NCBI RefSeq assembly: GCF_022045235.1
Contig: NW_027266286.1
Span: 55,676,001-55,740,000 of the forward strand
Length of the DNA stretch: 64,000 nt
Source of the DNA: Haliotis cracherodii
Lineage: Eukaryota
Direction: 5' to 3'
Under the pieces are notes generated by a model. The model did no database searches and had not been told where the DNA came from. It saw only the letters and a list, made by a program, of their open reading frames with translations. How positions within the stretch are numbered: the stretch's first letter is position 1; every line of letters begins with the position of its first letter. The position numbers and the translations under genes are program-made. This document shows, piece after piece, positions 1 through 64,000 of this stretch.

Positions 1-262
1 TGAAGATCCGGGGTAGAATAGGTCTTCAGCAACCCATGCTTTCCGCGAAAGGCGTCTATGCTTGTCGTAAGAGGCGACTAACAGGATCGGGTGGTCAGGC
101 TCGCTGACTTGGTTGATGCATGCCATCGTATCCCAATTGCGTGGATCGATGCTTATGATGTCAATCACTTGGATTGTCTGGTCCAGACTCGATTATTTAC
201 AGACCGCCGTCATATAGCGGGAATATTGTTGAGAGCTACGTTAAACAACAAACAAACAAAAA
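1..262 (+). mobile_element. SINE-like family 2 (no tRNA head, (CAAA)n tail)
   Basis: tgaagatccggggtagaataggtcttcagcaacccatgc...gtcgtaagaggcgactaa...shared 3' tail; at least 8 copies in the window. Confidence 0.85.
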
Positions 263-345
263 CAAATATGATTTTAATTATATCTTTGAGACCATAGTTG
301 CTTTAATGAGGAACGTCTATGTACCCTCTGGCGTTACTACGATGA

Positions 346-516
346 GGGGCGGTCGGGTAGCCTAGTGGTTAAAGCGTAAGTTCGTCACGCCGAAGATCCG
401 GGTTCGATTCTCGACATGGGTACAATGTGTGAAGCCCAGATCTGGTGTCCACCGCCGTGATATTGCTGGAATATTGCTAAAAGCGGCGTAAAACCATACT
501 CACTCACTCACTCACT
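346..516 (+). mobile_element. SINE family 1 (tRNA-Asp-like head, (CACT)n tail)
   Basis: A box tagcctagtgg, GTC loop, B box ggttcgattc, tail gctggaatattgctaaaagcggcgtaaaac(cact)n; TSD actaYgatgag. Confidence 0.85.
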
Positions 517-629
517 ATGATGAGCTGGGAATTAAATCATAATAATGATAAAAATAAACAGTGTTATGCTCATGCTATCACATGGCTGTTTTGGGGCAGT
601 GTGCTTGACCACTGGTCCTCCTGGCCAGA

Positions 630-784
630 ATGAGTGAGTGAGTATGGTTTGACGCCGCTTTCAGCAATATGTCAGCAATATCACGGTGGGGGACACCAGA
701 AAGGATCCTCACACATTGTACCCATGTGGGGAATCGAACCGGGCCTTCGGCGTGACGAGCAAACGCTTTCACCACTAGGCTACG
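630..784 (-). mobile_element. SINE family 1
   Basis: Reverse-complement copy of 346-516. Confidence 0.85.
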
Positions 785-1519
785 TCTGGTGTTGTTATGA
801 GGGCCAAATGAAATAACAGTGAAGTCTGATTAAAAGCAACATAAGAAGGATGGGCGAATGTCTTTCATCCACAGGGACACACGCTGTTTATGTGCATATT
901 ATTTTCAAAATAATTCAGGTGAGTAGGTTAATAAATGAAAAAAAGAAATTTCATCTTAAAAATCTTCGATATGTAAATATTGTTAAGTAGGTTGGGGAAA
1001 TCAATAGGGTGCAGATAACTTATCATTGGTACTTTTTATGTCCACCGTTTACGATTTGATCATACCTTTAGTATATTAACATATGTGTTGCCTTGAGCAT
1101 ACTGGTATTCAAGTATCCGTTGCAGGATCGATTATTACACCACAAAGAGGGAACCCAAAGAAAGGGCGTATGCCACAGGAAAGTAAGGATATCACGTGAT
1201 ATAACTTTTCTCTTGTCCCCGGCTTTGTCACTAAATAGTTGCCCCCACGAAAGAAGGAGGGTGGGGGAGGGGGTGGGATAGTAGCTCACAGCGCAGTCGT
1301 TGATGACCGTGTTGACGCCAGTTTCAATTTCAATTTCAAAATGAACCTGTTTTGTATTACATAGTCAATTTCAATGCCAAAAAACAAGATTTACTCATGG
1401 TAAAAACAATTTTAAATATCATCAAACAATCTACATTGATATGCTCAATTTATTGCCATGTGCGCGCTCCTCTAATCAAGAACTCACCAAAAGAATACAT
1501 CCTTATCTCAGGAATCACA

Positions 1520-2590
1520 CTTCATCCCGGTACATCATCACCTCACACCCCAACACGTGATCTCCATACATCACCAACTCACACCCCAACACGTTATCTC
1601 CATACATCACCACCTCACACCCCAACACGTTATCTTCATACATCACCATCTCACACCCTGACATGTTATCTACGTACATCACCACCTCACACCCCAACAC
1701 GTTATCTCCATACATCACCACATGACACCCCAACACGTTATCTCCATACATCACCATCTCACACCCTGACATGTTATCTACGTACATCACCAACTCACAC
1801 CCCAACACGTTATCTCCAAACATCACCACCTCACACCCTAACACGTTATCTCCATACATCACTACCTCACACCCCACAACGTTATGTCCATACATCACCA
1901 CCTCACACCCCAACACGTTATCTCCATACATCACCACCTCACACCCTAACACGTTATCTCCATACATCACCACCTCACACCCCAACACGTTATGTCCATA
2001 CATCACCACCTCACACCCCAACACGTTATCTCCATACATCACCACCTCACACCCCACAACGTTATCTCCATACATCACCACCTCACACCCCACAACGTTA
2101 TGTCCATACATCACCACCTCACACCCCAACACGTTATCTCCATACATCACCACCTCACACCCTAACACGTTATCTCCATACATCACCACCTCACAACCTA
2201 ACACGTTATCTCCATACATCACCACCTCACACCCTAACACGTTATCTCCATACATCACCACCTCACACCCCAACACGTTATCTCAATACATCACCATCTC
2301 ACACCCTAACACGTTATCTCCAAACATCACCACCTCACACGCCAACACGTGATCTCCATACATCACCACCTCACACCCCAACACGTTATCTCCATACATC
2401 ACCACCTCACACCCCAACACGTGATCTCCATACATCACCACCTCACACCCCAACACGTTATGTCCATACATCACCACCTCATACCCCAACACTTTATCTC
2501 CATACATCACCACCTCACACCCCAACACGTTATCTCCATACATCACCACCTCACACCCCAACACGTTATCTCCATACATCACCACCTCAC
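1520..2590. repeat. 36-bp minisatellite (~30 units)
   Basis: Unit TCTCCATACATCACCACCTCACACCCCAACACGTTA. Confidence 0.95.
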
Positions 2591-3365
2591 AACTCCAACA
2601 CCATTACCCCTCTATAGCACCATCTCACATGCCCAATGCCGTTATCCCTATTTGAAGCCATCTCACATGCCCAACACCGTCATCCCTCTGTAGCGCCTTC
2701 TCAAGAATGCCCAACACCGTTATCCCTCTATAGCACCATCTCACATGCCCAACACCGTTATCCCTCTATAGCGCCATCTCACATGCCCAACACCGTTATC
2801 CCTCTATAGCGCCATCTCATATGCCCAACACCGTTATATCTCTATAGCACCACCTTACATGCCCAACACCGTTATCCCTCTATAGCACCACCTTACATGC
2901 CCAACACCGTTATCCCTCTATAGCACCATCTCACATGCCCAACACCGTTATCTATCTATAGCACCATCTCACATGCCCAACACCGTTATCTCTCTATAGC
3001 ACCACCTCACATGCCCAACGCCGTTATCTATCTATAGCACCATCTCACATGCCCAACACCGTTATCTATCTATAGCGCCACCTCACATGCCCAACACCGT
3101 TATCTATCTATAGCACCATCTCACATGCCCAACACCGTTATCTATCTATAGCACCATCTCACATGTCCAACACCGTTATCCCTCTATAACGCCACCTCAC
3201 ATGCCCAACACCGTTATCTCTTTATAGCACCACCTCACATGCCCAACACTGTTATCTCTCTATAGCACCACCTCACATGCCCAACACCGTTATCCCTCTA
3301 TAGCACCACCTCATATGACCAAGGCCGTTGTCCCTCTATAGCACCACATCACATGCCCAACATGC
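2590..3365. repeat. 38-bp minisatellite (~20 units), related to the 36-bp array
   Basis: Unit TCACATGCCCAACACCGTTATCCCTCTATAGCACCATC. Confidence 0.95.
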
Positions 3366-4115
3366 CCAATCACCTCACGTTTGACGTCTCAAAAAGTACT
3401 AATTTCGTGTTCCAGCTTCATTTTCTAGGCGTTCGTAAACCGGATTTTAATCGCGTGTAATGGCACCTATCTTTTCATCAGCATGTGAAAGAGATCCGCA
3501 TCAGTTTGTGAACACAAAGACAATGAGGATCTGATATCTTTAACGTGTTGTTGACGGCAGGATAAATGTGGCCGGACCTTCTTCTTACATTGTCAGGAAC
3601 AGGTGTGTCTCCGTATTGTACGTTCAAACCGGATTGAAAATATACATTGTCTGTTTAACTGCGCATTACTGAAATCGTTTTTATAAACACTGTGTTGTAC
3701 ATACCGTGTTTAAACGAGATGTGAGTAACCATAGTAACTACAACGTTATAAAAAAGTGCAAGCTGTATGTGGTTTATGTGAAATTCCACCAATAAGAACT
3801 TATCTTATACAACAACGAGTGAGTGAGTGTGGTTTTACGCCGCTTTTACCAATATTCCAGCAATATCACAGAGGTGGCACCCAAAATTAGCATTTGAAAT
3901 AATTAGAATTTGGAACAAATATTTACACTGAATGAAAACATAATGGAGATCCAAGTCTGGAAAGCCCCAGTGTATCAAGATGGCCTGTAATATTTGCGAC
4001 CGGCCAAACCAGTGACTGGCAATATGAACAAACAAACACAATAAAACAAGACACCCATTGGGATGATTCGGTCTTTCCTGCTTACACGGGCAGCTTATAG
4101 TCGTCTCGTCTGAAA

Positions 4116-5850
4116 TGATTATAATACTGTATGTGTCCCGGGATTTGAGTGATTATAATACTGTATGTGTCCCGGGATTTGAGTGATTATAATACTGTAT
4201 GTGTCCCGGGATTTGAGTGATTATAATACTGTATGTGTCCCGGAATTTGAGTGATTATAATACTGTATGTGTCCCGGGATTTGAGTGATTATAATACTGT
4301 ATGTGTCCCGGGATTTGAGTGATTATAATACTGTATGTGTCCCGGAATTTGAGTGATTATAATACTGTATGTGTCCCGGGATTTGAGTGATTATAATACT
4401 GTATGTGTCCTGGGATTTGAGTGATTATAATACTGTATGTGTCCCGGGATTTAAGTGATTATAATACTGTATGTGTCCCGGGATTTGAGTGATTATAATA
4501 CTGTATGTGTCCTGGGATTTGAGTGATTATAATACTGCATGTGTCCCGGGATTTGAGTGATTATAATACTGTATGTGTCCCGGGATTTGAGTGATTATAA
4601 TACTGTATGTGTCCCGGGATTTGAGTGATTATAATACTGTATGTGTCCCGGGATTTGAGTGATTATAATACTGTATGTGTCCCGGAATTTGAGTGATTAT
4701 AATACTGTATGTGTCCCGGAATTTGAGTGATTATAATACTGTATGTGTCCCGGGATTTGAGTGATTATAATACTGTATGTGTCCCGGGATTTGAGTGATT
4801 ATAATACTGTATGTGTCCCGGGATTTGAGTGATTATAATACTGTATGTGTCCCGGAATTTGAGTGATTATAATACTGTATGTGTCCCGGAATTTGAGTGA
4901 TTATAATACTGTATGTGTCCCGGGATTTAAGTGATTATAATACTGTCTGTGTCCCGGGATTTGAGTGATTATAATACTGTATGTGTCCTGGGATTTGAGT
5001 GATTATAATACTGTATGTGTCCCGGGATTTGAGTGATTATAATACTGTATGTGTCCCGGGATTTGAGTGATTATAATACTGTATGTGTCCTGGGATTTGA
5101 GTGATTATAATACTGTATGTGTCCCGGGATTTGAGTGATTATAATACTGTATGTGTCCCGGGATTTAAGTGATTATAATACTGTATGTGTCCTGGGATTT
5201 GAGTGATTATAATACTGTATGTGTCCCGGGATTTGAGTGATTATAATACTGTATGTGTCCTGGGATTTGAGTGATTATAATACTGTATGTGTCCCGGGAT
5301 TTAAGTGATTATAATACTGTATGTGTCCCGGGATTTGAGTGATTATAATACTGTATGTGTCCCGGGATTTGAGTGATTATAATACTGTATGTGTTCTGGG
5401 ATTTGAGTGATTATAATACTGTATGTGTCCCGGAATTTGAGTGATTATAATACTGTATGTGTCCCGGGATTTGAGTGATTATAATACTGTATGTGTTCTG
5501 GGATTTGAGTGATTGTAATACTGTATGTGTCCCGGGATTTGAGTGATTATAATACTGTATGTGTCCCGGGATTTGAGTGATTATAATACTGTATGTGTTC
5601 TGGGATTTGAGTGATTATAATACTGTATGTGTCCCGGAATTTGAGTGATTATAATACTGTATGTGTCCCGGAATTTGAGTGATTATAATACTGTATGTGT
5701 CCCGGAATTTGAGTGATTATAATACTGTCTGTGTCCCGGAATTTGAGTGATTATAATACTGTCTGTGTCCCGGGATTTGAGTGATTATAATATTGTATGT
5801 GTCCCGGAATTTGAGTGATTATAATACTGTATGTGTTCTGGGATTTGAGT
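4116..5850. repeat. 34-bp minisatellite (~51 units)
   Basis: Unit GAGTGATTATAATACTGTATGTGTCCCGGGATTT. Confidence 0.95.
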
Positions 5851-5962
5851 GAGTGTGTGAGTTAAAGCTTAACGTCACATCGGCAATATTTCAGCCATAT
5901 CGTGACGATCTGCGATTTGACTGATTATGATACTGTATGTGTTCCGGGGCTTGAGTAACTAT

Positions 5963-8083
5963 AGGATACGATAGGATAAGTTTTATTCCATACTGAAAGG
6001 CCTCAGGCCAATAGTACTATTCTGTTTTCGGGAGTGGTTACAGATCCGTTTAACCGGTCATATTCTAATTAACATAGCCTGATAAATGAACATTGATAGA
6101 TTTTTTAGAGTATCTTTATCAGTTGTTGACACGATCATTATAATTTTTTGTAGAGTGGGATGTACATGACAAGGCAGATCAATATATTTTCATCTAAGGT
6201 GGTCGTATTTTGGACAAACTAACAGAACGTGAAACTCATGTTCATTCACATTTAAACCACATTGCTCACACATTATCAATTCTCTGGCTATGTTTCTATG
6301 CCTGCCTACTTCGATCCTAAGTCTATGAGAGCTGCATCTAAATTGTGCTAAACTTATTCTAAACCTTTTAAAGTTGATGTCAAACAAATAGTATTCTTGG
6401 GAAATTTTTGTCTTGAAAAGCTTTTAATAATTGCATTTTTCTGAACTTAAAACATGCTATTCCCATTTTTGTAAGTATATATCCTTAAGTTTTTTGCGTA
6501 AAGATACTACAAATGAATCTGGATTGTTTGGTACCCATTTATTATGCCAAACATAGTATTACCCATAGCCGCAATCATTTAATAACGACTTTACATCATA
6601 TACCCAATTGCGGATTCAATGTTTTTCATACAATAACATCATTTTGTAACATTTTCTAGGTAATCTATCGACAGACATTTTAAGAATCTTGAACCAATAC
6701 TGGAGAATTCTAATATGTTGAAATATGTAAAGTGGGACACGTCCACATTCACCATATACCATAACACTCGATGTAGATTTTTTTACGCCAAGGAATCGTT
6801 TACAAGCATACAAATGGACCAGTTCAATAGTTCTGTATTCAGTATGCCCCCAGACCCCTGCTCCATATAAAAGAATTGGACTAATTTTTTGAATCAAATA
6901 TTTAAAAAAAGGTTTGATATGAAAGATCAGTGAAAGTTTTTAAACTATGTAAGATTCCCATTAGTATTTTTTGCCTGCATTGCGGCATTACTGGTGTGGT
7001 AATTCCACGATAATCTGCCTGTGAAGGTTACCCCCAGATTTTTATAAGAAGTGACAATTTGTAACGGTTGTGAGTTGAAGAACCATTTTCCCTACTTAAT
7101 AGTTTATTTCCCTTTTAAAAACTAACACTTTCGTTTTCTCAGTGTTCACTTGGAGTTTAAAATTAGAACAGTACAGCTCCAGTTTATCTATCAAATTCTG
7201 TAAACCTTTTATCCTCCTAGAGAATAGAACTATATCATCAGCAAAAAAGCAACAGAAATATCTTAACAATATCTGGATGCAGCTGTATACCATCCGTACA
7301 ATTATCCTTATTGAGCAGCCAGTTCATTGATGAAAAAACAGAACAGGAAGGGGTTAAGAATACAGCCTTGGCGTACACCAATGTTACATGTGAAGACATC
7401 AGAGTATATTCCCCGATTTTTAACACATGACTTTACAATTTGATAAATATTACATAATGATTTACCCATTTTATTACTCACACCATTTGAAAGAAACAAT
7501 GACCACGTTATATTTCTGTTTACAGAATCAAACGCTTTTTTGAAATCTACAAAAATTGCATAACATTTTCCACCTTTTCTCTGCATGTATTTGTGAATAA
7601 TCGCATTAAGTACGAAAATATTATCCGTGGTTGAGTACCCTTGTCTAAAACCTGCTTGTTCTTCCAAAATTTGATCTAATGAATCTGATCAAAAAGTTAG
7701 CCTTTTATTGATAATAGAAACAAATATTTTGCTAAAATCACTCAGAAGGGTAATTCCTCGATAATTGTTTGTGTCGGTACGTGGTCCTGATTTATGTAGT
7801 GGAACAATCACACCGATAGTCAATTCTTTGGGGAAATAAGACGTTTCTAAAATCATATTAAACAGTAATTCAAGGTATGGGAGTAGCATATTAACAGAAT
7901 GTTTAAAAAACTCTGGAATTAAACCAAATATGCCGGAACTCTTGCTGTTTTTCAAATCGTAGATAGCTTTCTGAATTTCCTCTCTTGTAATTTGCGAGTC
8001 AAGAATTGTAGCAGTTATGAGGTGAGGTGAAATTGGATTTAACGTCGCGTCGAAGATCATTGCACTTATATAGCGACGTGCAT

Positions 8084-8120
<37 letters not shown>

Positions 8121-11111
8121 TGCTTGTACTAGTCCGGACTGATGCCTATTTATAGTGCTAGCTCACTGAGATACCAAGCCGCAGTTTAACATGAATACCC
8201 CACTCAGACACAGTATACTGACTCCAAGCCGACCAGTCCTTGTTTCAGCCCCTTAATGCCGAGCGCCAGACAGGGTAACAACACGTACCATCTTTTAACG
8301 TCTTTTGGTATGACGCGGCCGGGGATCGAACCCCGGACCTTCCGCTCTCCGGGCGGACGCTCTACCACTAGACCACGGAGGCGGCTGTAGCAGTTATGTC
8401 ATTGTCACGTTTCCTGATCTGATAATTCAAAGAAGGTATCATCCCTAACACCATTACCAATAAACATATTTTTGAAATAATCTTATAAACCTATTCATTT
8501 GGATCGCTATTAAGAAAGAGACTTCTTTCTATAGGCATTAAACCTCTTGTGAGGTTTTACTTTCCAGTCGGGTTAAATCTTATAAACAGGGACGTTGTAA
8601 TGTCCCTGGGATTTTATATAATGTCCTGGGTATTTTATTAATGTAACTTCCGTTCAGATTGTCACATGTAATGAAATGTAAAATTCAAATGACAAATGTT
8701 TTCTTTATATTCCCGAGGATCGAACTCGCAACCTTCATATCTGTAGCCCAGTGAGTGTACCACTAGGTGTTGATAAGCCTCACTGGTTTTTAGAATGTCC
8801 TTTTCAAGATCCGTACGCCAGCAACAGATATTTTACGCGCGTTTCCTAAGGTTAATGGAAAGTGTGTTCGAAACATAAAAATGTTGATAAATGTTGTTTT
8901 AAGTTTCTTTTTTCGGTTTATAAGTATGGAAAAACACTTTCCCTCGGTTTTGGTAGACAGAGCATGCCCTGGGGGTCGGGAAAAACCGCGGGGGCTTCGT
9001 GAGCGTGTTTTCTCCAATACATATCATTTATCAATTTCAATATTATTTTTAAACTCATAACGTGGATTTAGTTTTCGGAGGGTTGTACAATATTCTTTCG
9101 ACGACTTAATGTTATCTTCCAAATATTTTTTTTTTCTTTTCAAGAAATATAATCTTTTCCCTGCACGTGGTTTTGTAAAGATTTCTAATTCTTGTATATT
9201 CCCTTAACGACTGTACATCTATCAAGAAATCCCAAGACGAGTTATCACGCCCTTCAAGATAATCCAAAATGTCGTCTTCCACAAAGTCGGGCTCTGTCCC
9301 TGTTCTGGAGTTAAAATCTCCCCCCAAAATACACGAAACGTCATCGATTTGATTCAAAATATCCAGGAGCTCGTCTTGAAACATCAGTACACCATTTCTA
9401 GAAGTAGCTCATTTATCATATTAGGTTGAGTCTTCTGGGTGTATATATGCACAACAGCATAGCACATCTGTTACAGTACCAAACAGTAATTTATCTAATA
9501 GAATGTAAATACCACTTTCTTTCACCCAAGTCCGCTTAATATATTTTTTCAGCTGTTTTCTAAGCATAACTATGATACCACCAGAGAGTCCCCCTGCTTT
9601 TGCTAACTTATCACCTGGTCTCTTATAATATAAATAATCAGCCAACTTGTTCTGGAAGTCTAACTTCTGAATCCACGTCTCTGTGAGGCCTGCAATGTCA
9701 AATGAATGTAAATATGAAACAAAGTCACAGTCATCTAATTTAGATTTCAATCCAGATATATTCCAATATAAGAGTTTTATTGTAGGAGAGTCATCACTTT
9801 TTAAATCCTCTGAGTCGTGGTATGGGCCCCGGCCACACCCCTAGGTAGTGCGGTCCTGCTGGCTGCCCCTAGAGCTGGTAGCCTGACTGCGGGTATGGGG
9901 CGCGAACTCCCCTCGTTCCTAGGTGAATTGTTGATTCTGTCAGAGACCCCACCTCCCCTCATCCGAGACATTGGTTGAAGCATCCGTAACCTGTTACCAG
10001 ACACAATGTTACCACCTTTATAAAAAATAATGTTTATATTGGTCTTCATCTTTATATTTCTTTAATTCTTGCCTCTGTTTTAAAGTTAAGTCACTGGAAT
10101 CTCTCAAACTTAGAGACTTCATCTTATCCTCTAGTCTAGCGATCACAGGGCGTGGTCTATCCGTGTTACGTTGTCCTATTCTATGTGCCCTCTCAATGTC
10201 TCTTGGAACAAGCAGATCTATATCATTGGCCTCCTTGGCATTGTTCAACACTTCCATAGTTTTATTTGCAGATTGCATAGGATTCGCTCGGTCCCTCTGG
10301 AATACCATACAAAATTATATTATTTCTTCGACCCCCTCTCTCTAGATTCTCTAGACGTATATCAACATTGTCAAAGTTATAATATACATCTTATAGTTTT
10401 TGACAGACCGCATCCACATCAAGCCTAATGGTATCTTGTTCTCCCTTGGCCGTGCTCGCTTGATTTAATAAATCTGTGACGTCACACTGTAATGTTTGTA
10501 ATTCTTATTTCACTGAACCAATTTCGGATGCCTTGATTTGTTTAATAATTGCCGATTTCATATCATCCAGATCCTTACTAAATGGGCCAGGGTTCAATTC
10601 AACATCATCTGACAGGTGATATTAGCAACAGAGACCATATACGGTCTCTGTTAACAATGATACACAAGGACAAAACAGGCGCACCCAACCTCGGTACGGA
10701 ATTCGATATGTAAACAAAGACAATGTGTTACAATCAGTGGGACAAAAGTTCGCAACCCTGATACTGTGTGATGGATTTGTCGATATATCGCTTGTATACT
10801 TCATCTTATCTACGATGATCGTACCTGAGGTATATATTGAGAGAAGAAGTACTGTGCACAAGAGTAGTCGATAGGCCATGTCAGTCCCGGCTGTCCATCT
10901 CGATCATCGATTTCGTCGAATAGGGTTTGATTTTCTCAATCTGCTTGTGTCCTCGGGGCGGTACAAAACATCCGACCCTGGCTCTCCAGACATCTATAGA
11001 GACCCCCATTTTATCCCAAAGTGCTTGATTAGGTTGGCCTAGGCTCCGATCTCAATATTTTTAATTTTTTTACGAGAGACAAAGCGAGATGCAACCACTC
11101 CCCAAGGGAGC
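5963..11111 (-). mobile_element. Decayed, apparently full-length non-LTR retrotransposon (RTE-X/RTEX-like LINE)
   Basis: Frameshifted pieces in the correct order: ORF1-like RAHRIG...PRPVIARL (10018-10308); APE endonuclease GLTETW and GGDFNSRTG (9112-9750); RT NYRGITLL, QAGFRQGYST, FVDFKKAFDSV, GVRQGC, FADD (7096-8000); C-terminal FRCSSHRLRIEVGRH...CEQC...HVLLVCPKY. 3' AATAAA plus (ATCCT)-type tail near 5963-5990. Possible 7-bp TSD taactat at 5956 and 11112. Clade assignment is from memory of motifs. Confidence 0.85.
8020..8385 (-). mobile_element. SINE family 3 (tRNA head, internal (CA)n, (CCTCA)n tail), inserted in the LINE
   Basis: Head gcctccgtggtctagtggtagagcg...ggttcgatccc; TSD tgtagcagttatg at 8007 and 8386. 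Confidence 0.9.
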
Positions 11112-11199
11112 TAACTATGGACGATTTGCATAGTATGATTGAACACATATAACTGTATCTTAGGTATACCTTTAGATGCAAGACATTTGTAAAATCAAA

Positions 11200-11360
11200 A
11201 ATTATTCGTGAGGGATTCTTTGACCGAAGAACTTGAAGTCATATGCGCATTCTGACTGGTTTGTCATATTTTCGCACATAACATTCATCGATAGGAGGAC
11301 GAGTCTTCTTGCATTACGGAATGGGGCGAGTGGTGACGAATGTCTACCCCGCCGCCCTTG
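11200..11360. repeat. Dispersed repeat, also at ~57050-57220 and inverted at ~32600-32720
   Basis: agggattctttgac.gaagaacttgaa.tcata.gcgcattctga.tggtttgt...acgagtctt...gcgagtggtgacgaatgt shared between copies; probably a non-autonomous DNA transposon remnant. Confidence 0.65.
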
Positions 11361-12990
11361 GTTCAACCGAAACACTGTTGGAAGCGCTGCTAAGCCTTAC
11401 TGACTCATACTTCCGAATTTATCGAAAAAGTCTTTTGGAATTCAGTATATGACGATGTGACAGCATTTTATCACTTCATATTTCTGTTGAATATAAACTG
11501 GTGATAATGAAGTTATAGATCATAATGTTTTAATTCAGTTGGGTGACCTCACGCTACATGAAACTGGTGATGCTCAGGGGAAATACAACCAGACCGCATT
11601 TTAAACTGGAAATTCCCTGTAACAGCTAATACTGCAGCCAAACTTCCTAGATCAGTCATGAATCGGGGTTTTGCCTTTCCGGTTTAATCCCGTTTTGACC
11701 TTTGGTGTATTTATCACATCGCGTGGCCTGTCATGTCTTTGTCGCAGTTTCTAGAATGTGTGATTAACGTGAAGGGGAAAAGTGTTGTTCAGTCGATGTG
11801 CAGAACCTATGATCGTCGTTCGAATCCCGGTTCAACAAAACCGGGTCATGGTTTATTTGGACCATGCCCTTGATTGTGATAAAGTGGTAAACGCCTGAGA
11901 TCTTCGCTTTGGGCTTTCTTGTCATATCATGCAGTCACGCCGATATGACTGGAATATTGGCGTTTAACACAATTAACTCACTCACTAAATGTGACGAAAA
12001 CCGATAGATGATGGCATCCCTTCTTCATGAGATGAAAATGATACACAGCTATAAATGACTTTGTTCTGGCAAATTGGCAATCTAGGCAACTTTAAGTTAA
12101 CTTATAGTCTCAATACACAGAGGACATATCTCAGTTTTATGCATAATGCAATACAACGTCTGATTGAATCCGGGGTCGCCCAGTCGTTTTGGGCGCCGCA
12201 GAGTTGTGCCAGAAACTAAGGTCTAGGCCGAGACTAATGATTGATGAATGACTAAAGTCTGAAACCTCGCTTTGAAATCCATTAATAGTGCAATTACGTT
12301 TCGCCATGTCATCACTATCATGACTGAAGCTAGGTTTGAAGGAGTGTAGCCTATTTTTCACTGAGAACATATGCAACATGGACATGTCTTTTTGCCAAGG
12401 TGTAAAGATACGACCCAATCGTCCAAGGCGCCGAAATTCGCAGTGCAGAGTTGTACCCCTTGAACGTACAAGAATCCTAAAATCCTGGGTTCGAAGCCAC
12501 GATTCCCCAGGTTATGACCCTTGCTTGGATGGTTTTCGTGGGTGGTGGGTTCCGTCAAGAGGTGAAGAGGCGTCGCTTTGTGTTCCCTACAGCACATTGG
12601 GGTCAAGATGTAATGCTAACCAAAGAAGCCTTACCCCCAACTGAAATTTTGACAACACTTTTTTGTTGAATTACAATATCAGAATAAACGTTAAACAAAC
12701 CTCTCTCGCTATCCTGCTCCGGTTTTATCTCAAATATATGACACTAGCAGTTACACCTGATTATACACGTGTATGTTTTCAATACATTGTAAAACATGTG
12801 TTAAGAATGTACACACTTACAAGACATTAGGTTTAAACAAAATTTAGAATGTGTTTAAATCCTAAACGGAATACTCATTAAGTGTTTACTATCTAAACAC
12901 GTTTAGGTTCTAAACATGAAATGTCTCTCAGCCTAAACACAACATCCCCATAATATGAACACGTTTAGAATTTAAACATGTTTAGATTTG

Positions 12991-13344
12991 GTGAGGTGAG
13001 GTGAAATGGGGTTTAACGTCGCGACCAAGATTATTGCACTTATATAGCGACGTGCATGCACGTGTGTGTGTGTGTGGCTGCTTGTACTAGTCCGGACTGA
13101 TGTCTATTTATAGAGCTAGCTCACTGAGATACCATGCCGCAGTTTAACATGAATACCCCACTCAGACACAGTATACTGACTCTGAGCCGACCAGTCCTTG
13201 TTTTAGCCCCTTAATGCCGAGGGCCAGGAAGGGTAACAACAAGTACAATCTGTTAACGTCTTTTGGTATGACGCGGGCGGAGATCGAACCCCGGACCTTC
13301 CGCTCTTCGGGCGGACGCTCTACCACTAGACCACGGAGGTGGTC
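12991..13344 (-). mobile_element. SINE family 3
   Basis: TSD tgtttagatttg. Confidence 0.9.
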
Positions 13345-13708
13345 TGTTTAGATTTGAAACATGTTTCATAGAGTGCATAACACTGGGCATTAAATCAAAT
13401 ATGGATAAGATATAAACACGTCCAATATTAATTCTGTAAACCCATTTGTCACTATATATTGAAATTAGATGTGCAAATCAGATTCCCTTGTATAACACAG
13501 GTGCCATCAGGTCTTACAAAGAACTTGTACAATATCAACATTTACAAATAAACCAAGTGACGTCAGGAGGTGCGGGTTCGTATCCCGCCGAGGTTTTAAT
13601 AGTGTTATTATACAGGGAGTTGACAATGAAATTATACCTGATTGCTACGTATGTGATAGACCCCATATTTTTAAATTTACCTCCATTCTTCTATATTCCC
13701 ATTATTTG

Positions 13709-13859
13709 AGGGGCGGTGGGGTAGCCCGGTGGTTACAGCGTTCGCACGTCACGCCGAAGACCCGGGTTCGATTCCCCCTGGTACAATGTGTGAAGCCCAT
13801 TTCCCCACCGTGATATTGATGGAATATTGCTCAAAGCGGCGTAAAACTATACTCACTCA
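13709..13859 (+). mobile_element. SINE family 1 (internally deleted)
   Basis: Same head and tail as 346-516. Confidence 0.8.
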
Positions 13860-14324
13860 GCCATCCTACTATGTGCTGAAAAAAGAAACATATAGAAGGC
13901 GCCCCTTTATTAAACTACCTACAATGAATTTCAGAGAGGGAATACAGGTTTATCTGTAAAATAGAGTCTTCGATATATTCTGACCGTAAATGCATCAAGG
14001 GTATATGACAAGAAATAATTTAGGTCTGTGTTTAGGATCTAAACATCTAAACACACATTAACAGTGCAGTCTTTCCGTTATATCAAGGCGTTTCAGTTTA
14101 ATGAGGGAGGGAAAAGATGCATTAGAGTTGTATTGAAATGTGAAATTAGAGCAATTGTTTATTGTGAAATAATTAAACTCCAAATCAACATGAAATATAT
14201 ATGAAGTTTTGTATATGTATCATAGTAATCCGCTAAAACATAACATTGACTCTCAAATAGATAAATAAAATATTAAGGTGATAAATCAGTTCCAGAGTCG
14301 ATTGTACGTTTCCAATTGTATCAT

Positions 14325-14420
14325 GCGCATGTGCTTATGAATCACTATCAAATAGTGATGACTCCAGGTGTTCGCAAAAAGGTGAGCGTATCCTGTCCCA
14401 CCCGTGGCACCCGTCCGGGG
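14325..14420. repeat. Dispersed repeat, also at ~30655-31085 (split by a SINE), ~57262-57414, and inverted at ~45535 and ~62935
   Basis: Shared atgaatcacta...ccaggtgYtcgc.aaaaggtgagcgtatcctg. Confidence 0.6.
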
Positions 14421-14768
14421 TAAAAACTAAAAGTATCAGTATTCGTTAGCACCGCATATTTGATCAGCTGATTATTCATATACGCCAATTGCTTGTATAC
14501 AGTATGGTAAAGGTTACCCCACATCGTATCACGGGTCGTGCAGCCACCACCACCCCACACCACCCCCCGCCCCCACCTAAACCCCCTCCCCTTCCCGTTT
14601 TGCTACTTTGAAATCGCGGAGGGAACTTCGTCTCACAGTTAATGCATATACTGCACTCTCTTCTAAGTCCCAGTTTGATCAGTAAACTACTTCCTTCTTC
14701 ATATGTGGATATATACTGAGAGTAATTCATGAGACGTCAGTCGGTGCGCTCTCCTGAATGCGTGCGTG

Positions 14769-14802
14769 TATTTAACTGCAGCTTTGTATATCACATCTAA
14801 CG
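14769..14802 (+). promoter_or_regulatory. Candidate TATA-like box and very short exon 1 of gene A
   Basis: TATTTAA at 14769, donor AACG|gtatgt at 14802/14803. Resembles the gene B candidate, but the exon would be unusually short. Confidence 0.25.
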
Positions 14803-15030
14803 GTATGTATATCACCATGTACCATTTAACATAGGCGAACCTCTTTCAGAACTACACACTTAACACGATGAAAAGTCATTGATTATTATTTCATACATTA
14901 TTTGTCATTATTGAGTTTACGGACCAGTTCATATGGCGTTCTTATTTGTTTGTTTATCGATACATTTAAAATATTACATTATTTTGTCTTAGGGAATAAT
15001 GCAGAAATTGTATATTTCAGTTCAATCAGG

Positions 15031-17500
15031 ATGAAAGGTCTGAGCAGCTGTCTGCCCATGTGTCTGTGTCTTGCTGTCTGTCTGCAGATCATCTGCGGGG
15101 AAGATACCCAGCAAGTTGACACACCTCTGTCCCGACAAAAGAGGTTTGACTTTGACTTTGACAAAATATTAAAGGGTTTGAAGACGGCAGGCACCTTCGT
15201 AAAGACGGCCACCAACCTTCTTGGCCAAGGGAATTCAACGTTTGGAAGATTTATTAATAGGCTCCCCTTCTTGGATCTGCCAGATGCCAAAAGCATTTTA
15301 GGCCGATTTGATGACATGATGAAGAAAGAGGCCATGACGCCAGTTCAGATGGACCTCGCCCACCAGTTGATGGACGCCCTTAATCATACAGTCTCGCTGA
15401 AGGAGCAATTCGAGGAAAGTAGCGGTACGTTATTAACGAGAACACTCACTTTCGTTAGAGCGGACAAATAGAACGTCTATAGGGACATTAAAATGCTGCT
15501 GGGGTGTGGTTCTGGTGTATGGGGGAAGTCATTATGCTGAAGTGGACTGATCGCTAGCCCAGTAGGTATAGCTTGTGCCGAAGTGTCCGGTTCGATTCGA
15601 TAGATACATGCCACTTCCAATGTGGTATTGCTGGCATATTGTTTAAGGCCATACTCACTCAAATACAACTTACGTGGGAGGACATATGATCGGCAACCAT
15701 ATCTCAGTTTAACAGCTTCTCGTCTCATGAATGACAACTAGTATTTATTTTTCTCGCACAATTTACTTTCAAGTACAGTTTAAAGTACATTGAATGCGAC
15801 TGTAAGTTTAAGATAAAATAATTGGTACTTGTCTGGTTTGACTTCATGCAAAACTATTTCTAAGTACAAAGCAATTATGATTTACACACCGAATCAGTAG
15901 TTGAAACCCGGATACTCTCAGAGCAACCGTCTCTGATAGTTGAAGTCTAAAAGGCAATAGGTTCAAGTGAGAAAGAAGCGGATGAGCGAACGCTAACCAC
16001 ATGGCCACATCCCCGACTGACACAAAGACGTTTATTGATGTCACAGGTGATCGCGGATGACCAAGTGCAAAGTTGCGCCCCTTAGATATATATGTAGGGA
16101 TGGTATGGTTATAGTCAGAAACGTAGCTGATATTGTATCCTTAAATTGCTCATGTCATCACCCACTAGGTCGACTCATCCTGTCACGAGTACTTACAAGC
16201 TTCCGTGATAGGTGAAAGGTTGCGGCGAAGGCGTGAACTCACTCAGTTGCTGTAAACCAGGAAGAATACCATTTGTATTGATGGGGCGGTGGGGTAGTCT
16301 AGTGGTTAAAGCGTTTGCTCGTCACGCCGAAGACCCGGGTTCGGTTCTCCACATGGGTACAAATTGTGAAGCCCATTTCTGGGCCCACTTGCACAAAGCG
16401 ATCCTAGCGCTAAGAAGGTCGTAACTCCCATACTTTAACATAGGCTTACGATAGTCTTAGCGCTAAGATCGCTTTGTGCAAGTGGGCCCTGGTGTCATCC
16501 GCCGTGATATTGCTGGAATATTGCTAAAAGCGGCGTAAAGCCACACTCACTCACTCACTTCTGTTGATTACAGAACATTGTTCTTGTACCTCAACATCCT
16601 TGTTCTAGACCATGTCGTATTATTCATTTTCCTGTTCTTGTAAATGCAACTGTTCTTGTTCAGCTCCTGCTCCTGTTCTATTTTGTTCTTGTTAATGTTC
16701 ATTATTGACCTCCTGATTCAAGAGCCTGTTTCCCCGCTGTCTTTCTTGTTTACTTTCACACTGTTCTTGGTCTCTTTCCTACTCTTGTTCCTGACCTTGA
16801 TCTTATTGTTCCTGATTCTGGTGTACCTCCTCTCGCTCTTTTCAAAGTCGTAGGCTACATGCTATTTGTATATATGTGTTTATCGTCTTCAGGTCAGAAA
16901 CAATTCGATTTGGTCAGTCTGGTGGCGGGACTAAGGACTGCCGGCACTGTGACAAAGACCATCACCAACGTCCTCGGCTTCAGAAACTCCGCTTTCGGAA
17001 GGTTCATCAACCAGGTGCCTTTCTTGGACGTACCTGATGCCAAGAACGTCCTTGAACATGTGGAGAACATGATGAAGACAGAAAAGATGTCAGAGGTCAA
17101 GATGGACCACGCCCATCAGCTGATGGAGGCTCTGCAATACTCCATCCAGATGAAGGAACAACTAGGAGAGGGCAGTGGTAAGTTCTCTTTCAACCAGGTG
17201 TAACTTAAATATTGTCCAAGAAGGAGTTAAACCCAACTCTCTCCGTCACTCAGGAGTAATTGATTGGCCTAAAGAGATTATCGAACTTTGTTGTCTATAG
17301 GAGCTTTTGGTTAGAAAGTAGACTTGCAGTCAGAGAGTTTAATTACGCAGCAAGCTTAAAATGAATATCTGCTGATGAGTTTACTATTTGTTTTAAATAA
17401 TTCGTGCATGGGTTTGTTTGTTACAGGTTCGTCAACATTGCTGCAGACATCGACCTTGATGATGTTGCCGGTCATGTGTGCAGTGAAATTTACCATATAA
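15031..17500 (+). CDS. Gene A: predicted GPI-anchored, furin-processed two-domain amphipathic-helix protein (250 aa)
   Basis: Acceptor tttcag ends 15020. Coding exons 15031-15424 (G|gtacgt), 16893-17177 (G|gtaagt), 17427-17500 (ttacag|...TAA); both introns phase 1; 753 nt total. Signal MKGLSSCLPMCLCLAVCLQIICG; pro EDTQQVDTPLSRQKR; domain 1 FDFDFDKILKGLKTAG...KEQFEESS; domain 2 GQKQFDLVSLVAGLRTAG...KEQLGEGS; tail GSSTLLQTSTLMMLPVMCAVKFTI*. AATAAA at 17676. Confidence 0.85.
16283..16559 (+). mobile_element. SINE family 1, interrupted by a MITE
   Basis: Head 16283-16381 and tail 16489-16559. Confidence 0.85.
16382..16488. mobile_element. 107-bp MITE, probably PIF/Harbinger type, nested in a SINE in a gene A intron
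   Basis: ~33-bp TIR GGCCCACTTGCACAAAGCGATCYTAGCGCTAAGA. CTG target duplication at 16379-16381 and 16489-16491 restores the SINE sequence catttCTGgtgtc. Confidence 0.8.
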
Positions 17501-17883
17501 ATGTGTGGACAAGCATGTTGCCAGGGACTAATTGCTCATGATCAAATTCTCTTTGAGTTGCGTCCCCTTATCAGTGCCAGGATCGGCTTGTCGATTCACG
17601 GAAGAGCTCCTATTATTACCCTCGGCACCATATTTTGTAGTAATCGTCTCGGTGTCCACGCTCTGATATAATTGAAATAAAACTATTTCTCAAACGTTGT
17701 ACTTGTTTAATTAACTATATCACAATTGCCACAGGGTGTGCTGGGGGCAGTGTCGACCCCTCACTGTGAGCGCTAGCCCAGTGCCTGGCCTCTGCGTGTG
17801 TACGCTCTCTACTAGTGAATGAGTAGGTGAGTGTTCTTTAACACCCTGGTCAGCAATAGTCCAACTGTACCTTTAAGTAACCA

Positions 17884-17923
<40 letters not shown>

Positions 17924-17929
17924 TGTTTT

Positions 17930-18139
17930 GTACCTTGGGTGCGCCAGAAATCTATGATCTTGGATTCGCCCAACTTGTTTCTAGGTTTGTCAGCACCACA
18001 CCCCTACTCGTGGGTTTTACCGAGGTGGTAAACGCCTGAAACCTGCACAAAGAACACCGGGTTTCCCCCCACATTAAGATGACACATTTAGCGGCGCTGT
18101 AAGGCTGTAAGTGACGTTTAACCTAACTCACTCACTCAC
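17930..18139 (+). mobile_element. SINE family 4 (partial, diverged)
   Basis: Matches the family-4 body and tail. Confidence 0.65.
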
Positions 18140-18155
18140 ACGTCGTCAACCAAAA

Positions 18156-18299
18156 NNNNNNNNNNNNNNNNNNNNNNNNNNNNNNNNNNNNNNNNNNNNN
18201 NNNNNNNNNNNNNNNNNNNNNNNNNNNNNNNNNNNNNNNNNNNNNNNNNNNNNNNNNNNNNNNNNNNNNNNNNNNNNNNNNNNNNNNNNNNNNNNNNNN
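18156..18299. other. Assembly gap
   Basis: Run of N. Confidence 1.
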
Positions 18300-18699
18300 T
18301 GCAAGACCACAGAGATAACATAAAGAAGTTTAACATTAATATTCAACTCAAAGTATTCTGACTCCGAGTCGACCAGAAAGATGTACCATTGTATGTATAC
18401 GTAGCACTTCACACAACAATCTGTGTGTGGAATCTGTCTAAACCGGACTCACTTGAGTATGGAAGTCAAGCCTGGTTTAGACAGCAGTCTGTATTATGCG
18501 GATCAATAGGAAGTATCTCAAAGGGAATCTTTGACATTGATGCCATTAAAAAACAGATGGGATAATGTAAATGCAAATTTAACGTAAATGGAAATGTAAC
18601 TTTGACGTAAATTTAATGTAAATGTAAATTTAATGTATATTTATAGTAAATGTAAATTTAATGTATTTTTAATATAATTTAAATTTAATGTATTTCTTC

Positions 18700-20290
18700 T
18701 TCCCTTTATTCAGTGCTTGTAGGCCACGGGCCTTTTTGTACAGACGACATACAATTAAGGTGCAAACAAGTATAAGATATAATACCCTCCTTCCTTTTTT
18801 TAAGAAAAGCAGTTTTTACATAATTGCACATTATACATGTTGGAGTATTTCTGTTCTTACATTGGCATAAAATAAGTACTTTGCTGTATTCATATTGATA
18901 ATAGGGTCATGCGATGACAGTAGTGTATTAAACTTCAGAATATTTGGGAAGATGTAAAATTTAGATTTTATGTAACTTTGCCTAAGATGGCTATAAGCTG
19001 GACAAATTAACAAAAAGTGATATTCATTTTCGATATGGTTTAAGTTACAAACTTTACATTTTCTAAATTCACGAGGGGCGGTCGGGTAGCCTAGTGGTCA
19101 AAGCGTTCGCTCGTCACGCCGAAGACCCGGGTTCGATTCCCGACATGGGTACAATGTGTGAAGCCCATTTCTGGTGTCCCCCGCCGTGATATTGCTGGAA
19201 TATTGCTAAAAGCGGCGTAAAACCAAACTCACTCACTCACTCACTCTAAATTCACGAGGAATGTTATAATGTCGTCCACGTTCAATTTCTAAATTGTGAG
19301 AACTAAGCCGAAAACGAGTCAATGTTGTTCTGAATTTATTTTCTGTAATACTACTCAAATAGTTCTCACATAAAATGGATGTTTTAAACTGTGTATAATA
19401 AGCCATTTGGGGGCCTTCAGATAAATCACTATGCCAAACCTGAGAAAAGTTGTCTTTTAAACGTTGACGTAACATATTTAAAAATACGGTTTTATTACCA
19501 CATGCTTGAAAGAACCAGACATCACCAAATCCTAATCTAAAAATAACAAGTTTTAAGTTTCGTTACCCAATTTACTTGGCCTTGTTCATCGTACAAGCGC
19601 AACATATTGTAACAATTTTTGGGTAAGCGAGATTCCTGCATTTAAAAGAGACAGCCAATATTCGACACATTTCAATTCAGCAAGCCACCGGATAGGGTAT
19701 CTACCACACTCGCCTAACAACCCATTATTTGAAGTTGATAACTTTACATTTAAAAGACGCTTACAGGCATACAACTGAACTTTTTCTAGTGGTTCTTTGT
19801 CACTGAACCCTCAAATTTCAGCCCCGTATAAAAGTATTGGTGTTATCTTTGCATCAAATAATTTGAAGTAAAAGTGAGGCGAGTATGGTTTTAAGGAATG
19901 TATACTAATTAAAAGGATCATGAACACCTTTCTTGCCTGAATTGCAATATTACTTAAAGCTTTCGACCATAGTAATCTATTGCTAAAATACAAACCAAGA
20001 TAACTGTATCCAGTAAATACTTCAACCACATTTCCGTCATGATACCATTTTTCATAACGTGATAAACCTCCCCCATTTTTAAAAACAAGTATTTTTGTTT
20101 TCAATAAATTCACTGACATTTCCCATTTACAACAGTAATCATGCAAGATATTTAACTTCATTTGTAAATTGTTGACAGTATTGCCAAACACAATAAGATC
20201 CTCCGCAAATAGAAATAGGAAAATATGAATACATTCCGGATGTAACTGAACACCAAAACGACAATTTTGTTCCATTTCTATAATCAAGCA
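18700..20290 (-). mobile_element. 5'-truncated decayed LINE of the same RTE-X-like clade
   Basis: LFAEDL (degenerate FADD), KTKILVF, PILLYGAEI, LGECGRYP, RFRLSSHNLEIERGRH, ICPAY; 3' AATAAA near 18705. Interrupted by the SINE at 19075. Confidence 0.85.
19075..19245 (+). mobile_element. SINE family 1, inserted in a LINE
   Basis: Intact copy; TSD tctaaattcacgagg at 19062 and 19245. Confidence 0.9.
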
Positions 20291-20645
20291 AATGATGTGC
20301 CTCTAGGTTCGTGTTCATATGAGACAAACGTTATATTAATTGTTTTTCAAACAACAAGGATATGAAATAGTGGACGGGATACTGAGTGTAAGAGCAATGT
20401 GTCCGGAACTGTTAACTTCAATTGTCATCCTGTCCGGAACAGGCCGTCCCAGAGAATCGTGCACGTCATGCACATTCAAACTCTACCGCAGTTTCCCTAG
20501 TTTCACTCGTTCACGTAACTATCACATTACATGGCACACTCCGCGATATCAGTGGTCAATAATTACACGATTATCATCAACTTCAAAAGTCTACATACGA
20601 CCGTACACCGCCAAACGGACCACACACATCGCTTATTTTTATATA

Positions 20646-20798
20646 TGTTTGTTTGTTTGTTTAAGGCCGCACTCAGCAATATACGAAATTAGGATACGAT
20701 GACATGCATCAACGAAGTCAGCGAGCCTGACCACCCGATCGCCTTTTACAACAAACATGGGTAGCTGAAGACCAATTCTAACGCGGATCTTCACGGGT
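20646..20798 (-). mobile_element. SINE-like family 2 (internally deleted)
   Basis: Reverse copy with deletions. Confidence 0.75.
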
Positions 20799-21672
20799 CT
20801 TATATTCAACGGGTATATGTAGAATATGCTAGATCTAGATCTAATAGTTTAGTCTAGCCGTGATTCTAATAGTCGTTTACAGGAATGTGCCGAACTGACT
20901 GTAAACCAAACAAAACGATTTCCCACGAATAACCATTGAAAATGTGTGTGGGGGTGGGGGGGGGTGGGGGGGGGGGGGGGGGGTGGAGAGGGGGGGGGGG
21001 GGGGGGGGGGGACTGCGGTTTAGGTTATAATAGTACAGGCATGGCACATGTAGTGTGAGGGAATACTTCCTTACAGGCCGTGAGGTAATAGCACGCGTGA
21101 GTCATCTTTCCGCCAAAGATCTATATTCAGTCGCAATGACTGGCCCATGGGTTTTTTTCATTGTCGATTGTTTCTTTCTGCAAACAAACTACGACGCCTG
21201 TGTAGAGACGATTGGCAACTTATATCACGAAATCAGAGGTTCCCACCACCACAAAAAAGGGATGGGGTCCGGGCATCCCATGGTGCCATTCAGATCCACT
21301 CTGCTTATTCCGTTATTCACATTATACCTCGGCGGTGTAATGATATTTTAGATATCCCTCCGCATAAGATTAGTCCATTTTGAGAATAGCTAATTCTGTT
21401 TGTAAGAAACAAAAAATATGTTTAGATCACAGATCGAGGACACACGGTACGATTTGTTTTTTCTCTGAGGCATTCCTGAAAAAATTCCAGCAATTCAAGC
21501 GAACATTTATTATTTTTTATACATTTTTCTCAAACATCAAATTCCATTTCAATTTTCAACTTCAAATCAAACGGACGGTTGTTAAGAGACGTCACATGAG
21601 GGGGTGATGTTCATGAAAGATCTAGACACTGGCAACATGATGAAATTGCCATTTGATATGTCTTTGTCCAGG

Positions 21673-21826
21673 GTGAGTGAACGAGTATAGGTTTACGCCG
21701 CTTTTAGCAATATTCCAGCAATATCACACCAGAAATGGGCTTCACACATTGTGCCCATGTTGGGCATCGAATCCGGGTCTTCGGCGTGACTAGCAAACGC
21801 TTTAACTACTAGGCTACCCGACCGCT
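21673..21826 (-). mobile_element. SINE family 1
   Basis: Reverse copy; TSD tttgtccagg. Confidence 0.8.
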
Positions 21827-22315
21827 CTATGTTTGTCCAGGATTTATGTATCATATGGCGGTTATATTTCACGAAAAGGGGTCTAAAATGGATTTGACAT
21901 TTGAAGTTCCCGTGTCAAGGATCGAAAGTTGAAGATTTATTTAGTAACGCTTAGATCACTAAGTAGAACGGCAGAATGTGAAATATCAAAAGCCATTTAT
22001 TCTCCATTCGGGATTTCGTTTGTTTGTTCATTCTTTAAGGTTGATTGATGATTGAACTTAAACCACATCTTCATATCCTTTCCAATTATTAATCGGTATT
22101 CATTATTGATCCACGAAACTGAATTCAACAGTTCAAATATTCTTGTAGGGGAGACAGTTACTCGTTGACCAAATAATCGTTGAACTATATATAATAAAAT
22201 ATGTTGACCATGCTGTACTACATAAATGTACGTTTGTCCATTTGGAAATCGAATTCTAAAATCTAAAACTTTTTACACATTTGATTAAGTTCTACCTGTT
22301 TTTTACTGAGAACTT

Positions 22316-25300
22316 TAGGAAACCCAAAGACTGTAGCATTCATAGCACAGTCTAATGTGAAGATTAGGAAACTGAAGACTGTAGCACTCATAGCACAGCC
22401 TTATGCGAAGATTAGGCAACCCAAAGACTGTAGCATTCATAGCACAGTCTAATGTGAAGATTGGGAAACCCAAAGACTGTAGCATTCATAGCACAGTCTA
22501 ATGTGAAGATTAGGAAACTAAAGACTGTAGCACTCATAGCACAGTCTAATGTGAAGATTAGGAAACTAAAGACTGTAGCACTCATAGCACAGTTTAATGT
22601 GAAGATTAGGAAACTAAAGACTGTAGCACTCATAGCACAGTCTAATGTGAAGATTAGGAAACTAAAGACTGTAGCACTCATAGCACAGTCTAATGTGAAG
22701 ACAAGGGAACTAAAGACTGTAGCACTCATAGCACAGTCTAATGTGAAGATAAGGGAACTAAAGACTGTAGCACTCATAGCACAGTCTAATGTGAAGATTA
22801 GGAAACTGAAGACTGTAGCACTCATAGCACAGTCTAATGTGAAGATTAGGAAACTAAAGACTGTAGCACTCATAGCACAGTCTAATGTGAAGATTAGGAA
22901 ACTAAAGACTGTAGCACTCATAGCACAGTCTAATGTGAAGATTAGGAAACTAAAGACTGTAGCACTCATAGCACAGTTTAATGTGAAGATTAGGAAACTA
23001 AAGACTGTAGCACTCATAGCACAGTCTAATGTGAAGATTGGGAAACCCAAAGACTGTAGCATTCATAGCACAGTCTAATGTGAAGATTAGGAAACTAAAG
23101 ACTGTAGCACTCATAGCACAGTCTAATGTGAAGATTAGGAAACTAAAGACTGTAGCACTCATAGCACAGTTTAATGTGAAGATTAGGAAACTAAAGACTG
23201 TAGCACTCATAGCACAGTCTAATGTGAAGATTAGGAAACTAAAGACTGTAGCACTCATAGCACAGTCTAATGTGAAGACAAGGGAACTAAAGACTGTAGC
23301 ACTCATAGCACAGTCTAATGTGAAGATAAGGGAACTAAAGACTGTAGCACTCATAGCACAGTCTAATGTGAAGATTAGGAAACTGAAGACTGTAGCACTC
23401 ATAGCACAGTCTAATGTGAAGATTAGGAAACTAAAGACTGTAGCACTCATAGCACAGTCTAATGTGAAGATTAGGAAACTAAAGACTGTAGCACTCATAG
23501 CACAGTCTAATGTGAAGATTAGGAAACTAAAGACTGTAGCACTCATAGCACAGTTTAATGTGAAGATTAGGAAACTAAAGACTGTAGCACTCATAGCACA
23601 GTCTAATGTGAAGATTAGGAAACTAAAGACTGTAGCACTCATAGCACAGTCTAATGTGAAGACAAGGGAACTAAAGACTGTAGCACTCATAGCCCAGTCT
23701 AATGTGAAGATAAGGGAACTAAAGACTGTAGCACTCATAGCACAGTCTGATGTGAAGATTAGGAAACCCAAAGACTGTAGCACTCATAGCACAGTCTAAT
23801 GTGAAGATTAGGAAACTGAAGACTGTAGCACTCATAGCACAGTCTAATGTGAAGACAAGGGAACTAAAGACTGTAGCACTCATAGCACAGTCTAATGTGA
23901 AGATAAGGGAACTAAAGACTGTAGCACTCATAGCACAGTCTGATGTGAAGATAAGGGAACTAAAGACTGTAGCACTCATAGCACAGTCTAATGTGAAGAT
24001 AAGGGAACTAAAGACTGTAGCACTCATAGCACAGTCTGATGTGAAGATAAGGGAACTAAAGACTGTAGCACTCATAGCACAGTCTGATGTGAAGATTAGG
24101 AAACTGAAGACTGTAGCACTCATAGCACATTCTGATGTGAAGATTAGGAAACTAAAGACTGTAGCACTCATAGCACAGTCTAATGTGAAGATAAGGGAAC
24201 TAAAGACTGTAGCACTCATAGCACAGTCTAATGTGAAGACAAGGGAACTAAAGACTGTAGCACTCATAGCACAGTCTAATGTGAAGATAAGGGAACTAAA
24301 GACTGTAGCACTCATAGCACAGTCTGATGTGAAGATAAGGGAACTAAAGACTGTAGCACTCATAGCACAGTCTGATGTGAAGATTAGGAAACTGAAGACT
24401 GTAGCACTCATAGCACAGTCTAATGTGAAGATTAGGAAACTAAAGACTGTAGCACTCATAGCCCAGTCTAATGTGAAGATTAGGAAACTGAAGACTGTAG
24501 CACTCATAGCACAGTCGAATGTGAAGATAAGGGAACTAAAGACTGTAGCACTCATAGCACAGTCTAATGTGAAGATTAGGAAACTAAAGACTGTAGCACT
24601 CATAGCACAGTTTAATGTGAAGATTAGGAAACTGAAGACTGTAGCACTCATAGCACAGTTTAATGTGAAGATTAGGAAACTAAAGACTGTAGCACGTCAT
24701 AGCACAGTCTAATGTGAAGATTAGGAAACTAAAGACTGTAGCACTCATAGCACAGTCTAATGCGAAGATTAGGAAACTAAAGACTGTAGCACTCATAGCA
24801 CAGTTTAATGTGAAGATTAGGAAACTAAAGACTGTAGCACTCATAGCACAGTCTAATGCGAAGATTAGGAAACCCAAAGACTGTAGCATTCATAGCACAG
24901 TCTAATGCGAAGATTAGGAAACTGAAGACTGTAGCACTCATAGCACAGTCTAATGTGAAGATTAGGAAACTGAAGACTGTAGCACTCATAGCACAGTCTA
25001 ATGTGAAGATTAGGAAACTGAAGACTGTAGCACTCATAGCACAGTCTAATGTGAAGATTAGGAAACTGAAGACTGTAGCGCTCATAGCACAGTCTAATGT
25101 GAAGATTAGGAAACTGAAAACTGTAGCACTCATAGCACAGTCTAATGTGAAGATTAGGAAACTGAAGACTGTAGCACTCATAGCACAGTCTAATGTGAAG
25201 ATTAGGAAACTGAAGACTGTAGCACTCATAGCACAGTCTAATGTGAAGATAAGGGAACTAAAGACTGTAGCACTCATAGCACAGTCTAATGTGAAGATTA

Positions 25301-26963
25301 GGAAACTGAAGACTGTAGCACTCATAGCACAGTCTAATGTGAAGATTAGGAAACTGAAGACTGTAGCACTCATAGCACAGTCTAATGTGAAGATTAGGAA
25401 ACTGAAGACTGTAGCACTCATAGCACAGTTTAATGTGAATATTAGGAAACTGAAGACTGTAGCACTCATAGCACAGTCTAATGTGAAGATTAGGAAACTG
25501 AAGACTGTAGCACTCATAGCACAGGCTAATGTGAAGATTAGGAAACTGAAGACTGTAGCACCCATAGCACAGTCTAATGTGAAGATTAGGAAACTGAAGA
25601 CTGTAGCACTCATAGCACAGTCTAATGTGAAGATTAGGAAACTGAAGACTGTAGCACTCATAGCACAGTCTAATGTGAAGATTAGGAAACTGAAGACTGT
25701 AGCACTCATAGCACAGTCTAATGTGAAGATTAGGAGACTAAAGACTGTAGCACTCATAGCACAGTCTAATGTGAAGATTAGGAAACTGAAGACTGTAGCA
25801 CTCATAGCACAGTCTAATGTGAAGATTAGGAGACTAAAGACTGTAGCACTCATAGCACAGTCTAATGTGAAGATTAGGAAACTGAAGACTGTAGCACTCA
25901 TAGCACAGTCTAATGTGAAGATTAGGAGACTAAAGACTGTAGCACTCATAGCACAGTCTAATGTGAAGATTAGGAGACTAAAGACTGTAGCACTCATAGC
26001 ACAGTCTAATGTGAAGATTAGGAGACTAAAGACTGTAGCACTCATAGCACAGCCTAATGTGAAGATTAGGAGACTAAAGACTGTAGCACTCATAGCACAG
26101 TCTAATGTGAAGATTAGGAGACTAAAGACTGTAGCACTCATAGCACAGTCTCATGTGAAGATTAGGAAACTGAAGACTGTAGCACTCATAGCACAGTTTA
26201 ATGTGAAGATTAGGAGACTAAAGACTGTAGCACTCATAGCACAGTCTAATGTGAAGATTAGGAAACTGAAGACTGTAGCACTCATAGCACAGCCTAATGT
26301 GAAGATTAGGAGACTAAAGACTGTAGCACTCATAGCACAGTCTAATGTGAAGATTAGGAGACTAAAGACTGTAGCACTCATAGCACAGTCTAATGTGAAG
26401 ATTAGGAGACTAAAGACTGTAGCACTCATAGCACAGTCTAATGTGAAGATTAGGAAACTGAAGACTGTAGCACTCATAGCACAGTCTAATGTGAAGATTA
26501 GGAAACTGAAGACTGTAGCACTCATAGCACAGTCTAATGTGAAGATTAGGAAACTGAAGACTGTAGCACTCATAGCACAGTCTAATGTGAAGATTAGGAA
26601 ACTGAAGACTGTAGCACTCATAGCACAGTCTAATGTGAAGATTAGGAGACTGAAGACTGTAGCACTCATAGCACAGTCTAATGTGAAGATTAGGAGACTG
26701 AAGACTGTAGCACTCATAGCACAGTCTAATGTGAAGATTAGGAGACTAAAGACTGTAGCACTCATAGCACAGTCTAATGTGAAGATTAGGAAACTGAAGA
26801 CTGTAGCACTCATAGCACAGTCTAATGTGAAGATTAGGAAACTGAAGACTGTAGCACTCATAGCACAGTCTAATGTGAAGATTAGGAGACTGAAGACTGT
26901 AGCACTCATAGCACAGTCTAATGTGAAGATTAGGAGACTAAAGACTGTAGCACTCATAGCACA
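22316..26963. repeat. 48-bp minisatellite (~96 units, 4.6 kb)
   Basis: Unit AAGACTGTAGCACTCATAGCACAGTCTAATGTGAAGATTAGGAAACT(A/G). Confidence 0.97.
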
Positions 26964-27084
26964 ATTATCGATTGATCGAACTATCGATGTATCTCCATTG
27001 TCAACGCTCCGTCAATACATCGATGACAAGTACAAATGTCAATAGTTAAGATCGATGCCGCCCAACACCATCGATACTATCAAT

Positions 27085-27275
27085 AGACGATCTGTAAATA
27101 ATCGAGTCTGGACAAGACAATTCAGTGATTGACATCATGAGCATCGATCCACGCAATTGGGATACGATGATATGCATCAACCAAGTCAGCGAGCCTGACC
27201 ACCCGATCCCGTTAGTCGACTCTTACGACAAACATGGGTTGCTGAAGACCAATTGTCACCCGGATCTTTACGGTT
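27085..27275 (-). mobile_element. SINE-like family 2 (partial)
   Basis: Reverse copy lacking the tail. Confidence 0.8.
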
Positions 27276-27835
27276 TATTTCTCTATTGCATTATTTAAGA
27301 ATTATCTGTTTAAAATACATGTAGAACTATTTATAACGACTTCAGTTCAGGGAGGGGCATCAGCCACTTTGTTATCCCCTTGGAAATTTGAGTGATGACG
27401 CATGACGCACTAGCTGCTATTGTTATAGATGCATCCGGGCACTCCTCATCAAAGAGGTTGAAGTCAAATTGTGAAGTGGTTAAGTAGTCAAGGGAACAGG
27501 GAAGGTAATTCAGCCATACTTCTCTCTTATCCAACCCCTCGACGAGCGTGATTGAGTGAGTTTGACGCCGTTTTGAACAGTATATCAATAACATCAAATC
27601 GTGTCAGCGTAATGTAGGAGGAAAGCTCGAAAGGATGCATTTCTAAGACGTTTAGCACTTTGATCAAACCAACGGGCTCTGGCATGGTATTGACAAACTT
27701 ACAAACATAATCAGCGATCACAGGTTTCTTGAAGCAACACTGCACAGCGAATTGTTGCGCCAAAGACGACTGGGGCTACCGAATCTATTCTATATTGTTT
27801 TCCAAACTCCAAAGAAAATAAGGATCTCCTGATAA

Positions 27836-28097
27836 AGTTTGTTTGTTGTTTAACGCCGCACTCAGCCATCTTCCAGTTATATGACGGCGATATGTAAATA
27901 GTCAAGTCTGGACAAGACAATCCAGTGATTAACATCATGAGCATCTATCCACGCAATTGGGATCGATGATATGCATCAACCAAGTCAGCGAGCCTGACCA
28001 CCTGATCTCGTAAGTCGCCCCTTACAACAAACATAGTCGCCTTTTACGGCAAACATGGGTTGCTGAAGACCTATTCTACACCGGATCTTCACGGGTT
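27836..28097 (-). mobile_element. SINE-like family 2
   Basis: Full reverse copy. Confidence 0.85.
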
Positions 28098-28187
28098 CCT
28101 TTCGGTTAAACAAGTGGGAATGTATTCTGTCAGATAATGGTTGTTGTTTTGTGTATATTTTCACGAAACACTGTATGTCCTCTTATG

Positions 28188-28547
28188 GTGAGATGAGGTG
28201 AAATGGGGTTTAACGTCGCGTCCAAGATTATTGCACTTATATAGCGACGTGCATGCACGTGTGTGTGTGTGTGTGTGTGGCTGCTTGTACTAGACCGGAC
28301 TAATGCCGATTTATAGTGCTAGCTCACTGAGATACCATGCCGCAGTTTAACATGAATATCCCACTCAGACACAGTATACTGACTCCGAGCCGACCAGTCC
28401 TTGTTTTAGCATCTTAATGCCGAGCGCCAGACAGGGTAACAACAAGTACCATCTTTTAACGTCTTTTGGTATGACGCAGTCAGGAATCGAACCCCGGGCA
28501 TTCCGCTCTCCGGGCGGACGCTCTACCACTAGACCACGGAGACGGTC
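28188..28547 (-). mobile_element. SINE family 3
   Basis: TSD atgtcYtcttatg. Confidence 0.9.
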
Positions 28548-29064
28548 ATGTCTTCTTATGACCCTTGGACATGAAGGGCCTGAACGTGTCATCGCCTACT
28601 TCGGTATTTCCTTAAACCGATTCCATTGTTGAGACCAGTTACGCATTTCTATCATCAAATACGGAATAAGCTGGTCGTTTAATGGCGTATTAATGTAATC
28701 TCTTTCTGGTGACGGAATTGGATATACATTTTGCTAAAAAAAAAAATATTTGAATCTCCATAAACAGGATGATAGTAGTTAAGGGGTTTGTTTTTTGGTT
28801 TAATGTATCTGAATTACTCATGAAAGAGCTTGCACTTAATGAATCACAAAACCAGCCCTGAACACATTGTCATCGGTTGCAAATTGTGATGTCTATATGG
28901 GTGTTTGTATATTAATTCATACATTTTCAAATGTTTTCATATAGGGGAATCATTTGGGTCCAGTATGATCTGTATAGAATGGAATTTAAATGACCAAATA
29001 CTGAGTAACTAACTTACTCAACGGATGTAGACGTACATCAAAGAGTGAAATCGACAATCATGTG

Positions 29065-29124
29065 TATATATGAAATAGACTAGCTGTGTATGTATGTACT
29101 CTGAATCTGCGCTGTTACAACAGG
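29065..29124 (+). promoter_or_regulatory. Candidate TATA box and non-coding exon 1 of gene B
   Basis: TATATA at 29065, strong donor CAGG|gtgagt at 29124/29125. Shares atactgag, agacgt and agct.tgtat words with 14712-14802 upstream of gene A. Confidence 0.4.
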
Positions 29125-30083
29125 GTGAGTTTCGCTATTTGTTCAAAACACGATATATATTTAGTTAGTTTTTGGTATATGTCCTATATACATGAATCTA
29201 GGCTTTAATTCATTTATAATTATAAAGAGAAAGAATCCTTTACAATTCTCCATTTATTTTACAAGCAAATGATTCGATACCATTTGAATTATTGCGTTCA
29301 TATGGCAATTAATATAATGGCCTTTTGAAATCCAATGATGTAAATACGAAAAATGATAAAAAATGAAATGATCTCTTATTCAAAATAGCTCCAAGTAGAG
29401 TGATTACAATACACTAACATGGCTTAAACACTGATAGACAATGTCGTTCAATTGATGAATGTTGATTTAAAACGTGACCATTCGCAGAGTAAAAGACGTT
29501 TTTTTTCATTAATAGGTATACTATAGAAAATAGACATAAGTGTATCAATTTCAAATAATGACATCTGAAACTAACTGATATAATAGCTGAAACGTCGCAC
29601 TAATTGTAATAAAGAAGTTGTTCATCCATAGAACTTGTCTTACTTCAGCTGAATGCATGTATGTCATATATGTATTACACAACTCAATTTTATGTAGGAT
29701 ATATCGTTTGTATGATATTATAGGACATATTTTAAAATGGCTGAAAAAGATTATAAGCTTCTCGATGGGTAAGTTTTGGAATCGTAGAAGAACATCGTCG
29801 CGTTGTTGCCCTTATAAAAAAAGGCAAAACTTGTCAAAATTAACCAAGTGTCAATGCAACAACGTGACATTTTGACCATTTGTCGCATTATCACGTTGTC
29901 GCATTGTTGTGCTTTAAATAAAAAAAATTACTTTTACCAAAGGGTAACAATGTTGAAAGTAAAAGAAATATCATTCAATGCGTGACAATGCCATAACTGG
30001 CTAAAATGTCGCGTTGTCGCATAGTCGCGCTTGGTTAATTCCTTGTGCATATAATACCATAATATTATTTCAGTGTCAGCGCG

Positions 30084-31608
30084 ATGAAAGGTCAGCTGGT
30101 ATGCCTTTATCTGGCAATATTTCTGCATGTCATCATAGCAGATTCCAGGCAATCTGCAGACAAAGCTCTGTCGCGACCGGAAGGATTTGACTTTCGTGCT
30201 CTACTCCGTGGGTTGAAGTCTGCCGGCTCTCTCGTTAAGGCTATCACCAACATACTAGGATTGAGGGAAACGGATTTTGGTACGTTCATCAACGGTTTAC
30301 CCTTCTTGGATCTTCCTGCCAGCCATCATGCGCTTGCCCACTTTGATGACTTGATGAAGAGAGACAGGAACATGACGGTGATTCAGAAGGCCCGTGTTGA
30401 GAAGCTGATGGCGAAGCTGCAATACAGCATGGAGATGAAGACAGAGCTCGGTACTTGCGATAACGGTAAGGCGCTGTTCTTCCTCCTCCATCTCACAATA
30501 AGTGATGTTCATTTAATGCACACACACACACACACACCCTGGTCATTCCCTTACCTACATAATAGCATATCCAGCAATGGAGTAGTGATATTGGATAAAC
30601 AAAAATTGAAATTGATATTATCTAGCCCTCAGCATGTTGTCTTAATCTTAAATAAAAGCGACAAAATCCTTTCCTCATTCATAAGAAATCTCTGCCAAAA
30701 GCCGATTCCGACTGTATTAAGACCATGTGTTTATAAATAACTACACTTCCCGTGAAGATCAGGGGCAAATAGGTCTTCAGCAACCCATGCTTGCCGTAAA
30801 AGGCGGCTATTCTTGTCGTAAGAGGCGACTAACGGGATCGGGTGGTCAGGCTCGCTGACTTGGTTGATGCATGTCATCGATCCCAATGCCTGGATCGATG
30901 CTCCTGTTGTCAATCACTTGATTGTCTGGTCCAGACTCGATTACTTACAGACCGCCGTCATAGAGCTGTAATATTGCTGAGTGCGGCGTTAAACAATAAA
31001 CAAACAAACAAATAACTAACTAAACAAATGGTGATGACAGATGTTCGGGAAAAGGTGAGCGTATCCTGCCCCACCGGTGGCAGCAACCACAAACCCAAAG
31101 ACTAAATGTAAATATCAAGCTCTCAAGAAAAGAGAGAAACATATTTGCAGTAATAGTGTACAATACTTTAAAATAACCTAGGCGCTATACATTTTATAAT
31201 GTGAAATCTCTACATGTTTAATGGGCAGGTGCCCTCTTTACGAAACAAACTGATACATTGAAATTACTAAACTTGATCCTGATCGAACCTTGATCGATGT
31301 GTCCGACCCTGAGATCCTAATATTTACATGATAAATAGAAATTAACTGTGCGTTTTTAATATCAAGCAATATTACTATAAAAGTCATAAAGGCTATATTA
31401 TCATATGAATTGTTATAGTTCCGTTTTTGTTATTTCCTGGAGTTCCGTGTCTAGGTGTATGGGAATAATGCTTAAAGCGGAGTAAAATCATCCCAAACAG
31501 CCACACTTACTGATAATGTTTTGTCATTGGGTTTCAGGGGCCACGGCGTCAACGCTGCCGATGACTAGTCTGATGTTGCCGGTCATCTATGCAGTGGTCT
31601 CCATCTAG
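30084..31608 (+). CDS. Gene B: single-domain paralog of A, predicted GPI-anchored (150 aa)
   Basis: Acceptor tttcag ends 30073. Exons 30084-30465 (G|gtaagg) and 31538-31608 (tttcag|...TAG), phase 1. MKGQLVCLYLAIFLHVIIA-DSRQSADKALSRPEG-FDFRALLRGLKSAG...KTELGTCDN-GATASTLPMTSLMLPVIYAVVSI*. Last exon is clearly homologous to A's (LMLPV). AATAAA at 31747. Confidence 0.85.
30749..31012 (+). mobile_element. SINE-like family 2, in gene B intron
   Basis: Full copy; flanking direct repeat aaataacta. Confidence 0.85.
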
Positions 31609-34599
31609 GCATCCCAGCATGCACCTGGCATATCTATCCTCGACGCAGTGAACCCATGTTTAAACTGGATGCAGCAGTTAAATTTCGGGGAAATTACTAC
31701 ATATAAACTGCAACTGGAAGCAAATACTGGACAACTGGATTAAGCCAATAAATGACAAATGTTATCAAGACGGTCCTAGCTTGAAAACAAGTTGCCGAAA
31801 CACGCCAAAGTTAAGGTCCAAAACAGAACTATTTTACCCGTATCAAATACATAACCATCGTTTAACCTTTTCTTGTTTGTTTCATTTTTAGCCACCATCA
31901 AGCATGGGAGTATACTTTCTTTGCCTGGAAGTTTATATTGTTCAACATAGTAGGTGGATCGATGATACCTTCGATGATAGGCTCATTTAACGAAAACAAT
32001 CTTCTGCAATGTGTTTCCTTTTATATAAATTGGGGTTTGTTCTGGTTAAGTATGTTTTTCCGGAATTATGTCCACGAAGGTAATAAAACACTTATTATGA
32101 AATGTATGTTTCAATAATGAGTGAGTACATGAGTGAGTTCGGTTTAACGCCGCTTTTAACAGTATTACAGTTATATCGCGGCGTGTCCGCTTAATGTGGG
32201 AGGAAAGCCCGAAGTGATGCAATGGTATAAATGAAATACTGTTAAAAGCGGCGTCAAACTAAATCCACACACCACTCATTCACCCGTTCATCCGTTCACC
32301 CACCAACTATTGTCGTGTCTATTTGCAACAGAGTTGTGTCCCTTGGTCCATATGATACTCGTTTCCACTCGGTTAATTCCGACAAATACACAGAGCTCGG
32401 AAATAACGGAATCACTAATTCGAGAGTATATCGCTTAAAGTTCATAAACAGCTAACTATATGTGTAACAATTAGATGCGCAGTTGGACTTTGAGCAGAAA
32501 GAAGAGAAACATACTTTTTATAAAATCTCCCGTCACGACTGTCACAAGGTAGGCATGAATCATGTGATAGTCACGTGAACAAAACACGCACTGATCGCTT
32601 TCGTTAACCACTCGCGTCTTTCCGTAACCTACAGGAAGACTCGTCCCTTTCTCGATGGCCGCCATGGGTCGAAACAGCGCAAGCCAATGAGAATGCGCGG
32701 AAGGATTTGAGTACTTTGACCAATATAATCCCTTATACATGGTATAGGATTATTAAATGGTGTTTGTGGAATGTTGGGAGGGAGGGTAGATTGTCAGTTC
32801 ACAGTGCGACTTATACGGATAACAGAACTGAATTGCATTAATTGTGGTTGTCACTTATTGGACCGTGCAGGATGATAACCCCCCTTACGTTTGCTCATGT
32901 TCAGGAAACGGCACACTTGACAGCGACATACTTTCCATTGAACTAGAACTTAGCTTTAAAAAACTATGGATGTTGATAACAGACCAAGAGTTGAAAAATG
33001 AAGTAACTGAAATAATCATCAGTTTCAAAACAATATATATGCCTAAAGTCTCGTTATGAATATTGTCATAAATTTTTGTTTCGGACATTTCAGTCATTTT
33101 TGCACTTATTTACACATTTGTTTGTAGCATACCATGATTTTTAATGCTTCAGTAAAGACAATAAAGCATGAGTCAGTTTCATACCATCTTTCCGGGGCAA
33201 GGGAGTAAACTGACTTTAAAAGTTGAGTTGAAACTGGACTTTTTATAGACAGTTAACTTTCTTGCCTCGGGAAGATGGTTTCATACTGAAATATAAGAAA
33301 TATTAAGGAGATGTTTGAAGTACATCTGTATGGAATCCTTCGTGACTTGTAGGAGTCTCCGTTCTGATCGATTTGGTTTTATCACGTAGACAGTGGCGGT
33401 CAAGATATGCTTTGTGAATATGATGAATCGAGTTATGAGAAACTGTATTGCAGCTGAGTAAATTAAAACATTCCTTCTTTAAACTATATTCACATGTCGA
33501 CAGTAAAGGGAATCAGTCAGAATAAAACATAAATAAACATTCAAGAGACTTCAACTGAATTTAAAATTCAGGAGAACAAATATATAAAGGAAGCTATTTA
33601 AAGGAAAACATGCATCTTGTTACGCGGGTGAGTGATGTAGGACCTTCTGAAGCCTCCTCCCTAAAAGCAGGTCACGTGTATCAGAGTGTGTCAGCTTCAA
33701 GTGAGAGGAAAGACAAACGTGACGCAGGTTGAATCTGAAGCTCCAGCTAGGGGAAGTTTGACTATATATATATACATACTAGTATATAGCCTGTGGCGGT
33801 TACAAAACAAGAATCATCTTCGATTCAACAACAAATGAAATAATGAAAACGTAATTTTATTACGGCGCTGCGAACACTGACAAGATCATCAGCTTCACTA
33901 TCATAGATGAGGAGAGATCACTCCTACATCTTTTGAACAGAATACGTTCCTGAAATGAAGAACAAAAAGTAAATAAAATGTCGAATGTTCTTTCAAATAT
34001 CAATAAATGCGCCCATTCACGATGTGCAATTTAAGTAATATTCAAGTAATAAGTAAATTCATGATTGAATAAAAATAATTCTCATTTTTTTTTTGTAATT
34101 AATAACAATACATTGAGTGACGGGGAGAATGATGTTTTATGGTGGAATAAAACAAAGATATAAACACAAATGGACGAGGTGAGTCCAACAGATTTGCATT
34201 GTTTGGTCACTTCAAACATTTGCCATTTTAAGTAGGAGAAAGCAAATTATTAAGTGACTTATTAAGTAAAGCCGTATACCCATAACATCGCAAAAATATA
34301 ATTTCTGTTTTCTTCGATAAAAAAAGGTCTGTTTGTATTACTGTAGTGTGCAACAAATGTTTATTCAGTATCACCCAAAATAACTTCTTTAATTACATGG
34401 ATGTTATTTGTGCAGATATAGATATAGAGCTGTATCATGCTACGTTGAGATTGAGCGCCGTCATTACGATTCTCATCGTCATGAAGATGAGCCTCCGTTT
34501 CCTAAACCAGCCTTAAATAGTTTGGAATATGACCACGCTTTGTCAAATCTACTTAGTCTATCTACAATTCAACTCGACGCGGTCGCCGGTCATCGCCTG

Positions 34600-34880
34600 T
34601 CAGACGTGTGACGTCATGACAACACGGGAGATAACTGAGGAAACTGAGTCACCCTGACCATCTGAGCGGATGCTTCCAACTGTCCTCCCGACACGACCCT
34701 CCTACGACGAGCAAAGAGGCTGTGTCATGAATATATGGCACCACCTACTGAATCACCCACGGAAACAATGTTGCAGAATGACAAGGTTCCCAGCTTCCCT
34801 ATATAATGGTACCGACTCAGTGTTCAACATAGAAGCTGAACCGAAGCTGACCTACCTACAGTTCTATATCTCAGAGAAAG
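34600..34880 (+). promoter_or_regulatory. Promoter and non-coding exon 1 of gene C
   Basis: CRE TGACGTCA at 34609, AP-1-like TGAGTCA at 34645, TATATAA at 34800, strong donor AAAG|gtaagc at 34880/34881. The block is conserved upstream of gene D. Confidence 0.7.
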
Positions 34881-34957
34881 GTAAGCGTTTCTGTTAATAA
34901 TGATATAACATTGTTAAAATATGTCAATAGTTTGCTTAGTACGTCGGAGAGCAGATA

Positions 34958-35212
34958 TTTATTTGTTTGTTTGTTGTTTAACGCCGCACTCAGCAATATT
35001 CCAGCTATATGACGACGATATGTGAATAATCAAGTCTGGACCAGACAATCCAGTGATTGACATCATGATCCACGCAATTGGGATATGATGACATGCATCA
35101 ACCAAGTCCGCGAGCCTGACCACTCGGTCCCGTTCGTCGCCTCTTACGACAAGCATAGTCGCCATTTGCGGCAAGAATCGGTTGCTGAAGACCTATTCTA
35201 CCCCGGATCTTC
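34958..35212 (-). mobile_element. SINE-like family 2, in gene C intron 1
   Basis: Reverse copy; absent from the gene D intron 1. Confidence 0.85.
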
Positions 35213-35864
35213 ATTTACAGATACTTACTGGAACTAAACATGAATACTCTCGTTAAAACATTCTTGAAAATACCCGCCTGCAAAGACCGTCCGAGACTTT
35301 ATATGTGTTTGGCAATATCATTGCTTCAGTCTTCAACAAATTTAGAACTCGAGGAGCCTAGTCGTCTAAGACACGGGACTTGCGTCACTTAGAACTATGC
35401 CTGGATCCTAGGATCGTGGGTTAAAATATCACCGTGATCGTGAGTCTTGCTTTGTAAGCAACATAACGTGCTCGTGGTTCAGCACGTGGTAATTAAACGT
35501 CATCACTTTGTAATGTAGCTGAAGTACTGTTCAAGCAGCATTACACCCAGCCCACTCAAAGGAAAAACAATTAAATAAAGTTATAAACACAAGTGATAGC
35601 GATAGTATGCATGTTTCAGGAATCAACAAATTGAAATTAGTTGGTATCATCCTTCAGCAAATGCCGTCGATATTTCCCGATTGGCCTTCGAATATAACCC
35701 AAAAAAACTTTCACCTGAATATTCAAGTGAACCTTATTTTTTTAGCTTGCAAACTTGGAATGAACTGTTTACTAGTTACACTGCGTGATAAATATATATT
35801 TATTAAAATGCATTTATAAGACGAAATGCATGTTTTATTGCCATCCTCTTAATTCCAAAGAGAA

Positions 35865-36080
35865 CGCCAGAAACCTATGATTGTGGGTTCAAATTCCCTG
35901 TTCGCCCCGATTATGCTTCTAGGTTTGTCAGCACCATACCCGTGCTCGTGGGTTTCACCGAAGTGGTAAACGTCTAAGACCTGCATCGCTTCTGGTTTTC
36001 CTCCCACATCAAGCTGACATGCTGTGATATAACTGGAATTCTGTTAAAAGCGGTGTTAAACCCAACTCACTCACTCACTC
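35865..36080 (+). mobile_element. SINE family 4 (5'-truncated), in gene C intron 1
   Basis: Body and tail match 42110-42316. Confidence 0.8.
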
Positions 36081-36434
36081 TAAATTCCAAATATAGACCA
36101 GTGATAGGCATGTGATATGGATTCCCTTCCCATACGTGAACTATTTACAACTCTGTTATATTCTGTCTTCGGTGTTATGCATAAATTAATGGAAATTTCA
36201 AAGTTGGCATGGGCCAACATGGAAGTAGTGTTGCTTTGTAAATTTGATCAAGTTTACAAATATAAACCCATCACAGTCTACGTCAGACATGGTTCCAAAT
36301 TGGAAATGACACGAGACACATTGCAGTTCAGCAGACTCGATGACCCTTGTTCTGATCACCGTACAACGGAAGTGACTACACGTACATCAACCCACTCATT
36401 TAGCATTACGTTAGAGGAGGCTATCCATGCTTAA

Positions 36435-36806
36435 GTGAGGTGAGGTGAGGTGAAATGGGGTTTAACGTCGCGTCCAAGATTATTGCACTTATATAGCGAC
36501 CTGCATGTACGTGTGTGTGTTTGTGTGGCTGCTTGTACTAGTCCGGACTGATGCCTATTTATAGTGCTAGCCCAATGAGATACCATGCCGCAGTTTAACA
36601 TGAATACCCCACTCAGACACAGTATACTGACTCCGAGCCGAACAGTCCTTGTTTTAGCCCCGTAATGCCGAACGCCAGACAGGGTAGCAACAAGTACCAT
36701 CTTTTATATTTTATTGGTATGATGCGGCCGGGGATCGAACCCCGGACCTTCCGCTCTCCGGGCTCAGTCCGGGCGGAAGCTCTACCACTAGACCACTGCG
36801 ACGGTC
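36435..36806 (-). mobile_element. SINE family 3, in gene C intron 1
   Basis: TSD atgcttaagt. Confidence 0.9.
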
Positions 36807-37409
36807 CAATGCTTAAGTACTTTATATTGTTGAAGTTATTGTTTCCACAACTTCTAAATGTGTCATCACTGAGTTTAAGTGATCAATGCGTGTGATTTTG
36901 CCTCTTACGTCAAATGGAATCGGTTTCTATGGATGATCGAGGCTGCTTATTCTCTGCCGTTGACGTTTTATACCTGAGTGGGTGAGTGAGTGATTGAGTG
37001 AGTGATGTCACTTGGAACAGTAGTTCGGTTATGTCAGCTTAATGTTGGAGAAAGTCCTAGAGGGTCTCCGAGCATAGGTGGTCTGCAAACAAGGGGTCAC
37101 CATCAGGGGGAATCTGGGATTCGAACCCATGGCAGACCTAAATGACGCAAGACTGCTTATGTGATCAGCATCCCGGAAGACTATGTCAAAGTGCCTTCCA
37201 TCGTTTCTTAGGGATCTCTGAACAAAGACCAACTCTTTGTATTGTGAAAGTGCCCTCGGCTATGTTAAAGAAATAATTACTATTATTGTTGTGATTATTG
37301 TTGTGATTTAAAACCAACATTAAACCAAATTTGCGGATTGATATGAAGGGAAAATAAAACGAATAATCATTAATATTGCCATGTAACTTTATATCTCTAA
37401 TTCAGAAAC

Positions 37410-38504
37410 ATGCAGTCCTCCATCGCCCTCCTGTGCCTCGTTGTCCTGGTGTGCGTGCACTCCACCGTGACCGACACCCTGGACACCCAGGACACCCACC
37501 TGTCACGTCATAGACGTGTGAGATCTGTGGGGGACATCGTAGACGGACTGACCACCAACTTCAATAAATATCTGTCATCTGTTTTCGACGTGGACGAGGA
37601 CGACTTCAAGGACATCCTGAAGGCGCTGGGGAAACTGAAGTTGGCGGTACTGAAGGCACTCCTGAATAAATTCTTTGACTTGAAGGACAAACACCACGAT
37701 TTTGGAAGCGCAGAAAATTTCCAGAGAGTTTCCCAAATGATGGAATCCTTGGAGGCAGACATTCAACAGCAGGAAGTAACCAGCGGTGTCACCCAAGACA
37801 CCCAACTGCCCCGCCCTGTGGATGACATCGTGGACGGACTGACCACCAAGTTCAGTAAATATCTGTCATCTGTTTTCGACGTGGACGAGGACGACTTCAA
37901 GGACATCCTGAAGGCGCTGGGGAAACTCAAGTTGGCAGTTCTGAAGGCACTCCTGAATAAATTCTTTGACTTGAAGGACAAGCACCACGATTTTGGAAGC
38001 GCAGAAAATTTCCAGAGAGTTTCCCAGATGATGGAATCCTTGGAGGCAGATATTCAACAGAAGGAGGCAAGCAGCGGTAAGTGTTTTGTACTGTAGTGCG
38101 GCAGTTTTACCGTTATATATTGATTAATTGAATAAATTGAAAAATATTAATTGGATAATACAGACACCAAATATACAATAAAAGCAATGAGCGTTTTGAA
38201 TGTCAACGTCGGTTGAGACAGCTTATTTACAGCAAATATGCATCAATATATCAAATTAATTAACAATCGTTGTAGCCAGTTACCACTATTATTAGGAGAA
38301 TTCACCATAAGATTAACCTGTTTTTTATAATATAAACATTCATGGTAGAAAATATGTTTAACTATGCACATTGTCATCAGATTAACATTATTGACTTGAT
38401 ATATGATGTGTTTTTGTCTTATTTCAGGGGCGCCTACACCTTACGTTACCATGACGTCATTGACAATTCCACTGCTGCCAGTGATAGCTAAAGTTTTAAA
38501 CTGA
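37410..38504 (+). CDS. Gene C: predicted GPI-anchored protein with an internally duplicated helical domain (247 aa)
   Basis: Acceptor ttcag ends 37405. Exons 37410-38076 (G|gtaagt) and 38428-38504 (tttcag|...TGA), phase 1. Signal MQSSIALLCLVVLVCVHS; pro ...DTHLSRHRRVR; two near-identical domains 291 nt apart; tail SSGAPTPYVTMTSLTIPLLPVIAKVLN*. AATAAA at 38545. Confidence 0.87.
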
Positions 38505-39279
38505 TCTGTGAGGAATATGTTATATTGTGTGTTGATGTCAGGGAAATAAAAATTCGTTTTTTAAACATGTCTATGTGTTTTTCTTCTGGTGCTAGAGAAA
38601 TACAAATTTGTGTATTCAATGTACCACGTGAATGAGTTCAGATTAGCTTAAGACAATTTTAAAAAGTTGTTCAGTTATATCACAGCATATCAACTTGATA
38701 TGGGAGGAAATAGAACGATCACATATATGGTGCTGACAAACCTGGAAACGTTATCAGGGTGCATCTGGAATTCGAACCCACGACTATAGTATTCTAGACT
38801 GCCTTGGCGATGCAGTTCTGCACAGTGCATTTTGGCGTTTCAGACGACGGGTCCACCCTGCATGTACACATGATGTTGCAGGGGATTGATAACATAGAGG
38901 AGTATATCACAGCACATCAAACGCTCAACTCAGACACCGTGACACTGTAATTTGACAATAACTGGATATCTGATGTTATATATCGCCAATATTTCACATA
39001 ATGCATATTCATACACATACTGTAAATAATCGAGTGTGGGTTAGATAATCTAGTGATTGATATAGCGAGCATCGTCTACGGTGTACGATGACAAACAACC
39101 AACCAGGACACCGAGCCTGACCTTCCGAAACATTTGGTCGCCAATAACGACCATCCTAAAAGGGATAGATAACCTAGTGATTGATATAGTGAGCAACGTA
39201 TTTGGTGTACGATGACAAACATTTTGTCGCCAATAACGACCATCTTAGGTTACTGGGGGCATATCATTCTATCACATAA

Positions 39280-39879
39280 TTCTTCCACCCCACAAAAGTC
39301 TTTGTTTCCCAAATGAATTGCAGAAGAAATGAGTGAGAGAAGTAGCATCTTGTCACAATTTTCCCCTTCGGCGCTAAACACGCTGTCTTCTATCACCTCT
39401 GAACAGACAGAACCGGCTTCAATCAGTGAAGACGACCCTCTTTCAGTCACGTCGCTGCCAACGACGTCGATCCGAGCCCATTTCGATCTCTGACGACGAT
39501 GTTGCGCTGTCAATAACTGACCTCTGTAAGGTCTGTAAGCCCTTAATAATTGAGCCCCGAGTCGGGCGTCGACTAACCTTATGCCCTAAGGCATTTGTCG
39601 CTGGTGACATCACTGTCAGGAATCGATTCCGGAGATGCAAAGTACGCAAATACTGGTCTTCATTGGGCGTAGTTACCCTGGGTCTTCCTGTTTTGGACCT
39701 GTCTGATGTCTGCCCGGACTGTCTATATCGTTGCATCTGCCCGGACTGTCTATATCGTTGCATCAGGTTAGTTAAAGCAAAACGGGAGCAACCAAAGATC
39801 TAGCACTGAGGGCATGGGTGGCTCCCATCTGTATCATACCCAGGGCCCGCTCATGGTGTTCGGGTGTCAATCGTGGCAT
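39280..39879 (-). pseudogene. Tc1/mariner transposase fragment
   Basis: MPRLTPEHHERALGMIQMG, then SDRSKTGRPRVTTPNEDQYLR..HLRNRF, then HRRQRSKWAR, then VFTD*SRFCLFRGD (degenerate FSDESRF). Frameshifts, stops and a 27-bp internal tandem duplication. Confidence 0.8.
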
Positions 39880-40203
39880 TTCTGTGGTGGGTTGTTTTGT
39901 AAGTGTGAGTGTCCGACGTGACGTCCGTATTATTTATATACCGTTATTGCACGTGCAGTTTCGGCGGTTTAAGCGGCACGTTTTTATCACTTGTTTTCAT
40001 TTCTACAAACATAAATCGCGTCGTGGACGTGTATCACTTTCTGCAAAGAGGAGTGTTGTGTTTGGGCGATGTGTTTTGCATAGTTCAAGTTGTTACCTTT
40101 AATGTGTTTGCAAATCCGGAACACAATACTAGCAACTTATAGCCTGGAAAGATTATGGTTTCACGCAGAAATATTCATTAGCTGTAGCGTTTGGGCAGGA
40201 AAC

Positions 40204-40493
40204 AGTGAGTGAGTGAGTGAGTGAGTTTGGTTTAACGCCGCTTTTAACAGTATTCCAGTTATATCACGGCGTGTCAGCTTAATGTGGGAGGAAAGCCCCA
40301 AGTGATGCAGGTCTCAGACCTTTACCACCTCGGTGAAACCCACGAGCATGGGTATGGTGCTGACAAACCCAGAAACATAATCGGGGCGAACCGGGATTCG
40401 AACCCACAATCATAGGTTTCTGGCATGCCAAAGGGACGCAACTCTGCACAGCGAATCGCGGCGCCTTAGACGACAGGGCCACCCGTGCCCCCG
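40204..40493 (-). mobile_element. SINE family 4 (tRNA-like head with expanded arm)
   Basis: ggggcacgggtggccc...tctaaggcg...ggttcgaatccc plus the shared tail; TSD gggcaggaaaca. Confidence 0.85.
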
Positions 40494-40504
40494 GGCAGGA
40501 AACA

Positions 40505-41075
40505 AACCTTAGTTGTTTGAGACTAAGTTCAAATTGTTTCCATGGAAACACAAGAAATTAAAAAAATACTTAAAATTGACAAATGTGAAAAGGGAATAGT
40601 TGACCATCTGGTCATTGCACAGTTTCATGCAAATATATTTATAAGTATGAGAGTTATAGCTCGAAAACCAAGCCTAGAGTTCTTTGATAGTCGGATTTCT
40701 TTCCATGGAAACGTAACAAAATATAATTTAGAAATTCAAAAAAGCAAAAGGTACCAGATCAGCTGATGAACAATGCATATGCCAAGTTTCTTTGAAATAT
40801 GTAAACGGTTTTCCGAAACGAATCCTGCACTCGTAGGTAGGAATTGTTTCCATGAAAAAATATATAATACTAATTCAAACATTTAATAATAGCTAAAAGG
40901 ACCAGTTCAGCTGATGACCAGTCCATATGCTAAGTGTCGTTGAAACCATTGTACGGTTTGCAAGTTATGGCTCGGAATAGGATAGGAACGCAAACGCAAA
41001 TGCGTATATATACACACATATGAATAAAGGTGCATGTGAACGGGGTATAAAGCGCCGCAAGCAGTTGTGCAGAGT
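40505..41075 (+). mobile_element. Second HINE-like element, related to 43036-43600
   Basis: Repeated tttccatggaaac, aaaagg..ccag..cagctgatga and catatgc.aagt modules; ends near cggggtataaa. Confidence 0.45.
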
Positions 41076-41487
41076 TGCGTCTCTCGAGACATATGATCGT
41101 TGTTTCGAATTTCAGATTCACCCTGATTTTGTTTCCAGGTATCTTTTACTTTTCACACACCCACTCACCCACTCACACTGTTTCCATGTGTCTAGTTGAG
41201 ATACACAGAGTTATGTCCCTTCTACCATGTGACACTCGTTTCTGCATTCGTCACCACTCGCGTGTTTCCGTAACCTACAAGAAGCCTGCCCAAGGATGAC
41301 ACGAATTGGTCATGAACCAAAATGCAACTCGAGATATGATGCAAAATGACTGCCAGAAGTAGAATTACTACATCCATACGATGTTAACAATGTTACAGTG
41401 TTTTATTTTTGTTTGTTTCTTGTTTTATTGCTTGAAAAAGCTGTCATTGTACTACGAATGTACACCGCATACAGGTAAACCTTTTTG

Positions 41488-41656
41488 GAGTGAGTGAGTG
41501 AGTTTGGTTTTACGCCGCTTTTAGCAATATTCCAGCAATATCACGGCGGGGGACACCAGAAATGGGCTTTACACATTGTACCCATGTCGGTATTCGAACC
41601 CGGGTCTCCGGCATGCCGAGCGAACGCTTTAACCACTAGGCTATCCGACTGCCCCT
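41488..41656 (-). mobile_element. SINE family 1
   Basis: Reverse copy. Confidence 0.85.
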
Positions 41657-42045
41657 CTATTTTGGAAAACAGCTCATAATGTGTAGAAGAAATTACATGA
41701 AAAAGTTTGACTTGATCATGAGGTAAAACGAAAAGGAAAGCACTTTATACATTATGAAGAGGTCATGACTGTCAGTGTACAGGAATGAAGGATGTGATGG
41801 CGCATCTTTCCATATCATCCAACTCCCCATCCGCTACCTACAAGAAGCCACGTCCCCTTTCTCGACGGCTGCGAGTCGAAACAGCACAGGCTGATCAGAG
41901 TACAACATCAATATAATCCCGTTTATGAAATTAAATACGGTAACGCGGGTATGCTTAAATTGTTGGATTGTCAGTTTCGGACCCGATGTATACGAATAAC
42001 ATATTTGAGGTGATAGAATTTAGGTTGTTACTTGTAGGATCATGT

Positions 42046-42316
42046 TGGGGTACTGGTGGCCCAGTCGTCTAAGGCGCCGCGATTCGCTGTGCAGAGTTGC
42101 GTCCCTTTGGCACGCCAGAAACCTATGATTGTGGGTTCGAATCCCGGTTCGGCCCGATTAAGTTTCTAGGTTTGTCAGCACCGTGGGTTTTACCGAACTG
42201 GCAAACGTCTGAGACCTGCATGACATCGGGCTTTCCTACCACATTAAGCCGACACGCCGTGATATAACTGTAAAGTTGTTAAATGCGGCGTTAAACCCAA
42301 CTCACTCACTCACTCG
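42046..42316 (+). mobile_element. SINE family 4
   Basis: TSD tgtaggatcatgtt. Confidence 0.85.
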
Positions 42317-43035
42317 CTGTAGGATCATGTTCGTTCACATTCAGAAAAAAAGCTCGCTTGACAGTGACGTACTTGTCATTGAGCAATAATTCTTCGTGGA
42401 TTGTATATGTATTTTGATAATACATCAAACGTTAGAGCACGCATTAACGCTAAAGATAGAATAACAATGTTTGTACCTATCAAAGTTTTGCTGTAAAATA
42501 TTTACATATTTGTATGTGACATACAAAGGGAGCTAATGCTTTCCGTAAATGCGATAAAACAGAAGTCGGTGTCATACGTTAGATCACGACAATGTTCTCA
42601 AATACTGGAATTTGTTGTGTGGACGTGTAAGTATTTAAAGAACAGGGGCGGGATCTGTTCAGGTCATTCCTGTATTTTTGACGACACTCTTCAATCATTT
42701 TAAAATTGAACAAGAGTCATCCGAAGATGACATATCCCTCCGACGTGGCATGTCGGTAAACTGTGTGTACCTTCAAACGTATTTAGATTGGCAAGGAAAT
42801 CTTTTTCCTTGATGCCAAAACCAGGAATATAATGAAGGTTATTAAATATTGGTTCATGTAGCTCACTTTCTGATGATCTCATGAAATTGTAATAACAATA
42901 ACTTCGCAGATTCGCATATGAATAGCTCTGTAGTAGCCTCATGACACAAAGGCATAAAGAGAATGTACTAGATTATGTAGCTCACATCACATATAGTATA
43001 TGATATCGGTAAATAGTACACCTTAGAATTATATG

Positions 43036-43600
43036 TCAGGGGCTACAAATTAAAAAGATTAAAATCTGTAAATAACAAACTGCACTACTAGTGAACATGA
43101 TTGATATGTGCATAAAGTTTGGTGAATCTCTGTCACATGGTTTAGAAGAAATGCTCCAGACGAGGACATTACCCTACTAGTACGTTCATCAATTTTCAAT
43201 TTAAATTGAAAAAAAAAGAAAAAATCTGTTAATAGCAAAGGCACCACTACATAACCTGCTTGATAGGTGTAAAAACTTTTGAGAAGCTAAGTTGTATGGT
43301 TCGGGAGATAAGGTCCGGACAAGAGCACTACCCTCAAATTTCCAAAGTTCATAATATTTCCATGGAAACGACAAAACCATAAAATTCGAAAAATCTCTAA
43401 ATAGCAAAAGGTAATTCTACTGAGCCTGATTGCTAAGTGTACCAAGTTTTGTGAAGCTAGGTTGTACGGTTTAGGAAATATGCTCCGGACAAACAATGAC
43501 TACAGACGGACAGACGGACAGACGGACGGACGGACAGACGGACATACTGATGGCTATATATAACAAATGTAATATTTATTTGCGGCGGTGTAAAAATTAC
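43036..43600 (+). mobile_element. Non-autonomous Helentron/DINE-1-like (HINE) element
   Basis: Internal ~170-bp degenerate repeats (aatagcaaa...tccggacaa), (GACA/GACG)n microsatellite at 43502-43543, then gcggcggtgtaaaaat terminus. Confidence 0.55.
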
Positions 43601-44989
43601 ACGATAAGCCGCTTCAGTATCAGTTTCAGTGAGCGACATCTTCCTGTGATTTACATGTACAGCAACTGTCCAAAGTTAATTCAGTACGTACAAGGAACGA
43701 ATTGATTATTTATGATTTAACAGAAACATTTGATAATTTACATGTATGTTAATAACAACTGTGTGAAACTATAGACCATTTATTCTATTAGTGTGAAATT
43801 GTTACTAATATATGACACAAAATAGAAAAATGGATTCTCTTAATACAAGTACTAATACAGTTTTCAAATCTAAATATTATATTAGGCATAAAAAGGTAAA
43901 AGCAACAATACTATTAATGCAATCATATTATTGGTTTAGAAAATCATTTATAGACCTGGAGAGGATTAGATATAATGGCCTCACTAAATTTATTATTTTT
44001 CTAGTGGAGAAAAAGAAAAGTTCTTTTCTTTCTGGTCATCTCTACACTGACTGTTGAAGGAAAATAATTTGTTGAATGTACCTTAATGTACCTTAATGTG
44101 CCTTAATGTACCTTAATGTGCCTTATCTATAAATGTTAAGTATAAACCTGTATTGACGATCTATATTGTTTCCAAATTGAATGCATATCAAAACCTATGC
44201 ACGTATATTGTGATGTTCTTATTAGCTTTCATTTTACATGTACCTTTTTTTTAATACAGTATGTACTTATATATACACAGCTATCAATTTCAGCAATATG
44301 TAATTATGCATAATAAATGTATTGATTCATATTAAGTCAAACATAATATGCGTACTGCATCAATAATGTAACATTTGTTGCTTGCCTGTACCTGGAGATA
44401 CAGGAAATTAAAAATAAACAAACTTATGAGGGGTAAAATGGTGTTTTACGGGGAAATAAGAATACGACACAAATGCAAAATTATATACAAAGCGTGCCCA
44501 TAAGATTGTTTTAAACGATCGACCTTTTTAGGAGGCGGGAAAGGGCCAATGCACAGGAAAAAAGAAACAGTGAATTATTTATAGATTGATTCGTCAGACC
44601 TATTGTCCATACCTTAACAAAACAAATACAATTAGATTGCTTCTGCTACTGAAAATCGTCTTCCGGAGGCAAGCGTATCCACTAGCCTGTATCAAAGACC
44701 TTGATAAAAACGCTAGTGGACGCTCTTGCCTCGGGGAGATGCTGAAAATACGCACAATGATATTGCATAATCACCATCACCCAAAATAACTCGTTTGATT
44801 ATAGTCTTGTCATTTGTGCAGACAGATATAGAGCTGTATCATGCTATGTTGTTATTGAGGGTCGACATTACGACTACCCGCGTCATGAAGATGAGACTCC
44901 GTTTCCTAATGAGTAACATCTCCACGCTTTGTCACATCTTAGGTTATCTATAGTTAAGTCTCCATGATCGCCCTGTCATCCCCGCTATC

Positions 44990-45348
44990 AGGGTCGTGAC
45001 GTCATGACAACACGGGAGATAACTCTTGTTGTTATTGTCCTGTACTGTAAAGATCAAACCTGACACCGAAATAAATAGGTCACAGGAAGTTATACGTGAA
45101 CTAGAAGGGAAGCCCGCTCCACCTGAGCGGATGCTTCCAATTGTCCTCCCAAATGACACGACCCTCCTACGACGAGCAAAGAGCAAAGAGGCTGTGTCAT
45201 GAATGGCACCACCTACTGAATCACCCACGGAAACAATGTTGCAGAATGACAAGGTTTCCAGCTTCCCTATATAATGGTACAGACTCAGTGTTCAACATAG
45301 AAGCTGAACCGAAGCTGACCTACCTACAGTTCTATATCTCAGAGAAAG
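44990..45348 (+). promoter_or_regulatory. Promoter and non-coding exon 1 of gene D
   Basis: CRE at 44997, TATATAA at 45268, donor AAAG|gtaagc at 45348/45349. The TATA-to-donor segment is near-identical to that of gene C. Confidence 0.7.
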
Positions 45349-45767
45349 GTAAGCCTTTCTGTCATTAATATTATGACATTTTATTCATTTGCATTTCTTG
45401 TATGGATAAGATATTCAGATGCAGATTTTTGCCTAAAGTACAAATAATATTTTTATCGTTGAAACAGGCTATCAGTGCTTCAGTACTTTTATTATATAAT
45501 TATTATTATAAATATTGATTTTGCTTTCAATGTGTTTTCGCGAACACCTGGTATTATTACTGATTTTCAGTGATTCATGCGTAAAGCTTTCACCTTGGCT
45601 TTGCTTTTATGCCCTTAGGAATCAAATAATGTTTGATATATTACTATTGTTGTCACTTAAAATCAACCTTACACATCCAGAATATATTTTAATTATAAAT
45701 ATTGCGGATTTATATGTTGGGAAAATAAAAACCCATAAAACTTAAGTCTTATCTCTAATTCAGAAAC

Positions 45768-47133
45768 ATGCAGTCCTCCATCGCCCTCCTGTGCCTCGTT
45801 GTCCTGGTGTGCGTGCACTCCACCGTGACCGACACCCTGGACACTCAGGACACCCACCTGTCACGTCATAGAGGGGTGAGATCTGTGGGGGACATCGTAG
45901 ACGGACTGACCACCAAGTTCAATAAATATCTGTCATCTGTTTTCGACGTGGACGAGGACGACTTCAAGGACATCCTGAAGGCGCTGGGGAAACTGAAGTT
46001 GGCGGTACTGAAGGCACTCCTGAATAAATTCTTTGACTTGAAGGACAAGCACCACGATTTTGGAAGCGCAGACAATTTCCAGAGAGTTTCCCAGATGATG
46101 GAATCCTTGGAGGCAGACATTCAACAGCAGGAAGTAACCAGCGGTGTCACTCAGGCCACCAAACTGTCACGCCCTGTGGATGGCATCGTGGACGGACTGA
46201 CCACCAAGTTCAGTAAATATCTGTCATCTGTTTTCGACGTGGACGAGGACGACTTCAAGGACATCCTGAAGGCGCTGGGGAAACTGAAGTTGGCGGTACT
46301 GAAGGCACTCCTGAATAAATTCTTTGACTTGAAGGACAAACACCACGATTTTGGAAGTGCAGAAAATTTCCAGCGAGTGTCCCAGATGATGGAAAAGTTG
46401 GAGGCAGATATTCAACAGCAGGAGTCATCCAGCGGTGAGTATTTTGTAGTTCAGTCTAGAAGTATTACCGCTATTAATCGATTCCAAAAAATAGCGATTG
46501 GATAATACAGATACAAACATATTACGAAACCATTTCTATAATTGTTTGCATGTCAAAGTTGTTTGAGACAGCCTATTTCTATACCAGATGACATTAACGG
46601 ATGTTTGTAAGCAAATATGCATCAATATATCAAATTAATAAATAATCGTAGCAAGTAACCACTTATATTAGAAGCCTATAAGATTAACATGAGGTGTTTT
46701 ATGACATGAGTGAGTGAGTGAGTTAATGCTTTACGTCATCACATCGGCAATATTTCAGCCATATCGTGACGAGTTATGACATGAAGATGCATGGTAGAAA
46801 ATAAGCTTTAACTATGCATATTGGTAACAGTATTAACTTGTTCTTTTGTTTGGTTGTTGTGTTTCTTGGTTTGTTGTTGAACGCCGCAATATTCCAGCTG
46901 TATGACGGCGTCTGTAAATAATCGCGCCTGAACCAGACAATCCAGTGATTGACAAGATGAGCATCGATCCACGTCAATCATGGGTTGCTGTTGACCTGAT
47001 TCTTCAAGAGTACACTAATTTGGAATGATATGTGATGTGTTTTTGTCTTATTTCAGGGGCGCCTACACCTTACGTTACCATGACGTCATTGACAATTCCA
47101 CTGCTGCCAGTGATAGCTAAAGTTTTAAACTGA
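45768..47133 (+). CDS. Gene D: close duplicate of gene C (247 aa)
   Basis: Exons 45768-46434 (G|gtgagt) and 47057-47133. About 10 aa differences from C; last coding exon identical to C. AATAAA at 47174. Confidence 0.87.
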
Positions 47134-48199
47134 TCTGTGAGGAATGTGTTATATTGTGTGTTGATGTCAGGGAAATAAAAATTCTTTTTTTTTAAACATG
47201 TCTATGTGTTTTTCTTCTGGTGCCAGAGAAATACAAATTTCTGTATTTAATGTACCACGTGAATGAGTTCAGTTTAGCTTAAGACCAATTTGAACAGTTG
47301 TTCAGTTATATCACAGCATATCAACTTGATTTGGGAGGAAATAGAACGATCACATGTATGGTGCTGACAAACCTGGAAACGTTTTTAGGTTGCATCAGGG
47401 TTCCGAACCCACGACTATAGTATTCTAGCCCGCCTAGGGGATGCAGTTCTGCACAGTGCATTTCGGCGTTTCAGACGACGGGTCCACCCTGCATGTACAC
47501 ATGATGTTGAAGGCGTTGTCCGCAATGAGACTAATAACATAGAGGAGTATATCACAGCACATCAAACGCTCAACTCAAACATCGTGACACTGTAATTTGA
47601 CAATAACTGGATATCCCATGTTATATATCGACAATATTTCACACAATGTATATTTATACACATACTGTGAATAATCGAGGTTGGGATAGATAACCTAGTG
47701 ATTGATATAGTGAGCATCGTCGTCGGTGTACGATGACACACAATCAACCAGGACACCGAGCCTGACCTTCCGAAACATCTGGTTGCCAATAACGACCATC
47801 CTAAGTGGGATAGATAACCTTGTGATTGATATAGTGAGCATCGTCGTCGGTATACGATGACAACCAACCAACCAGGACACCCAGTCTGACATTCCGAAAC
47901 ATTCGGACCAATTTCGACCATCATAGGTTACTGGGGACCAGTTCTATCACAGAACCCCCCGATCTATAAGAAAGTCGTAGATATACGACCCTTGATATGA
48001 GTATGTGTTCGGTAAATCGAATATTCGATAACACGGACGTTCTGTACTTAAATACACGCACTGACATCACTGACCTGGCTATATAAACAGTAGGCATCAC
48101 ACTATACACACAGTGGCAGTGGCAGTGAACAACCTAGCGCAAAAGAAGTAATCATCAAGTGTCTCAAGTGCATATTTAACCTGTGGTTCTGGTGATGGC

Positions 48200-48368
48200 G
48201 GGGCGGTCGGGTAGCCTAGTGGTTAAATCGTTCGCTCATCACGACGAACACCCGGGGTCGATTCCAAATCTGGGTACAATATGTGAAGCCCATTTCTGGT
48301 ATTCCCTGCCATGGTATTGCTTGAATATTGTTAAATAAAAGCGGCGTAAAACCATGTTCACTCACTCA
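48200..48368 (+). mobile_element. SINE family 1
   Basis: Diverged full-length copy. Confidence 0.8.
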
Positions 48369-49289
48369 CCCCTCCAAACAAGGGTAGACAGAATGTCGAA
48401 GGGAGCATATCGTCAATGCGATATATTTGCCTCACCAAAATAAGAACTAAATCTTTATAATGCTTTAACAGAAATATTCAGTTTCCGACATAGAATTATA
48501 AACGTTCTTTGGTTATAATACGATACAGGTGCCATACATATAGGTGTTATGAATTTAGAACACGGTTATTGTGTGAGACACGAAATGGCAGACATCAGCC
48601 CCATTGTTGAGTAACAGAGCTACAAAGTTCATATACTGACAGGAAATCTAAAATATCCGTGTGCGACAAACCGTTTTGGTTATATAATTTCCTTATCTAT
48701 CAGGTGCAGGTATGTAATTAAATTGTCGAACTGACCTTTGTCATGTCGGTTTGACCATGTGCGTGGCCGCGTGACGTGACGTACCTTTTGACACACACTG
48801 ACCTGTGGAGATGAAGGTCAATCACTGTATTTCCTTTACTGCATTTACTGCCTCACTAACTCAAGGTTTGACTCTAATAAACATCAGTAGTATCAGGAAT
48901 ATAAAAATGCAATGTTCACAAACACAGCGTTCATATTCATTTCCCAAAACGCACCTCTGTGCTGCATTGAAAGGGTCCTGATAAAAAGCTCGATTTGTCC
49001 TAAACATCAATGCCAATCACAGCAACAGAAGAATATATATTACGTGAACTACAGATTATAACTGTTTAAAAGTATTACTGTTAAAAAGTATTTAAAGAAT
49101 AAAATAATGGAAACAATGAATATGCAATTTAAACTGCCGGGCAAACGAAGTATAGACGTTTAACGTGGATTTGACCAAAAAAAACTTACAAACGTTATCA
49201 AAACGTTCCTAGACTGAAAACAGTCTTCGAAACACTGCAAGTGGAAACGAGTAATGTTTCCTGGCAGTTTATATTGTTTAACATAGTTC

Positions 49290-51845
49290 CTCACACACAC
49301 GCATGCACAATTACTGTGTCATGTACACCTCCTTACACACGCGCATGCACAATTACTGTGACATGTACACCTTCTCACACACGCGCATGCACAATTACTG
49401 TGACATGTACACCTTCTCACACAAACGCATTCACAATTACTGTGACATGTACACCTCCTTACACACGCGCATGCACAATTACTGTGACATGTACACCTCC
49501 TTACACACGCGCATGCACAATTACTGTGTCATGTACACCTTCCTACATACACGCATGCACAATTACAGTGACATGTACACCTCCTAACATACACGCATGC
49601 ACAATTACTGTGACATGTACACCTCCTTACACACGCGCATGCACAATTACTGTGTCATGTACACCTTCCTAAATACACGCATGCACAATTACTGTGTCAT
49701 GTACACCTTCTCACACACACGCATGCACAATTACTGTGACACGTACACCTCCTTACACACGCGCATGCACAATTACTGTGACATGTACACCTCCTTACAC
49801 ACGCGCATGCACAATTACTGTGACATGTACACCTCCTTACACACACGCATGCACAATTACTGTGTCATGTACACCTTCCTACATACACGCATGCACAATT
49901 ACTGTGACATGTACACCTCCTTACATGCACGCATGCACAACTACTGTGACACGTACACCTCCTTACACACGCACATGCACAATTACTGTGACATGTACAC
50001 CTCCTTACACACGCGCATGCACAATTACTGTGACATGTACACCTCCTTACACACGCGCATGCACAATTACTGTGATATGTACACCTTCCTACATACCTGC
50101 ATGCACAATTACTGTGTCATGTACACCTTCCTACATACACGCATGCACAATTACTGTGTCATGTACACCTTCCTACATACACACATGCACAATTACTGTG
50201 ATATGTACACCTTCCTACATACCTGCATGCACAATTACTGTGTCATGTACACCTTCCTACATACACACATGCACAATTACTGTGTCATGTACACCTCCTT
50301 ACATACACACATGCACAATTACTGTGATATGTACACCTTCCTACATACACGCATGCACAATTACTGTGTCATGTACACCTTCCTACATACACACATGCAC
50401 AATTACTGTGATATGTACACCTTCCTACATACACGCATGCACAATAACTGTGTCATGTACACCTCCTTACATACCTGCATGCACAATTACTGTGTCATGT
50501 ACACCTTCTCACATACACGCATGCACAATTACTGTGACACGTACACCTCCTTACACACGCGCATGCACAATTACTGTGTCATGTACACCTTCCTACATAC
50601 ACGCATTCACAGTTACTGTGACATGTTCACCTCCTTACACACGCGCATGCACAATTACTGTGACATGTACACCTTCCTACATACACGCATTCACAGATCC
50701 TGTGACATGTACACCTCCTTACACACGCGCATGCACAATTACTGTGTCATGTACACCTTCCTACATACACGCATGCACAATTACTGTGACACGTACACCT
50801 CCTTACACACGCGCATGCACACTTACTGTGTCCTGTACACCTTCCTTCATACACGCATGCACAATTACTGTGACACGTACACCTCCTTACACACGCGCAT
50901 GCACAATTACTGTGTCATGTACACCTTCCTACATACACGCATTCACAGTTACTGTGACATGTACACCTCCTTACACACGCGCATGCACAATTACTGTGAC
51001 ATGTACACCTTCTTACATACACGCATTCACAGTTACTGTGACATGTACACCTCCTTACACACGCACATGCACACTTGCTGTGACATGTACACCTTCCTAG
51101 ACACGCGCATGCACAATTACTGTGACATGTACACCTCCTTACACACGCGCATGCACAATTACTGTGATATGTAAACCTCCTTACACACGCGCATGCACAC
51201 TTGCTGTGACATGTACACCTCCTTACACACGCACATGCACAATTACTGTGACATGTACACCTTCTCACACACACGCATGCACAATTACTGTGTCATGTAC
51301 ACCTTCTCACACACACGCATGCACAATTACTGTGACATTTACACCTCCTTACACACGCACATGCACAATTACTGTGACATGTACACCTCCTTACACACGC
51401 ACATGCACAATTACTGTGATATGTACACCTCCTTACACACGCGCATGCACAATAACTGTGACATGTACACCTCCTTACACACGCACATGCACAATTACTG
51501 TGACATGTACACCTCCTTACACACGCACATGCACAATTACTGTGACATGAACACCTCCTTACACACGCACATGCACAATTACTGTGACATGTACACCTTC
51601 CTACATACACACATACACAATAACTGTGATATGTACACCTCCTTAAATACACGCATTCACAATAACTGTGTCATGTACACCTTCCTACATACACGCATGC
51701 ACAATTACTGTGTCATGTACACCTTCCTACATACACGCATGCACAATTACTGTGTCAGGTACACCTTCCTACATACACGCATGCACAATTACTGTGTCAG
51801 GTACACCTTCCTACATACACGCATGCACACTTGCTGTGACATGTA
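49290..51845. repeat. 42-bp minisatellite (~60 units)
   Basis: Unit CACACGCGCATGCACAATTACTGTGACATGTACACCTCCTTA and variants. Confidence 0.95.
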
Positions 51846-52851
51846 CTATCATCACTACCTGTTGGTGATGACATTGTGATTAAATGTTGCGTTAAAATGC
51901 AACACCACAGTATTGTAGATATACACCTCAACGGCAATTACATCCAAACCATTAGTTGCCTGGTGAAGTATATATTCAAGAAATAAATGACGAGTGGTTC
52001 CTTCTCCAGGCAGTGTTTTGTTGAACGATAAACAACAGTCGTTTATTTTTTATAAGAAATAATGAGGGGGCGAAGCCTGTATGGTGATCAAATGTACAAA
52101 CTATATATTCAATTATTTACCCTAATTTTAATAATGATATCTCCCTGAATAGAATCCGACCTCTGAAATTCGGACAAGTTTATTTTACGAACAGGTGGGT
52201 TAAATTTGGTATTTCCTTATCATTCTCACAATCCTCACGTCGACTATCTGAATCTTTTCTTTAAAAAAACGATTGTCGGCCACTGCGTTTATTCAAATCT
52301 CCAGAGATGACGTCATGAAAGAATAATGTTTTATCTTGAAATAAACCACTTATATATGAACATAGCTATTACTAAACAATCACACTGTGTATAAGATCCA
52401 GCTGATATTGGCCGATTGCGGTCATTACCCTTGAACCATCTCATGACATCCTGTCCCCATTCTGGTCCTCCCACTATAGCCAGTTCACAAGTAGACTACC
52501 ACCAGCCACTTAGCGTTACAGATACTGAAGATATATTAAGGCAGTCCAGCATTCTATATGTAGCAATAACGCAGATAAAACGTATGAATATTTCGTATGT
52601 TGCGAAGTAGTTACATTAAACACATAATTAATAGTTACAATATGTAGTCATCGATAACAGTAGAGTTACTCGTTTCTGGATGTTAAGTTGGTGTAAAAAG
52701 TACTGCTAACAGTTTCAGTAGCAGAACCATTAGTGATTCTGGCGTCATGTGATTCTGACGTCATGTGATTCTGACGTCATGGTAAGCAATGACGTCTGCA
52801 ATGCATTGTGATGCAATTTCATTGCAGCGATATCTGCAATGTAGATATCGC

Positions 52852-52916
52852 TAAGCTGGTTCCCGGCTCCCTATGGGCGTCGTCAATTTGTGATATTAGA
52901 GACGGGGCCCAGCTTA
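52852..52916. mobile_element. 65-bp mini DNA transposon, copy 1
   Basis: Ends TAAGCTGG...CCAGCTTA; 9-bp TSD AGATATCGC at 52843 and 52917. Confidence 0.75.
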
Positions 52917-52968
52917 AGATATCGCTTGCTCTCACGCAATCGATATCTCCCGTGGGACCCAGTTTTGG

Positions 52969-53033
52969 TAAGCTGGGCCCCGCCTCTAATATCACAAGTT
53001 GACGTCGCGCATAGGGAGCCGGGAACCAGCTTA
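52969..53033. mobile_element. 65-bp mini DNA transposon, copy 2 (inverted relative to copy 1)
   Basis: Reverse complement of copy 1 with ~4 mismatches; 10-bp TSD CCAGTTTTGG at 52959 and 53034. Confidence 0.75.
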
Positions 53034-53380
53034 CCAGTTTTGGATGATAAATCCAGGCTCTTGACGTTATGGCGCTATGAGAGATATGATTTCATGCTTG
53101 TTGTGAGTAGTTCGTCAATGTAAGTCACAGTCATCACTGTTTCAGCCAGATCACGGTTAAAGAGTGGATGGTCATAGTCAATTCAGAGGAAGCCATGGAA
53201 GGAAGGCTCTCATCTCAGAGGCATATAGGAAATATCCAATTGTGGCCCATAACCTCAACGCCCTCCTCCGTTGAGAAAAGGGGCTGAGTAATCACAACTT
53301 GGCACCCTCCCCGACACAGCTGAGGAAGCAAGGGTGTCGCATCATCTCCCGACGGCAGGATGAAAGGTCACAGCTGACCA

Positions 53381-53473
53381 TATATAACGGATGTGGCGCT
53401 AGCGTCCCACAGCAGAAGCTCTACAGAAGCTGCACCGATCTAATCCATCCACAGCCATACACCACAGGGAAAG
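53381..53473 (+). promoter_or_regulatory. TATA box and non-coding exon 1 of gene E
   Basis: TATATAA at 53381, then agaagct motifs as in the C/D exon 1, donor GAAAG|gtatgt at 53473/53474. Confidence 0.65.
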
Positions 53474-54129
53474 GTATGTGACTTATATATAATAACTGTG
53501 AAGCATCGAAGAATGTTATAAATACAAAATGTAGGTGTCCGAAAATTGCACTAATCCAAGATGGCGACGGGCGCATGTAAGACCTTTTTTACACTTTTCT
53601 CCTGTTTGAAACTTTTAACAAGATGTTAAGACATTTTTTTTGTAATGTTTCATTTTAAAAAAAATAAAATATTGATATAAAATATTTACGCGCCACCCTC
53701 AGTTTAGCCAGCTAGGTTCACACAGTATGTTCACGCTTGCCAAGCTAATTAACTTTAAATATTCATTATGAAATATTGCCACTGACGGAATGTTACATTT
53801 ATATTTATTGTGTAAAACGTTAACGTCAGAGAACAGTGAGATTCGATTTTATCTGCCGAAACGGACGCCATTAGCCGTAAAAGGCAAATAGTTATGAAAA
53901 TTTTATGAACTTATCACTGAAAATTAGTGATGTCACTAGGTTTTCGCGAAAGGAAGCATGACAGAAAGCACAGCTACTCAAACAATTTACATAAGAATAA
54001 GAGACGTACTAATGAAAAAAATCACATTCAGTTTCTCTTTGAAATACTGAAAACACATTAATGTATATTCATGACATCCGTGATGAGGACAGATTGCCTC
54101 AAAATTATCTACAGTTAGGGTAAGTCTCT

Positions 54130-54309
54130 GAGTGAGTGAGTGAGTGAGTGAGTAAGTATGGTTTTACGCCGCTTTTAGCAATATTCCAGCAATATCACGG
54201 CGGGGGACACCAGAAATGGGCTTCACACATTGTACCCATTTCGGGAATCGAACCCGGGTCTTCGGCGTGACGAGCAAACGCTTTAACCACTAGACTACCC
54301 GACCGCCCC
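54130..54309 (-). mobile_element. SINE family 1, in gene E intron 1
   Basis: Intact copy; TSD ggtaagtctctga. Confidence 0.9.
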
Positions 54310-54646
54310 GGTAAGTCTCTGAAACATCACTAAGGTTATATGTTTGTTACGAATAAGAGAATATATTCTAATTTCAATTTAACTGTATTATTAATTGGGT
54401 TTTCTTTAGATTAGGTTATCAAGACATATGTAGTCTGTGTCTTGCAACTACTGTTTATTGGGGGCACGGGTGGCCCAGTCGTCAGAGGCCCCTTGTATCC
54501 TTTAGTCTTTCCATGGGGTCGAATCCCAGATTTGCTATGAGTATGGTCATTGGTTTGTCGGCACCATACTCGTACTCATCGGTTTCTCCAAAGTGTAAGA
54601 TGTCTGAGACCTGCATCACTCAGGGTTTCCTTTCACCCTAAAATGC

Positions 54647-54861
54647 ACCCATGAAGATCCATGCTTGCCATAAAAGGCGCCTATTCTTTTCGTAAAATGC
54701 GACTAACGGGATCGGGTGGTCAGGCTCGCCGACTTGGTTGATGCATGTCATCGTATCCGAATTGCGTAGATCGATGCTCATGATGTCAATCACTGGATTT
54801 TGTGGTCCAGGCTCGATTATTTACAGACCGCCGTCATATAGCTGGAATATTGCTGAGTGCA
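54647..54861 (+). mobile_element. SINE-like family 2, nested in a family-4 SINE (54460-54890)
   Basis: Family-4 head at 54460-54640; family-4 tail resumes near 54862. Confidence 0.75.
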
Positions 54862-55192
54862 CTTAAGATGACACGCCTTGATATAACTGAAGTCTGGTGA
54901 CTTGGTTAATTTGCGTGTCATCGTACCCAGGCGGCGTCTAACATTGCTCATAGTGTCAGCCACTGGTTTGTGCGGTCCAAACTTGCAAATCTACAGACCT
55001 AAAGATGCAGTTGGCATATTAATGATTGCGGGGTTAAACAACATTCACTCGGTCAGCGTACATATTCCGAAGGTGTACAGAAGCTCCAAGCACTAATAGT
55101 CTTGATGACAGATTTTGTTCGAAGTAACGGGGTCCAGATTACCGAGGTTACATGGGACAGATAAAAAAATCGAATCCTTCTTCTTCAGAAAC

Positions 55193-56024
55193 ATGCGGTC
55201 TTCCATTATCCTTCTGTGGCTCGTTGTACTGGTCTGTGTGAACACCCAGGACATCCAAGACAGCCAGGACACCCAAAACAGCAAACTGTCACGTTCTAGG
55301 CGGTCTGTGAAGGAGATTGTGGAGGGTCTGAAGACTGGATTTAGCAGACATCTGTCTTCCGTTTTCACTCTGGCAAAGGATAAGTTTAAGGAAGTCCTCT
55401 CCGCTCTGGGAAAACTTAAGCTAGCTGTAGCCAAAGGGATCCTGAAAAAGTTCATTGGCTTGAAAGACAAGCAGCATGATTTCGGAGATGCAGAAAGTGC
55501 CCAGAGAGTGGCCCAAATGATGGAGGTTCTGGAGGATGATATCGAACGACAGGAGAATGGTAAGAGTACTTCAGAAATAAACAAATTAATTTTCGTTCGT
55601 TCGTGCGTCCGTTTGTTCGTTCGCTCTTTATTCATTCATTCATTCATTCATTCATTCATTCATTCATATATTTATTTATCAACTTACTTATTTTGCTTGT
55701 AGACCACTGATTGATAAATCAGTTATTCGAAAGCCATTAAACATCAAACTTTCGGCTCAAGATCTTTTGACATTAATCAGTAGTAATGACATTAATCAAT
55801 GGCATGGATCAATTACACTAAGCAAGGCAAAATATACTGATATATATTACATCGTATAAACATGCGGTATCCCTGAAATATGATTACTTTGAAAAGACCC
55901 GCTACCATACATTGTGAAGTTATAATTGATGAATACATGTTCTGTTTCAGGAGCGTCAGCATCATACGTCACCGTGACGTCCTTGGCGATTCCTCTTCTA
56001 GCAATGGTGACGCTGAGGTTCTAA
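55193..56024 (+). CDS. Gene E: single-domain paralog of C/D, predicted GPI-anchored (146 aa)
   Basis: Acceptor cttcag ends 55188. Exons 55193-55559 (G|gtaaga) and 55951-56024 (tttcag|...TAA). MRSSIILLWLVVLVCVNT-QDIQDSQDTQNSKLSRSRR-SVKEIVEGLKTG...DIERQEN-GASASYVTVTSLAIPLLAMVTLRF*. Candidate AATAAA at 56500. Confidence 0.87.
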
Positions 56025-56179
56025 GATAATCTAGATTACGTTGAAGAACCCCGACCGGAAATAACTTAATAGTGATGCTGATGAACGTTTAGTGCATCGT
56101 GATACTCCGTGCCGCGATATATCCATCGGCAGATCACGTATCGATAGTAACATAACAACTTGAATTTAAAATACTGTTT

Positions 56180-56458
56180 TCTACAAGACGCCTGGAGCTA
56201 CCGGATTGTCAAGTGATTGAAATGTACTCACAGTGTCAAGTTTCCAGTCATCACTGCCGTAAGGTGGTGCAACGAAAAGCAGGTGCAACTCTATGGAATG
56301 CACTGTCAATTGATGTCAGGGGATCTGAAGATGTCAACACCTTTAGATCAAAACTCAAGACCATCCTCTTCAAAAGAGCATACGACTGAGCGCTCTTGAG
56401 CAGGCAGTTGTCTGGATAAGTAGCGCTATATAAATGCGTAATTTAATTAATTAATTAA
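56180..56458 (+). mobile_element. 3' end of an L2-clade LINE, in the probable 3' UTR of gene E
   Basis: Encodes AGATLWNALSIDVRGSEDVNTFRSKLKTILFKRAYD*, followed by agcgct...agcgctatataaatg and a (TAAT)n tail typical of L2 termini. Confidence 0.75.
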
Positions 56459-56910
56459 AGAAATGTTGGTTACAGTAATAGTAATAGTAATGTTTCTGGA
56501 ATAAACGATGTTGTGCTAGTCACTGTTCTTTTTGTTATTTTGTATGTATTATTAAGAACAAGAGTCTCCCCAAAAGGCACTACCTGTACAATGAAAACTT
56601 TAACTCGCACTCTTTTAATTCGATATATGGTTTAAGCTTTACAAGATCAATACCATGACCATATACCATTCAGCGACATGATTAATCATATAAAGGTTTG
56701 TGTTATCGATGACATAAAACATTCCGATAAAGTCGGTATCGTGATATGATAAATATGCAAATAAGGCCACCCATTCGTGACCAACTCGTGTTATTTCGGG
56801 ACAAGCCGAATAGCGACTCGTGTCCTTCTCATGACCAGTTTCGCGACCGGGTTCCGTCTTACCGCAAACGGACACACCTAAAACAATTGTCAAATCGTTG
56901 CGTAATGGTT

Positions 56911-56913
<3 letters not shown>

Positions 56914-56962
<49 letters not shown>
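56914..56962. repeat. (AT)n microsatellite
   Basis: Direct reading. Confidence 0.95.
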
Positions 56963-56965
<3 letters not shown>

Positions 56966-58279
56966 CAGAAGCAATTTAAAGCACATCTGGACGTGCGTAA
57001 TTATACAGCATGATTGAACACATTTAACTGTGTCTTTGGAATATTTTTAGAAGCAAGACATATGCAAAATCAAAAAATATTTTTAAGGGATTCTTTGACG
57101 AAGAACTTGAAATCATACGCGCATTCTGATTGGTTTGTAGTATTTTCGCACATCACATTCATCGATAGGGGGACGAGTCTTGCAGGTTACGGAAAGGGGC
57201 GAGTGGTGACGAATGTAAGGCCACCTAGCCGAAACTACTTTCAAGCTCCAAACATCAAATAAATCAAGCGACAAAATCCTTTCGATATCCAATAGAAATC
57301 TCTGCATTAAGCCGAGTCTAATGCACGATTCCGACTATATCATGAGCACGTGTTTATGAATCACTATAAAATAGTAATGATACCAGGTGCTCGCTAAAAG
57401 GTGAGCGTATCCTGATCACAAACACATGCAAAGACAAGTCAAAATAGGGAATTACAACGGACAACATTTTTGTAACTGATGCGTCACATTTGGAAATGTC
57501 CTCCACCTGTCTACCATAAAAAAGATTGAAAGCTCTACTGAGGTCTTGAGCGTTGCAACCTTGAGACCGATGCCTTCTTTATATTGACAAACGTTCCTAA
57601 TATGATGAGACAAATATTGTAAATGTCAAATATAAGGAATGACAAATAGGCTTGCACAATACATTTTTTATTCTTTATATATGATATTTACCATAAGGAA
57701 AGACACTCAGCAAACAATCTGTATTTATCTTTCAATTTATCCGAAATCCAACAAGATAAAACACGTTTTGTCAAGTAATATTTATTATTTTTTTACAACA
57801 ACAAAAAGTAATGACTAAATTTGCAGTTGCAATGGCTCAATATGTTAAGCCTGTTTTGGTGTCCTCTGTCGGGATATTACAGAAACTGGGATCCCTTTGT
57901 TGAATGGTACTATCAGTATTATCACATTGGCATGGGTATAGCTTATCTTTGAGTGTAGGGAATGAAATGCACTTTCAATGGATCCTGACACAATCAAGGG
58001 ACGTAACTCTGTACGTTGTGGGTGTGTGGGTGGTTTTGTATGTGTTGGTGTGGGTGGTTGTCAGTCTGTCTGGTACATCGCTCTGCTTACTTCCCTCCAT
58101 ATAATTTAAATAAATAAATTACAATAAATAACGTGTAAATCGCTGCAAAACATGTAAATCACTACAAATAACTTATATTTACAGATGATATAAATATGTT
58201 GCTGCTATGTACAAAGGTGTGCCTTGTAAGTATATACGACTGAAGTGTTGTGTCGGTCATATTTCCTCCACATAGACTC

Positions 58280-59334
58280 TTAGAATCCCATCTGGAGAGC
58301 CAACACCACGTGCAGGGCACTGGTGCCAATAAACAGAACAACTGCAGACACGCCTGTGATTTCCTTCGCACCTGCGAACACAAAAGGAAAAATATTTTAT
58401 GTCATAAATATATTAATACTGTGTACCAAATATCTGAAGAAAATAGGGGACGAGGTGCAGTGTTGTGTCACTTAGCATGATCTAATTTTCCGGGTTCGAA
58501 TCCCAGACACGACACAACCATGCAACTCCTGTAATAGCCAGTTCACAAGTAGAATACCACAAGCATCATCGTATTACAGATAATGAAACTATATTTAAGG
58601 CAGTTCATCATTATATATGTACTACTTAATTATTCGTGTAAGAAACCGTTCGCACAAACAATACATTTCTTCCCACCTATTTTGGTTAATACAATTCTAT
58701 TGATTTCTCGGTGTAGCATCTGTTTTGGTCCCATGCTATCAGATTCGACTTTTTTCACGTTTAACATCTTTTCAGGGAGTCATCGATACTTAAAATTGCC
58801 CCTACTCCCTTGACCTTAAAGACGAAAGATTACAAAGGCATCAACTACTAAGACCAAACACCAATGGTCCTTACTAAGATGAATTGAATACACACCTGAT
58901 GCCAGCAACAACAGCTGGTATTCTTGAAACTTTCTTTCCAACTGGGCCTCAGTCATACAATTCGGAGTATTTGACGAACCCTGAAAGATACTGCGGAAGA
59001 ATTCCCCTATGATGGGTACTGCTGCAGCAAATATAGCAGCTCTCTTTTGCCTCCCGCCATCACGTCCTTGCGTCTTCTCCATCATCAAGTTGGAACCTTG
59101 TCTACCTCCCTCTGGGTTCTCTGTCCATCTTGTAGACTTCATCGCGGACCGGATGTCAGAGCTGTGGTGCTCATACACATGCGCAGCATCAGCATCCGGA
59201 AAAGATGAGTGGTTAAATGAGATTTCGGTCTTCACTTGATCCTGTGTCTCATTTCGCTGACCGATTGCTATCATTGCCCGCACCGATTGTGTCGACAGAA
59301 CAGTAAGTGCGAGGACTATTGCCACCATTGCCAT
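58280..59334 (-). CDS. Gene F: secreted precursor with RQKR site, hydrophobic/amphipathic mature N-terminus and GPI-like tail (176 aa)
   Basis: Minus strand. Acceptor ttacag, exon starts 59337, ATG 59334. Exons 59334-58896 (TCAG|gtgtgt) and 58371-58280 (tcgcag|...TAA), phase 1. MAMVAIVLALTVLSTQSVRA-(long pro)-GGRQKR-AAIFAAAVPIIGEFFRSIFQGSSNTPNCMTEAQLERKFQEYQLLLLAS-GAKEITGVSAVVLFIGTSALHVVLALQMGF*. Candidate minus-strand AATAAA at 57786-57781. Confidence 0.8.
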
Positions 59335-59685
59335 TGTCTGTAACAATAAAACATGGAACATTAGCATATTATATTTTAATTTTTAACGCCACAGTCAGCT
59401 AGGTTCCAGCCACATCACACAGGCCTATAAATAGTCTAGTTTTCAGCAGACAAAGATTGATATTGTGTGCCGTCAGGGTACAATGTCATACGATCAACCA
59501 GGGTTAGAAACTAACAGTTTTTGTCCACTAGTCCTTATGATGATAACATTTAGCAAAACTTTTAAAATGGGCCAGTTTCTACTAGTCCTTATGATACCTT
59601 TACTATTGAGCAGTTTCGTTAGGACTACAGAACCATTTAATCGCATCTAACGTCAAGCATACGTTACTAGGGGTCTATTCCAACT

Positions 59686-59836
59686 CGGCGCGGTGGGATA
59701 GTCCAGTGGTTAAAGCGTTCGCTCGTCGCGTTCGATTCCCCACATGGGTGCAATGTTTAAAGCCTATTTCTGGTGTCTCCCGCCTTGATGTTGCTGGACT
59801 ATTGCTAAAAGCGGTGTAAGACCATACTCATTCACT
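59686..59836 (+). mobile_element. SINE family 1
   Basis: Diverged copy. Confidence 0.75.
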
Positions 59837-60269
59837 ATTCTCAATTGGGATTACGAAAAAGGATAAATAAAATAGAAAAATGAAAAAGTAACCTTCTGAT
59901 ACAGACCGAGTGGTAATCATCTTTAATTTATGATATACTCAAAGAAAACGTTAGTGATGATATACATTTATTGATAACTAAAGGTAATTATTATAATGAT
60001 GATATAGATTATATATTTTTTACAGACTGACGTATGACCTAAATGATTGTGCTCATGATAAACCACTTCTTAAGCGTGATGTTGATCCGTATTAATGTGA
60101 AAAACAAAGACACACCTCCATGTTGTATTTCCTTTCGAATTACTGTACATTTAAACGAAAACCAGGACTTTAACCGAAACGAAGAACAAAAGATAATCTT
60201 TAGAAAGCTTATTGTATCCACCTTTGTCCCAATTAAAACACAGGAACATGTTATTCACACAATAGTGGT

Positions 60270-60537
60270 AGTGATTTGGGTTTAACGCCGCTTTTAACAG
60301 TATTACAGTTATATCATGGCGTCTCAGCTTAATGTGGGAGGAAATCCCGAAGTGATGCAGGTCTCAGACGTTTACCACTTCGGTGAAACCCACGAGCACG
60401 GGTATGGTGCTGACAAACCTAGAAACATAATCGGGTCGAACCGGGATTCGAACCCACAATCATAGGTTTCTGGCGTGCCCAAGGGACGCAACTCAGCACA
60501 GGGAATCGCCTTAGACGACTGGGCCACCCGTGCCCCC
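60270..60537 (-). mobile_element. SINE family 4
   Basis: TSD tattcacacaata. Confidence 0.85.
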
Positions 60538-60606
60538 TATTCACACAATAAAAAAAGTAGGATGTTTGTGATGAAGATTTGAATAAGAGCATGACCATAA
60601 ATATAC

Positions 60607-60754
60607 GTATTTCTCCAGTGCATTTGTTTGTTGTATTCTGAACATTAACTCTACGTGTCTGTGTGTCATTAAGGTTGCTGCGTTTCTTTTTATAGAGCCA
60701 TGACGTAACCAGCTGGTTAAAGGGCTTGCTTGCTGGTCACGTCGCTTCCCGGAA
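60607..60754 (-). promoter_or_regulatory. Candidate proximal promoter of gene F
   Basis: Minus-strand TATAAAAA at 60694-60687, TGACGTAA at 60701, perfect STAT/GAS motif TTCCCGGAA at 60746-60754. Only a weak donor (AC|gtatat) at 60607. Confidence 0.35.
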
Positions 60755-60952
60755 ATATCAAATCCACGTAATCAGTGATCAACTGGTGTACACTGTTTGT
60801 CACAGAAACAATTTATGTCCTAAATGTATCAGTTACACAATGGCGGAGAGGAAAGGTGTGTCTTCGTGTACGGGTAGTCGTGTTGGCGGTAGTATCTGTT
60901 TCCTTGTTAACACAATCAACTTGTTCTCAATGAGTAGTCACGTCTTTTAGTC

Positions 60953-61204
60953 TTGTTTAACGCCGCACTCAGCAATATTCCACCTATGTGACGTCGGTCT
61001 GTAAATGAATCGAGTATGGCCAGACAATCCAGTGATTAATATCATGAGCATCGATCCATCCAATTGGGATCGATGACATGCATCAACCAAGTCAGTGAGC
61101 CTGACCACCCGATCCTATTAGTCGCCTTTTACGACAAGCATAGTCACCTTTTACGGCAAGCATGGGTTGCTGAAGACCTATTCTACCCCGGAATCGTCAC
61201 GGGT
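60953..61204 (-). mobile_element. SINE-like family 2
   Basis: Full reverse copy. Confidence 0.85.
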
Positions 61205-61945
61205 AAGTATACACGGAGAAAGTATATATATATACGTCAACAATGGTACATGAATTAATACGTACCCTATATCATAGTATTCTAATGTTTGCAAAACTTT
61301 GTCTCATTTTATAACTATGACATAGATATTTACATAAATTTCTTAACATTTCATCGTTTGAAGACAGACGCCTTTACGCTAAGATTTATACATTTTCGGA
61401 TTATGACAATACAGTTTAGGCAGATAGAGGTGGTTTATGTTCTTTATAGGAATTACATATTTAAGTAAAAGTATATCTTCTATCCCTAGATTACAAAGAG
61501 CACATAAACGTAAACTTAAATCTCCAACTATCTCCCTTCGTTAACTTTCAACCCGTTCTGTCGTATCACCATATTACGTCGCTTTCTAATAGTTTCTATC
61601 TATTAAAATGGGTGTGTTACTTCTCAGGTTCGATTAAGCTGTTAAACTCTTTATATATGTTATATCTTGAACTGTTTTCTGTAATAATATTCCATGATTG
61701 ATGACACATATCAGTTGCAACCTTTTTCTACAGTCTAAGAAAAGTAAATATATCTCCAACACACTAAGCAATCCATACAAATACAAATCTATGTGAAAAC
61801 AATAAAGTGCGTACAGGAGTTGCATGGGTTTGGTGTCCACAATTATCATAGTACATAAGCATATCACAGGCTTTCTTAGGAATCCTATCATTGTGCATTT
61901 CGGTACGTTAAAGCCAGTATTTTATACGACGACATGATTCATTTG

Positions 61946-62120
61946 CAGTAAACTACGGTTATAACGAACATGCTTATAACGAACTAACGGATATAACGAA
62001 CTAACTTTTTAGTCCCGACTATATGCTGTAGTTATGTTGTATATATGCTTATAACGAATTACGGTTATAACGAACTAAAATTAGTAGTCCCTTTGAGTTC
62101 GTAATAACCGTAGTTTACTG
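61946..62120. mobile_element. Tc1/pogo(Tigger)-type MITE
   Basis: TIR CAGTAAACTACGGTTATAACGAAC / GTTCGTAATAACCGTAGTTTACTG, internal TATAACGAA repeats, TA on the right flank. Confidence 0.75.
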
Positions 62121-62732
62121 TATATATAAAGGAAATCGGCCACATTCATCATATACAATAACACTTGGTGCTTTGGGACCAACGCTGAGACATTTCTTGC
62201 AAGCAAGCAAATTGACTGTTTCAATCTTTTCAAATATGATGCCAAGGTTTGATTGAGGTATATATGTTTAGCAACAACGAGAATTATTCAGATATGTTTT
62301 ATTTGTATAAGAACGGGAGAGTTGCGTCCCTTTTGCGTGGCAGGATCCGAGGTTTCTCACCTCAGATTCGCCCTGATTATGATCCTTGGTTGGTCAGCAC
62401 CATCCCCGTGATACAATATCGCGAAGTGTGTGTCATTTGCTAATTAATAAGGTGCTTTATAAACGACTGTCATTTGATAACATAATGTATCGGTCAAAAA
62501 AAATATAGATGTAGAGGACTTAAGAAAACAACGGACGTATTTGTTACGACTAGTCGACTTAAATGAGGATTGGGTGGATGCAGTGTGTGACCTGGCAGAT
62601 TGTATGTCACCATACACAGGCGGCGTGGATCGTTGCTCTTGCTGTCAACCACTCCTGTGTCTGCATGGCCAGACTGGATTAGTATATAGATGACATGATA
62701 CAGACGCGATATTGCTGACTGTGTCGTTAAAC

Positions 62733-62870
62733 ATCACTCATTCACTCACTCACTCACTCACTCACTCACTCAACACTCATTCACTCACTCACTCACCCAC
62801 ACACCCACCCACCCGAGCACACTCACTCACTTACTCACTCACTCACACACTCACCCACTCACTCACTCAC
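62733..62870. repeat. (CACT)n microsatellite, an expanded SINE tail
   Basis: Follows a degenerate shared tail (gatattgctgactgtgtcgttaaac). Confidence 0.85.
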
Positions 62871-63066
62871 AAGTCACACGCCCGGAGTAGTGCTACGTAA
62901 TGTCAGGCAACAAATACGTCATTTTTATCCTAACTTTTTCGCGAACACCTGGTGTCATCACTGATTTTCAGTGATCCATTCATATAGTTTTCACCGCTAT
63001 TTTGCCTTCTACCCCCAACAGAATCTGTTTCGTCGGATAAGCGAGACATATACTTACACCACGTAC

Positions 63067-63145
63067 CTGAGTAAGTCTGTGTGGTTCTCGTTGTAACGGG
63101 ATACAGATGTCTATGGAAGAGTGAACAACTTGCGCCACTTTTATA
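63067..63145 (-). promoter_or_regulatory. Candidate distal TATA box and non-coding exon 1 of gene F
   Basis: Minus-strand TATAAAA at 63145-63139 and donor TCAG|gtacgt at 63067, ~80 nt spacing as in C/D/E. TGAGTCA at 63233. Confidence 0.45.
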
Positions 63146-63753
63146 CCAAGTATTGCTGCTGGCTTATTTCCTTCTGGTCATGACAGAAACCGAAAATGGA
63201 GCAGAGGATCATGTCACGTATATTTGTATACATGAGTCAACTAGTTCCCGGAGAATTGTCCTCGAAACTTTAACACACCATCCCCCCCCCCCCCCCACAC
63301 ACACACACATACACCACCACCCCCAACCCCAACACCCCCCCAACCCCAACACCCCACCCCCACCCCCACCCCCTTCACGTTACTCATGGTGTCGTCGTGC
63401 ATGTACACTCCCTATCTCGTCTTTTATCTGTTTCAAGTTAGAAAATAGCAAATGAGTTATCAGAGGCCGTGTTCATCACGTCTACATTTTCACGTATGCT
63501 ATGAGGATATATCTTTCCTCGTGTTATATCCATGTAGAATATAATTTGAAATTTCACATTGTTATAGAATTTAACATTAATGGTCATTTTATCTGGTTTG
63601 GTGACAAAATACACTGAAAACATGGTCCTGCAGATCAAGTTAATCATATATCGATAGATAATGTCATAAAATGAAGAAACCCTAATAGTCATTACCCTCA
63701 CTCAAGTGAGTGAGTGATTATTGTTTAATGTCGTATCAGCTTCTGTAACAAGT

Positions 63754-64000
63754 GACCGCCTCCGTGGTCTAGTGGTAGAGCGTCCGCCCGGATAACGGGA
63801 GGTCTGGGGTTCAATCCCCGGCCGCGTCATACAAAAAGACGTTAAAAGATTGTACTTGTTGTTACCCTGTCTGGCGGTCGGCATTAAGGGGCTAAAACAA
63901 GGACTGGTCGGCTCAGAGTCAGTATACTGTGTCTGAGTGTGGTATTTATATTAACTGCGGGATGGTATCTCAGTGAGCTAGCACTATAAATCGACGTTAA
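63754..64000 (+). mobile_element. SINE family 3 (runs to the window end)
   Basis: Forward copy of the head and body. Confidence 0.85.

Follow-up and report, generated by a model that had tools for sequence, protein, structure and literature searches.

The window analysed here, the whole 64,000-nt stretch of Haliotis cracherodii DNA, contains six spliced genes (A–F) at the places where an earlier, sequence-only reading had put them. All six follow one layout, in which a signal peptide and a short polar pro-piece precede a helical body poor in Cys, and a phase-1 intron separates this body from a terminal exon of 23–30 residues that begins with small residues and closes with a hydrophobic end. 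By inspection, an N-terminal hydrophobic stretch of 17–23 residues, as expected of a signal peptide, was present in six of six genes. The last intron, bounded by GT..AG, was phase 1 and interrupted a Gly codon in every gene, and the mature part held no Cys in A, C, D and E and a single one in B and in F; the intron, the terminal exon and the near absence of Cys had all been described correctly. Four of the genes are already in RefSeq, where the proteins P0003, P0002, P0009 and P0015 are identical to the spliced models of B, C, D and F and are each named "uncharacterized protein". A tRNA scan and a scan for large direct repeats added nothing to this picture.

For gene A (forward strand), the previously proposed exon structure proved incomplete, as a second domain exon and a 5'UTR exon are also present. 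The non-coding first exon (14726–14802) was joined to 15021 by contigs in 3 runs, across GT..AG borders and with 218 nt skipped, and the true start may lie further upstream than 14726. Exon 2 (15021–15424, coding 15031–15424) starts translation at the ATG at 15031 and encodes the signal peptide, the pro-piece up to LSRQKR and domain 1, ending in phase 1; its joint with the next exon (15424>16893) was present in 4 runs. Exon 3 (16893–17177), a symmetric phase 1-1 cassette, encodes helical domain 2, which starts with G-QKQFD and has lost the basic site. The last coding exon (17427–17500, stop codon 17498–17500) contributes 24 residues, comprising GSS, a polar spacer and the hydrophobic end. All four exons were joined in one 1005-nt transcript contig reaching at least 17692, and the splice joints recurred in transcript contigs of 4 runs from 4 studies, so that the predicted splicing is found in RNA for gene A. 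Gene A contigs were assembled from every run examined, and 22 runs from 10 studies contained 0.24–0.35 of the words sampled from the gene A stretch, of which the exons make up 0.34. An assembly gap (N, 18156–18299) lies 3' of the gene A stop codon and 3'UTR, 656 nt past the former and approximately 460 nt past the point where the longest transcript contig stops; it overlaps no exon, and with the next gene beginning at 30084 the number of coding exons affected is zero.

Genes B–E lie on the same strand. Gene B (30084–30465) encodes a signal peptide, the sequence LSRPEG in place of a dibasic site and one helical domain, and its last exon (31538–31608) adds 23 GPI-signal-like residues, both exons being contained in P0003. 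The main exon of gene C (37410–38076) encodes a signal peptide, a pro-piece ending in RHRRVR and two helical domains, and is followed by a last exon (38428–38504) of 25 GPI-signal-like residues, again both in P0002. Gene D (45768–46434; P0009) carries RHRGVR and two domains and is a recent duplicate of C, with 95% protein identity between the two and a last exon (47057–47133) whose 25 residues are identical to those of gene C. Gene E (55193–55559) has a signal peptide, LSRSRR and a single C/D-type helical domain, and the 24 GPI-signal-like residues of its last exon (55951–56024) have an equivalent in the tail of H. rubra P0004. Gene F is encoded on the reverse strand, with a first coding exon (58896–59367) that comprises a signal peptide, a polar pro-region of ~80 residues, RQKR and a mature part of ~48 residues, and a last exon (58280–58371) of 30 residues with a 23-residue hydrophobic end; in RefSeq, its start is the second Met, at 59334.

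These genes had been described as a six-gene family, but they are five related genes (A–E) and one unrelated neighbour of similar layout. The eight domain copies of A–E align colinearly and thus form one family, and a profile built independently from the upstream paralogs recovered C, D and E at 1e-9 to 1e-10. Gene F was considered as a homologue of A–E and rejected (BLASTP E 26 and 0.94; hhalign probability 0.1%), and we regard it as a separate single-copy gene that shares the design of signal, pro-region, RxKR site and tail. Its mature part is conserved and hydrophobic/helical, with an Ala/Gly/Phe-rich post-cleavage N-terminus in which conservation reaches 73%, compared to 52% in the pro-region. 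Between H. cracherodii and H. rubra, gene F is 59% identical, with RPKR at the basic site of the latter species, and judged from its sequence the hydrophobic end could serve as a GPI signal or span the membrane as a C-terminal helix.

The family also extends beyond the bounds first drawn for the cluster, as two further paralogs lie 39–49 kb upstream of the window; outside C23:55.627–55.735 Mb, no paralogs were found in the 1.18-Gb genome. Its module is ~90 residues long (mature unit 84–97 residues) and occurs in one to three copies per protein, differing between paralogs and species: H. rufescens P0013 has two, as does gene A, and H. rubra P0001 has three. The locus is a clean case of two routes of module amplification, namely duplication of a phase 1-1 cassette exon and in-exon tandem duplication, the latter of 291 nt giving rise to the two domains of gene C, and neither route preserved the processing site at the junctions it created. 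The pN/pS ratios of 0.26 for C vs D and 0.16 for the two gene C domains (C1 vs C2) indicate purifying selection on C/D. Identity between H. cracherodii and H. rubra is 81% for the H domains.

Database searches were run exon by exon, and the spliced forms were compared with the proteins returned. A word-indexed protein search with the gene A exon gave no match, and relatives came only from a full HMM scan of 1.84 billion proteins, which found them in three Haliotis species. Beyond Haliotis, the scan returned P0005, from a 685-nt NCBI contig; two weak profile matches, P0006 (mTERF-like repeats) and P0007 (a locust repeat protein), were taken as spurious or convergent. No Pfam family scored above cut-off for any of the seven exon translations, NCBIfam matched no family, and a PDB sequence profile search gave nothing below E 0.1. 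No publication on this abalone family was found in full-text literature searches, which included the H. laevigata shell proteome paper. Within the libraries searched, A–E are a Haliotis-restricted tandem family, and the description of the family as lineage-specific and uncharacterised held up, with no confident match to a characterised family of another function in profile or fold searches.

For two subfamilies, AlphaFold predicted five helices packed into a compact bundle, at moderate confidence (pLDDT 74 for A domain 1 and 64–85 for the P0008 domain) and from shallow alignments of 8–9 sequences. Such a bundle would by itself account for the amphipathic helices. Local segments are cationic and amphipathic, with muH up to 0.66; the net charge of the mature unit ranges from −6 to +2. 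Foldseek gave no match in the PDB at E<=0.001, and the best Z of 7.7 in the VIA-wide fold comparison falls in the range of generic helical bundles. In the ESM Atlas, the nearest cluster for A was Bombinin, at a score of 0.80 and 144 of 256 shared features that is in the chance range, and C gave no usable match.

The tail is built alike in every gene, with small candidate omega/omega+2 residues placed precisely where the exons meet, followed by a polar spacer and a hydrophobic end of 13–23 residues with nothing behind it. Hand rules applied to the tail sequences yielded SGS, NGA, SGA, GAS and ASG as omega candidates 19–31 residues from the end, which is the length that would be removed. The last 15 residues have a mean Kyte-Doolittle value of 1.3–2.0 and no or one charged residue, the tail is kept as a separate exon throughout the family, and a GPI-type tail also occurs in the distant paralog P0012. 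The family tails contain Pro, and their hydrophobic stretch of only 13–16 residues is not long enough to form a membrane helix. The last exon, previously proposed to carry a GPI-attachment signal, thus agrees with every rule checked by hand, and the family proteins are probably GPI-anchored at the cell surface.

The pro-piece is less uniform. A full convertase consensus was found in A (RQKR), C (RHRR/RRVR), E (RSRR), F (RQKR) and P0005 (RQKR), while gene D has only the minimal R-X-X-R motif (RGVR) and the upstream paralogs only KR (LVKR, VVKR). The basic motif occupies a single alignment column in A, C, D and E as well as in both upstream paralogs and P0005; in the gene A model, the pLDDT drops below 50 around the site. 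The site is absent from gene B, from the E-like H. rubra P0004 and from all internal domain junctions, where QKQ/EKQ (A-type) or LPRP/LSRP (C/D-type) is found instead. The basic motifs given in the earlier reading for A, C, D, E and F are present as described, while B has none. Since the site was lost at internal junctions in both independent duplication routes, no peptides would be released from a polyprotein, and its absence from gene B and P0004 indicates that cleavage is not essential to the family, which speaks against the proposed activation by propeptide removal.

From these features we infer GPI attachment, convertase cleavage, fold and surface location of the family proteins, and consider it somewhat probable that A–E and the two upstream genes encode Haliotis-restricted, GPI-tethered surface proteins of one to three five-helix modules with a coat or binding role. 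The signal peptide would direct the protein into the ER, the last 19–27 residues, which the dedicated terminal exon encodes, could be replaced by a GPI anchor within the Ser/Gly/Asn cluster straddling the phase-1 junction, and in most members a furin-type convertase may then cut off the 10–20-residue polar N-terminal pro-piece late in the secretory pathway. The product would be a string of folded helical bundles on the outer leaflet, acting as a coat or binding module and not as a released lytic peptide. Convertase-processed, GPI-anchored surface proteins are known, e.g. glypicans, T-cadherin, RGMs and MT4/MT6-MMP, with which the abalone family shares the signal peptide, an RxK/RR-type site, here a candidate for trimming in the secretory pathway, and, as predicted, a C-terminal GPI signal and an outer-leaflet location. 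Those proteins, however, are of large size, rich in Cys and composed of known domains, and show no sequence or fold relation to the abalone family, in which the body consists of one to three Cys-free bundles of ~90 residues and the pro-piece measures only 10–20 residues.

If this reading is true, abalones own a private, well-expressed, lipid-anchored surface family, whose helical module is related to no annotated family and to no solved fold. Surface proteins confined to one lineage in this way could serve species-specific functions, among them the formation of epithelial or mucosal coats, settlement, and contact with microbes or between gametes. Abalones are aquaculture animals, and the black abalone is endangered and has been struck by withering syndrome.

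An alternative is that the proteins are soluble helical-bundle carriers, e.g. apolipoprotein-like binders of lipids or hydrophobic ligands in haemolymph or mucus, with a hydrophobic C-terminus that, instead of signalling GPI attachment, would bind lipid as a tail, form a membrane helix or be cleaved off as a pro-piece. Cys-free tandem amphipathic bundles do recall exchangeable apolipoproteins of the apoLp-III/apoA-I type, some of which also have a short pro-piece. Proalbumin and proapoA-II are examples of abundant, secreted helical proteins that carry a short basic pro-piece, and the recovery of gene A contigs from every run would suit an abundant product of this kind. The apolipoproteins, however, transport lipid in soluble form and lack a hydrophobic signal at the C-terminus, and neither sequence nor fold revealed homology to them. 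Moreover, small residues, a spacer and a hydrophobic end with no charged residues after it recur in every paralog, distant ones included, with the tail retained as an exon of its own, and the carrier role therefore appears unlikely.

The sequence-only reading itself had favoured membrane-active proteins displayed on a cell surface and switched on by propeptide removal. As defence or fusion effectors, they would have amphipathic helices that this removal unmasks and that disturb the target membranes of microbes or gametes. The order of signal, polar pro-piece, dibasic site and amphipathic helices fits this, as do the cationic local segments, Bombinin as the nearest language-model cluster, albeit at chance level, and the fusion-peptide-like N-terminus of gene F with its higher conservation. 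Linear cationic antimicrobial peptides, however, are short (about 12–50 residues in mature form), net positive and released in soluble form, whereas the abalone units comprise 84–97 residues at a charge of −6 to +2, lack conserved internal dibasic sites and carry an anchor signal. The precursors of bombinin (PF05298) and of the molluscan myticalins (PMC5577615) resemble the abalone proteins in their signal, polar/acidic pro-piece, dibasic sites, Cys-free helices and organisation in multigene tandem families, but not in the length, the neutral to acidic charge, the predicted anchoring and the intact internal junctions of the mature units. A predicted bundle, cationic segments without internal sites to free them, the loss of the basic site in B and P0004, purifying selection and the lack of similarity to antimicrobial peptide families in Pfam all weigh against the effector role, and an anchor would hold the protein on the membrane of its own producer, making this role quite unlikely. 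An effector system is not demonstrated, and the practical value of the locus today is modest, consisting of a corrected gene map and a hypothesis. In a very unlikely variant, bundles held by GPI on the cell or gamete surface of abalones would be latent membrane-inserting or fusogenic proteins armed by convertase trimming, which would free a strongly conserved N-terminal sequence (FDFDFDKIL... for A, SVGDIVDGL... for C–E, AAIFAAAVPIIGEFF... for F), and they would constitute a new tethered pore-forming or fusion class in molluscs.

Lysin and sp18 are likewise abalone-restricted, Cys-free, amphipathic proteins of about five helices, both with solved structures and sp18 with membrane activity, but they are strongly cationic, soluble, not anchored and positively selected, whereas the present family has a charge of about 0 or below, a GPI-type tail and low pN/pS (0.16–0.26). 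Neither was returned by the PDB sequence profile search at E<=10 or appeared among the Foldseek and VIA-wide matches listed. A role in reproduction or on the gamete surface, as part of the rapidly evolving fertilisation system of abalones, drawn by analogy and compatible with a GPI anchor, is consistent with the genus-restricted, Cys-free, helical character of the family, its variable gene copy and domain numbers and its moderate divergence between H. cracherodii and H. rubra (for the H domains and for F), but is highly improbable given the lack of similarity to lysin or sp18 in profile or fold searches, the purifying rather than positive selection on C/D and, as a weaker point, the spread of transcripts over 22 runs and 10 studies, a pattern that a gene confined to the gonads would not usually show.

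Spliced gene A differs from P0013, the same two-domain protein in H. rufescens, by four mismatches. Six of the eight exon differences listed between runs alter an amino acid, suggesting that gene A, unlike C/D, may evolve fast.

The window is eukaryotic, with about 40% G+C and many LINE fragments and minisatellites, and carries six small spliced genes within 15021-59367. First coding exons were placed by ORFs and motif positions and donors by phase, while for the terminal exons downstream AG acceptors were scanned for a phase-1 continuation with a hydrophobic tail at its end. The coding exons are 15031-15424, 16893-17177 and 17427-17500 for gene A, 30084-30465 and 31538-31608 for B, 37410-38076 and 38428-38504 for C, 45768-46434 and 47057-47133 for D, 55193-55559 and 55951-56024 for E and, on the minus strand, 59367-58896 and 58371-58280 for F. 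In all six, the intron preceding the last exon is GT..AG, in phase 1 and splits a Gly codon, and the last exon encodes 23-30 residues; the common gene layout described in the sequence-only reading therefore holds. The sole N run (18156-18299) is intergenic/repeat DNA and breaks no exon: the gene A stop codon lies at 17498-17500, the longest transcript contig stops at 17692 and the next gene begins at 30084.

Splicing was checked by RNA-seq for gene A, with transcript contigs from four runs (four studies) aligned to 14500-18100. Of the words sampled across 14900-17700, 0.24-0.35 were present in 22 public runs (10 studies, six organism labels), and exons make up 0.34 of this stretch. One 1005-nt contig (X2, record 14) spans 14753-14801, 15020-15423, 16892-17176 and 17426-17692, and the three joints, which skip 218, 1468 and 249 nt, are all GT..AG after a +1 shift and recur in three or four runs each, whereas word depth in intronic contigs is about 100-fold lower. 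Gene A is therefore a single four-exon gene (5'UTR exon, domain 1, domain 2 and tail). Its frame holds 250 codons plus stop, with four conservative differences from the H. rufescens ortholog P0013. The ORF at 16859-17203 was rejected as a separate gene, being the second domain exon of gene A, a symmetric phase 1-1 cassette. Short interspersed repeats at 16194-16556 (gene A intron 2) and 17888-18008 have very high summed contig depth in each of the four RNA runs (up to about 378,000), and the contigs there show many dozens of differing joints and unattached ends; these are an abundant transcribed repeat family outside the gene A mRNA.

The eight copies of the roughly 90-residue domain in genes A-E align colinearly, with the LSR-basic motif at a single column; a G-L in helix 1, one F, three L and one M are among the invariant positions. 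Identity between the A/B and C/D/E types is only about 25% (BLASTP E 0.001), and their relation was confirmed because a profile built independently on two remote paralogs lying beyond the window retrieves genes E, C and D with E-values of 1e-9 to 1e-10. The cluster extends beyond the window, with two more divergent paralogs upstream. One, P0012 (XP_071113974, gene 'H'; C23:55626713-55628768, 49 kb upstream), has the site RRLVKR and the tail NGSTRVYQSS followed by 16 hydrophobic residues; the other, unlisted (C23:55636606-55636965, match at 55636609, 39 kb upstream), has KVVKR, and no terminal exon was found for it within locus stretch L008. The family thus counted comprises seven genes and ten domain copies over about 110 kb, and no further copies were found elsewhere in the H. 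cracherodii genome. The six genes had been taken as one family; this stands for A-E, while gene F, single-copy in the genome search, resembles them in layout only and is unrelated in sequence (BLASTP E 26 and 0.94; hhalign probability 0.1%).

When 1.84 billion representative proteins were scanned with HMMER, eight matched: five from Haliotis (H. cracherodii, H. rufescens and H. rubra), one (P0005) from a 685-nt NCBI contig, and two weak ones, regarded as spurious or convergent, of which one has mTERF-like repeats and the other is a locust protein whose repeats are separated by GKR. An alignment-seeded second search added only Haliotis entries. Within the libraries searched the family is restricted to Haliotis, in agreement with the proposed lineage specificity. 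The locust protein (P0007, XP_049789177, Schistocerca nitens) has five repeats of a unit similar to helix 1 of the C/D/E domain (VGDLVDGLSTAVG..., E-value 2e-5), a likeness that is probably convergent; each repeat is flanked by GKR/KR sites, a true cut-apart polyprotein design that contrasts with the abalone genes.

We consider it somewhat likelier than not that these genes encode an abalone-only family of GPI-tethered helical-bundle surface proteins, a new protein module inside a known kind of architecture. Every tail satisfies the textbook rules for a GPI signal, as first proposed: the omega and omega+2 positions hold small residues, a brief polar spacer leads into a hydrophobic end, and no hydrophilic stretch comes after it. 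The candidate omega tripeptides (SGS, NGA, SGA, GAS, ASG) coincide with the exon junction and precede the C-terminus by 19-31 residues, and the tail exon (TSL-x-IPLL-type) is homologous throughout the family, P0012 included. In A-E the hydrophobic part is short (13-16 residues) and contains Pro, which argues against a membrane helix, while the 23-residue stretch of gene F could be either a GPI signal or a membrane helix. Judged from sequence, it is reasonable to infer both a GPI anchor and trimming of the N-terminus.

AlphaFold2 predicted five helices both for gene A domain 1 (8-row alignment; mean pLDDT 74, pTM 0.63) and for the distant paralog P0008 (9 rows; domain pLDDT 64-85), with low confidence in the signal peptide, pro-piece and tail of the latter. 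The fold comparison suggested by the sequence-only reading thus yielded a predicted fold without a specific match: Foldseek returned nothing at E<=0.001, and the top Z of an exhaustive VIA search was 7.7, rated by the tool as generic for helical bundles. Lysin and sp18 were absent from the top lists of both fold searches and from a profile search of PDB sequences. Such a packed bundle would account for the amphipathic helices without membrane activity.

The amphipathic helices and basic sites had suggested antimicrobial or cytolytic effectors switched on by propeptide removal. We regard such effectors as unsupported and improbable, given the predicted bundle, the net charge of the mature units (-6 to +2, with 0-1 Cys) and the lack of internal junction sites. 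A full furin consensus occurs in A, C, E, F and P0005, and predicted cleavage is plausible for most members; gene D has a minimal RxxR only and the two upstream paralogs KR only. Cleavage cannot be a universal activation switch, as neither gene B (LSRPEG) nor P0004, the E-like protein of H. rubra (SHPEH), has the site. Short basic pro-pieces are also found on ordinary abundant secreted proteins (proalbumin, proapoA-II), so the motif alone is no indication of an armed effector. Nothing so far points to an unusual mechanism.

Domain number varies: A-type proteins have two domains in H. cracherodii and H. rufescens (P0013) and three in H. rubra (P0001), and C-type proteins two (P0002, P0009, P0010) or three (P0011). 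In A each copy occupies a cassette exon of its own; in C and D the copies form a 291-nt in-exon tandem duplication. By both routes the copied unit starts inside the pro-piece and has lost the basic motif (RQKR-FD to QKQ-FD or EKQ-SD in the A type; TQDTHLSRHRRVRSVGD to TQDTQLPRPVDD or TQATKLSRPVDG in the second), so the sequences point to multi-domain proteins rather than polyproteins cut into peptides. The replacement is twice LSRP, as LSRPEG in B (30168-30185) and LSRPVDG in the linker ahead of domain 2 of gene D (46143-46180), with LPRPVDD as the counterpart in the second copy of C. Pro right after Arg would itself disfavour convertase cleavage, and the site loss may therefore have been selected rather than accidental.

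The C/D protein is under purifying selection, given pN/pS ratios of 0.26 for C vs D (pS 0.099, pN 0.026) and 0.16 for the two domain copies within C (pS 0.157, pN 0.025). For gene A, six of the eight listed between-run exon differences, a small sample, are non-synonymous yet conservative, which at most hints at looser constraint. Compared via P0013, 98% identical to gene A and standing in for it, domain 1 matches H. rubra at 45/48 positions in its first half and 33/45 in its second; the P0012 domain is 81% identical between H. cracherodii and H. rubra. Between the same species, identity in gene F is 73% for the mature part against 52% for the pro-region. The part following RQKR (58896-59055, minus strand) is rich in Ala, Ile, Phe and Gly and hardly varies among three Haliotis species, while the pro-region of about 80 residues is divergent among them. 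Gene F appears to encode a small conserved peptide of its own kind, ending in an anchor or a membrane tail.

Annotated counterparts were retrieved via the HMM scan and cluster look-up. The spliced models of genes B, C, D and F are identical to the H. cracherodii proteins P0003 (XP_071114338), P0002 (XP_071114499), P0009 (XP_071113904) and P0015, all titled "uncharacterized protein"; the genes are therefore already annotated, with no function assigned. A literature search that covered the LOC and XP identifiers turned up nothing on the family. The family is real, expressed (gene A), orphan and unstudied, yet already annotated.

Between the genes lie transposon fragments at 6616-10308 (-), 19233-20287 (-) and 39250-39803, comprising LINE reverse transcriptase/endonuclease and Tc1/mariner-like transposase pieces, all in short broken ORFs. 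Four large minisatellites, at 1531-3362 (36/38-nt unit, about 48 copies), 4116-5852 (34 nt, 51 copies), 22315-26963 (48 nt, 97 copies, 96% matches) and 49288-51846 (42 nt, 61 copies), generate long spurious ORFs on both strands.

Follow-up and report, generated by a model that had tools for sequence, protein, structure and literature searches.

Why do some genes of an abalone cluster carry two or more copies of one small domain on a single chain, and why is the processing motif that usually precedes the first copy missing before the others? These questions were addressed in a window of 64,000 nucleotides from Haliotis cracherodii (contig NW_027266286.1, positions 55,676,001 to 55,740,000), that is, the whole stretch of DNA analysed. 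The five genes modelled there (A–E) agree with the first-pass annotation, including its placement of single-domain genes B and E in the same cluster. Translated products of genes A–D matched H. cracherodii RefSeq proteins letter for letter (A, XP_071113724.1, here P0013; B, XP_071114338.1, P0009; C, XP_071114499.1, P0006; D, XP_071113904.1, P0015), and gene E differed from H. rufescens P0010 at 5 of 146 residues. Support for splicing included spliced contigs from related organisms. The features are as follows.

15031..15424, + strand: gene A coding exon 1, with signal peptide, short pro-region, RQKR and helical domain A1; phase-1 donor at its end
15133-15144, + strand: RQKR site within gene A coding exon 1
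16893..17177, + strand: gene A exon 2, domain A2; 285 nt, 95 codons, symmetric phase 1-1
17427..17500, + strand: gene A terminal exon, coding for a spacer of small residues and a hydrophobic tail (predicted GPI signal)
30084..30465, + strand: gene B coding exon 1, signal peptide and a single A-type domain; dibasic site absent (SRPEG|FDF)
31538..31608, + strand: gene B last exon, predicted GPI signal
34654..34880, + strand: region upstream of gene C, with a 5' untranslated exon whose start is not fixed; donor after 34880
37410..38076, + strand: gene C coding exon 1, signal peptide, site, domain C1, linker and domain C2
37506-37523, + strand: gene C RHRRVR site
37780..37817, + strand: gene C repeat junction, old exon end and read-through donor remnant, then copied pro-region
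38428..38504, + strand: gene C last exon, predicted GPI signal
45119..45348, + strand: region upstream of gene D, with a 5' untranslated exon (donor after 45348); homologous to the gene C region
45768..46434, + strand: gene D coding exon 1, signal peptide, RHRGVR (45864-45881), and D1 and D2 at offset 291
47057..47133, + strand: gene D last exon, predicted GPI signal
55193..55559, + strand: gene E coding exon 1, signal peptide, RSRR site and a single domain; beyond the range of the earlier finding
55951..56024, + strand: gene E last exon, predicted GPI signal

The 5' intron of gene C extends to 37405, and a contig from run X14 splices 34654-34878 to 37404-37592. The upstream region of gene D is 90.6% identical (blastn) to 34658-34912, and the gene E domain shares 61-62% of its residues with those of C and D.

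In gene A, the second domain occupies its own exon, flanked on both sides by GT-AG phase-1 introns, and the coordinates and phases given for it in the first-pass annotation were reproduced, as was the junction: RQKR|FDF precedes domain 1 and GQKQ-FDL precedes domain 2, so that A2 starts with G-QKQ-FD at the place where A1 has R-QKR-FD. Synonymous sites between A1 and A2 are saturated, and the mutational route taken by gene A is therefore unreadable; upstream of A2, the search for intron-remnant homology gave no meaningful DNA alignment. Genes C and D hold both domains in one exon. Self-comparison recovered the reported in-exon duplication at an offset of 291 nt, with 273 (C) and 271 (D) matching positions against 146-150 at the next-best offset, and the linkers read TQDTQLPRPV (C) and TQATKLSRPV (D), as described. 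The single first-domain site quoted for both genes holds for C (RHRRVR) and not for D (RHRGVR). The copy upstream spans 306 nt when its site is included, against 291 nt for the downstream copy, which lacks the 15 nt spanning the dibasic site (37510-37524 in C, 45868-45882 in D); although the two cores agree at 93-94% of positions, exactly these 15 nt are missing from the linker. The junction preserves the bases of the exon end followed by GGTG, a 4-nt match to gene D's own donor, and the remnant in gene C (G|GTGTCA) retains three of six consensus positions versus five to six in used donors. Since the old splice donor is retained there, A and C/D may have undergone one kind of tandem duplication, resolved in two ways. 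The claim that the doublings arose by different mechanisms thus stands for the present exon layouts and does not extend to the mutational mechanism.

Nucleotide identity is 98.5% between C1 and D1 and 94.2% between C1 and C2, which points to a single doubling event followed by gene duplication. Signs of later conversion were found in an identical run of 126 nt between D1 and D2, reached in 0 of 10000 shuffles, in another of 102 nt between C2 and D2 (p 0.007), and in a synonymous Thr codon common to pro-region and linker within each gene rather than by position; the runs between C1 and C2 (p 0.09) and between C1 and D1 (p 0.30) were not significant. We considered whether C and D might be uncollapsed alleles, which is unlikely, as identity across their aligned flanks is 74-91% and the flanks differ in their insertions; the presence of two C/D-like genes in H. 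rufescens and three in H. rubra also argues against it. Depth over the C/D coding bins was zero in DNA run X20, of which about 1 in 100 was read, and the run was uninformative. Splicing from an internal donor of C/D had been suggested by an X14 contig connecting a domain end to the start of the gene D last exon (joint 46141-47056); this was rejected because the base at 46142 differs and contig ends branch there, and the joint may represent the terminal unit of another copy.

A domain-level phylogeny of 41 copies, from which the single-exon translations P0012 and P0014 were excluded (as from all counts below), separated A/B from C/D/E. Grouping the A-first and C-first domains in one clade, as expected of a single ancestral two-domain gene, was rejected (AU p 7e-96). 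The tree thereby supports the earlier claim that the domain multiplied independently in the A and C/D lineages, at least twice. A third origin, for an 80-aa type found in other species, is not secure: one clade of all non-first C-type domains was modestly rejected (p-AU 0.025), a result that conversion can mimic. Gene B as the source of A2 corresponded to a weak branch (85/31), and an all-A clade without B was not rejected (p-AU 0.64).

Across four Haliotis species, family copy number spans 1-3, and the 13 multi-domain proteins comprise six with two copies and seven with three or more (one a fragment). Domain spacing is 95 aa in the A type, 97 aa in the C type of H. cracherodii and H. rufescens, and 80 aa in the C type of H. 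rubra and H. asinina, a linkerless third junction type in which the last helix joins straight onto the next first helix; the three types differ by at most 17 residues. At the protein level, three-copy A orthologues gain exactly 95 residues. A Physella hit of 828 aa (P0021, one of seven hits) was dropped, its best single-domain score being 5.2 bits against at least 122 for all others, and a scan of 8000 candidates for longer homologues (390-2000 aa) returned none, which is weak evidence.

No RxxR, KR or RR occurs between the first and last domain in any of the 13 multi-domain proteins. Counted by junction, the motif is present before 16 of 21 first domains versus 0 of 20 internal junctions (Fisher's p 2e-7), a value that overstates the contrast, as the 20 junctions descend from just two or three events; at event level, with a background absence of 5/21, the chance of its being missing is about 0.06 for two of two and about 0.014 for three of three. 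The five first domains without it include the H. rubra E orthologue and single-domain B, whose missing dibasic site the first-pass annotation had overlooked, and tethering cannot account for the roughly three losses of the site among first domains. The contention that the protease site disappeared with each doubling therefore holds as a description of all 20 junctions, and its reading as selective removal is weakened by these first domains and by the 80-aa unit, which has no linker to carry a site.

GPI anchoring and cleavage were judged by simple hydropathy and motif rules rather than a dedicated predictor. All 18 proteins scored showed an 11-residue hydropathy peak of 2.5-3.6 in the first 45 residues, consistent with a signal peptide, and 17, the exception being P0020, had a hydrophobic C-terminal tail (15-residue hydropathy 1.76-2.63, 0-1 charged residues in the last 20), preceded by small residues and a spacer and followed by no cytosolic segment. 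On these rules the products are likely GPI-anchored at the cell surface, and a furin-type enzyme is predicted to remove the N-terminal pro-peptide.

The domain is confidently predicted to be a helical bundle that folds alone: the single E domain was modelled with a pLDDT of 89 and a pTM of 0.76 (all five models above 85), and its helices are amphipathic, with moments up to 0.5-0.7. The best tandem-A model contained two helical units joined by a linker with pLDDT below 50; it was weak (mean pLDDT 63, pTM 0.44; the other four of five models at 37-41; 8 sequences) and yields no contact data. A homodimer prediction for the E domain, in which the alignment was not used, scored 0.01 against a mark of 0.32 and speaks neither for nor against a dimer.

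Searches for relatives gave little. Pfam returned nothing at cut-off for six family exons or 15 alignment members; the abalone lysin/sp18 family was not among its matches at E up to 1 (exons) or E up to 0.05 (alignment members), nor did a lysin chain appear in the PDB sequence searches, whose best E values were only 0.1 and 0.03. With the E model, Foldseek against the PDB gave no match at E up to 0.001, which indicates neither a new fold nor an exclusion, and a viral structure library likewise gave none. VIA-align placed a dynein stretch at the top (Z 8.3, rmsd 2.4, 82 aligned), tied with unrelated helical proteins and below the level that is meaningful for helical bundles, and the best ESM Atlas feature scores, 0.82 and 0.81, were at chance level. 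Literature searches by LOC identifiers, peptides and accessions found no paper on the family, supplements (possibly with abalone proteome tables) being outside their scope. Saposin-like proteins and apolipophorin are small helical bundles that interact with membranes or lipids, and the abalone domain resembles them in its roughly 85 residues, four to five amphipathic helices and secreted pro-protein. Unlike saposin-like proteins, which carry six conserved cysteines, seven of the eight window domains have none (B has one), and there was no Pfam match and none among the fold-search matches listed; the resemblance is a lead only.

We marginally favour the reading that this tandem cluster encodes proteins with a signal peptide, one to three domains of about 85-95 residues and a predicted GPI tail, in which the copies likely stay joined and would raise valency or height. 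The lack of an internal dibasic or RxxR motif makes the repeats unlikely furin-released units, so that the copies likely remain on one anchor. Each multiplication would have been a tandem duplication of a segment that started in the pro-region of the large coding exon and reached the intron behind it. In gene A, enough intron may have been copied for the donor to stay in use, a new acceptor being recruited at the P4 Arg position; in C/D, merely 2-4 intron bases would have been copied, the donor decaying and the unit being read through. Unequal exchange and gene conversion would keep altering copy number and homogenising units, and internal sites would have been purged or never copied, presumably because cleavage would shed the added unit. 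The domain itself would be a surface binding or coating module, functional also as a single copy; nine full-length single-domain members persist, and repeats are hence not required.

It is rather improbable, though likelier than the two alternatives below, that repeat number is a by-product of a recombination-prone cluster, in which unequal crossing-over generates tolerated units and the site is absent through breakpoints and a labile pro-region, tethering not being favoured. Copy number does vary among close relatives (H. rubra P0004 has three copies and H. asinina P0011 one, with near-identical N-termini; H. rufescens P0016 has two and P0017 three), conversion tracts exist, first domains also lose the motif, the 80-aa unit begins downstream of the site, and in A the P4 Arg coincides with the splice junction. 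Such neutrality is hard to square with A2, which is kept in four species and retains 56% amino-acid identity to A1 despite synonymous saturation, with the A-type proteins of full or long sequence, all five of which are multi-domain, or with a dN/dS of 0.2-0.35 among C/D copies (more exactly 0.21-0.34); moreover, the sole large change in the otherwise 93-94% identical C/D unit removes the site.

The first-pass annotation had gone further than joined copies, proposing that selection favoured a covalent dimer and taking this as a hint that the domain acts as an oligomer or needs extra reach. That the tandems fix a non-covalent dimer would suit the amphipathic helices and the missing internal sites, oligomer-subunit fusion being a known route to repeat proteins (on beta-propellers, see PMC6805158 and PMC4735018). 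We consider it unlikely: forms with three copies occur as often as those with two (seven of 13 relatives have at least three), units of 80, 95 and 97 aa with three junction types hardly fit one geometry, one copy of the domain is predicted to fold well by itself, and the tandem model leaves the linker unresolved. The dimer idea is thereby weakened, and the "extra reach" half of the proposal fits better than the "oligomer" half. Least probable is a polyprotein cut by a non-furin protease, freeing soluble units while the last stays anchored. Each junction type does keep one basic residue where a cut might fall (Lys in GQKQ, Arg in LSRPV, Arg in QQRD), the A and C/D linkers are predicted or likely flexible, and near-identical units recall repetitive polyproteins (PMC3079579). 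The dibasic/RxxR motif is nonetheless absent at all 20 junctions, the three types share no motif, and the 80-aa unit offers no loop to cut. Arg-Pro is also a poor site for trypsin-like enzymes.

Joined copies on one anchor would set the family apart from the nematode polyprotein allergens (ABA-1), in which, according to PMC3079579, a K/R-x-K/R-R motif separates and frees every unit. Both are secreted precursors with tandem, similar, small helical units and a basic processing motif before a unit; the abalone proteins differ in the motif-free junctions, the predicted GPI tail at the chain end, the low unit number and the lack of a conserved cysteine pair, with no sequence or fold match found. 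VERL, the abalone egg-coat protein, is likewise extracellular, with tandem units of which the internal ones are homogenised; according to PMC3567151, however, its roughly 22 units measure about 150 aa each and adopt a beta-sandwich ZP-N fold, unlike the few all-helical units with low inter-copy dN/dS seen here, and no homology was detected. Symmetric-exon module duplication, as outlined in PMC3632108, is matched by A2, whose phase 1-1 exon shares homology with the one before it, and not by C/D, whose units share one exon without an intron. Even A2 departs from that model: as A1 lies within a composite exon together with the signal peptide, a new acceptor was required for A2.

Domain repeats within a protein, symmetric exons and concerted evolution are all familiar. 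Less usual is to find them in a compact, recent and replicated form within a single gene cluster, next to single-copy controls and with the fate of the processing site readable at each junction, a mirror image of cleaved polyproteins. The cluster encodes an apparently unstudied and probably lineage-specific family, with no Pfam model, solved relative or paper found, and the payoff is for now evolutionary and annotational rather than mechanistic. In a run from one related organism, contigs pile very deep on the C/D exon, and some abalone tissue may thus carry the family as a major surface protein. Three routes to tethering can be proposed, namely an exon of its own, read-through of a dead splice donor, and linkerless helix-to-helix fusion. 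It is possible, though doubtful, that in this undescribed, cysteine-free helical surface family tethered multimers evolved three times under selection for uncut units, copy number tuning the avidity or reach of a highly abundant coat protein specific to one tissue. If so, the alleles and orthologues that naturally carry one, two or three copies would provide a ready test of why repeat proteins originate.

The window carries five related genes (A–E), all on the + strand and each made up of one large coding exon followed by a short final one, with coding introns that are GT-AG and phase 1 without exception. Eight domain copies were recovered (A1, A2, B, C1, C2, D1, D2 and E, the digits denoting first and second copies), and scanning the six frames with the family profile gave no ninth. 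Once spliced, genes A, B, C and D each yield exactly the sequence of a RefSeq Haliotis cracherodii protein; the E product departs at 5 of 146 positions from a protein of H. rufescens. The motifs reported in the first-pass annotation were present at the genes named, and the layouts were as it had described them: A2 is encoded by a separate 285-nt exon of phase 1-1, whereas C and D hold both copies within one exon, at an offset of 291. Upstream of the site, by which we mean the dibasic or RxxR furin-type motif between pro-region and first domain, this offset is 306, so that copy 2 lacks 15 nt spanning the dibasic site. The single-domain gene B also lacks a dibasic site. An assembly gap of 144 N (18156–18299) lies between A and B, downstream of the last exon of A. 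The first intron of A contains a tRNA-like short interspersed repeat (16283–16559), which is split by a 110-base palindromic insert (16381–16489) and has many further copies elsewhere in the window. The other elements annotated were:

58879–59334, − strand: exon of an unrelated secreted pro-protein, adjoining the cluster
about 22330–26960: long satellite
about 4115–5850: long satellite
about 49290–51900: long satellite
about 7100–10400, − strand: degraded sequence; a motif resembling reverse transcriptase, read by eye, lies near 7520–7550

The pro-protein exon encodes, in order, a signal peptide, a long pro-region, RQKR and an amphipathic-looking helix, with a possible phase-1 donor at its end; it gave no Pfam or PDB match and no likeness to the family profile, and further exons were not found. 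By eye, the first two satellites repeat every 48 and 34 bases or so, respectively; the satellites yield long spurious ORFs. The degraded stretch may be LINE-like.

Relatives were gathered by word-indexed searches, cluster look-ups and an HMMER pass over 1.84 billion representatives, which gave 24 proteins in total (7 hits from HMMER alone). True members with a species name come only from Haliotis (cracherodii, rufescens, rubra and asinina) and, where recorded, those within each species are compatible with a single contig, as expected for one cluster. A Physella match was dropped after profile scoring as a sum of weak matches. Among orthologues of A, those of cracherodii and rufescens show two copies, against three for rubra and asinina. 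The C-type proteins of rufescens share the C/D linker and contain two or three copies; those of rubra and asinina also contain two or three but are joined differently (IQQ|RDILDG), apart from P0011 of asinina, which has one. Unit lengths across the family are 95, 97 and 80 residues. P0020 is a divergent single-domain member without the GPI-like tail, and P0022–P0024 form a further divergent single-domain subfamily outside the window, where tblastn gave no match to them. The relatives P0004 and P0011 have near-identical N-termini, yet three copies and one, respectively, and the added units of P0004 match those of its paralogues, a pattern that suggests that genes exchanged units or that the array shrank back to a single copy.

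In a phylogeny built on 41 domains (22 proteins), A-type and B domains fell apart from those of C/D/E. Forcing A-type and C-type first domains together cost 97 log units (p-AU 7e-96), which excludes one ancestral two-domain gene and upholds the proposal that doubling arose separately in A and in C/D. We count C and D as one event because, for domain 1, the copies at the same position resemble each other most. For rubra and asinina, a third origin appears likely: their junction differs from the C/D linker, the nine cracherodii and rufescens copies cluster together (support 96/94; 91/93 in a second tree), and a single clade of all non-first C-type copies was rejected (p-AU 0.025). Gene conversion, of which signs were seen in two of the four pairs tested, can mimic this tree pattern, and a 17-residue deletion could convert one C-type junction into the other.

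The first-pass annotation had also ascribed the doublings to different mechanisms; the layouts do differ, but the underlying route may be the same. At the C/D junction, the reading frame runs on through the old exon end and four bases matching D's own donor, after which the pro-region resumes. This points to a tandem duplication whose copied piece began in the pro-region and stopped just within the intron; intron loss is a less likely account of the same junction, at which the donor remnant scores 3/6 against the consensus, compared with 5–6 for used coding-exon donors. A single 15-nt deletion could turn the C1 form into the C2/D2 linker, as could the loss of three codons from the LSRPRR|SV form found in P0004 and P0011. 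A may have arisen by a like event, with a longer intron piece and an acceptor newly recruited where the P4 Arg had been, although saturation of A1–A2 synonymous sites obscures this route.

RxxR, KR or RR occurs at 0 of 20 internal junctions, which derive from two or three events only, and in 16 of 21 first domains. At the start of A2, the splice junction takes the place of one Arg and Gln that of the other; the 80-residue unit has no linker. The C/D units are 93–94% identical apart from the stretch that had carried the site, which we suggest is the best single sign of selection against it. Internal sites are missing, as the first-pass annotation had it, but selection against them, though suggested by these sequences, is not established. 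The motif has also disappeared from first domains on about three occasions (B; H. rubra E; P0005/P0008/P0018). The latter three, C-type proteins from H. asinina and H. rubra, carry a Thr/Val-rich pro-region insertion and lack a dibasic site ahead of their first domain. In D, the first-domain site (45864–45881) has Gly for the Arg of C (RHRGVR), leaving a minimal RxxR, and may be eroding.

The genes are alive, as judged from dN/dS (0.21–0.34 among C/D copies and 0.14–0.19 against E; Nei-Gojobori, few differences) and from spliced contigs. Four sequencing runs, from organisms other than the source and presumed to be RNA, were mapped on 30000–47300 alone, with A and E outside that range. In one contig from run X14, gene C's upstream untranslated exon is spliced to the coding exon of that gene, and a second X14 contig joins a domain end to the last exon; the linker region has coverage in runs X12, X14 and X16. 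Summed word depth, a poor measure of expression, reached 62,405 and 45,652 for X12 in two C/D coding bins but was 0 for B; X14 and X16 gave 5–362 in those two C/D bins. We take this only to hint at abundance confined to particular tissues.

The AlphaFold2 model of the E domain (15 sequences; pLDDT 89, pTM 0.76) comprises helices 2–11, 13–21, 25–35, 40–55 and 63–84, and no meaningful fold, Pfam, PDB or Atlas match was found. For full-length A, the best of five models has two E-like units and a low-confidence linker; the other four failed. Placed on the E model, the 80-residue junction runs from the last helix into the next first helix without a loop, a geometry that would fit a rod more readily than a dimer folded back on itself. 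Hydropathy is the basis for predicting the signal peptides and the GPI-like tails. The pro-protein would be secreted with loss of the signal peptide, the short pro-peptide would also be removed in most members, and the product would likely be GPI-linked at the cell surface, its helical bundle likely binding or coating something extracellular.

With the motif missing from internal junctions, a furin-type enzyme probably does not set the units free, and a polyprotein cleaved by another protease seems very improbable. The covalent tandem dimer of the first-pass annotation, acting as an oligomer mimic, is unlikely, as copies range from one to three and units have three lengths, which is mainly why a string is preferred; the added reach it had also proposed fits this reading. 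Tolerated drift within a recombining cluster is conceivable, though we would not expect it.

Abalone VERL is a known case of homogenised repeats (PMC3567151), duplication of symmetric exons has ample precedent (PMC3632108) and abalone acrosomal proteins are covered in PMC9022041 and PMC6952181. The nematode ABA-1-type cleaved polyproteins (PMC3079579) are the reverse of this family, whose units would stay uncut, and the family belongs to none of the ABA-1, VERL or symmetric-exon groups cited. Searches by gene id, accession, peptide or keyword found no description, most subscription papers and all supplements being beyond their reach. This is a real, replicated domain multiplication in an undescribed lineage-specific family, which works like other extracellular repeat proteins; on balance we lean towards added units that would stay attached to the anchor, increasing valency or height.

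What the first reader, a model, noticed from the sequence alone, without database searches (positions are those of the whole stretch)
15142..55559. The A/B and C/D/E proteins look unrelated but are two subfamilies of one ~90-aa domain
Hand alignment of A1 (FDKILKGLKTAGTFVKTATNLLGQGNSTFGRFINRLPFLDLPDAKSILGRFDDMMKKE...AHQLMDALNHTV) with E (VKEIVEGLKTGFSRHLSSVFTLAKDKFKEVLSALGKLKLAVAKGILKKFIGLKDKQ...VAQMMEVLEDDI) gives colinear anchors I..GLKT, F...(I/L)..L..L.L..AK.IL..F and Q(L/M)M(D/E).L. They also share the LSR before the cleavage site and the intron position and phase. The window therefore holds eight copies of one domain (A1, A2, B, C1, C2, D1, D2, E) with a conserved hydrophobic pattern and divergent surfaces, as expected of a fast-evolving helical bundle.
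Basis: partly seen in the sequence, partly recalled or inferred. Interest (0 to 1): 0.75.

Follow-up and report, generated by a model that had tools for sequence, protein, structure and literature searches.

The report
Abalone-only family of tail-anchored helical proteins
Five neighbouring black-abalone genes carry eight copies of one roughly 90-residue helical module that looks like two unrelated protein types but is one family, found so far only in abalones and of unknown function.

Summary
The window (Haliotis cracherodii, black abalone) carries five same-strand genes, A to E. They hold eight copies of a Cys-poor, all-helical module of 86-97 aa: A1, A2, B, C1, C2, D1, D2 and E. These are the only copies found in the genome.

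A/B and C/D/E share about 25% identity. The similarity is colinear over about 80 columns and well above controls:
- hhalign gives 79.5% and E 1.5e-5. With orthologues added it gives 93% and E 3.4e-7.
- 0 of 500 column shuffles reach the real score.
- Each subfamily's HMM ranks the other subfamily first among 1,485 open frames.

The whole gene plan is shared as well: an acceptor just before the ATG, a signal peptide, a propeptide with LSR, a phase-1 intron in a Gly codon, and a short last exon encoding small residues followed by a hydrophobic tail. I read that tail as a GPI-anchor signal; this is inferred, not tested. Spliced RNA-like contigs confirm E's introns, and RefSeq proteins match B, C and D exon by exon.

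The assembly gap lies 655 nt past A's stop codon and touches no exon.

"Fast-evolving" is not supported, since paralogue dN/dS is 0.12-0.34. The furin-type site is present in only 3 of 5 genes. The two 3D models could not be superposed. Relatives were found only in Haliotis, all labelled "uncharacterized".

The parts
15031..15424 (+). Gene A, first coding exon: signal peptide, propeptide ending LSRQKR, domain A1 (15145-15426, last codon split by the intron)
   Evidence: ORF and domain limits; donor AGCG|GTACGT; 103 of 131 residues identical to H. rubra P0004
16893..17177 (+). Gene A, second coding exon: domain A2 alone, phase 1 at both ends
   Evidence: acceptor cttcag|GT and donor G|GTAAGT; 72 of 94 residues identical to P0004
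17427..17500 (+). Gene A, last exon: small residues plus hydrophobic tail and stop codon (GPI-signal-like)
   Evidence: read, translated; 19 of 23 residues identical to the C-terminus of P0004; CDS length 753, divisible by 3
18156..18299 (.). Assembly gap (N), intergenic, 655 nt past A's stop codon; not part of any family exon
30084..30465 (+). Gene B, first coding exon: signal peptide, LSRPEG (no dibasic site), domain B (30177-30467)
   Evidence: exact prefix of H. cracherodii protein P0005
31538..31608 (+). Gene B, last exon: hydrophobic tail with TSLMLPVI and stop codon
   Evidence: exact suffix of P0005
37410..38076 (+). Gene C, first coding exon: signal peptide, LSRHRR, domains C1 (37518-37787) and C2 (37815-38078) as a 291-nt internal tandem
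   Evidence: exact prefix of P0008
38428..38504 (+). Gene C, last exon: hydrophobic tail with TSLTIPLL and stop codon
   Evidence: exact suffix of P0008
45768..46434 (+). Gene D, first coding exon: signal peptide, LSRHRG, domains D1 (45876-46145) and D2 (46173-46436)
   Evidence: exact prefix of P0011
47057..47133 (+). Gene D, last exon: hydrophobic tail, 100% identical in DNA to C's
   Evidence: exact suffix of P0011
53300..53473 (+). Gene E, non-coding 5' exon (its start was not determined; it reaches at least 53300)
   Evidence: spliced contigs join 53471->55187 (GT..AG, cut +2) in 3 of 4 runs; it carries a stop codon in the frame that the H. rufescens model P0001 reads as an N-terminal extension
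55189..55559 (+). Gene E, first coding exon (ATG at 55193): signal peptide, LSRSRR, domain E (55304-55561)
   Evidence: 119 of 122 residues identical to H. rufescens P0001
55951..56024 (+). Gene E, last coding exon: hydrophobic tail with TSLAIPLL and stop codon; the 3' UTR continues to at least 56300
   Evidence: spliced contigs join 55558->55950 (GT..AG, cut +1) in 4 of 4 runs

Best explanation
A tandem cluster of five genes in black abalone encodes one lineage-restricted protein family.

Each precursor has the following parts, in order:
- a signal peptide;
- a short polar propeptide containing LSR, which in A, C and E is the start of a furin-type R-x-[KR]-R site;
- one or two copies of an ~90-residue, Cys-poor module predicted to be helix-loop-helix-loop-helix;
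- after a phase-1 intron in a Gly codon, a 23-25-residue tail of small residues followed by a short hydrophobic stretch that ends the protein.

A/B and C/D/E are ancient paralogous subfamilies of that module. Both were already present before the sampled Haliotis species split.

Module number changes by two routes. In the A type a phase-1/phase-1 exon is duplicated (2 modules here, 3 in H. rubra). In the C type a 291-nt tandem duplicates inside the exon (1 module in H. asinina, 2 here, up to 3 in H. rufescens).

Most likely mode of action (inferred, not shown): the protein enters the secretory pathway, the tail is exchanged for a GPI anchor at one of the small residues around the conserved Gly, and the helical modules are displayed on the outer face of the cell membrane as binding modules. 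Their partner is unknown.
For: Homology of the two subfamilies:
- hhalign of A/B (3 sequences) against C/D/E (5 sequences) gives probability 79.5%, E 1.5e-5 and 80 colinear columns at 25% identity.
- With orthologues added (6 against 11 sequences) it rises to 93.0%, E 3.4e-7 and score 40.8.
- 0 of 400 and 0 of 100 column shuffles reach these scores (maxima 18.7 and 19.0). Reversed profiles score 10.4-13.0.
- The A/B HMM scores all 11 C/D/E domains at 10.7-21.6 bits, against a best of 7.5 in 500 shuffles. The C/D/E HMM scores the 6 A/B domains at 8.3-14.7 bits, and 4 of 6 exceed the best shuffle of 10.0.
- Among 1,485 open frames of the window, each HMM ranks the other subfamily's frames directly after its own. 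The A/B HMM gives E 1.4e-5, 3.2e-5 and 4.9e-3; the C/D/E HMM gives 4.9e-3, 0.069 and 0.42. Noise starts at E 5.3 and 5.8.

Shared gene plan:
- Six of six domain-exon donors are G|GT in a Gly codon.
- An acceptor lies 4-10 nt before each of the 5 ATGs. For E this is proven by RNA-like contigs.
- LSR is present in 5 of 5 propeptides.
- The tail-exon motif TSLx[ILM]P[LVI][LIVM] occurs 4 times in 127,996 six-frame residues. All four are in the tail exons of B, C, D and E. A has a one-residue variant.

Gene models:
- B, C and D match H. cracherodii proteins P0005, P0008 and P0011 exactly, exon by exon.
- E's two introns are spanned by spliced contigs in 4 of 4 and 3 of 4 runs.
- A matches the three-module H. 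rubra protein P0004.

Structure:
- The AF2 models are all-helical. A1 has pLDDT 68 and E has pLDDT 76.
- The loops fall at aligned positions: A1 residue 29 aligns with E 21-24, and A1 62-65 aligns with E 56-62.

Tail:
- Each tail is 23-25 residues long with at most one charged residue, which lies within the last 4 positions.
- The best 12-residue Kyte-Doolittle mean is 1.9-2.4, and nothing follows the hydrophobic stretch.

Distribution:
- Only these 8 copies were found in the genome.
- All relatives found are Haliotis proteins.
Against: - The cross-subfamily signal is weak in absolute terms: about 25% identity and HMM bit scores of 8-22. In the whole-genome scan neither profile reported the other subfamily at E <= 1, and the A/B profile did not reach C/D/E proteins at E <= 0.001 among 1.84 billion representatives.
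- The two AF2 models are of middling confidence and differ in helix count (5 against 3). They could not be superposed, and their fold-search hit lists barely overlap.
- GPI anchoring rests on inspection only. No trained predictor was run and there is no experiment. The hydrophobic stretches are short and contain proline.
- The furin-type site is missing in B, in D and in two E-type orthologues.
- No tissue or stage of expression is known, so the 'surface binding module' function is a guess.
Confidence: 0.78

Rival explanations
1. The two module types are unrelated helical domains that look alike only because amphipathic helices share composition and periodicity. The genes resemble each other because unrelated domain exons were placed between the same signal and tail exons by exon shuffling.
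For: Identity is only about 25%. Pairwise Smith-Waterman z-scores are modest at 2.9-5.5. Two of 6 A/B domains do not exceed the best shuffled control with the C/D/E HMM. The AF2 models differ in helix count. Phase-1/phase-1 exons are easy to shuffle.
Against: Reversed profiles keep composition and periodicity, yet they score 10.4-13.0 against 32.6-40.8 for the real ones. The alignment is end to end, with loops and the terminal Gly in register. The signal grows when orthologues are added. In A, B, C, D and E the signal peptide, the propeptide and the first domain lie in one exon, so no separate 'domain exon' was available to be swapped.
Confidence: 0.07
2. The genes encode precursors of soluble secreted products, either helical proteins or amphipathic peptides of the antimicrobial or signalling type. 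These would be released by furin-like cleavage, and the hydrophobic tail would be a sorting or pro-segment, or would be removed, rather than a GPI signal.
For: A, C and E have R-x-[KR]-R directly before the first module. The N-terminal stretch of the modules is amphipathic and Lys-rich. Some copies have internal KK or KR.
Against: Dibasic sites are absent in B, in D and in the E-type orthologues of H. rubra and H. asinina. Internal basic pairs are not conserved between copies. No basic site separates the modules. The tail exon is the most specifically conserved short motif of the family, and it has the layout of a GPI signal rather than of a spacer.
Confidence: 0.1
3. The tail is a true C-terminal membrane span, giving a type I protein without a cytoplasmic domain, and is not exchanged for GPI.
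For: There is a hydrophobic C-terminus and one basic residue near the end in A, C, D and E.
Against: The uninterrupted hydrophobic run is only about 12-15 residues and contains Pro. It is preceded by a run of small residues (G, A, S, N), as at omega sites, and nothing follows it. From general knowledge this pattern is typical of GPI signals and short for a span.
Confidence: 0.12

Closest known systems
Uncharacterized Haliotis proteins in RefSeq (H. cracherodii XP_071114338, XP_071114499, XP_071113904; H. rufescens LOC124125550, LOC124127171, LOC124127180; H. rubra LOC124259087, LOC124259104, LOC124259113; two H. asinina proteins)
   Same: These are the same genes or their orthologues. B, C and D are identical exon by exon. 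E is 119 of 122 residues identical to the H. rufescens protein. In H. rubra the A-, C- and E-type proteins come from contigs of one and the same length, 2,767,427 nt.
   Different: I found nothing in print under six LOC names and three protein accessions, and the link between the two subfamilies is not annotated. The H. rufescens E model has a 28-aa N-terminal extension read from the 5' UTR exon. That exon has a stop codon here.
Mite group 5/21 allergens (Der p 5, Der f 21) and spectrin-repeat-like three-helix bundles
   Same: They are small antiparallel three-helix units of about 100 residues. Der p 5 is the top Foldseek row for the E model (E 1.3, TM 0.55) and has VIA Z 7.0, rmsd 5.2 and 84 aligned residues. 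The utrophin spectrin repeat is rank 2 for A1 (E 0.4).
   Different: None of these matches is significant (Foldseek E > 0.3; VIA Z is below the tool's own noise guide for helical proteins). There is no sequence similarity. They have no GPI-type tail and no shared gene structure. The resemblance is in shape only.
Abalone sperm lysin / sp18 (Pfam Egg_lysin; name and accession recalled, not from a call)
   Same: They are Haliotis-specific, secreted, helical-bundle proteins that arose by duplication.
   Different: No Pfam family reached its cut-off, and Egg_lysin is not among the weak rows listed at E <= 10 for any of the six exon products. Lysin is a larger soluble five-helix protein without a hydrophobic tail (recalled). 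Paralogue dN/dS here is 0.12-0.34, not above 1.
GPI-anchored surface proteins in general
   Same: They share an N-terminal signal peptide together with a C-terminal run of small residues, a spacer and a short terminal hydrophobic stretch. The nearest language-model neighbour of B is a GPI-anchored apicomplexan surface antigen cluster, but its score of 0.82 is below the tool's noise level.
   Different: This is a mode of attachment, not a family. It was not tested with a predictor or an experiment.

Membership tests
One domain family uniting A/B and C/D/E | Significant, colinear profile-profile alignment over most of the domain | tested here: met
   hhalign gives 79.5% and E 1.5e-5, and 93.0% and E 3.4e-7 with orthologues. 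0 of 500 column shuffles reach the real score, and reversed controls score 10.4-13.0.
One domain family uniting A/B and C/D/E | Reciprocal HMM detection above background | tested here: met
   The other subfamily's frames rank directly after a subfamily's own among 1,485 open frames. 11 of 11 and 4 of 6 domains exceed the best of 500 shuffles. Not met at whole-genome or whole-database scale.
One domain family uniting A/B and C/D/E | Same intron position and phase at the domain end | tested here: met
   6 of 6 domain-exon donors are G|GT in a Gly codon. RNA-like contigs support E and RefSeq proteins support B, C and D. The C1 and D1 ends are read through inside the exon.
One domain family uniting A/B and C/D/E | Homologous flanking parts (signal/propeptide, tail exon) | tested here: met
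   LSR is present in 5 of 5 propeptides. The tail motif occurs 4 times in 127,996 residues, all in tail exons of both subfamilies. A's tail is a variant of it.
One domain family uniting A/B and C/D/E | Same three-dimensional fold | tested here: inconclusive
   Both models are all-helical with loops at aligned positions. pLDDT is only 68 and 76, the helix counts are 5 and 3, no superposition tool was available, and the fold-search lists are generic and barely overlap.
GPI-anchored proteins | N-terminal signal peptide | tested here: inconclusive
   All five products start M-[KRQ] followed by 12-18 hydrophobic residues. This was judged by eye; no predictor was available.
GPI-anchored proteins | C-terminal signal: small omega-region residues, a polar spacer, and a terminal hydrophobic stretch with nothing after it | tested here: met
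   The tails are 23-25 aa. G/A/S/N residues sit at the exon junction. The best 12-residue hydropathy is 1.9-2.4. At most one charge is present, within the last 4 residues. This was a rule-of-thumb inspection only.
GPI-anchored proteins | Lipid anchor shown biochemically (PI-PLC release, detergent partitioning) | not testable with these tools
Furin/proprotein-convertase-processed precursors | R-x-[KR]-R directly before the mature N-terminus, conserved in the family | tested here: not met
   The site is present in A (RQKR), C (RHRR) and E (RSRR). It is absent in B (RPEG) and D (RHRG), and absent in H. rubra P0002 and H. asinina P0003. It is therefore a feature of some members only.
Any Pfam family (including EF-hand and Egg_lysin) | Score at or above the family's gathering cut-off | tested here: not met
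   0 of 6 exon products reach any cut-off. The best row is PIN_8 at 21.5 bits against 26.1. EF-hand_8 scores 14.8 against 28.
Shell matrix protein 5 (Hdh-SMP5) of abalone | EF-hand protein with orthologues in bivalves, and the H. rufescens reference XP_046328359 | tested here: not met
   In the paper (sections 3.1-3.8 and passages read) the reference accession differs from the accessions of this family, and SMP5 has oyster, clam and scallop orthologues. Searches here found Haliotis proteins only. The sequences themselves were not compared, because they appear only in the paper's figures.

The most novel reading that the evidence does not exclude
The cluster is a genus-restricted invention: a new three-helix module displayed on the cell surface by a GPI anchor. 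Its copy number per protein (1, 2 or 3) changes between closely related abalone species by two different duplication routes. If the modules are displayed on gametes, larvae or epithelia, this variation could tune species-specific surface recognition, as lysin and VERL do for fertilisation in the same genus.
Probability: 0.15. Interest if true: 0.6.

Novelty: new variant of a known kind. Interest (0 to 1): 0.36.

Why it matters
The result links two sets of "uncharacterized" abalone proteins into one family. It also gives that family a complete gene plan and a testable cell-biological prediction, namely GPI anchoring.

The family is a compact example of how a lineage-restricted module diversifies. 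Two ancient subfamilies sit side by side, module number changes by exon duplication in one and by intra-exon tandem duplication in the other, and a processing site is gained or lost between copies.

Black abalone is an endangered species with a newly annotated genome, so naming orphan families helps later expression and population studies. Beyond that the finding is modest. No function is known, and nothing suggests an unusual mechanism.

Tried and rejected
Searches that found nothing useful:
- Pfam on the six exon products gave nothing at cut-off.
- PDB sequence search with both profiles gave nothing below E 0.14 for C/D/E and no row at all for A/B.
- Foldseek against the PDB gave no row at E <= 0.001 for either model.
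- VIA-align wide gave a best Z of 7.5 for E and 9.6 for A1. All rows were generic helical segments, below the tool's stated noise level for helical proteins.
- ESM Atlas gave first hits of 0.75 (suprabasin) and 0.82 (merozoite surface antigen 2c). Both are under the 0.9 level that shuffled proteins often reach.

Other items rejected:
- The representative search with the A/B profile returned 4 proteins at E <= 0.001. Two are Haliotis proteins. The other two, P0006 and P0007, are long bacterial repeat proteins that match only profile positions 13-52 through a TAGT..TVTVT-like repeat. I reject them as spurious.
- The search with the A1 exon alone found nothing (0 of 7 candidates). The reason is probably that the A-type proteins are longer than the tool's length window.
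- The own-genome search found no further copies and no cross-subfamily hit at E <= 1.
- The acidic DVDEDDFKD stretch of C/D is not an EF-hand. EF-hand_8 scores 14.8 bits against a cut-off of 28, and the stretch is not conserved in E or A/B.
- Hdh-SMP5 (PMC10741955) surfaced in a literature search because it is a 134-aa secreted helical acidic abalone protein. I read the abstract, results section 3 and selected passages. I rejected it because it has a different reference accession and has bivalve orthologues.
- Literature searches by locus names and accessions returned 0 papers. Three keyword searches returned nothing on this family in their listings.
- Nucleotide-level comparison of the five loci shows no A/B to C/D/E similarity outside dispersed repeats.

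Steps not done:
- Positive selection was not tested with codon site models, because no orthologous DNA was at hand. Only pairwise NG86 on paralogues was run. dS is saturated (above 1.3) for the older pairs and undefined for A1/A2.
- The joined spliced products of A and E were not built or searched. All searches were exon by exon or with database proteins.
- Supplementary files of papers were not consulted.

Full report
WHAT IS THERE

Stop-to-stop frames show six long + strand frames that carry the family. From these I cut eight domain copies:
- A1 15145-15426
- A2 16895-17179
- B 30177-30467
- C1 37518-37787
- C2 37815-38078
- D1 45876-46145
- D2 46173-46436
- E 55304-55561

The copies are 86-97 residues long. 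They have no Cys, except for one in B, and their pI ranges from 4.8 to 8.5. A profile search of the window's own 1.18-Gb assembly found only these three A/B-type and five C/D/E-type copies.

ORGANISM AND GENE MODELS

Database searches returned only Haliotis proteins, all labelled "uncharacterized".

- B, C and D: exon by exon, their window translations are an exact prefix and an exact suffix of the H. cracherodii proteins P0005 (150 aa), P0008 (247 aa) and P0011 (247 aa). One Gly is left for the split codon. The window is therefore black abalone, and my models equal the RefSeq models.
- E: 119 of 122 and 21 of 23 residues are identical to H. rufescens P0001.
- A: best matched by H. rubra P0004, a 347-aa protein with three A-type modules and the same tail.

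The coding exons are:
- A: 15031-15424, 16893-17177, 17427-17500
- B: 30084-30465, 31538-31608
- C: 37410-38076, 38428-38504
- D: 45768-46434, 47057-47133
- E: 55189-55559 (ATG at 55193), 55951-56024

For E, RNA-like contigs of four coded runs from four studies were laid on 53300-56300. All four skip 55560-55950 (GT..AG). Three of four also join a non-coding upstream exon, ending near 53473, to 55189. The runs' RNA status is the tool's guess, but the spliced form is direct evidence for the two introns.

I did not build or search the joined products of A and E. Everything was done exon by exon or with database proteins.

THE ASSEMBLY GAP

The only N run is 18156-18299. Gene A's stop codon is at 17498-17500 and an AATAAA follows at 17676. 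The gap is thus 655 nt past the stop and 11.8 kb before B's ATG.

Its left flank is a dispersed repeat that also occurs at 35914-36078. Its right flank runs into reverse-transcriptase-like frames on the minus strand.

The gap interrupts no family exon. Whether the flanks are continuous cannot be told, and I did not try to fill it. Since the gap length is only estimated, eight is formally a minimum.

ARE THE TWO SUBFAMILIES RELATED?

Within subfamilies the similarity is obvious: Smith-Waterman z 36-70 and 44-55% and 62-63% identity.

Between subfamilies:
- The 15 pairs have z 2.9-5.5. In 9 of 15 pairs none of 300 shuffles reached the score, and the worst pair had 5 of 300.
- Profile against profile (3 against 5 sequences) gives probability 79.5%, E 1.5e-5, score 32.6 and 80 aligned columns at 25% identity, running from the N-terminal I..GL[KT]T to the last helix.
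- Column-shuffled profiles score 10.6-11.3 on average, with SD about 2 and a maximum of 18.7 (0 of 400 reach 32.5). Reversed profiles, which keep composition and helical periodicity, score 12.4 and 10.4.
- Adding orthologous domains (6 against 11 sequences) raises the result to 93.0%, E 3.4e-7 and score 40.8. The shuffle maximum is then 19.0 of 100 and the reversed score is 13.0. A signal that grows with depth is what homology predicts.
- HMM against sequence: the A/B HMM scores all 11 C/D/E domains at 10.7-21.6 bits, against a best of 7.5 in 500 shuffles. The C/D/E HMM scores A/B domains at 8.3-14.7 bits, and 4 of 6 are above the best shuffle of 10.0.
- A blind scan of all 1,485 open frames of at least 25 aa in the window puts the other subfamily's frames directly behind each HMM's own family, with full-length alignments. 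The A/B HMM gives E 1.4e-5, 3.2e-5 and 4.9e-3; the C/D/E HMM gives 4.9e-3, 0.069 and 0.42. Everything else is at E 5.3 or worse.

Against this, the signal is too weak to survive genome-wide or database-wide search spaces.

THE GENE PLAN IS SHARED

- All five ATGs are preceded within 4-10 nt by a pyrimidine-rich ..ttcag acceptor. For E this is shown to be used.
- All five products begin with a signal-peptide-like stretch and a polar propeptide containing LSR.
- All six domain-exon ends are ..[AGC/AGT/AAC/AAT] G|GT, a phase-1 donor in a Gly codon.
- All five genes end with a short exon entered in phase 1. It completes that Gly and encodes small residues followed by a hydrophobic end.
- The motif T-S-L-x-[ILM]-P-[LVI]-[LIVM] occurs four times in 127,996 six-frame residues of the window. 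All four are in the tail exons of B, C, D and E, so in both subfamilies (the motif was defined after seeing the tails). A has TSTLMMLPVM.
- A's and B's tail exons also share 24 of 26 nucleotides.

Because the signal peptide, the propeptide and the first module lie in one exon in every gene, the resemblance cannot be explained by swapping an unrelated domain exon into a common frame.

Taking these lines together, I put homology of the two subfamilies at about 0.9.

STRUCTURE

AF2 with the shallow family alignments gives all-helical models.
- A1: pLDDT 68, helices at 5-12, 15-28, 30-38, 45-61 and 66-92.
- E: pLDDT 76, helices at 2-20, 25-55 and 63-85.

Mapped through the hhalign alignment, the two loops of E (21-24 and 56-62) coincide with A1 residue 29 and A1 62-65. 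The two extra breaks in A1 fall at the subfamily-specific AG insertion and at the proline-rich LPFLDLP segment. The order helix-loop-helix-loop-helix is therefore common to both.

I could not superpose the models. Foldseek and VIA-align against the PDB gave only generic helical matches (Der p 5, spectrin repeat, CsoR, dynein segments). None was significant, and the two lists barely overlap.

HISTORY

A tree of 17 domains separates the subfamilies by a long branch with 100/100 support. cra_A1 groups with rub_A1. E-type and C-type orthologues each come from four species. Both subfamilies therefore predate the split of the sampled abalones.

Module number varies:
- A type: 2 modules here, 3 in H. 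rubra.
- C type: 1 in H. asinina P0010, 2 in C, D, P0009 and P0012, and 3 in H. rufescens P0013.

In A the modules are separate phase-1/phase-1 exons. In C and D they form a 291-nt tandem of 1.9 copies at 94% identity inside one exon. The repeated unit includes a propeptide-like TQDTQL[PS]RP linker.

C and D are recent duplicates. Their tail exons are 100% identical, C1/D1 are 98.5% identical, and the block similarity extends 91% over 841 nt downstream.

SELECTION

Pairwise NG86 dN/dS is 0.21-0.34 among C/D modules, 0.12-0.17 for C/D against E, and 0.31-0.32 for A against B. dS is saturated for the old pairs and undefined for A1/A2. This indicates purifying selection, so "fast-evolving" is not supported by what could be computed. 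Restriction of detectable relatives to one genus is compatible with fast divergence, but it does not prove it.

PROCESSING AND ATTACHMENT (INFERRED)

The R of LSR is the P4 arginine of a furin-type R-x-[KR]-R in A (RQKR), C (RHRR) and E (RSRR). B (RPEG) and D (RHRG) lack it, as do the E-type proteins of H. rubra and H. asinina. No basic site separates the modules. Cleavage is therefore an optional trimming step, not a way of releasing peptides.

The tails are 23-25 residues long. Each starts with G/A/S/N-rich residues, continues with a polar spacer, and ends in a 12-15-residue hydrophobic stretch with at most one charge in the last four positions and nothing after it. From general knowledge this is the layout of a GPI-attachment signal. 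I rate GPI anchoring at about 0.6-0.65, a plain C-terminal span at about 0.12, and a soluble product at about 0.1.

FUNCTION

Nothing here shows a function. My working model is that one to three helical modules are tethered to the outer membrane leaflet and act as binding modules. It is an inference from architecture only. The tissue and stage of expression could not be learned from the coded runs.

COMPARISON WITH WHAT IS KNOWN

- The proteins exist in RefSeq only as "uncharacterized".
- No paper in the searchable library contains the six locus names or three accessions tried.
- No Pfam family reaches its cut-off.
- No solved structure is related by sequence.
- An abalone shell-matrix protein of similar size, Hdh-SMP5 (PMC10741955; abstract, results and passages read), was considered and set aside. 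It is an EF-hand protein with bivalve orthologues and a different H. rufescens accession.
- Lysin/sp18, the classic abalone helical-bundle proteins, do not match (their properties are recalled).

VERDICT

What is new is modest. An orphan, genus-restricted family is unified, given exact gene models and predicted to be GPI-anchored. Its interest depends on a function that is still unknown.

Noticed in passing
An open frame at 58819-59382 has a hydrophobic N-terminal stretch and a GRQKR basic site followed by a hydrophobic AAIFAAAVPIIGEFF stretch. Neither family HMM hits it at E <= 10, so it is not a ninth member.
   Followed up: partly
window 53391-53474: The H. rufescens model P0001 starts 28 residues upstream of the signal peptide. 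That extension is read from the 5' UTR exon, which carries a stop codon in this window (MWR*RP..). The extension is probably an annotation artefact, and the true start is the MRSS methionine.
   Followed up: partly
window 22315-26963: A large satellite: a 48-nt unit in about 97 copies at 96% identity, lying between genes A and B. It is open in several frames on both strands purely because of the repeat.
   Followed up: no
window 1531-3362, 4116-5852 and 49288-51846: Three further tandem arrays: 36/38-nt units in about 40-48 copies, a 34-nt unit in 51 copies, and a 42-nt unit in 61 copies. The last lies between genes D and E and has a strong GC skew.
   Followed up: no
window 6193-10314 and 18834-20302, minus strand: Broken reverse-transcriptase and endonuclease-like frames of non-LTR retrotransposons. 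The second lies just right of the assembly gap.
   Followed up: no
window 54108-54309 and 54613-54915: Dispersed repeats inside E's 5' intron attract enormous contig depth (10^5-10^6) and many false joints in all four runs. The second resembles 30785-30984 in B's intron at 90% over 202 nt. They look like highly expressed or very abundant SINE-like elements.
   Followed up: no
window 37788-37814 and 46146-46172: The linker between the two modules of C and D (VTQDTQLPRP / VTQATKLSRP) repeats the propeptide motif DTQDTHLSR. The internal duplication therefore copied part of the propeptide. The C and D linkers are only 78% identical in DNA, while the flanking modules are 93-98% identical.
   Followed up: partly

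What the first reader, a model, noticed from the sequence alone, without database searches (positions are those of the whole stretch)
58280..59334. Gene F: furin cleavage would unmask a fusion-peptide/AMP-like N-terminus on a ~50-aa anchored stub
After a long polar propeptide with two N-glycosylation sequons (NET, NHS), RQKR is followed directly by AAIFAAAVPIIGEFFRSIFQG, a linker with one Cys, a helix (TEAQLERKFQEYQLLLLAS) and a GPI-like signal. Established: a furin site followed by an Ala/Gly/Phe-rich hydrophobic stretch, a helix and an anchor is the logic of class I viral fusion proteins, and PIIG.FF..IF resembles short amphipathic cytolytic peptides. Inference: a minimal host-encoded membrane-inserting or fusogenic protein. 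It shares the architecture but no obvious domain homology with A-E and is transcribed convergently to them.
Basis: partly seen in the sequence, partly recalled or inferred. Interest (0 to 1): 0.75.

Follow-up and report, generated by a model that had tools for sequence, protein, structure and literature searches.

The report
Furin-unmasked, lipid-anchored abalone surface tether
A two-exon abalone gene, conserved in three species, encodes a small protein predicted to be lipid-anchored on the cell surface and cut by furin to expose a sticky end, which likely tethers a facing membrane rather than fusing cells.

Summary
The gene is real. It lies on the minus strand in two coding exons (59334-58896, 58371-58280), is identical to Haliotis cracherodii XP_071115445.1 (176 aa), has orthologs in H. 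rufescens (92%) and H. rubra (59%), and relatives' contigs skip the intron. The anatomy is confirmed: signal peptide, polar pro region, RxKR, a 48-residue mature part, GPI-type tail. The mature part is better conserved than the pro region (36/48 v 36/70 in H. rubra, p=0.013), but the constrained core is residues 110-140 (28/31), not the supposed fusion peptide (99-109: 5/11); the two sequons are not conserved. A real amphipathic helix is present (2 of 5000 shuffles match it). Class I fusion is not supported: one short helix, no heptad hairpin, no transmembrane anchor with tail, no cysteine tying the pro region. The peptide is uncharged, unlike cationic antimicrobial peptides. No relative was found outside Haliotis. 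F shares exon layout but no detectable domain homology with five neighbouring genes, whose 86-residue five-helix domain is itself uncharacterised. Best reading: a furin-activated, GPI-anchored, likely disulfide-linked tether that docks on a facing membrane. A minimal fusogen stays possible (about 0.1).

The parts
59338..59339 (-). AG acceptor 3 bases before the ATG: likely end of a 5'-UTR intron; the upstream exon was not located
   Evidence: pyrimidine tract + CAG; relatives' contigs stop at 59337-59340, one with 52 unlaid letters beyond (records 17, 25)
59275..59334 (-). Signal peptide, residues 1-20, predicted cut after V-x-A
   Evidence: V18 and A20 invariant
59053..59274 (-). Polar pro region, residues 21-94, no Cys, net charge 0, two non-conserved sequons
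   Evidence: 64/74 identical in H. rufescens, 36/74 in H. rubra
59041..59052 (-). Furin-type site RQKR, residues 95-98 (RPKR in H. rubra)
59008..59040 (-). Apolar N-terminal arm, residues 99-109; conserved in character, not in letters
   Evidence: mean hydrophobicity 0.88, moment 0.21; 5/11 identical in H. rubra
58978..59019 (-). Amphipathic helix, about residues 106-119, net charge 0
   Evidence: moment 0.73, 2 of 5000 shuffles reach it (H. rubra 0.72, 7 of 5000)
58954..58977 (-). Conserved loop with the only mature Cys (Cys126, 58959-58957)
   Evidence: 8/9 identical over 120-128 in all three other proteins; Cys invariant
58897..58953 (-). Anchor-proximal helix, residues 128-146, with a short L-F-Y-L hydrophobic stripe (about two heptads)
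   Evidence: H129-145, low confidence; 11/12 over 129-140 in H. rubra
58372..58895 (-). Phase-1 GT-AG intron, 524 bases, splitting the Gly147 codon
   Evidence: table 8
58280..58371 (-). Exon 2: predicted GPI attachment site (small residues 146-148), spacer and hydrophobic tail to the stop
   Evidence: no charged residue in the last 20, no cytosolic tail; an Arg inside the tail of H. rubra
57672..58279 (-). Likely 3' UTR; AATAAA at 57786 and 57672
   Evidence: relatives' contigs follow the window down to 58088
55193..56024 (+). Nearest convergent neighbour: one-domain member of the five-helix GPI family
45768..47133 (+). Neighbour with two five-helix domains
37410..38504 (+). Neighbour with two five-helix domains, 96% like the one at 45768 over exon 1
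30084..31608 (+). One-domain neighbour without an R-x-x-R site
15031..17500 (+). Three-exon, two-domain neighbour (250 aa, RQKR site)

Best explanation
F encodes a 176-residue abalone precursor that is predicted to be GPI-anchored and cut by furin, leaving a 48-residue surface protein that likely works as a tether: its unmasked hydrophobic arm and amphipathic helix would dock on a facing lipid surface while its own end stays lipid-anchored. Steps: (1) shown: gene, splicing in relatives, conserved RxKR, Cys and tail; (2) predicted from motifs: signal removal after residue 20, GPI transfer near Ser146, furin cut after Arg98, with the Cys-free polar pro region released; (3) inferred: the pro region masks the apolar arm in transit; (4) inferred: Cys126 and the short hydrophobic stripe of the last helix join two chains into a disulfide-linked dimer stalk; (5) inferred: helix 106-119 lies in the outer leaflet of an apposed cell, vesicle or microbe and the apolar arm dips into it. 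With no long heptad hairpin and no membrane-spanning anchor it would hold membranes together, or bend them, but not open a fusion pore on its own.
For: Spliced frame equals a RefSeq protein and contigs of relatives skip the intron. RxKR sits directly before an apolar stretch in 4 of 4 proteins. Mature part more conserved than pro (36/48 v 36/70, p=0.013, H. rubra). Amphipathic moment 0.73, reached by 2 of 5000 shuffles; at mean hydrophobicity 0.27-0.35 this falls in the surface-seeking range of the Eisenberg plot (recalled criterion). Residues 99-109 are apolar on all faces (0.88, moment 0.21), hard to bury in a two-helix, 48-residue chain (inference). One invariant Cys just before a conserved L-F-Y-L stripe. 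Tail has small residues at 146-148, a spacer, no charged residue in the last 20 and no cytosolic tail; H. rubra tolerates an Arg in it, which fits a discarded GPI signal better than a stable transmembrane helix (inference). Two-anchor tethering by a GPI-ended dimer has a precedent in tetherin (PMC3715405, abstract).
Against: No functional, tissue or proteomic evidence was found. Amphipathic helices of similar strength (0.48-0.62) in the neighbouring genes pack into a confident globular bundle, so F's helix may be buried in protein, not lipid. Near-invariance of the loop and last helix (28/31 over 110-140) suggests a specific fold or partner more than non-specific lipid binding. The summed interface hydrophobicity of the first 21 residues is only about -0.8 kcal/mol, and +0.75 in H. 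rubra (scale recalled), so binding per chain would be weak. The AlphaFold model is unreliable (mean pLDDT 39). Only three species inform the alignment; cleavage and GPI addition were judged by motif, with no dedicated predictor.
Confidence: 0.4

Rival explanations
1. F is a furin-activated GPI-anchored ligand or adhesion receptor: the two helices fold as a hairpin (dimer through Cys126) and bind a protein or glycan partner; the hydrophobic residues are buried in protein and the membrane is never entered. It may be a remote, shortened offshoot of the neighbouring five-helix family.
For: Core 110-140 is 30/31 and 28/31 identical, including the loop. Neighbours have the same layout and fold into soluble bundles. 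All six genes have a splice acceptor within 10 bases before the ATG, and 7 of 7 coding donors examined are phase 1 within a Gly codon before the next exon. Furin-cut GPI adhesion proteins such as mesothelin and T-cadherin are known (recalled; one search gave no paper on this).
Against: No sequence homology to the neighbours' domain: profile-profile E 0.12-0.44, while the two neighbour subfamilies match each other at E 2e-6; HMM scores matched by 105-202 of 1000 shuffles. The all-round apolar arm is not explained by a hairpin.
Confidence: 0.3
2. F is a surface-stored antimicrobial or cytolytic peptide: furin unmasks the hydrophobic N-terminus, and the peptide acts in place or after release by a phospholipase or by a second cut at the internal RK (134-135).
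For: Signal, pro region, RxKR and hydrophobic N-terminus are the layout of mollusc big defensins (PMC3182236, passages). Amphipathic helix. R134-K135 is invariant in 4 of 4 proteins. Likeness to temporin-type peptides is recalled, not tested.
Against: Net charge 0 (first 21 residues) and -1 or -2 (mature part); one Cys instead of six; no basic pair after Gly119 for release and amidation; a single slow-changing gene rather than a variable family.
Confidence: 0.12
3. F is a minimal host fusogen or hemifusogen: the unmasked arm inserts into a neighbouring cell and the short stalk brings the bilayers close enough to merge, alone or with a partner as Myomerger does.
For: Cleavage site directly before an apolar peptide. 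Small fusogens with 20-40 residue ectodomains and amphipathic helices exist (FAST proteins, Myomerger; PMC7830690, passages). GPI-anchored HA still drives hemifusion (PMC2120621, abstract).
Against: One 19-residue helix with about two heptads and no second heptad region; no Cys to hold a receptor-binding subunit; FAST proteins and Myomerger have a transmembrane domain (PMC7830690, passages) and GPI-HA fails at pore opening (PMC2120621). The putative fusion peptide is the least conserved part of the mature chain before the anchor region (5/11). Abalone gamete proteins lysin and sp18 are under positive selection (PMC9022041, passages), whereas F's core hardly changes.
Confidence: 0.1
4. The released pro region (residues 21-94), or an uncleaved precursor, is the working product, for example a mucus or matrix component, and the anchored stub is only a carrier.
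For: The pro region has conserved blocks of its own (residues 31-36 and 50-59), and against H. rufescens it is not significantly more variable than the mature part (p=0.40).
Against: The stub's core is far more constrained than the pro region in H. rubra (28/31 v 36/74); indels fall mostly in the pro region.
Confidence: 0.08

Closest known systems
Class I viral fusion proteins (influenza HA2, retroviral TM, syncytins)
   Same: Furin-type cut directly before a hydrophobic N-terminus; helix before the anchor.
   Different: 48-residue ectodomain, one short helix, no HR1/HR2 hairpin, GPI-type signal instead of a transmembrane helix with tail, no retained subunit, no sequence match (features recalled; GPI-HA result from PMC2120621 abstract).
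Small fusogens: reovirus FAST proteins, Myomerger
   Same: Very short ectodomain with an amphipathic helix close to the membrane.
   Different: Those have a transmembrane domain, FAST proteins also a cytosolic endodomain (PMC7830690, passages); neither is described there as furin-activated or GPI-anchored.
Tetherin (BST-2)
   Same: Membrane-seeking element at one end, GPI anchor at the other, dimer with a helical stalk (PMC3715405, abstract; disulfide links recalled).
   Different: Tetherin's N-terminal anchor is a true transmembrane helix with a cytosolic tail and its coiled coil is long; F's N-end is extracellular, made by furin, and amphipathic. No homology found.
Mollusc big defensins
   Same: Signal, propeptide, RxKR, hydrophobic N-terminal region (PMC3182236, passages).
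   Different: No six-Cys defensin domain, not cationic, GPI-type tail.
Furin-processed GPI-anchored adhesion proteins (mesothelin, T-cadherin; recalled)
   Same: Pro region removed by furin, mature part left on a GPI anchor.
   Different: F's mature part is only 48 residues and matches no Pfam family or solved structure.
The five neighbouring Haliotis GPI genes (uncharacterised)
   Same: Exon layout, signal-pro-mature-GPI order, same contigs in H. rufescens and H. rubra records as far as contig length and locus numbers show.
   Different: They carry 1-3 copies of an 86-residue five-helix domain that F does not detectably share.

Membership tests
Class I viral fusion proteins | Cleavage site directly before a hydrophobic fusion peptide | tested here: met
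   RxKR then an apolar stretch in 4 of 4 proteins; cleavage itself is predicted
Class I viral fusion proteins | Long heptad repeat after the fusion peptide and a second one before the anchor (trimer of hairpins) | tested here: not met
   Only one 19-residue helix next to the anchor, 4 hydrophobic residues at 5-6 a/d positions
Class I viral fusion proteins | Transmembrane anchor with cytosolic tail | tested here: not met
   Hydrophobic stretch runs to the C-terminus, no tail, GPI-type layout; judged by motif
Class I viral fusion proteins | Receptor-binding subunit kept on the complex | tested here: not met
   Pro region is 74 polar residues without Cys; non-covalent retention is not excluded
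Class I viral fusion proteins | Homotrimer | not testable with these tools
   Needs cross-linking or light scattering of the processed protein
Class I viral fusion proteins | Sequence or fold relation to viral envelope proteins | tested here: inconclusive
   No match; F's model is too poor for a fold search
Small fusogens (FAST, Myomerger) | Short ectodomain with amphipathic helix | tested here: met
Small fusogens (FAST, Myomerger) | Transmembrane domain (and, in FAST, a cytosolic endodomain) | tested here: not met
   feature from PMC7830690 passages
Small fusogens (FAST, Myomerger) | Necessary and sufficient for fusion, present at the site (criteria in PMC6504885) | not testable with these tools
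   Needs cell and liposome assays
Cationic alpha-helical antimicrobial peptides (temporin, piscidin type; recalled) | Amphipathic helix | tested here: met
   moment 0.73, 2 of 5000 shuffles
Cationic alpha-helical antimicrobial peptides (temporin, piscidin type; recalled) | Net positive charge | tested here: not met
   0 for the first 21 residues, -1 or -2 for the mature part
Cationic alpha-helical antimicrobial peptides (temporin, piscidin type; recalled) | Released as a free peptide by a downstream basic site | tested here: inconclusive
   No basic pair after Gly119; an invariant RK at 134-135 could serve
Big defensins | Propeptide, RxKR, hydrophobic N-terminal region | tested here: met
   PMC3182236 passages
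Big defensins | Cationic C-terminal domain with six Cys | tested here: not met
   One Cys, GPI-type tail
Tetherin (BST-2) | N-terminal transmembrane helix with cytosolic tail | tested here: not met
   Cleavable signal peptide; segment 99-119 holds Pro107, Glu111, Arg114
Tetherin (BST-2) | C-terminal GPI anchor | tested here: inconclusive
   Motif fits; no predictor or experiment
Tetherin (BST-2) | Disulfide-linked coiled-coil dimer | not testable with these tools
   One invariant Cys and a two-heptad stripe are suggestive only
Neighbouring Haliotis five-helix GPI family | Exon layout: acceptor just before ATG, phase-1 intron before the GPI-signal exon | tested here: met
   6 of 6 genes, 7 of 7 donors
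Neighbouring Haliotis five-helix GPI family | The 86-residue five-helix domain | tested here: not met
   E 0.12-0.44; 105-202 of 1000 shuffles score as well; F's mature part is 48 residues
Abalone acrosomal proteins (lysin, sp18) | Homology to lysin/sp18 and rapid divergence | tested here: not met
   No PDB sequence match at E 10; core 30/31 and 28/31 identical; no formal dN/dS test was run

The most novel reading that the evidence does not exclude
F is a host-encoded, furin-switched, GPI-anchored mini-fusogen: the 48-residue stub inserts its unmasked N-terminus into a facing bilayer and drives hemifusion or, with a partner, full fusion. It would be the smallest protease-activated, lipid-anchored membrane-merging protein known, arisen in abalone without a viral ancestor.
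Probability: 0.1. Interest if true: 0.85.

Novelty: new variant of a known kind. Interest (0 to 1): 0.38.

Why it matters
If the tether reading holds, abalone have built a protease-switched, two-ended membrane clip from an orphan 48-residue chain, a compact parallel to tetherin that could trap microbes or vesicles or hold epithelia and mucus. If it merges membranes it would bear on how few parts a fusogen needs and on whether a lipid anchor can be enough. The protein is small enough to synthesise, so the question is directly testable. The cluster beside it is an undescribed abalone family of GPI-type proteins with a confidently predicted five-helix domain. As it stands F is an annotated but uncharacterised lineage-specific surface protein with no functional data.

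Tried and rejected
Homologs outside Haliotis: none. HMMER profile of 4 sequences against 1.84 billion representatives gave 1 hit, P0003 itself; word-index search gave 3 of 95 candidates, all Haliotis; Pfam 0 families for F, whole or in parts; PDB sequences 0 at E 10; ESM Atlas no usable hit, twice; viral and metagenome contig scans none, first with pro-region patterns, then with mature-region patterns. No H. asinina ortholog came up, although its neighbours did; not resolved. These blanks show neither absence nor novelty.

Structure: AlphaFold of F had mean pLDDT 39, so no fold search was run with it. The three-copy complex job of residues 99-147 returned 'no answer' (score 0.02, mark 0.32, alignment not used, controls not folded); it is no evidence either way. 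The neighbours' domain model (pLDDT 92) found no Foldseek match at E 0.001 in PDB or BFVD and best Z 8.4, rmsd 2.4, 83 aligned, to dynein, within the range common for helical bundles. The 76 Pfam families listed for the neighbours are mutually unrelated and strongest in the repeat-bearing members; rejected as artefacts.

A by-eye alignment of F's two helices with the last two helices of the neighbours' domain was tested and failed; DNA of F matches the rest of the window only through an intron repeat.

Expression: no RNA holder listed on record as RNA (21 of 24 rows hold small shares, 7 studies); 4 runs were laid; tissue is unknown. No whole genome is held.

Literature: six locus numbers 0 papers; six peptide motifs 0 papers; 0 hits in the one supplement of PMC9022041 and in 24 of 27 supplementary files of the H. 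laevigata shell proteome PMC6003135 (files 25-27 not searched); keyword searches gave nothing on this gene. bioRxiv supplements and subscription journals were not visible, so a mention in an expression table cannot be excluded. Earlier findings of this scan: none in 3 look-ups. The identity figure for the 55193 gene rests on an exon boundary off by one base and is not used.

Full report
1. Observation. The minus-strand frame starts at 59334 and reads 146 codons to a GT donor at 58895; a second exon at 58371-58280 adds the tail and stop. The spliced 531-base frame equals P0003, which is RefSeq XP_071115445.1, an uncharacterised 176-residue protein of Haliotis cracherodii. Orthologs are H. rufescens XP_046346577.2 (92%) and two H. 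rubra proteins (59%, 58%). Four coded runs of relatives were laid on 57000-62600; in two of them a single contig covers 58895 upward and continues at 58370 downward, exactly across the 524-base intron (table 8, records 2 and 25); the other two cover the exons in separate pieces. The runs are guessed, not recorded, to be RNA, and their tissue is not given.

2. Anatomy and conservation. Residues 1-20 are a predicted signal peptide, 21-94 a polar pro region without Cys, 95-98 RxKR, 99-146 the mature part, 147-176 a GPI-type signal (small residues at 146-148, spacer, no charge in the last 20 residues, no cytosolic tail). Identity to H. rubra by region: signal 10/20, pro 36/74, residues 99-109 5/11, 110-119 9/10, 120-128 8/9, 129-140 11/12, 141-147 3/7, tail 16/29. 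Mature against pro, gaps left out: 36/48 v 36/70, p=0.013; against H. rufescens 45/49 v 64/74, p=0.40. The sequons are not conserved (1 of 2 in H. rufescens, 0 of 2 in H. rubra). The 14 differences listed for the coding part (of a table that left 368 rows unshown) touch 13 codons, 5 silent; the three changes in the mature part are conservative and match residues seen in the other species. Helix 106-119 is truly amphipathic: moment 0.73, reached by 2 of 5000 shuffles of the first 21 residues (H. rubra 0.72, 7 of 5000). Net charge is 0 for those 21 residues and -1 or -2 for the mature part. The last helix has a conserved L132-F136-Y139-L143 stripe, about two heptads, just after the only Cys.

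3. Relatives. A profile search of 1.84 billion cluster representatives, of any length, returned only F itself; Pfam, PDB sequences, the ESM Atlas and viral and metagenome contigs gave nothing. With three species in the profile, remote relatives could be missed.

4. Surroundings. Five + strand genes precede F: 15031-17500 (two domains in separate exons), 30084-31608, 37410-38504, 45768-47133 and 55193-56024. All are built from one domain of about 86-92 residues: the two subfamilies match at E 2e-6, and the domain folds confidently into five helices (pLDDT 92, pTM 0.81) without a clear structural relative. A profile search gave 12 proteins of 8000 candidates scored, 10 named as Haliotis and 2 unnamed, with 1-3 domain copies. 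F shares their layout: an acceptor within 10 bases before the ATG in 6 of 6 genes, and phase-1 donors in a Gly codon in 7 of 7 cases. It does not share their domain: E 0.12-0.44 by profile comparison, 105-202 of 1000 shuffles scoring as well. A common origin with replacement or extreme shortening of the mature part is plausible but not shown.

5. Mechanism. Shown: gene, splicing in relatives, conservation pattern, amphipathicity, charge. Predicted from motifs: secretion, GPI addition, furin cut with loss of the pro region. Inferred: a disulfide-linked dimer whose last helices form a short stalk on two lipid anchors and whose unmasked arm and amphipathic helix dock on a facing bilayer, giving a switchable tether (0.40). 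The main rival is a folded hairpin that binds a protein or glycan partner (0.30): the neighbours show that helices of moment 0.48-0.62 at this locus pack into protein cores, the loop is nearly invariant, and the computed interface energy of the N-terminal 21 residues is weak (-0.8 and +0.75 kcal/mol, scale recalled). An antimicrobial role (0.12) fits the big-defensin-like precursor layout (PMC3182236, passages read) and an invariant internal RK, but not the charge. A fusogen (0.10) lacks the class I parts (recalled features: two heptad regions, transmembrane anchor, retained subunit); GPI-anchored HA stops at hemifusion (PMC2120621, abstract read); FAST proteins and Myomerger have transmembrane domains (PMC7830690, passages read); abalone gamete proteins are under positive selection (PMC9022041, passages read) while F's core is nearly fixed. 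The pro region as product: 0.08.

6. Comparison and novelty. F works like a furin-activated GPI surface protein, a known kind (mesothelin, T-cadherin; recalled), and in its two-ended design recalls tetherin (PMC3715405, abstract read), but it fails defining features of class I fusion proteins, FAST/Myomerger, cationic helical antimicrobial peptides, big defensins and tetherin. Fusogen status needs the functional criteria in PMC6504885 (passages read), which could not be tested. No paper on this gene or cluster was found; unseen supplements may list it. Verdict: new variant of a known kind; interest 0.38; novel case (lipid-anchored mini-fusogen) probability 0.10, interest 0.85 if true.

Noticed in passing
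window 15031-56024 (+), five genes: An undescribed Haliotis family of predicted GPI proteins built from 1-3 copies of an 86-92 residue five-helix domain (pLDDT 92) with no clear fold match; copy number differs between species. It may deserve its own follow-up more than F does.
   Followed up: partly
window 15031-17500: The two similar ORFs at 15031 and 16893 are exons of one 250-residue, two-domain gene (XP_071113724.1), joined by phase-1 introns; the H. rubra and H. asinina forms have three domains.
   Followed up: yes
window 37410-38504 and 45768-47133: Recent duplicates, 96% identical over exon 1, each with an internal domain duplication inside one exon; the second has Gly for one Arg near the cleavage site. 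The gene at 30084 has no R-x-x-R site.
   Followed up: partly
window 58874 (-): A second, in-frame phase-1 donor-like GT lies 21 bases inside F's intron and would add seven residues before the anchor site; the contigs shown break at 58895, not there.
   Followed up: partly
window 58534-58621 and 52476-52562: F's intron shares an 88-base, 83% identical stretch with an intergenic site; relatives' contigs also lie there, so likely a dispersed repeat.
   Followed up: no
window 59600-59850, 60270-60540, 60950-61200: Short interspersed repeats upstream of F with very high summed contig depth in all four laid runs; likely SINEs.
   Followed up: no
window about 1700-2650, 22400-27050, 49200-51900: Long tandem arrays that keep open frames on both strands; likely minisatellites, not genes.
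   Followed up: no
window about 6200-9850 and 18800-20300 (-): Broken ORFs that look by eye like endonuclease and reverse transcriptase pieces of non-LTR retroelements (resemblance recalled, not searched). A 144-base N gap lies at 18156-18299.
   Followed up: no
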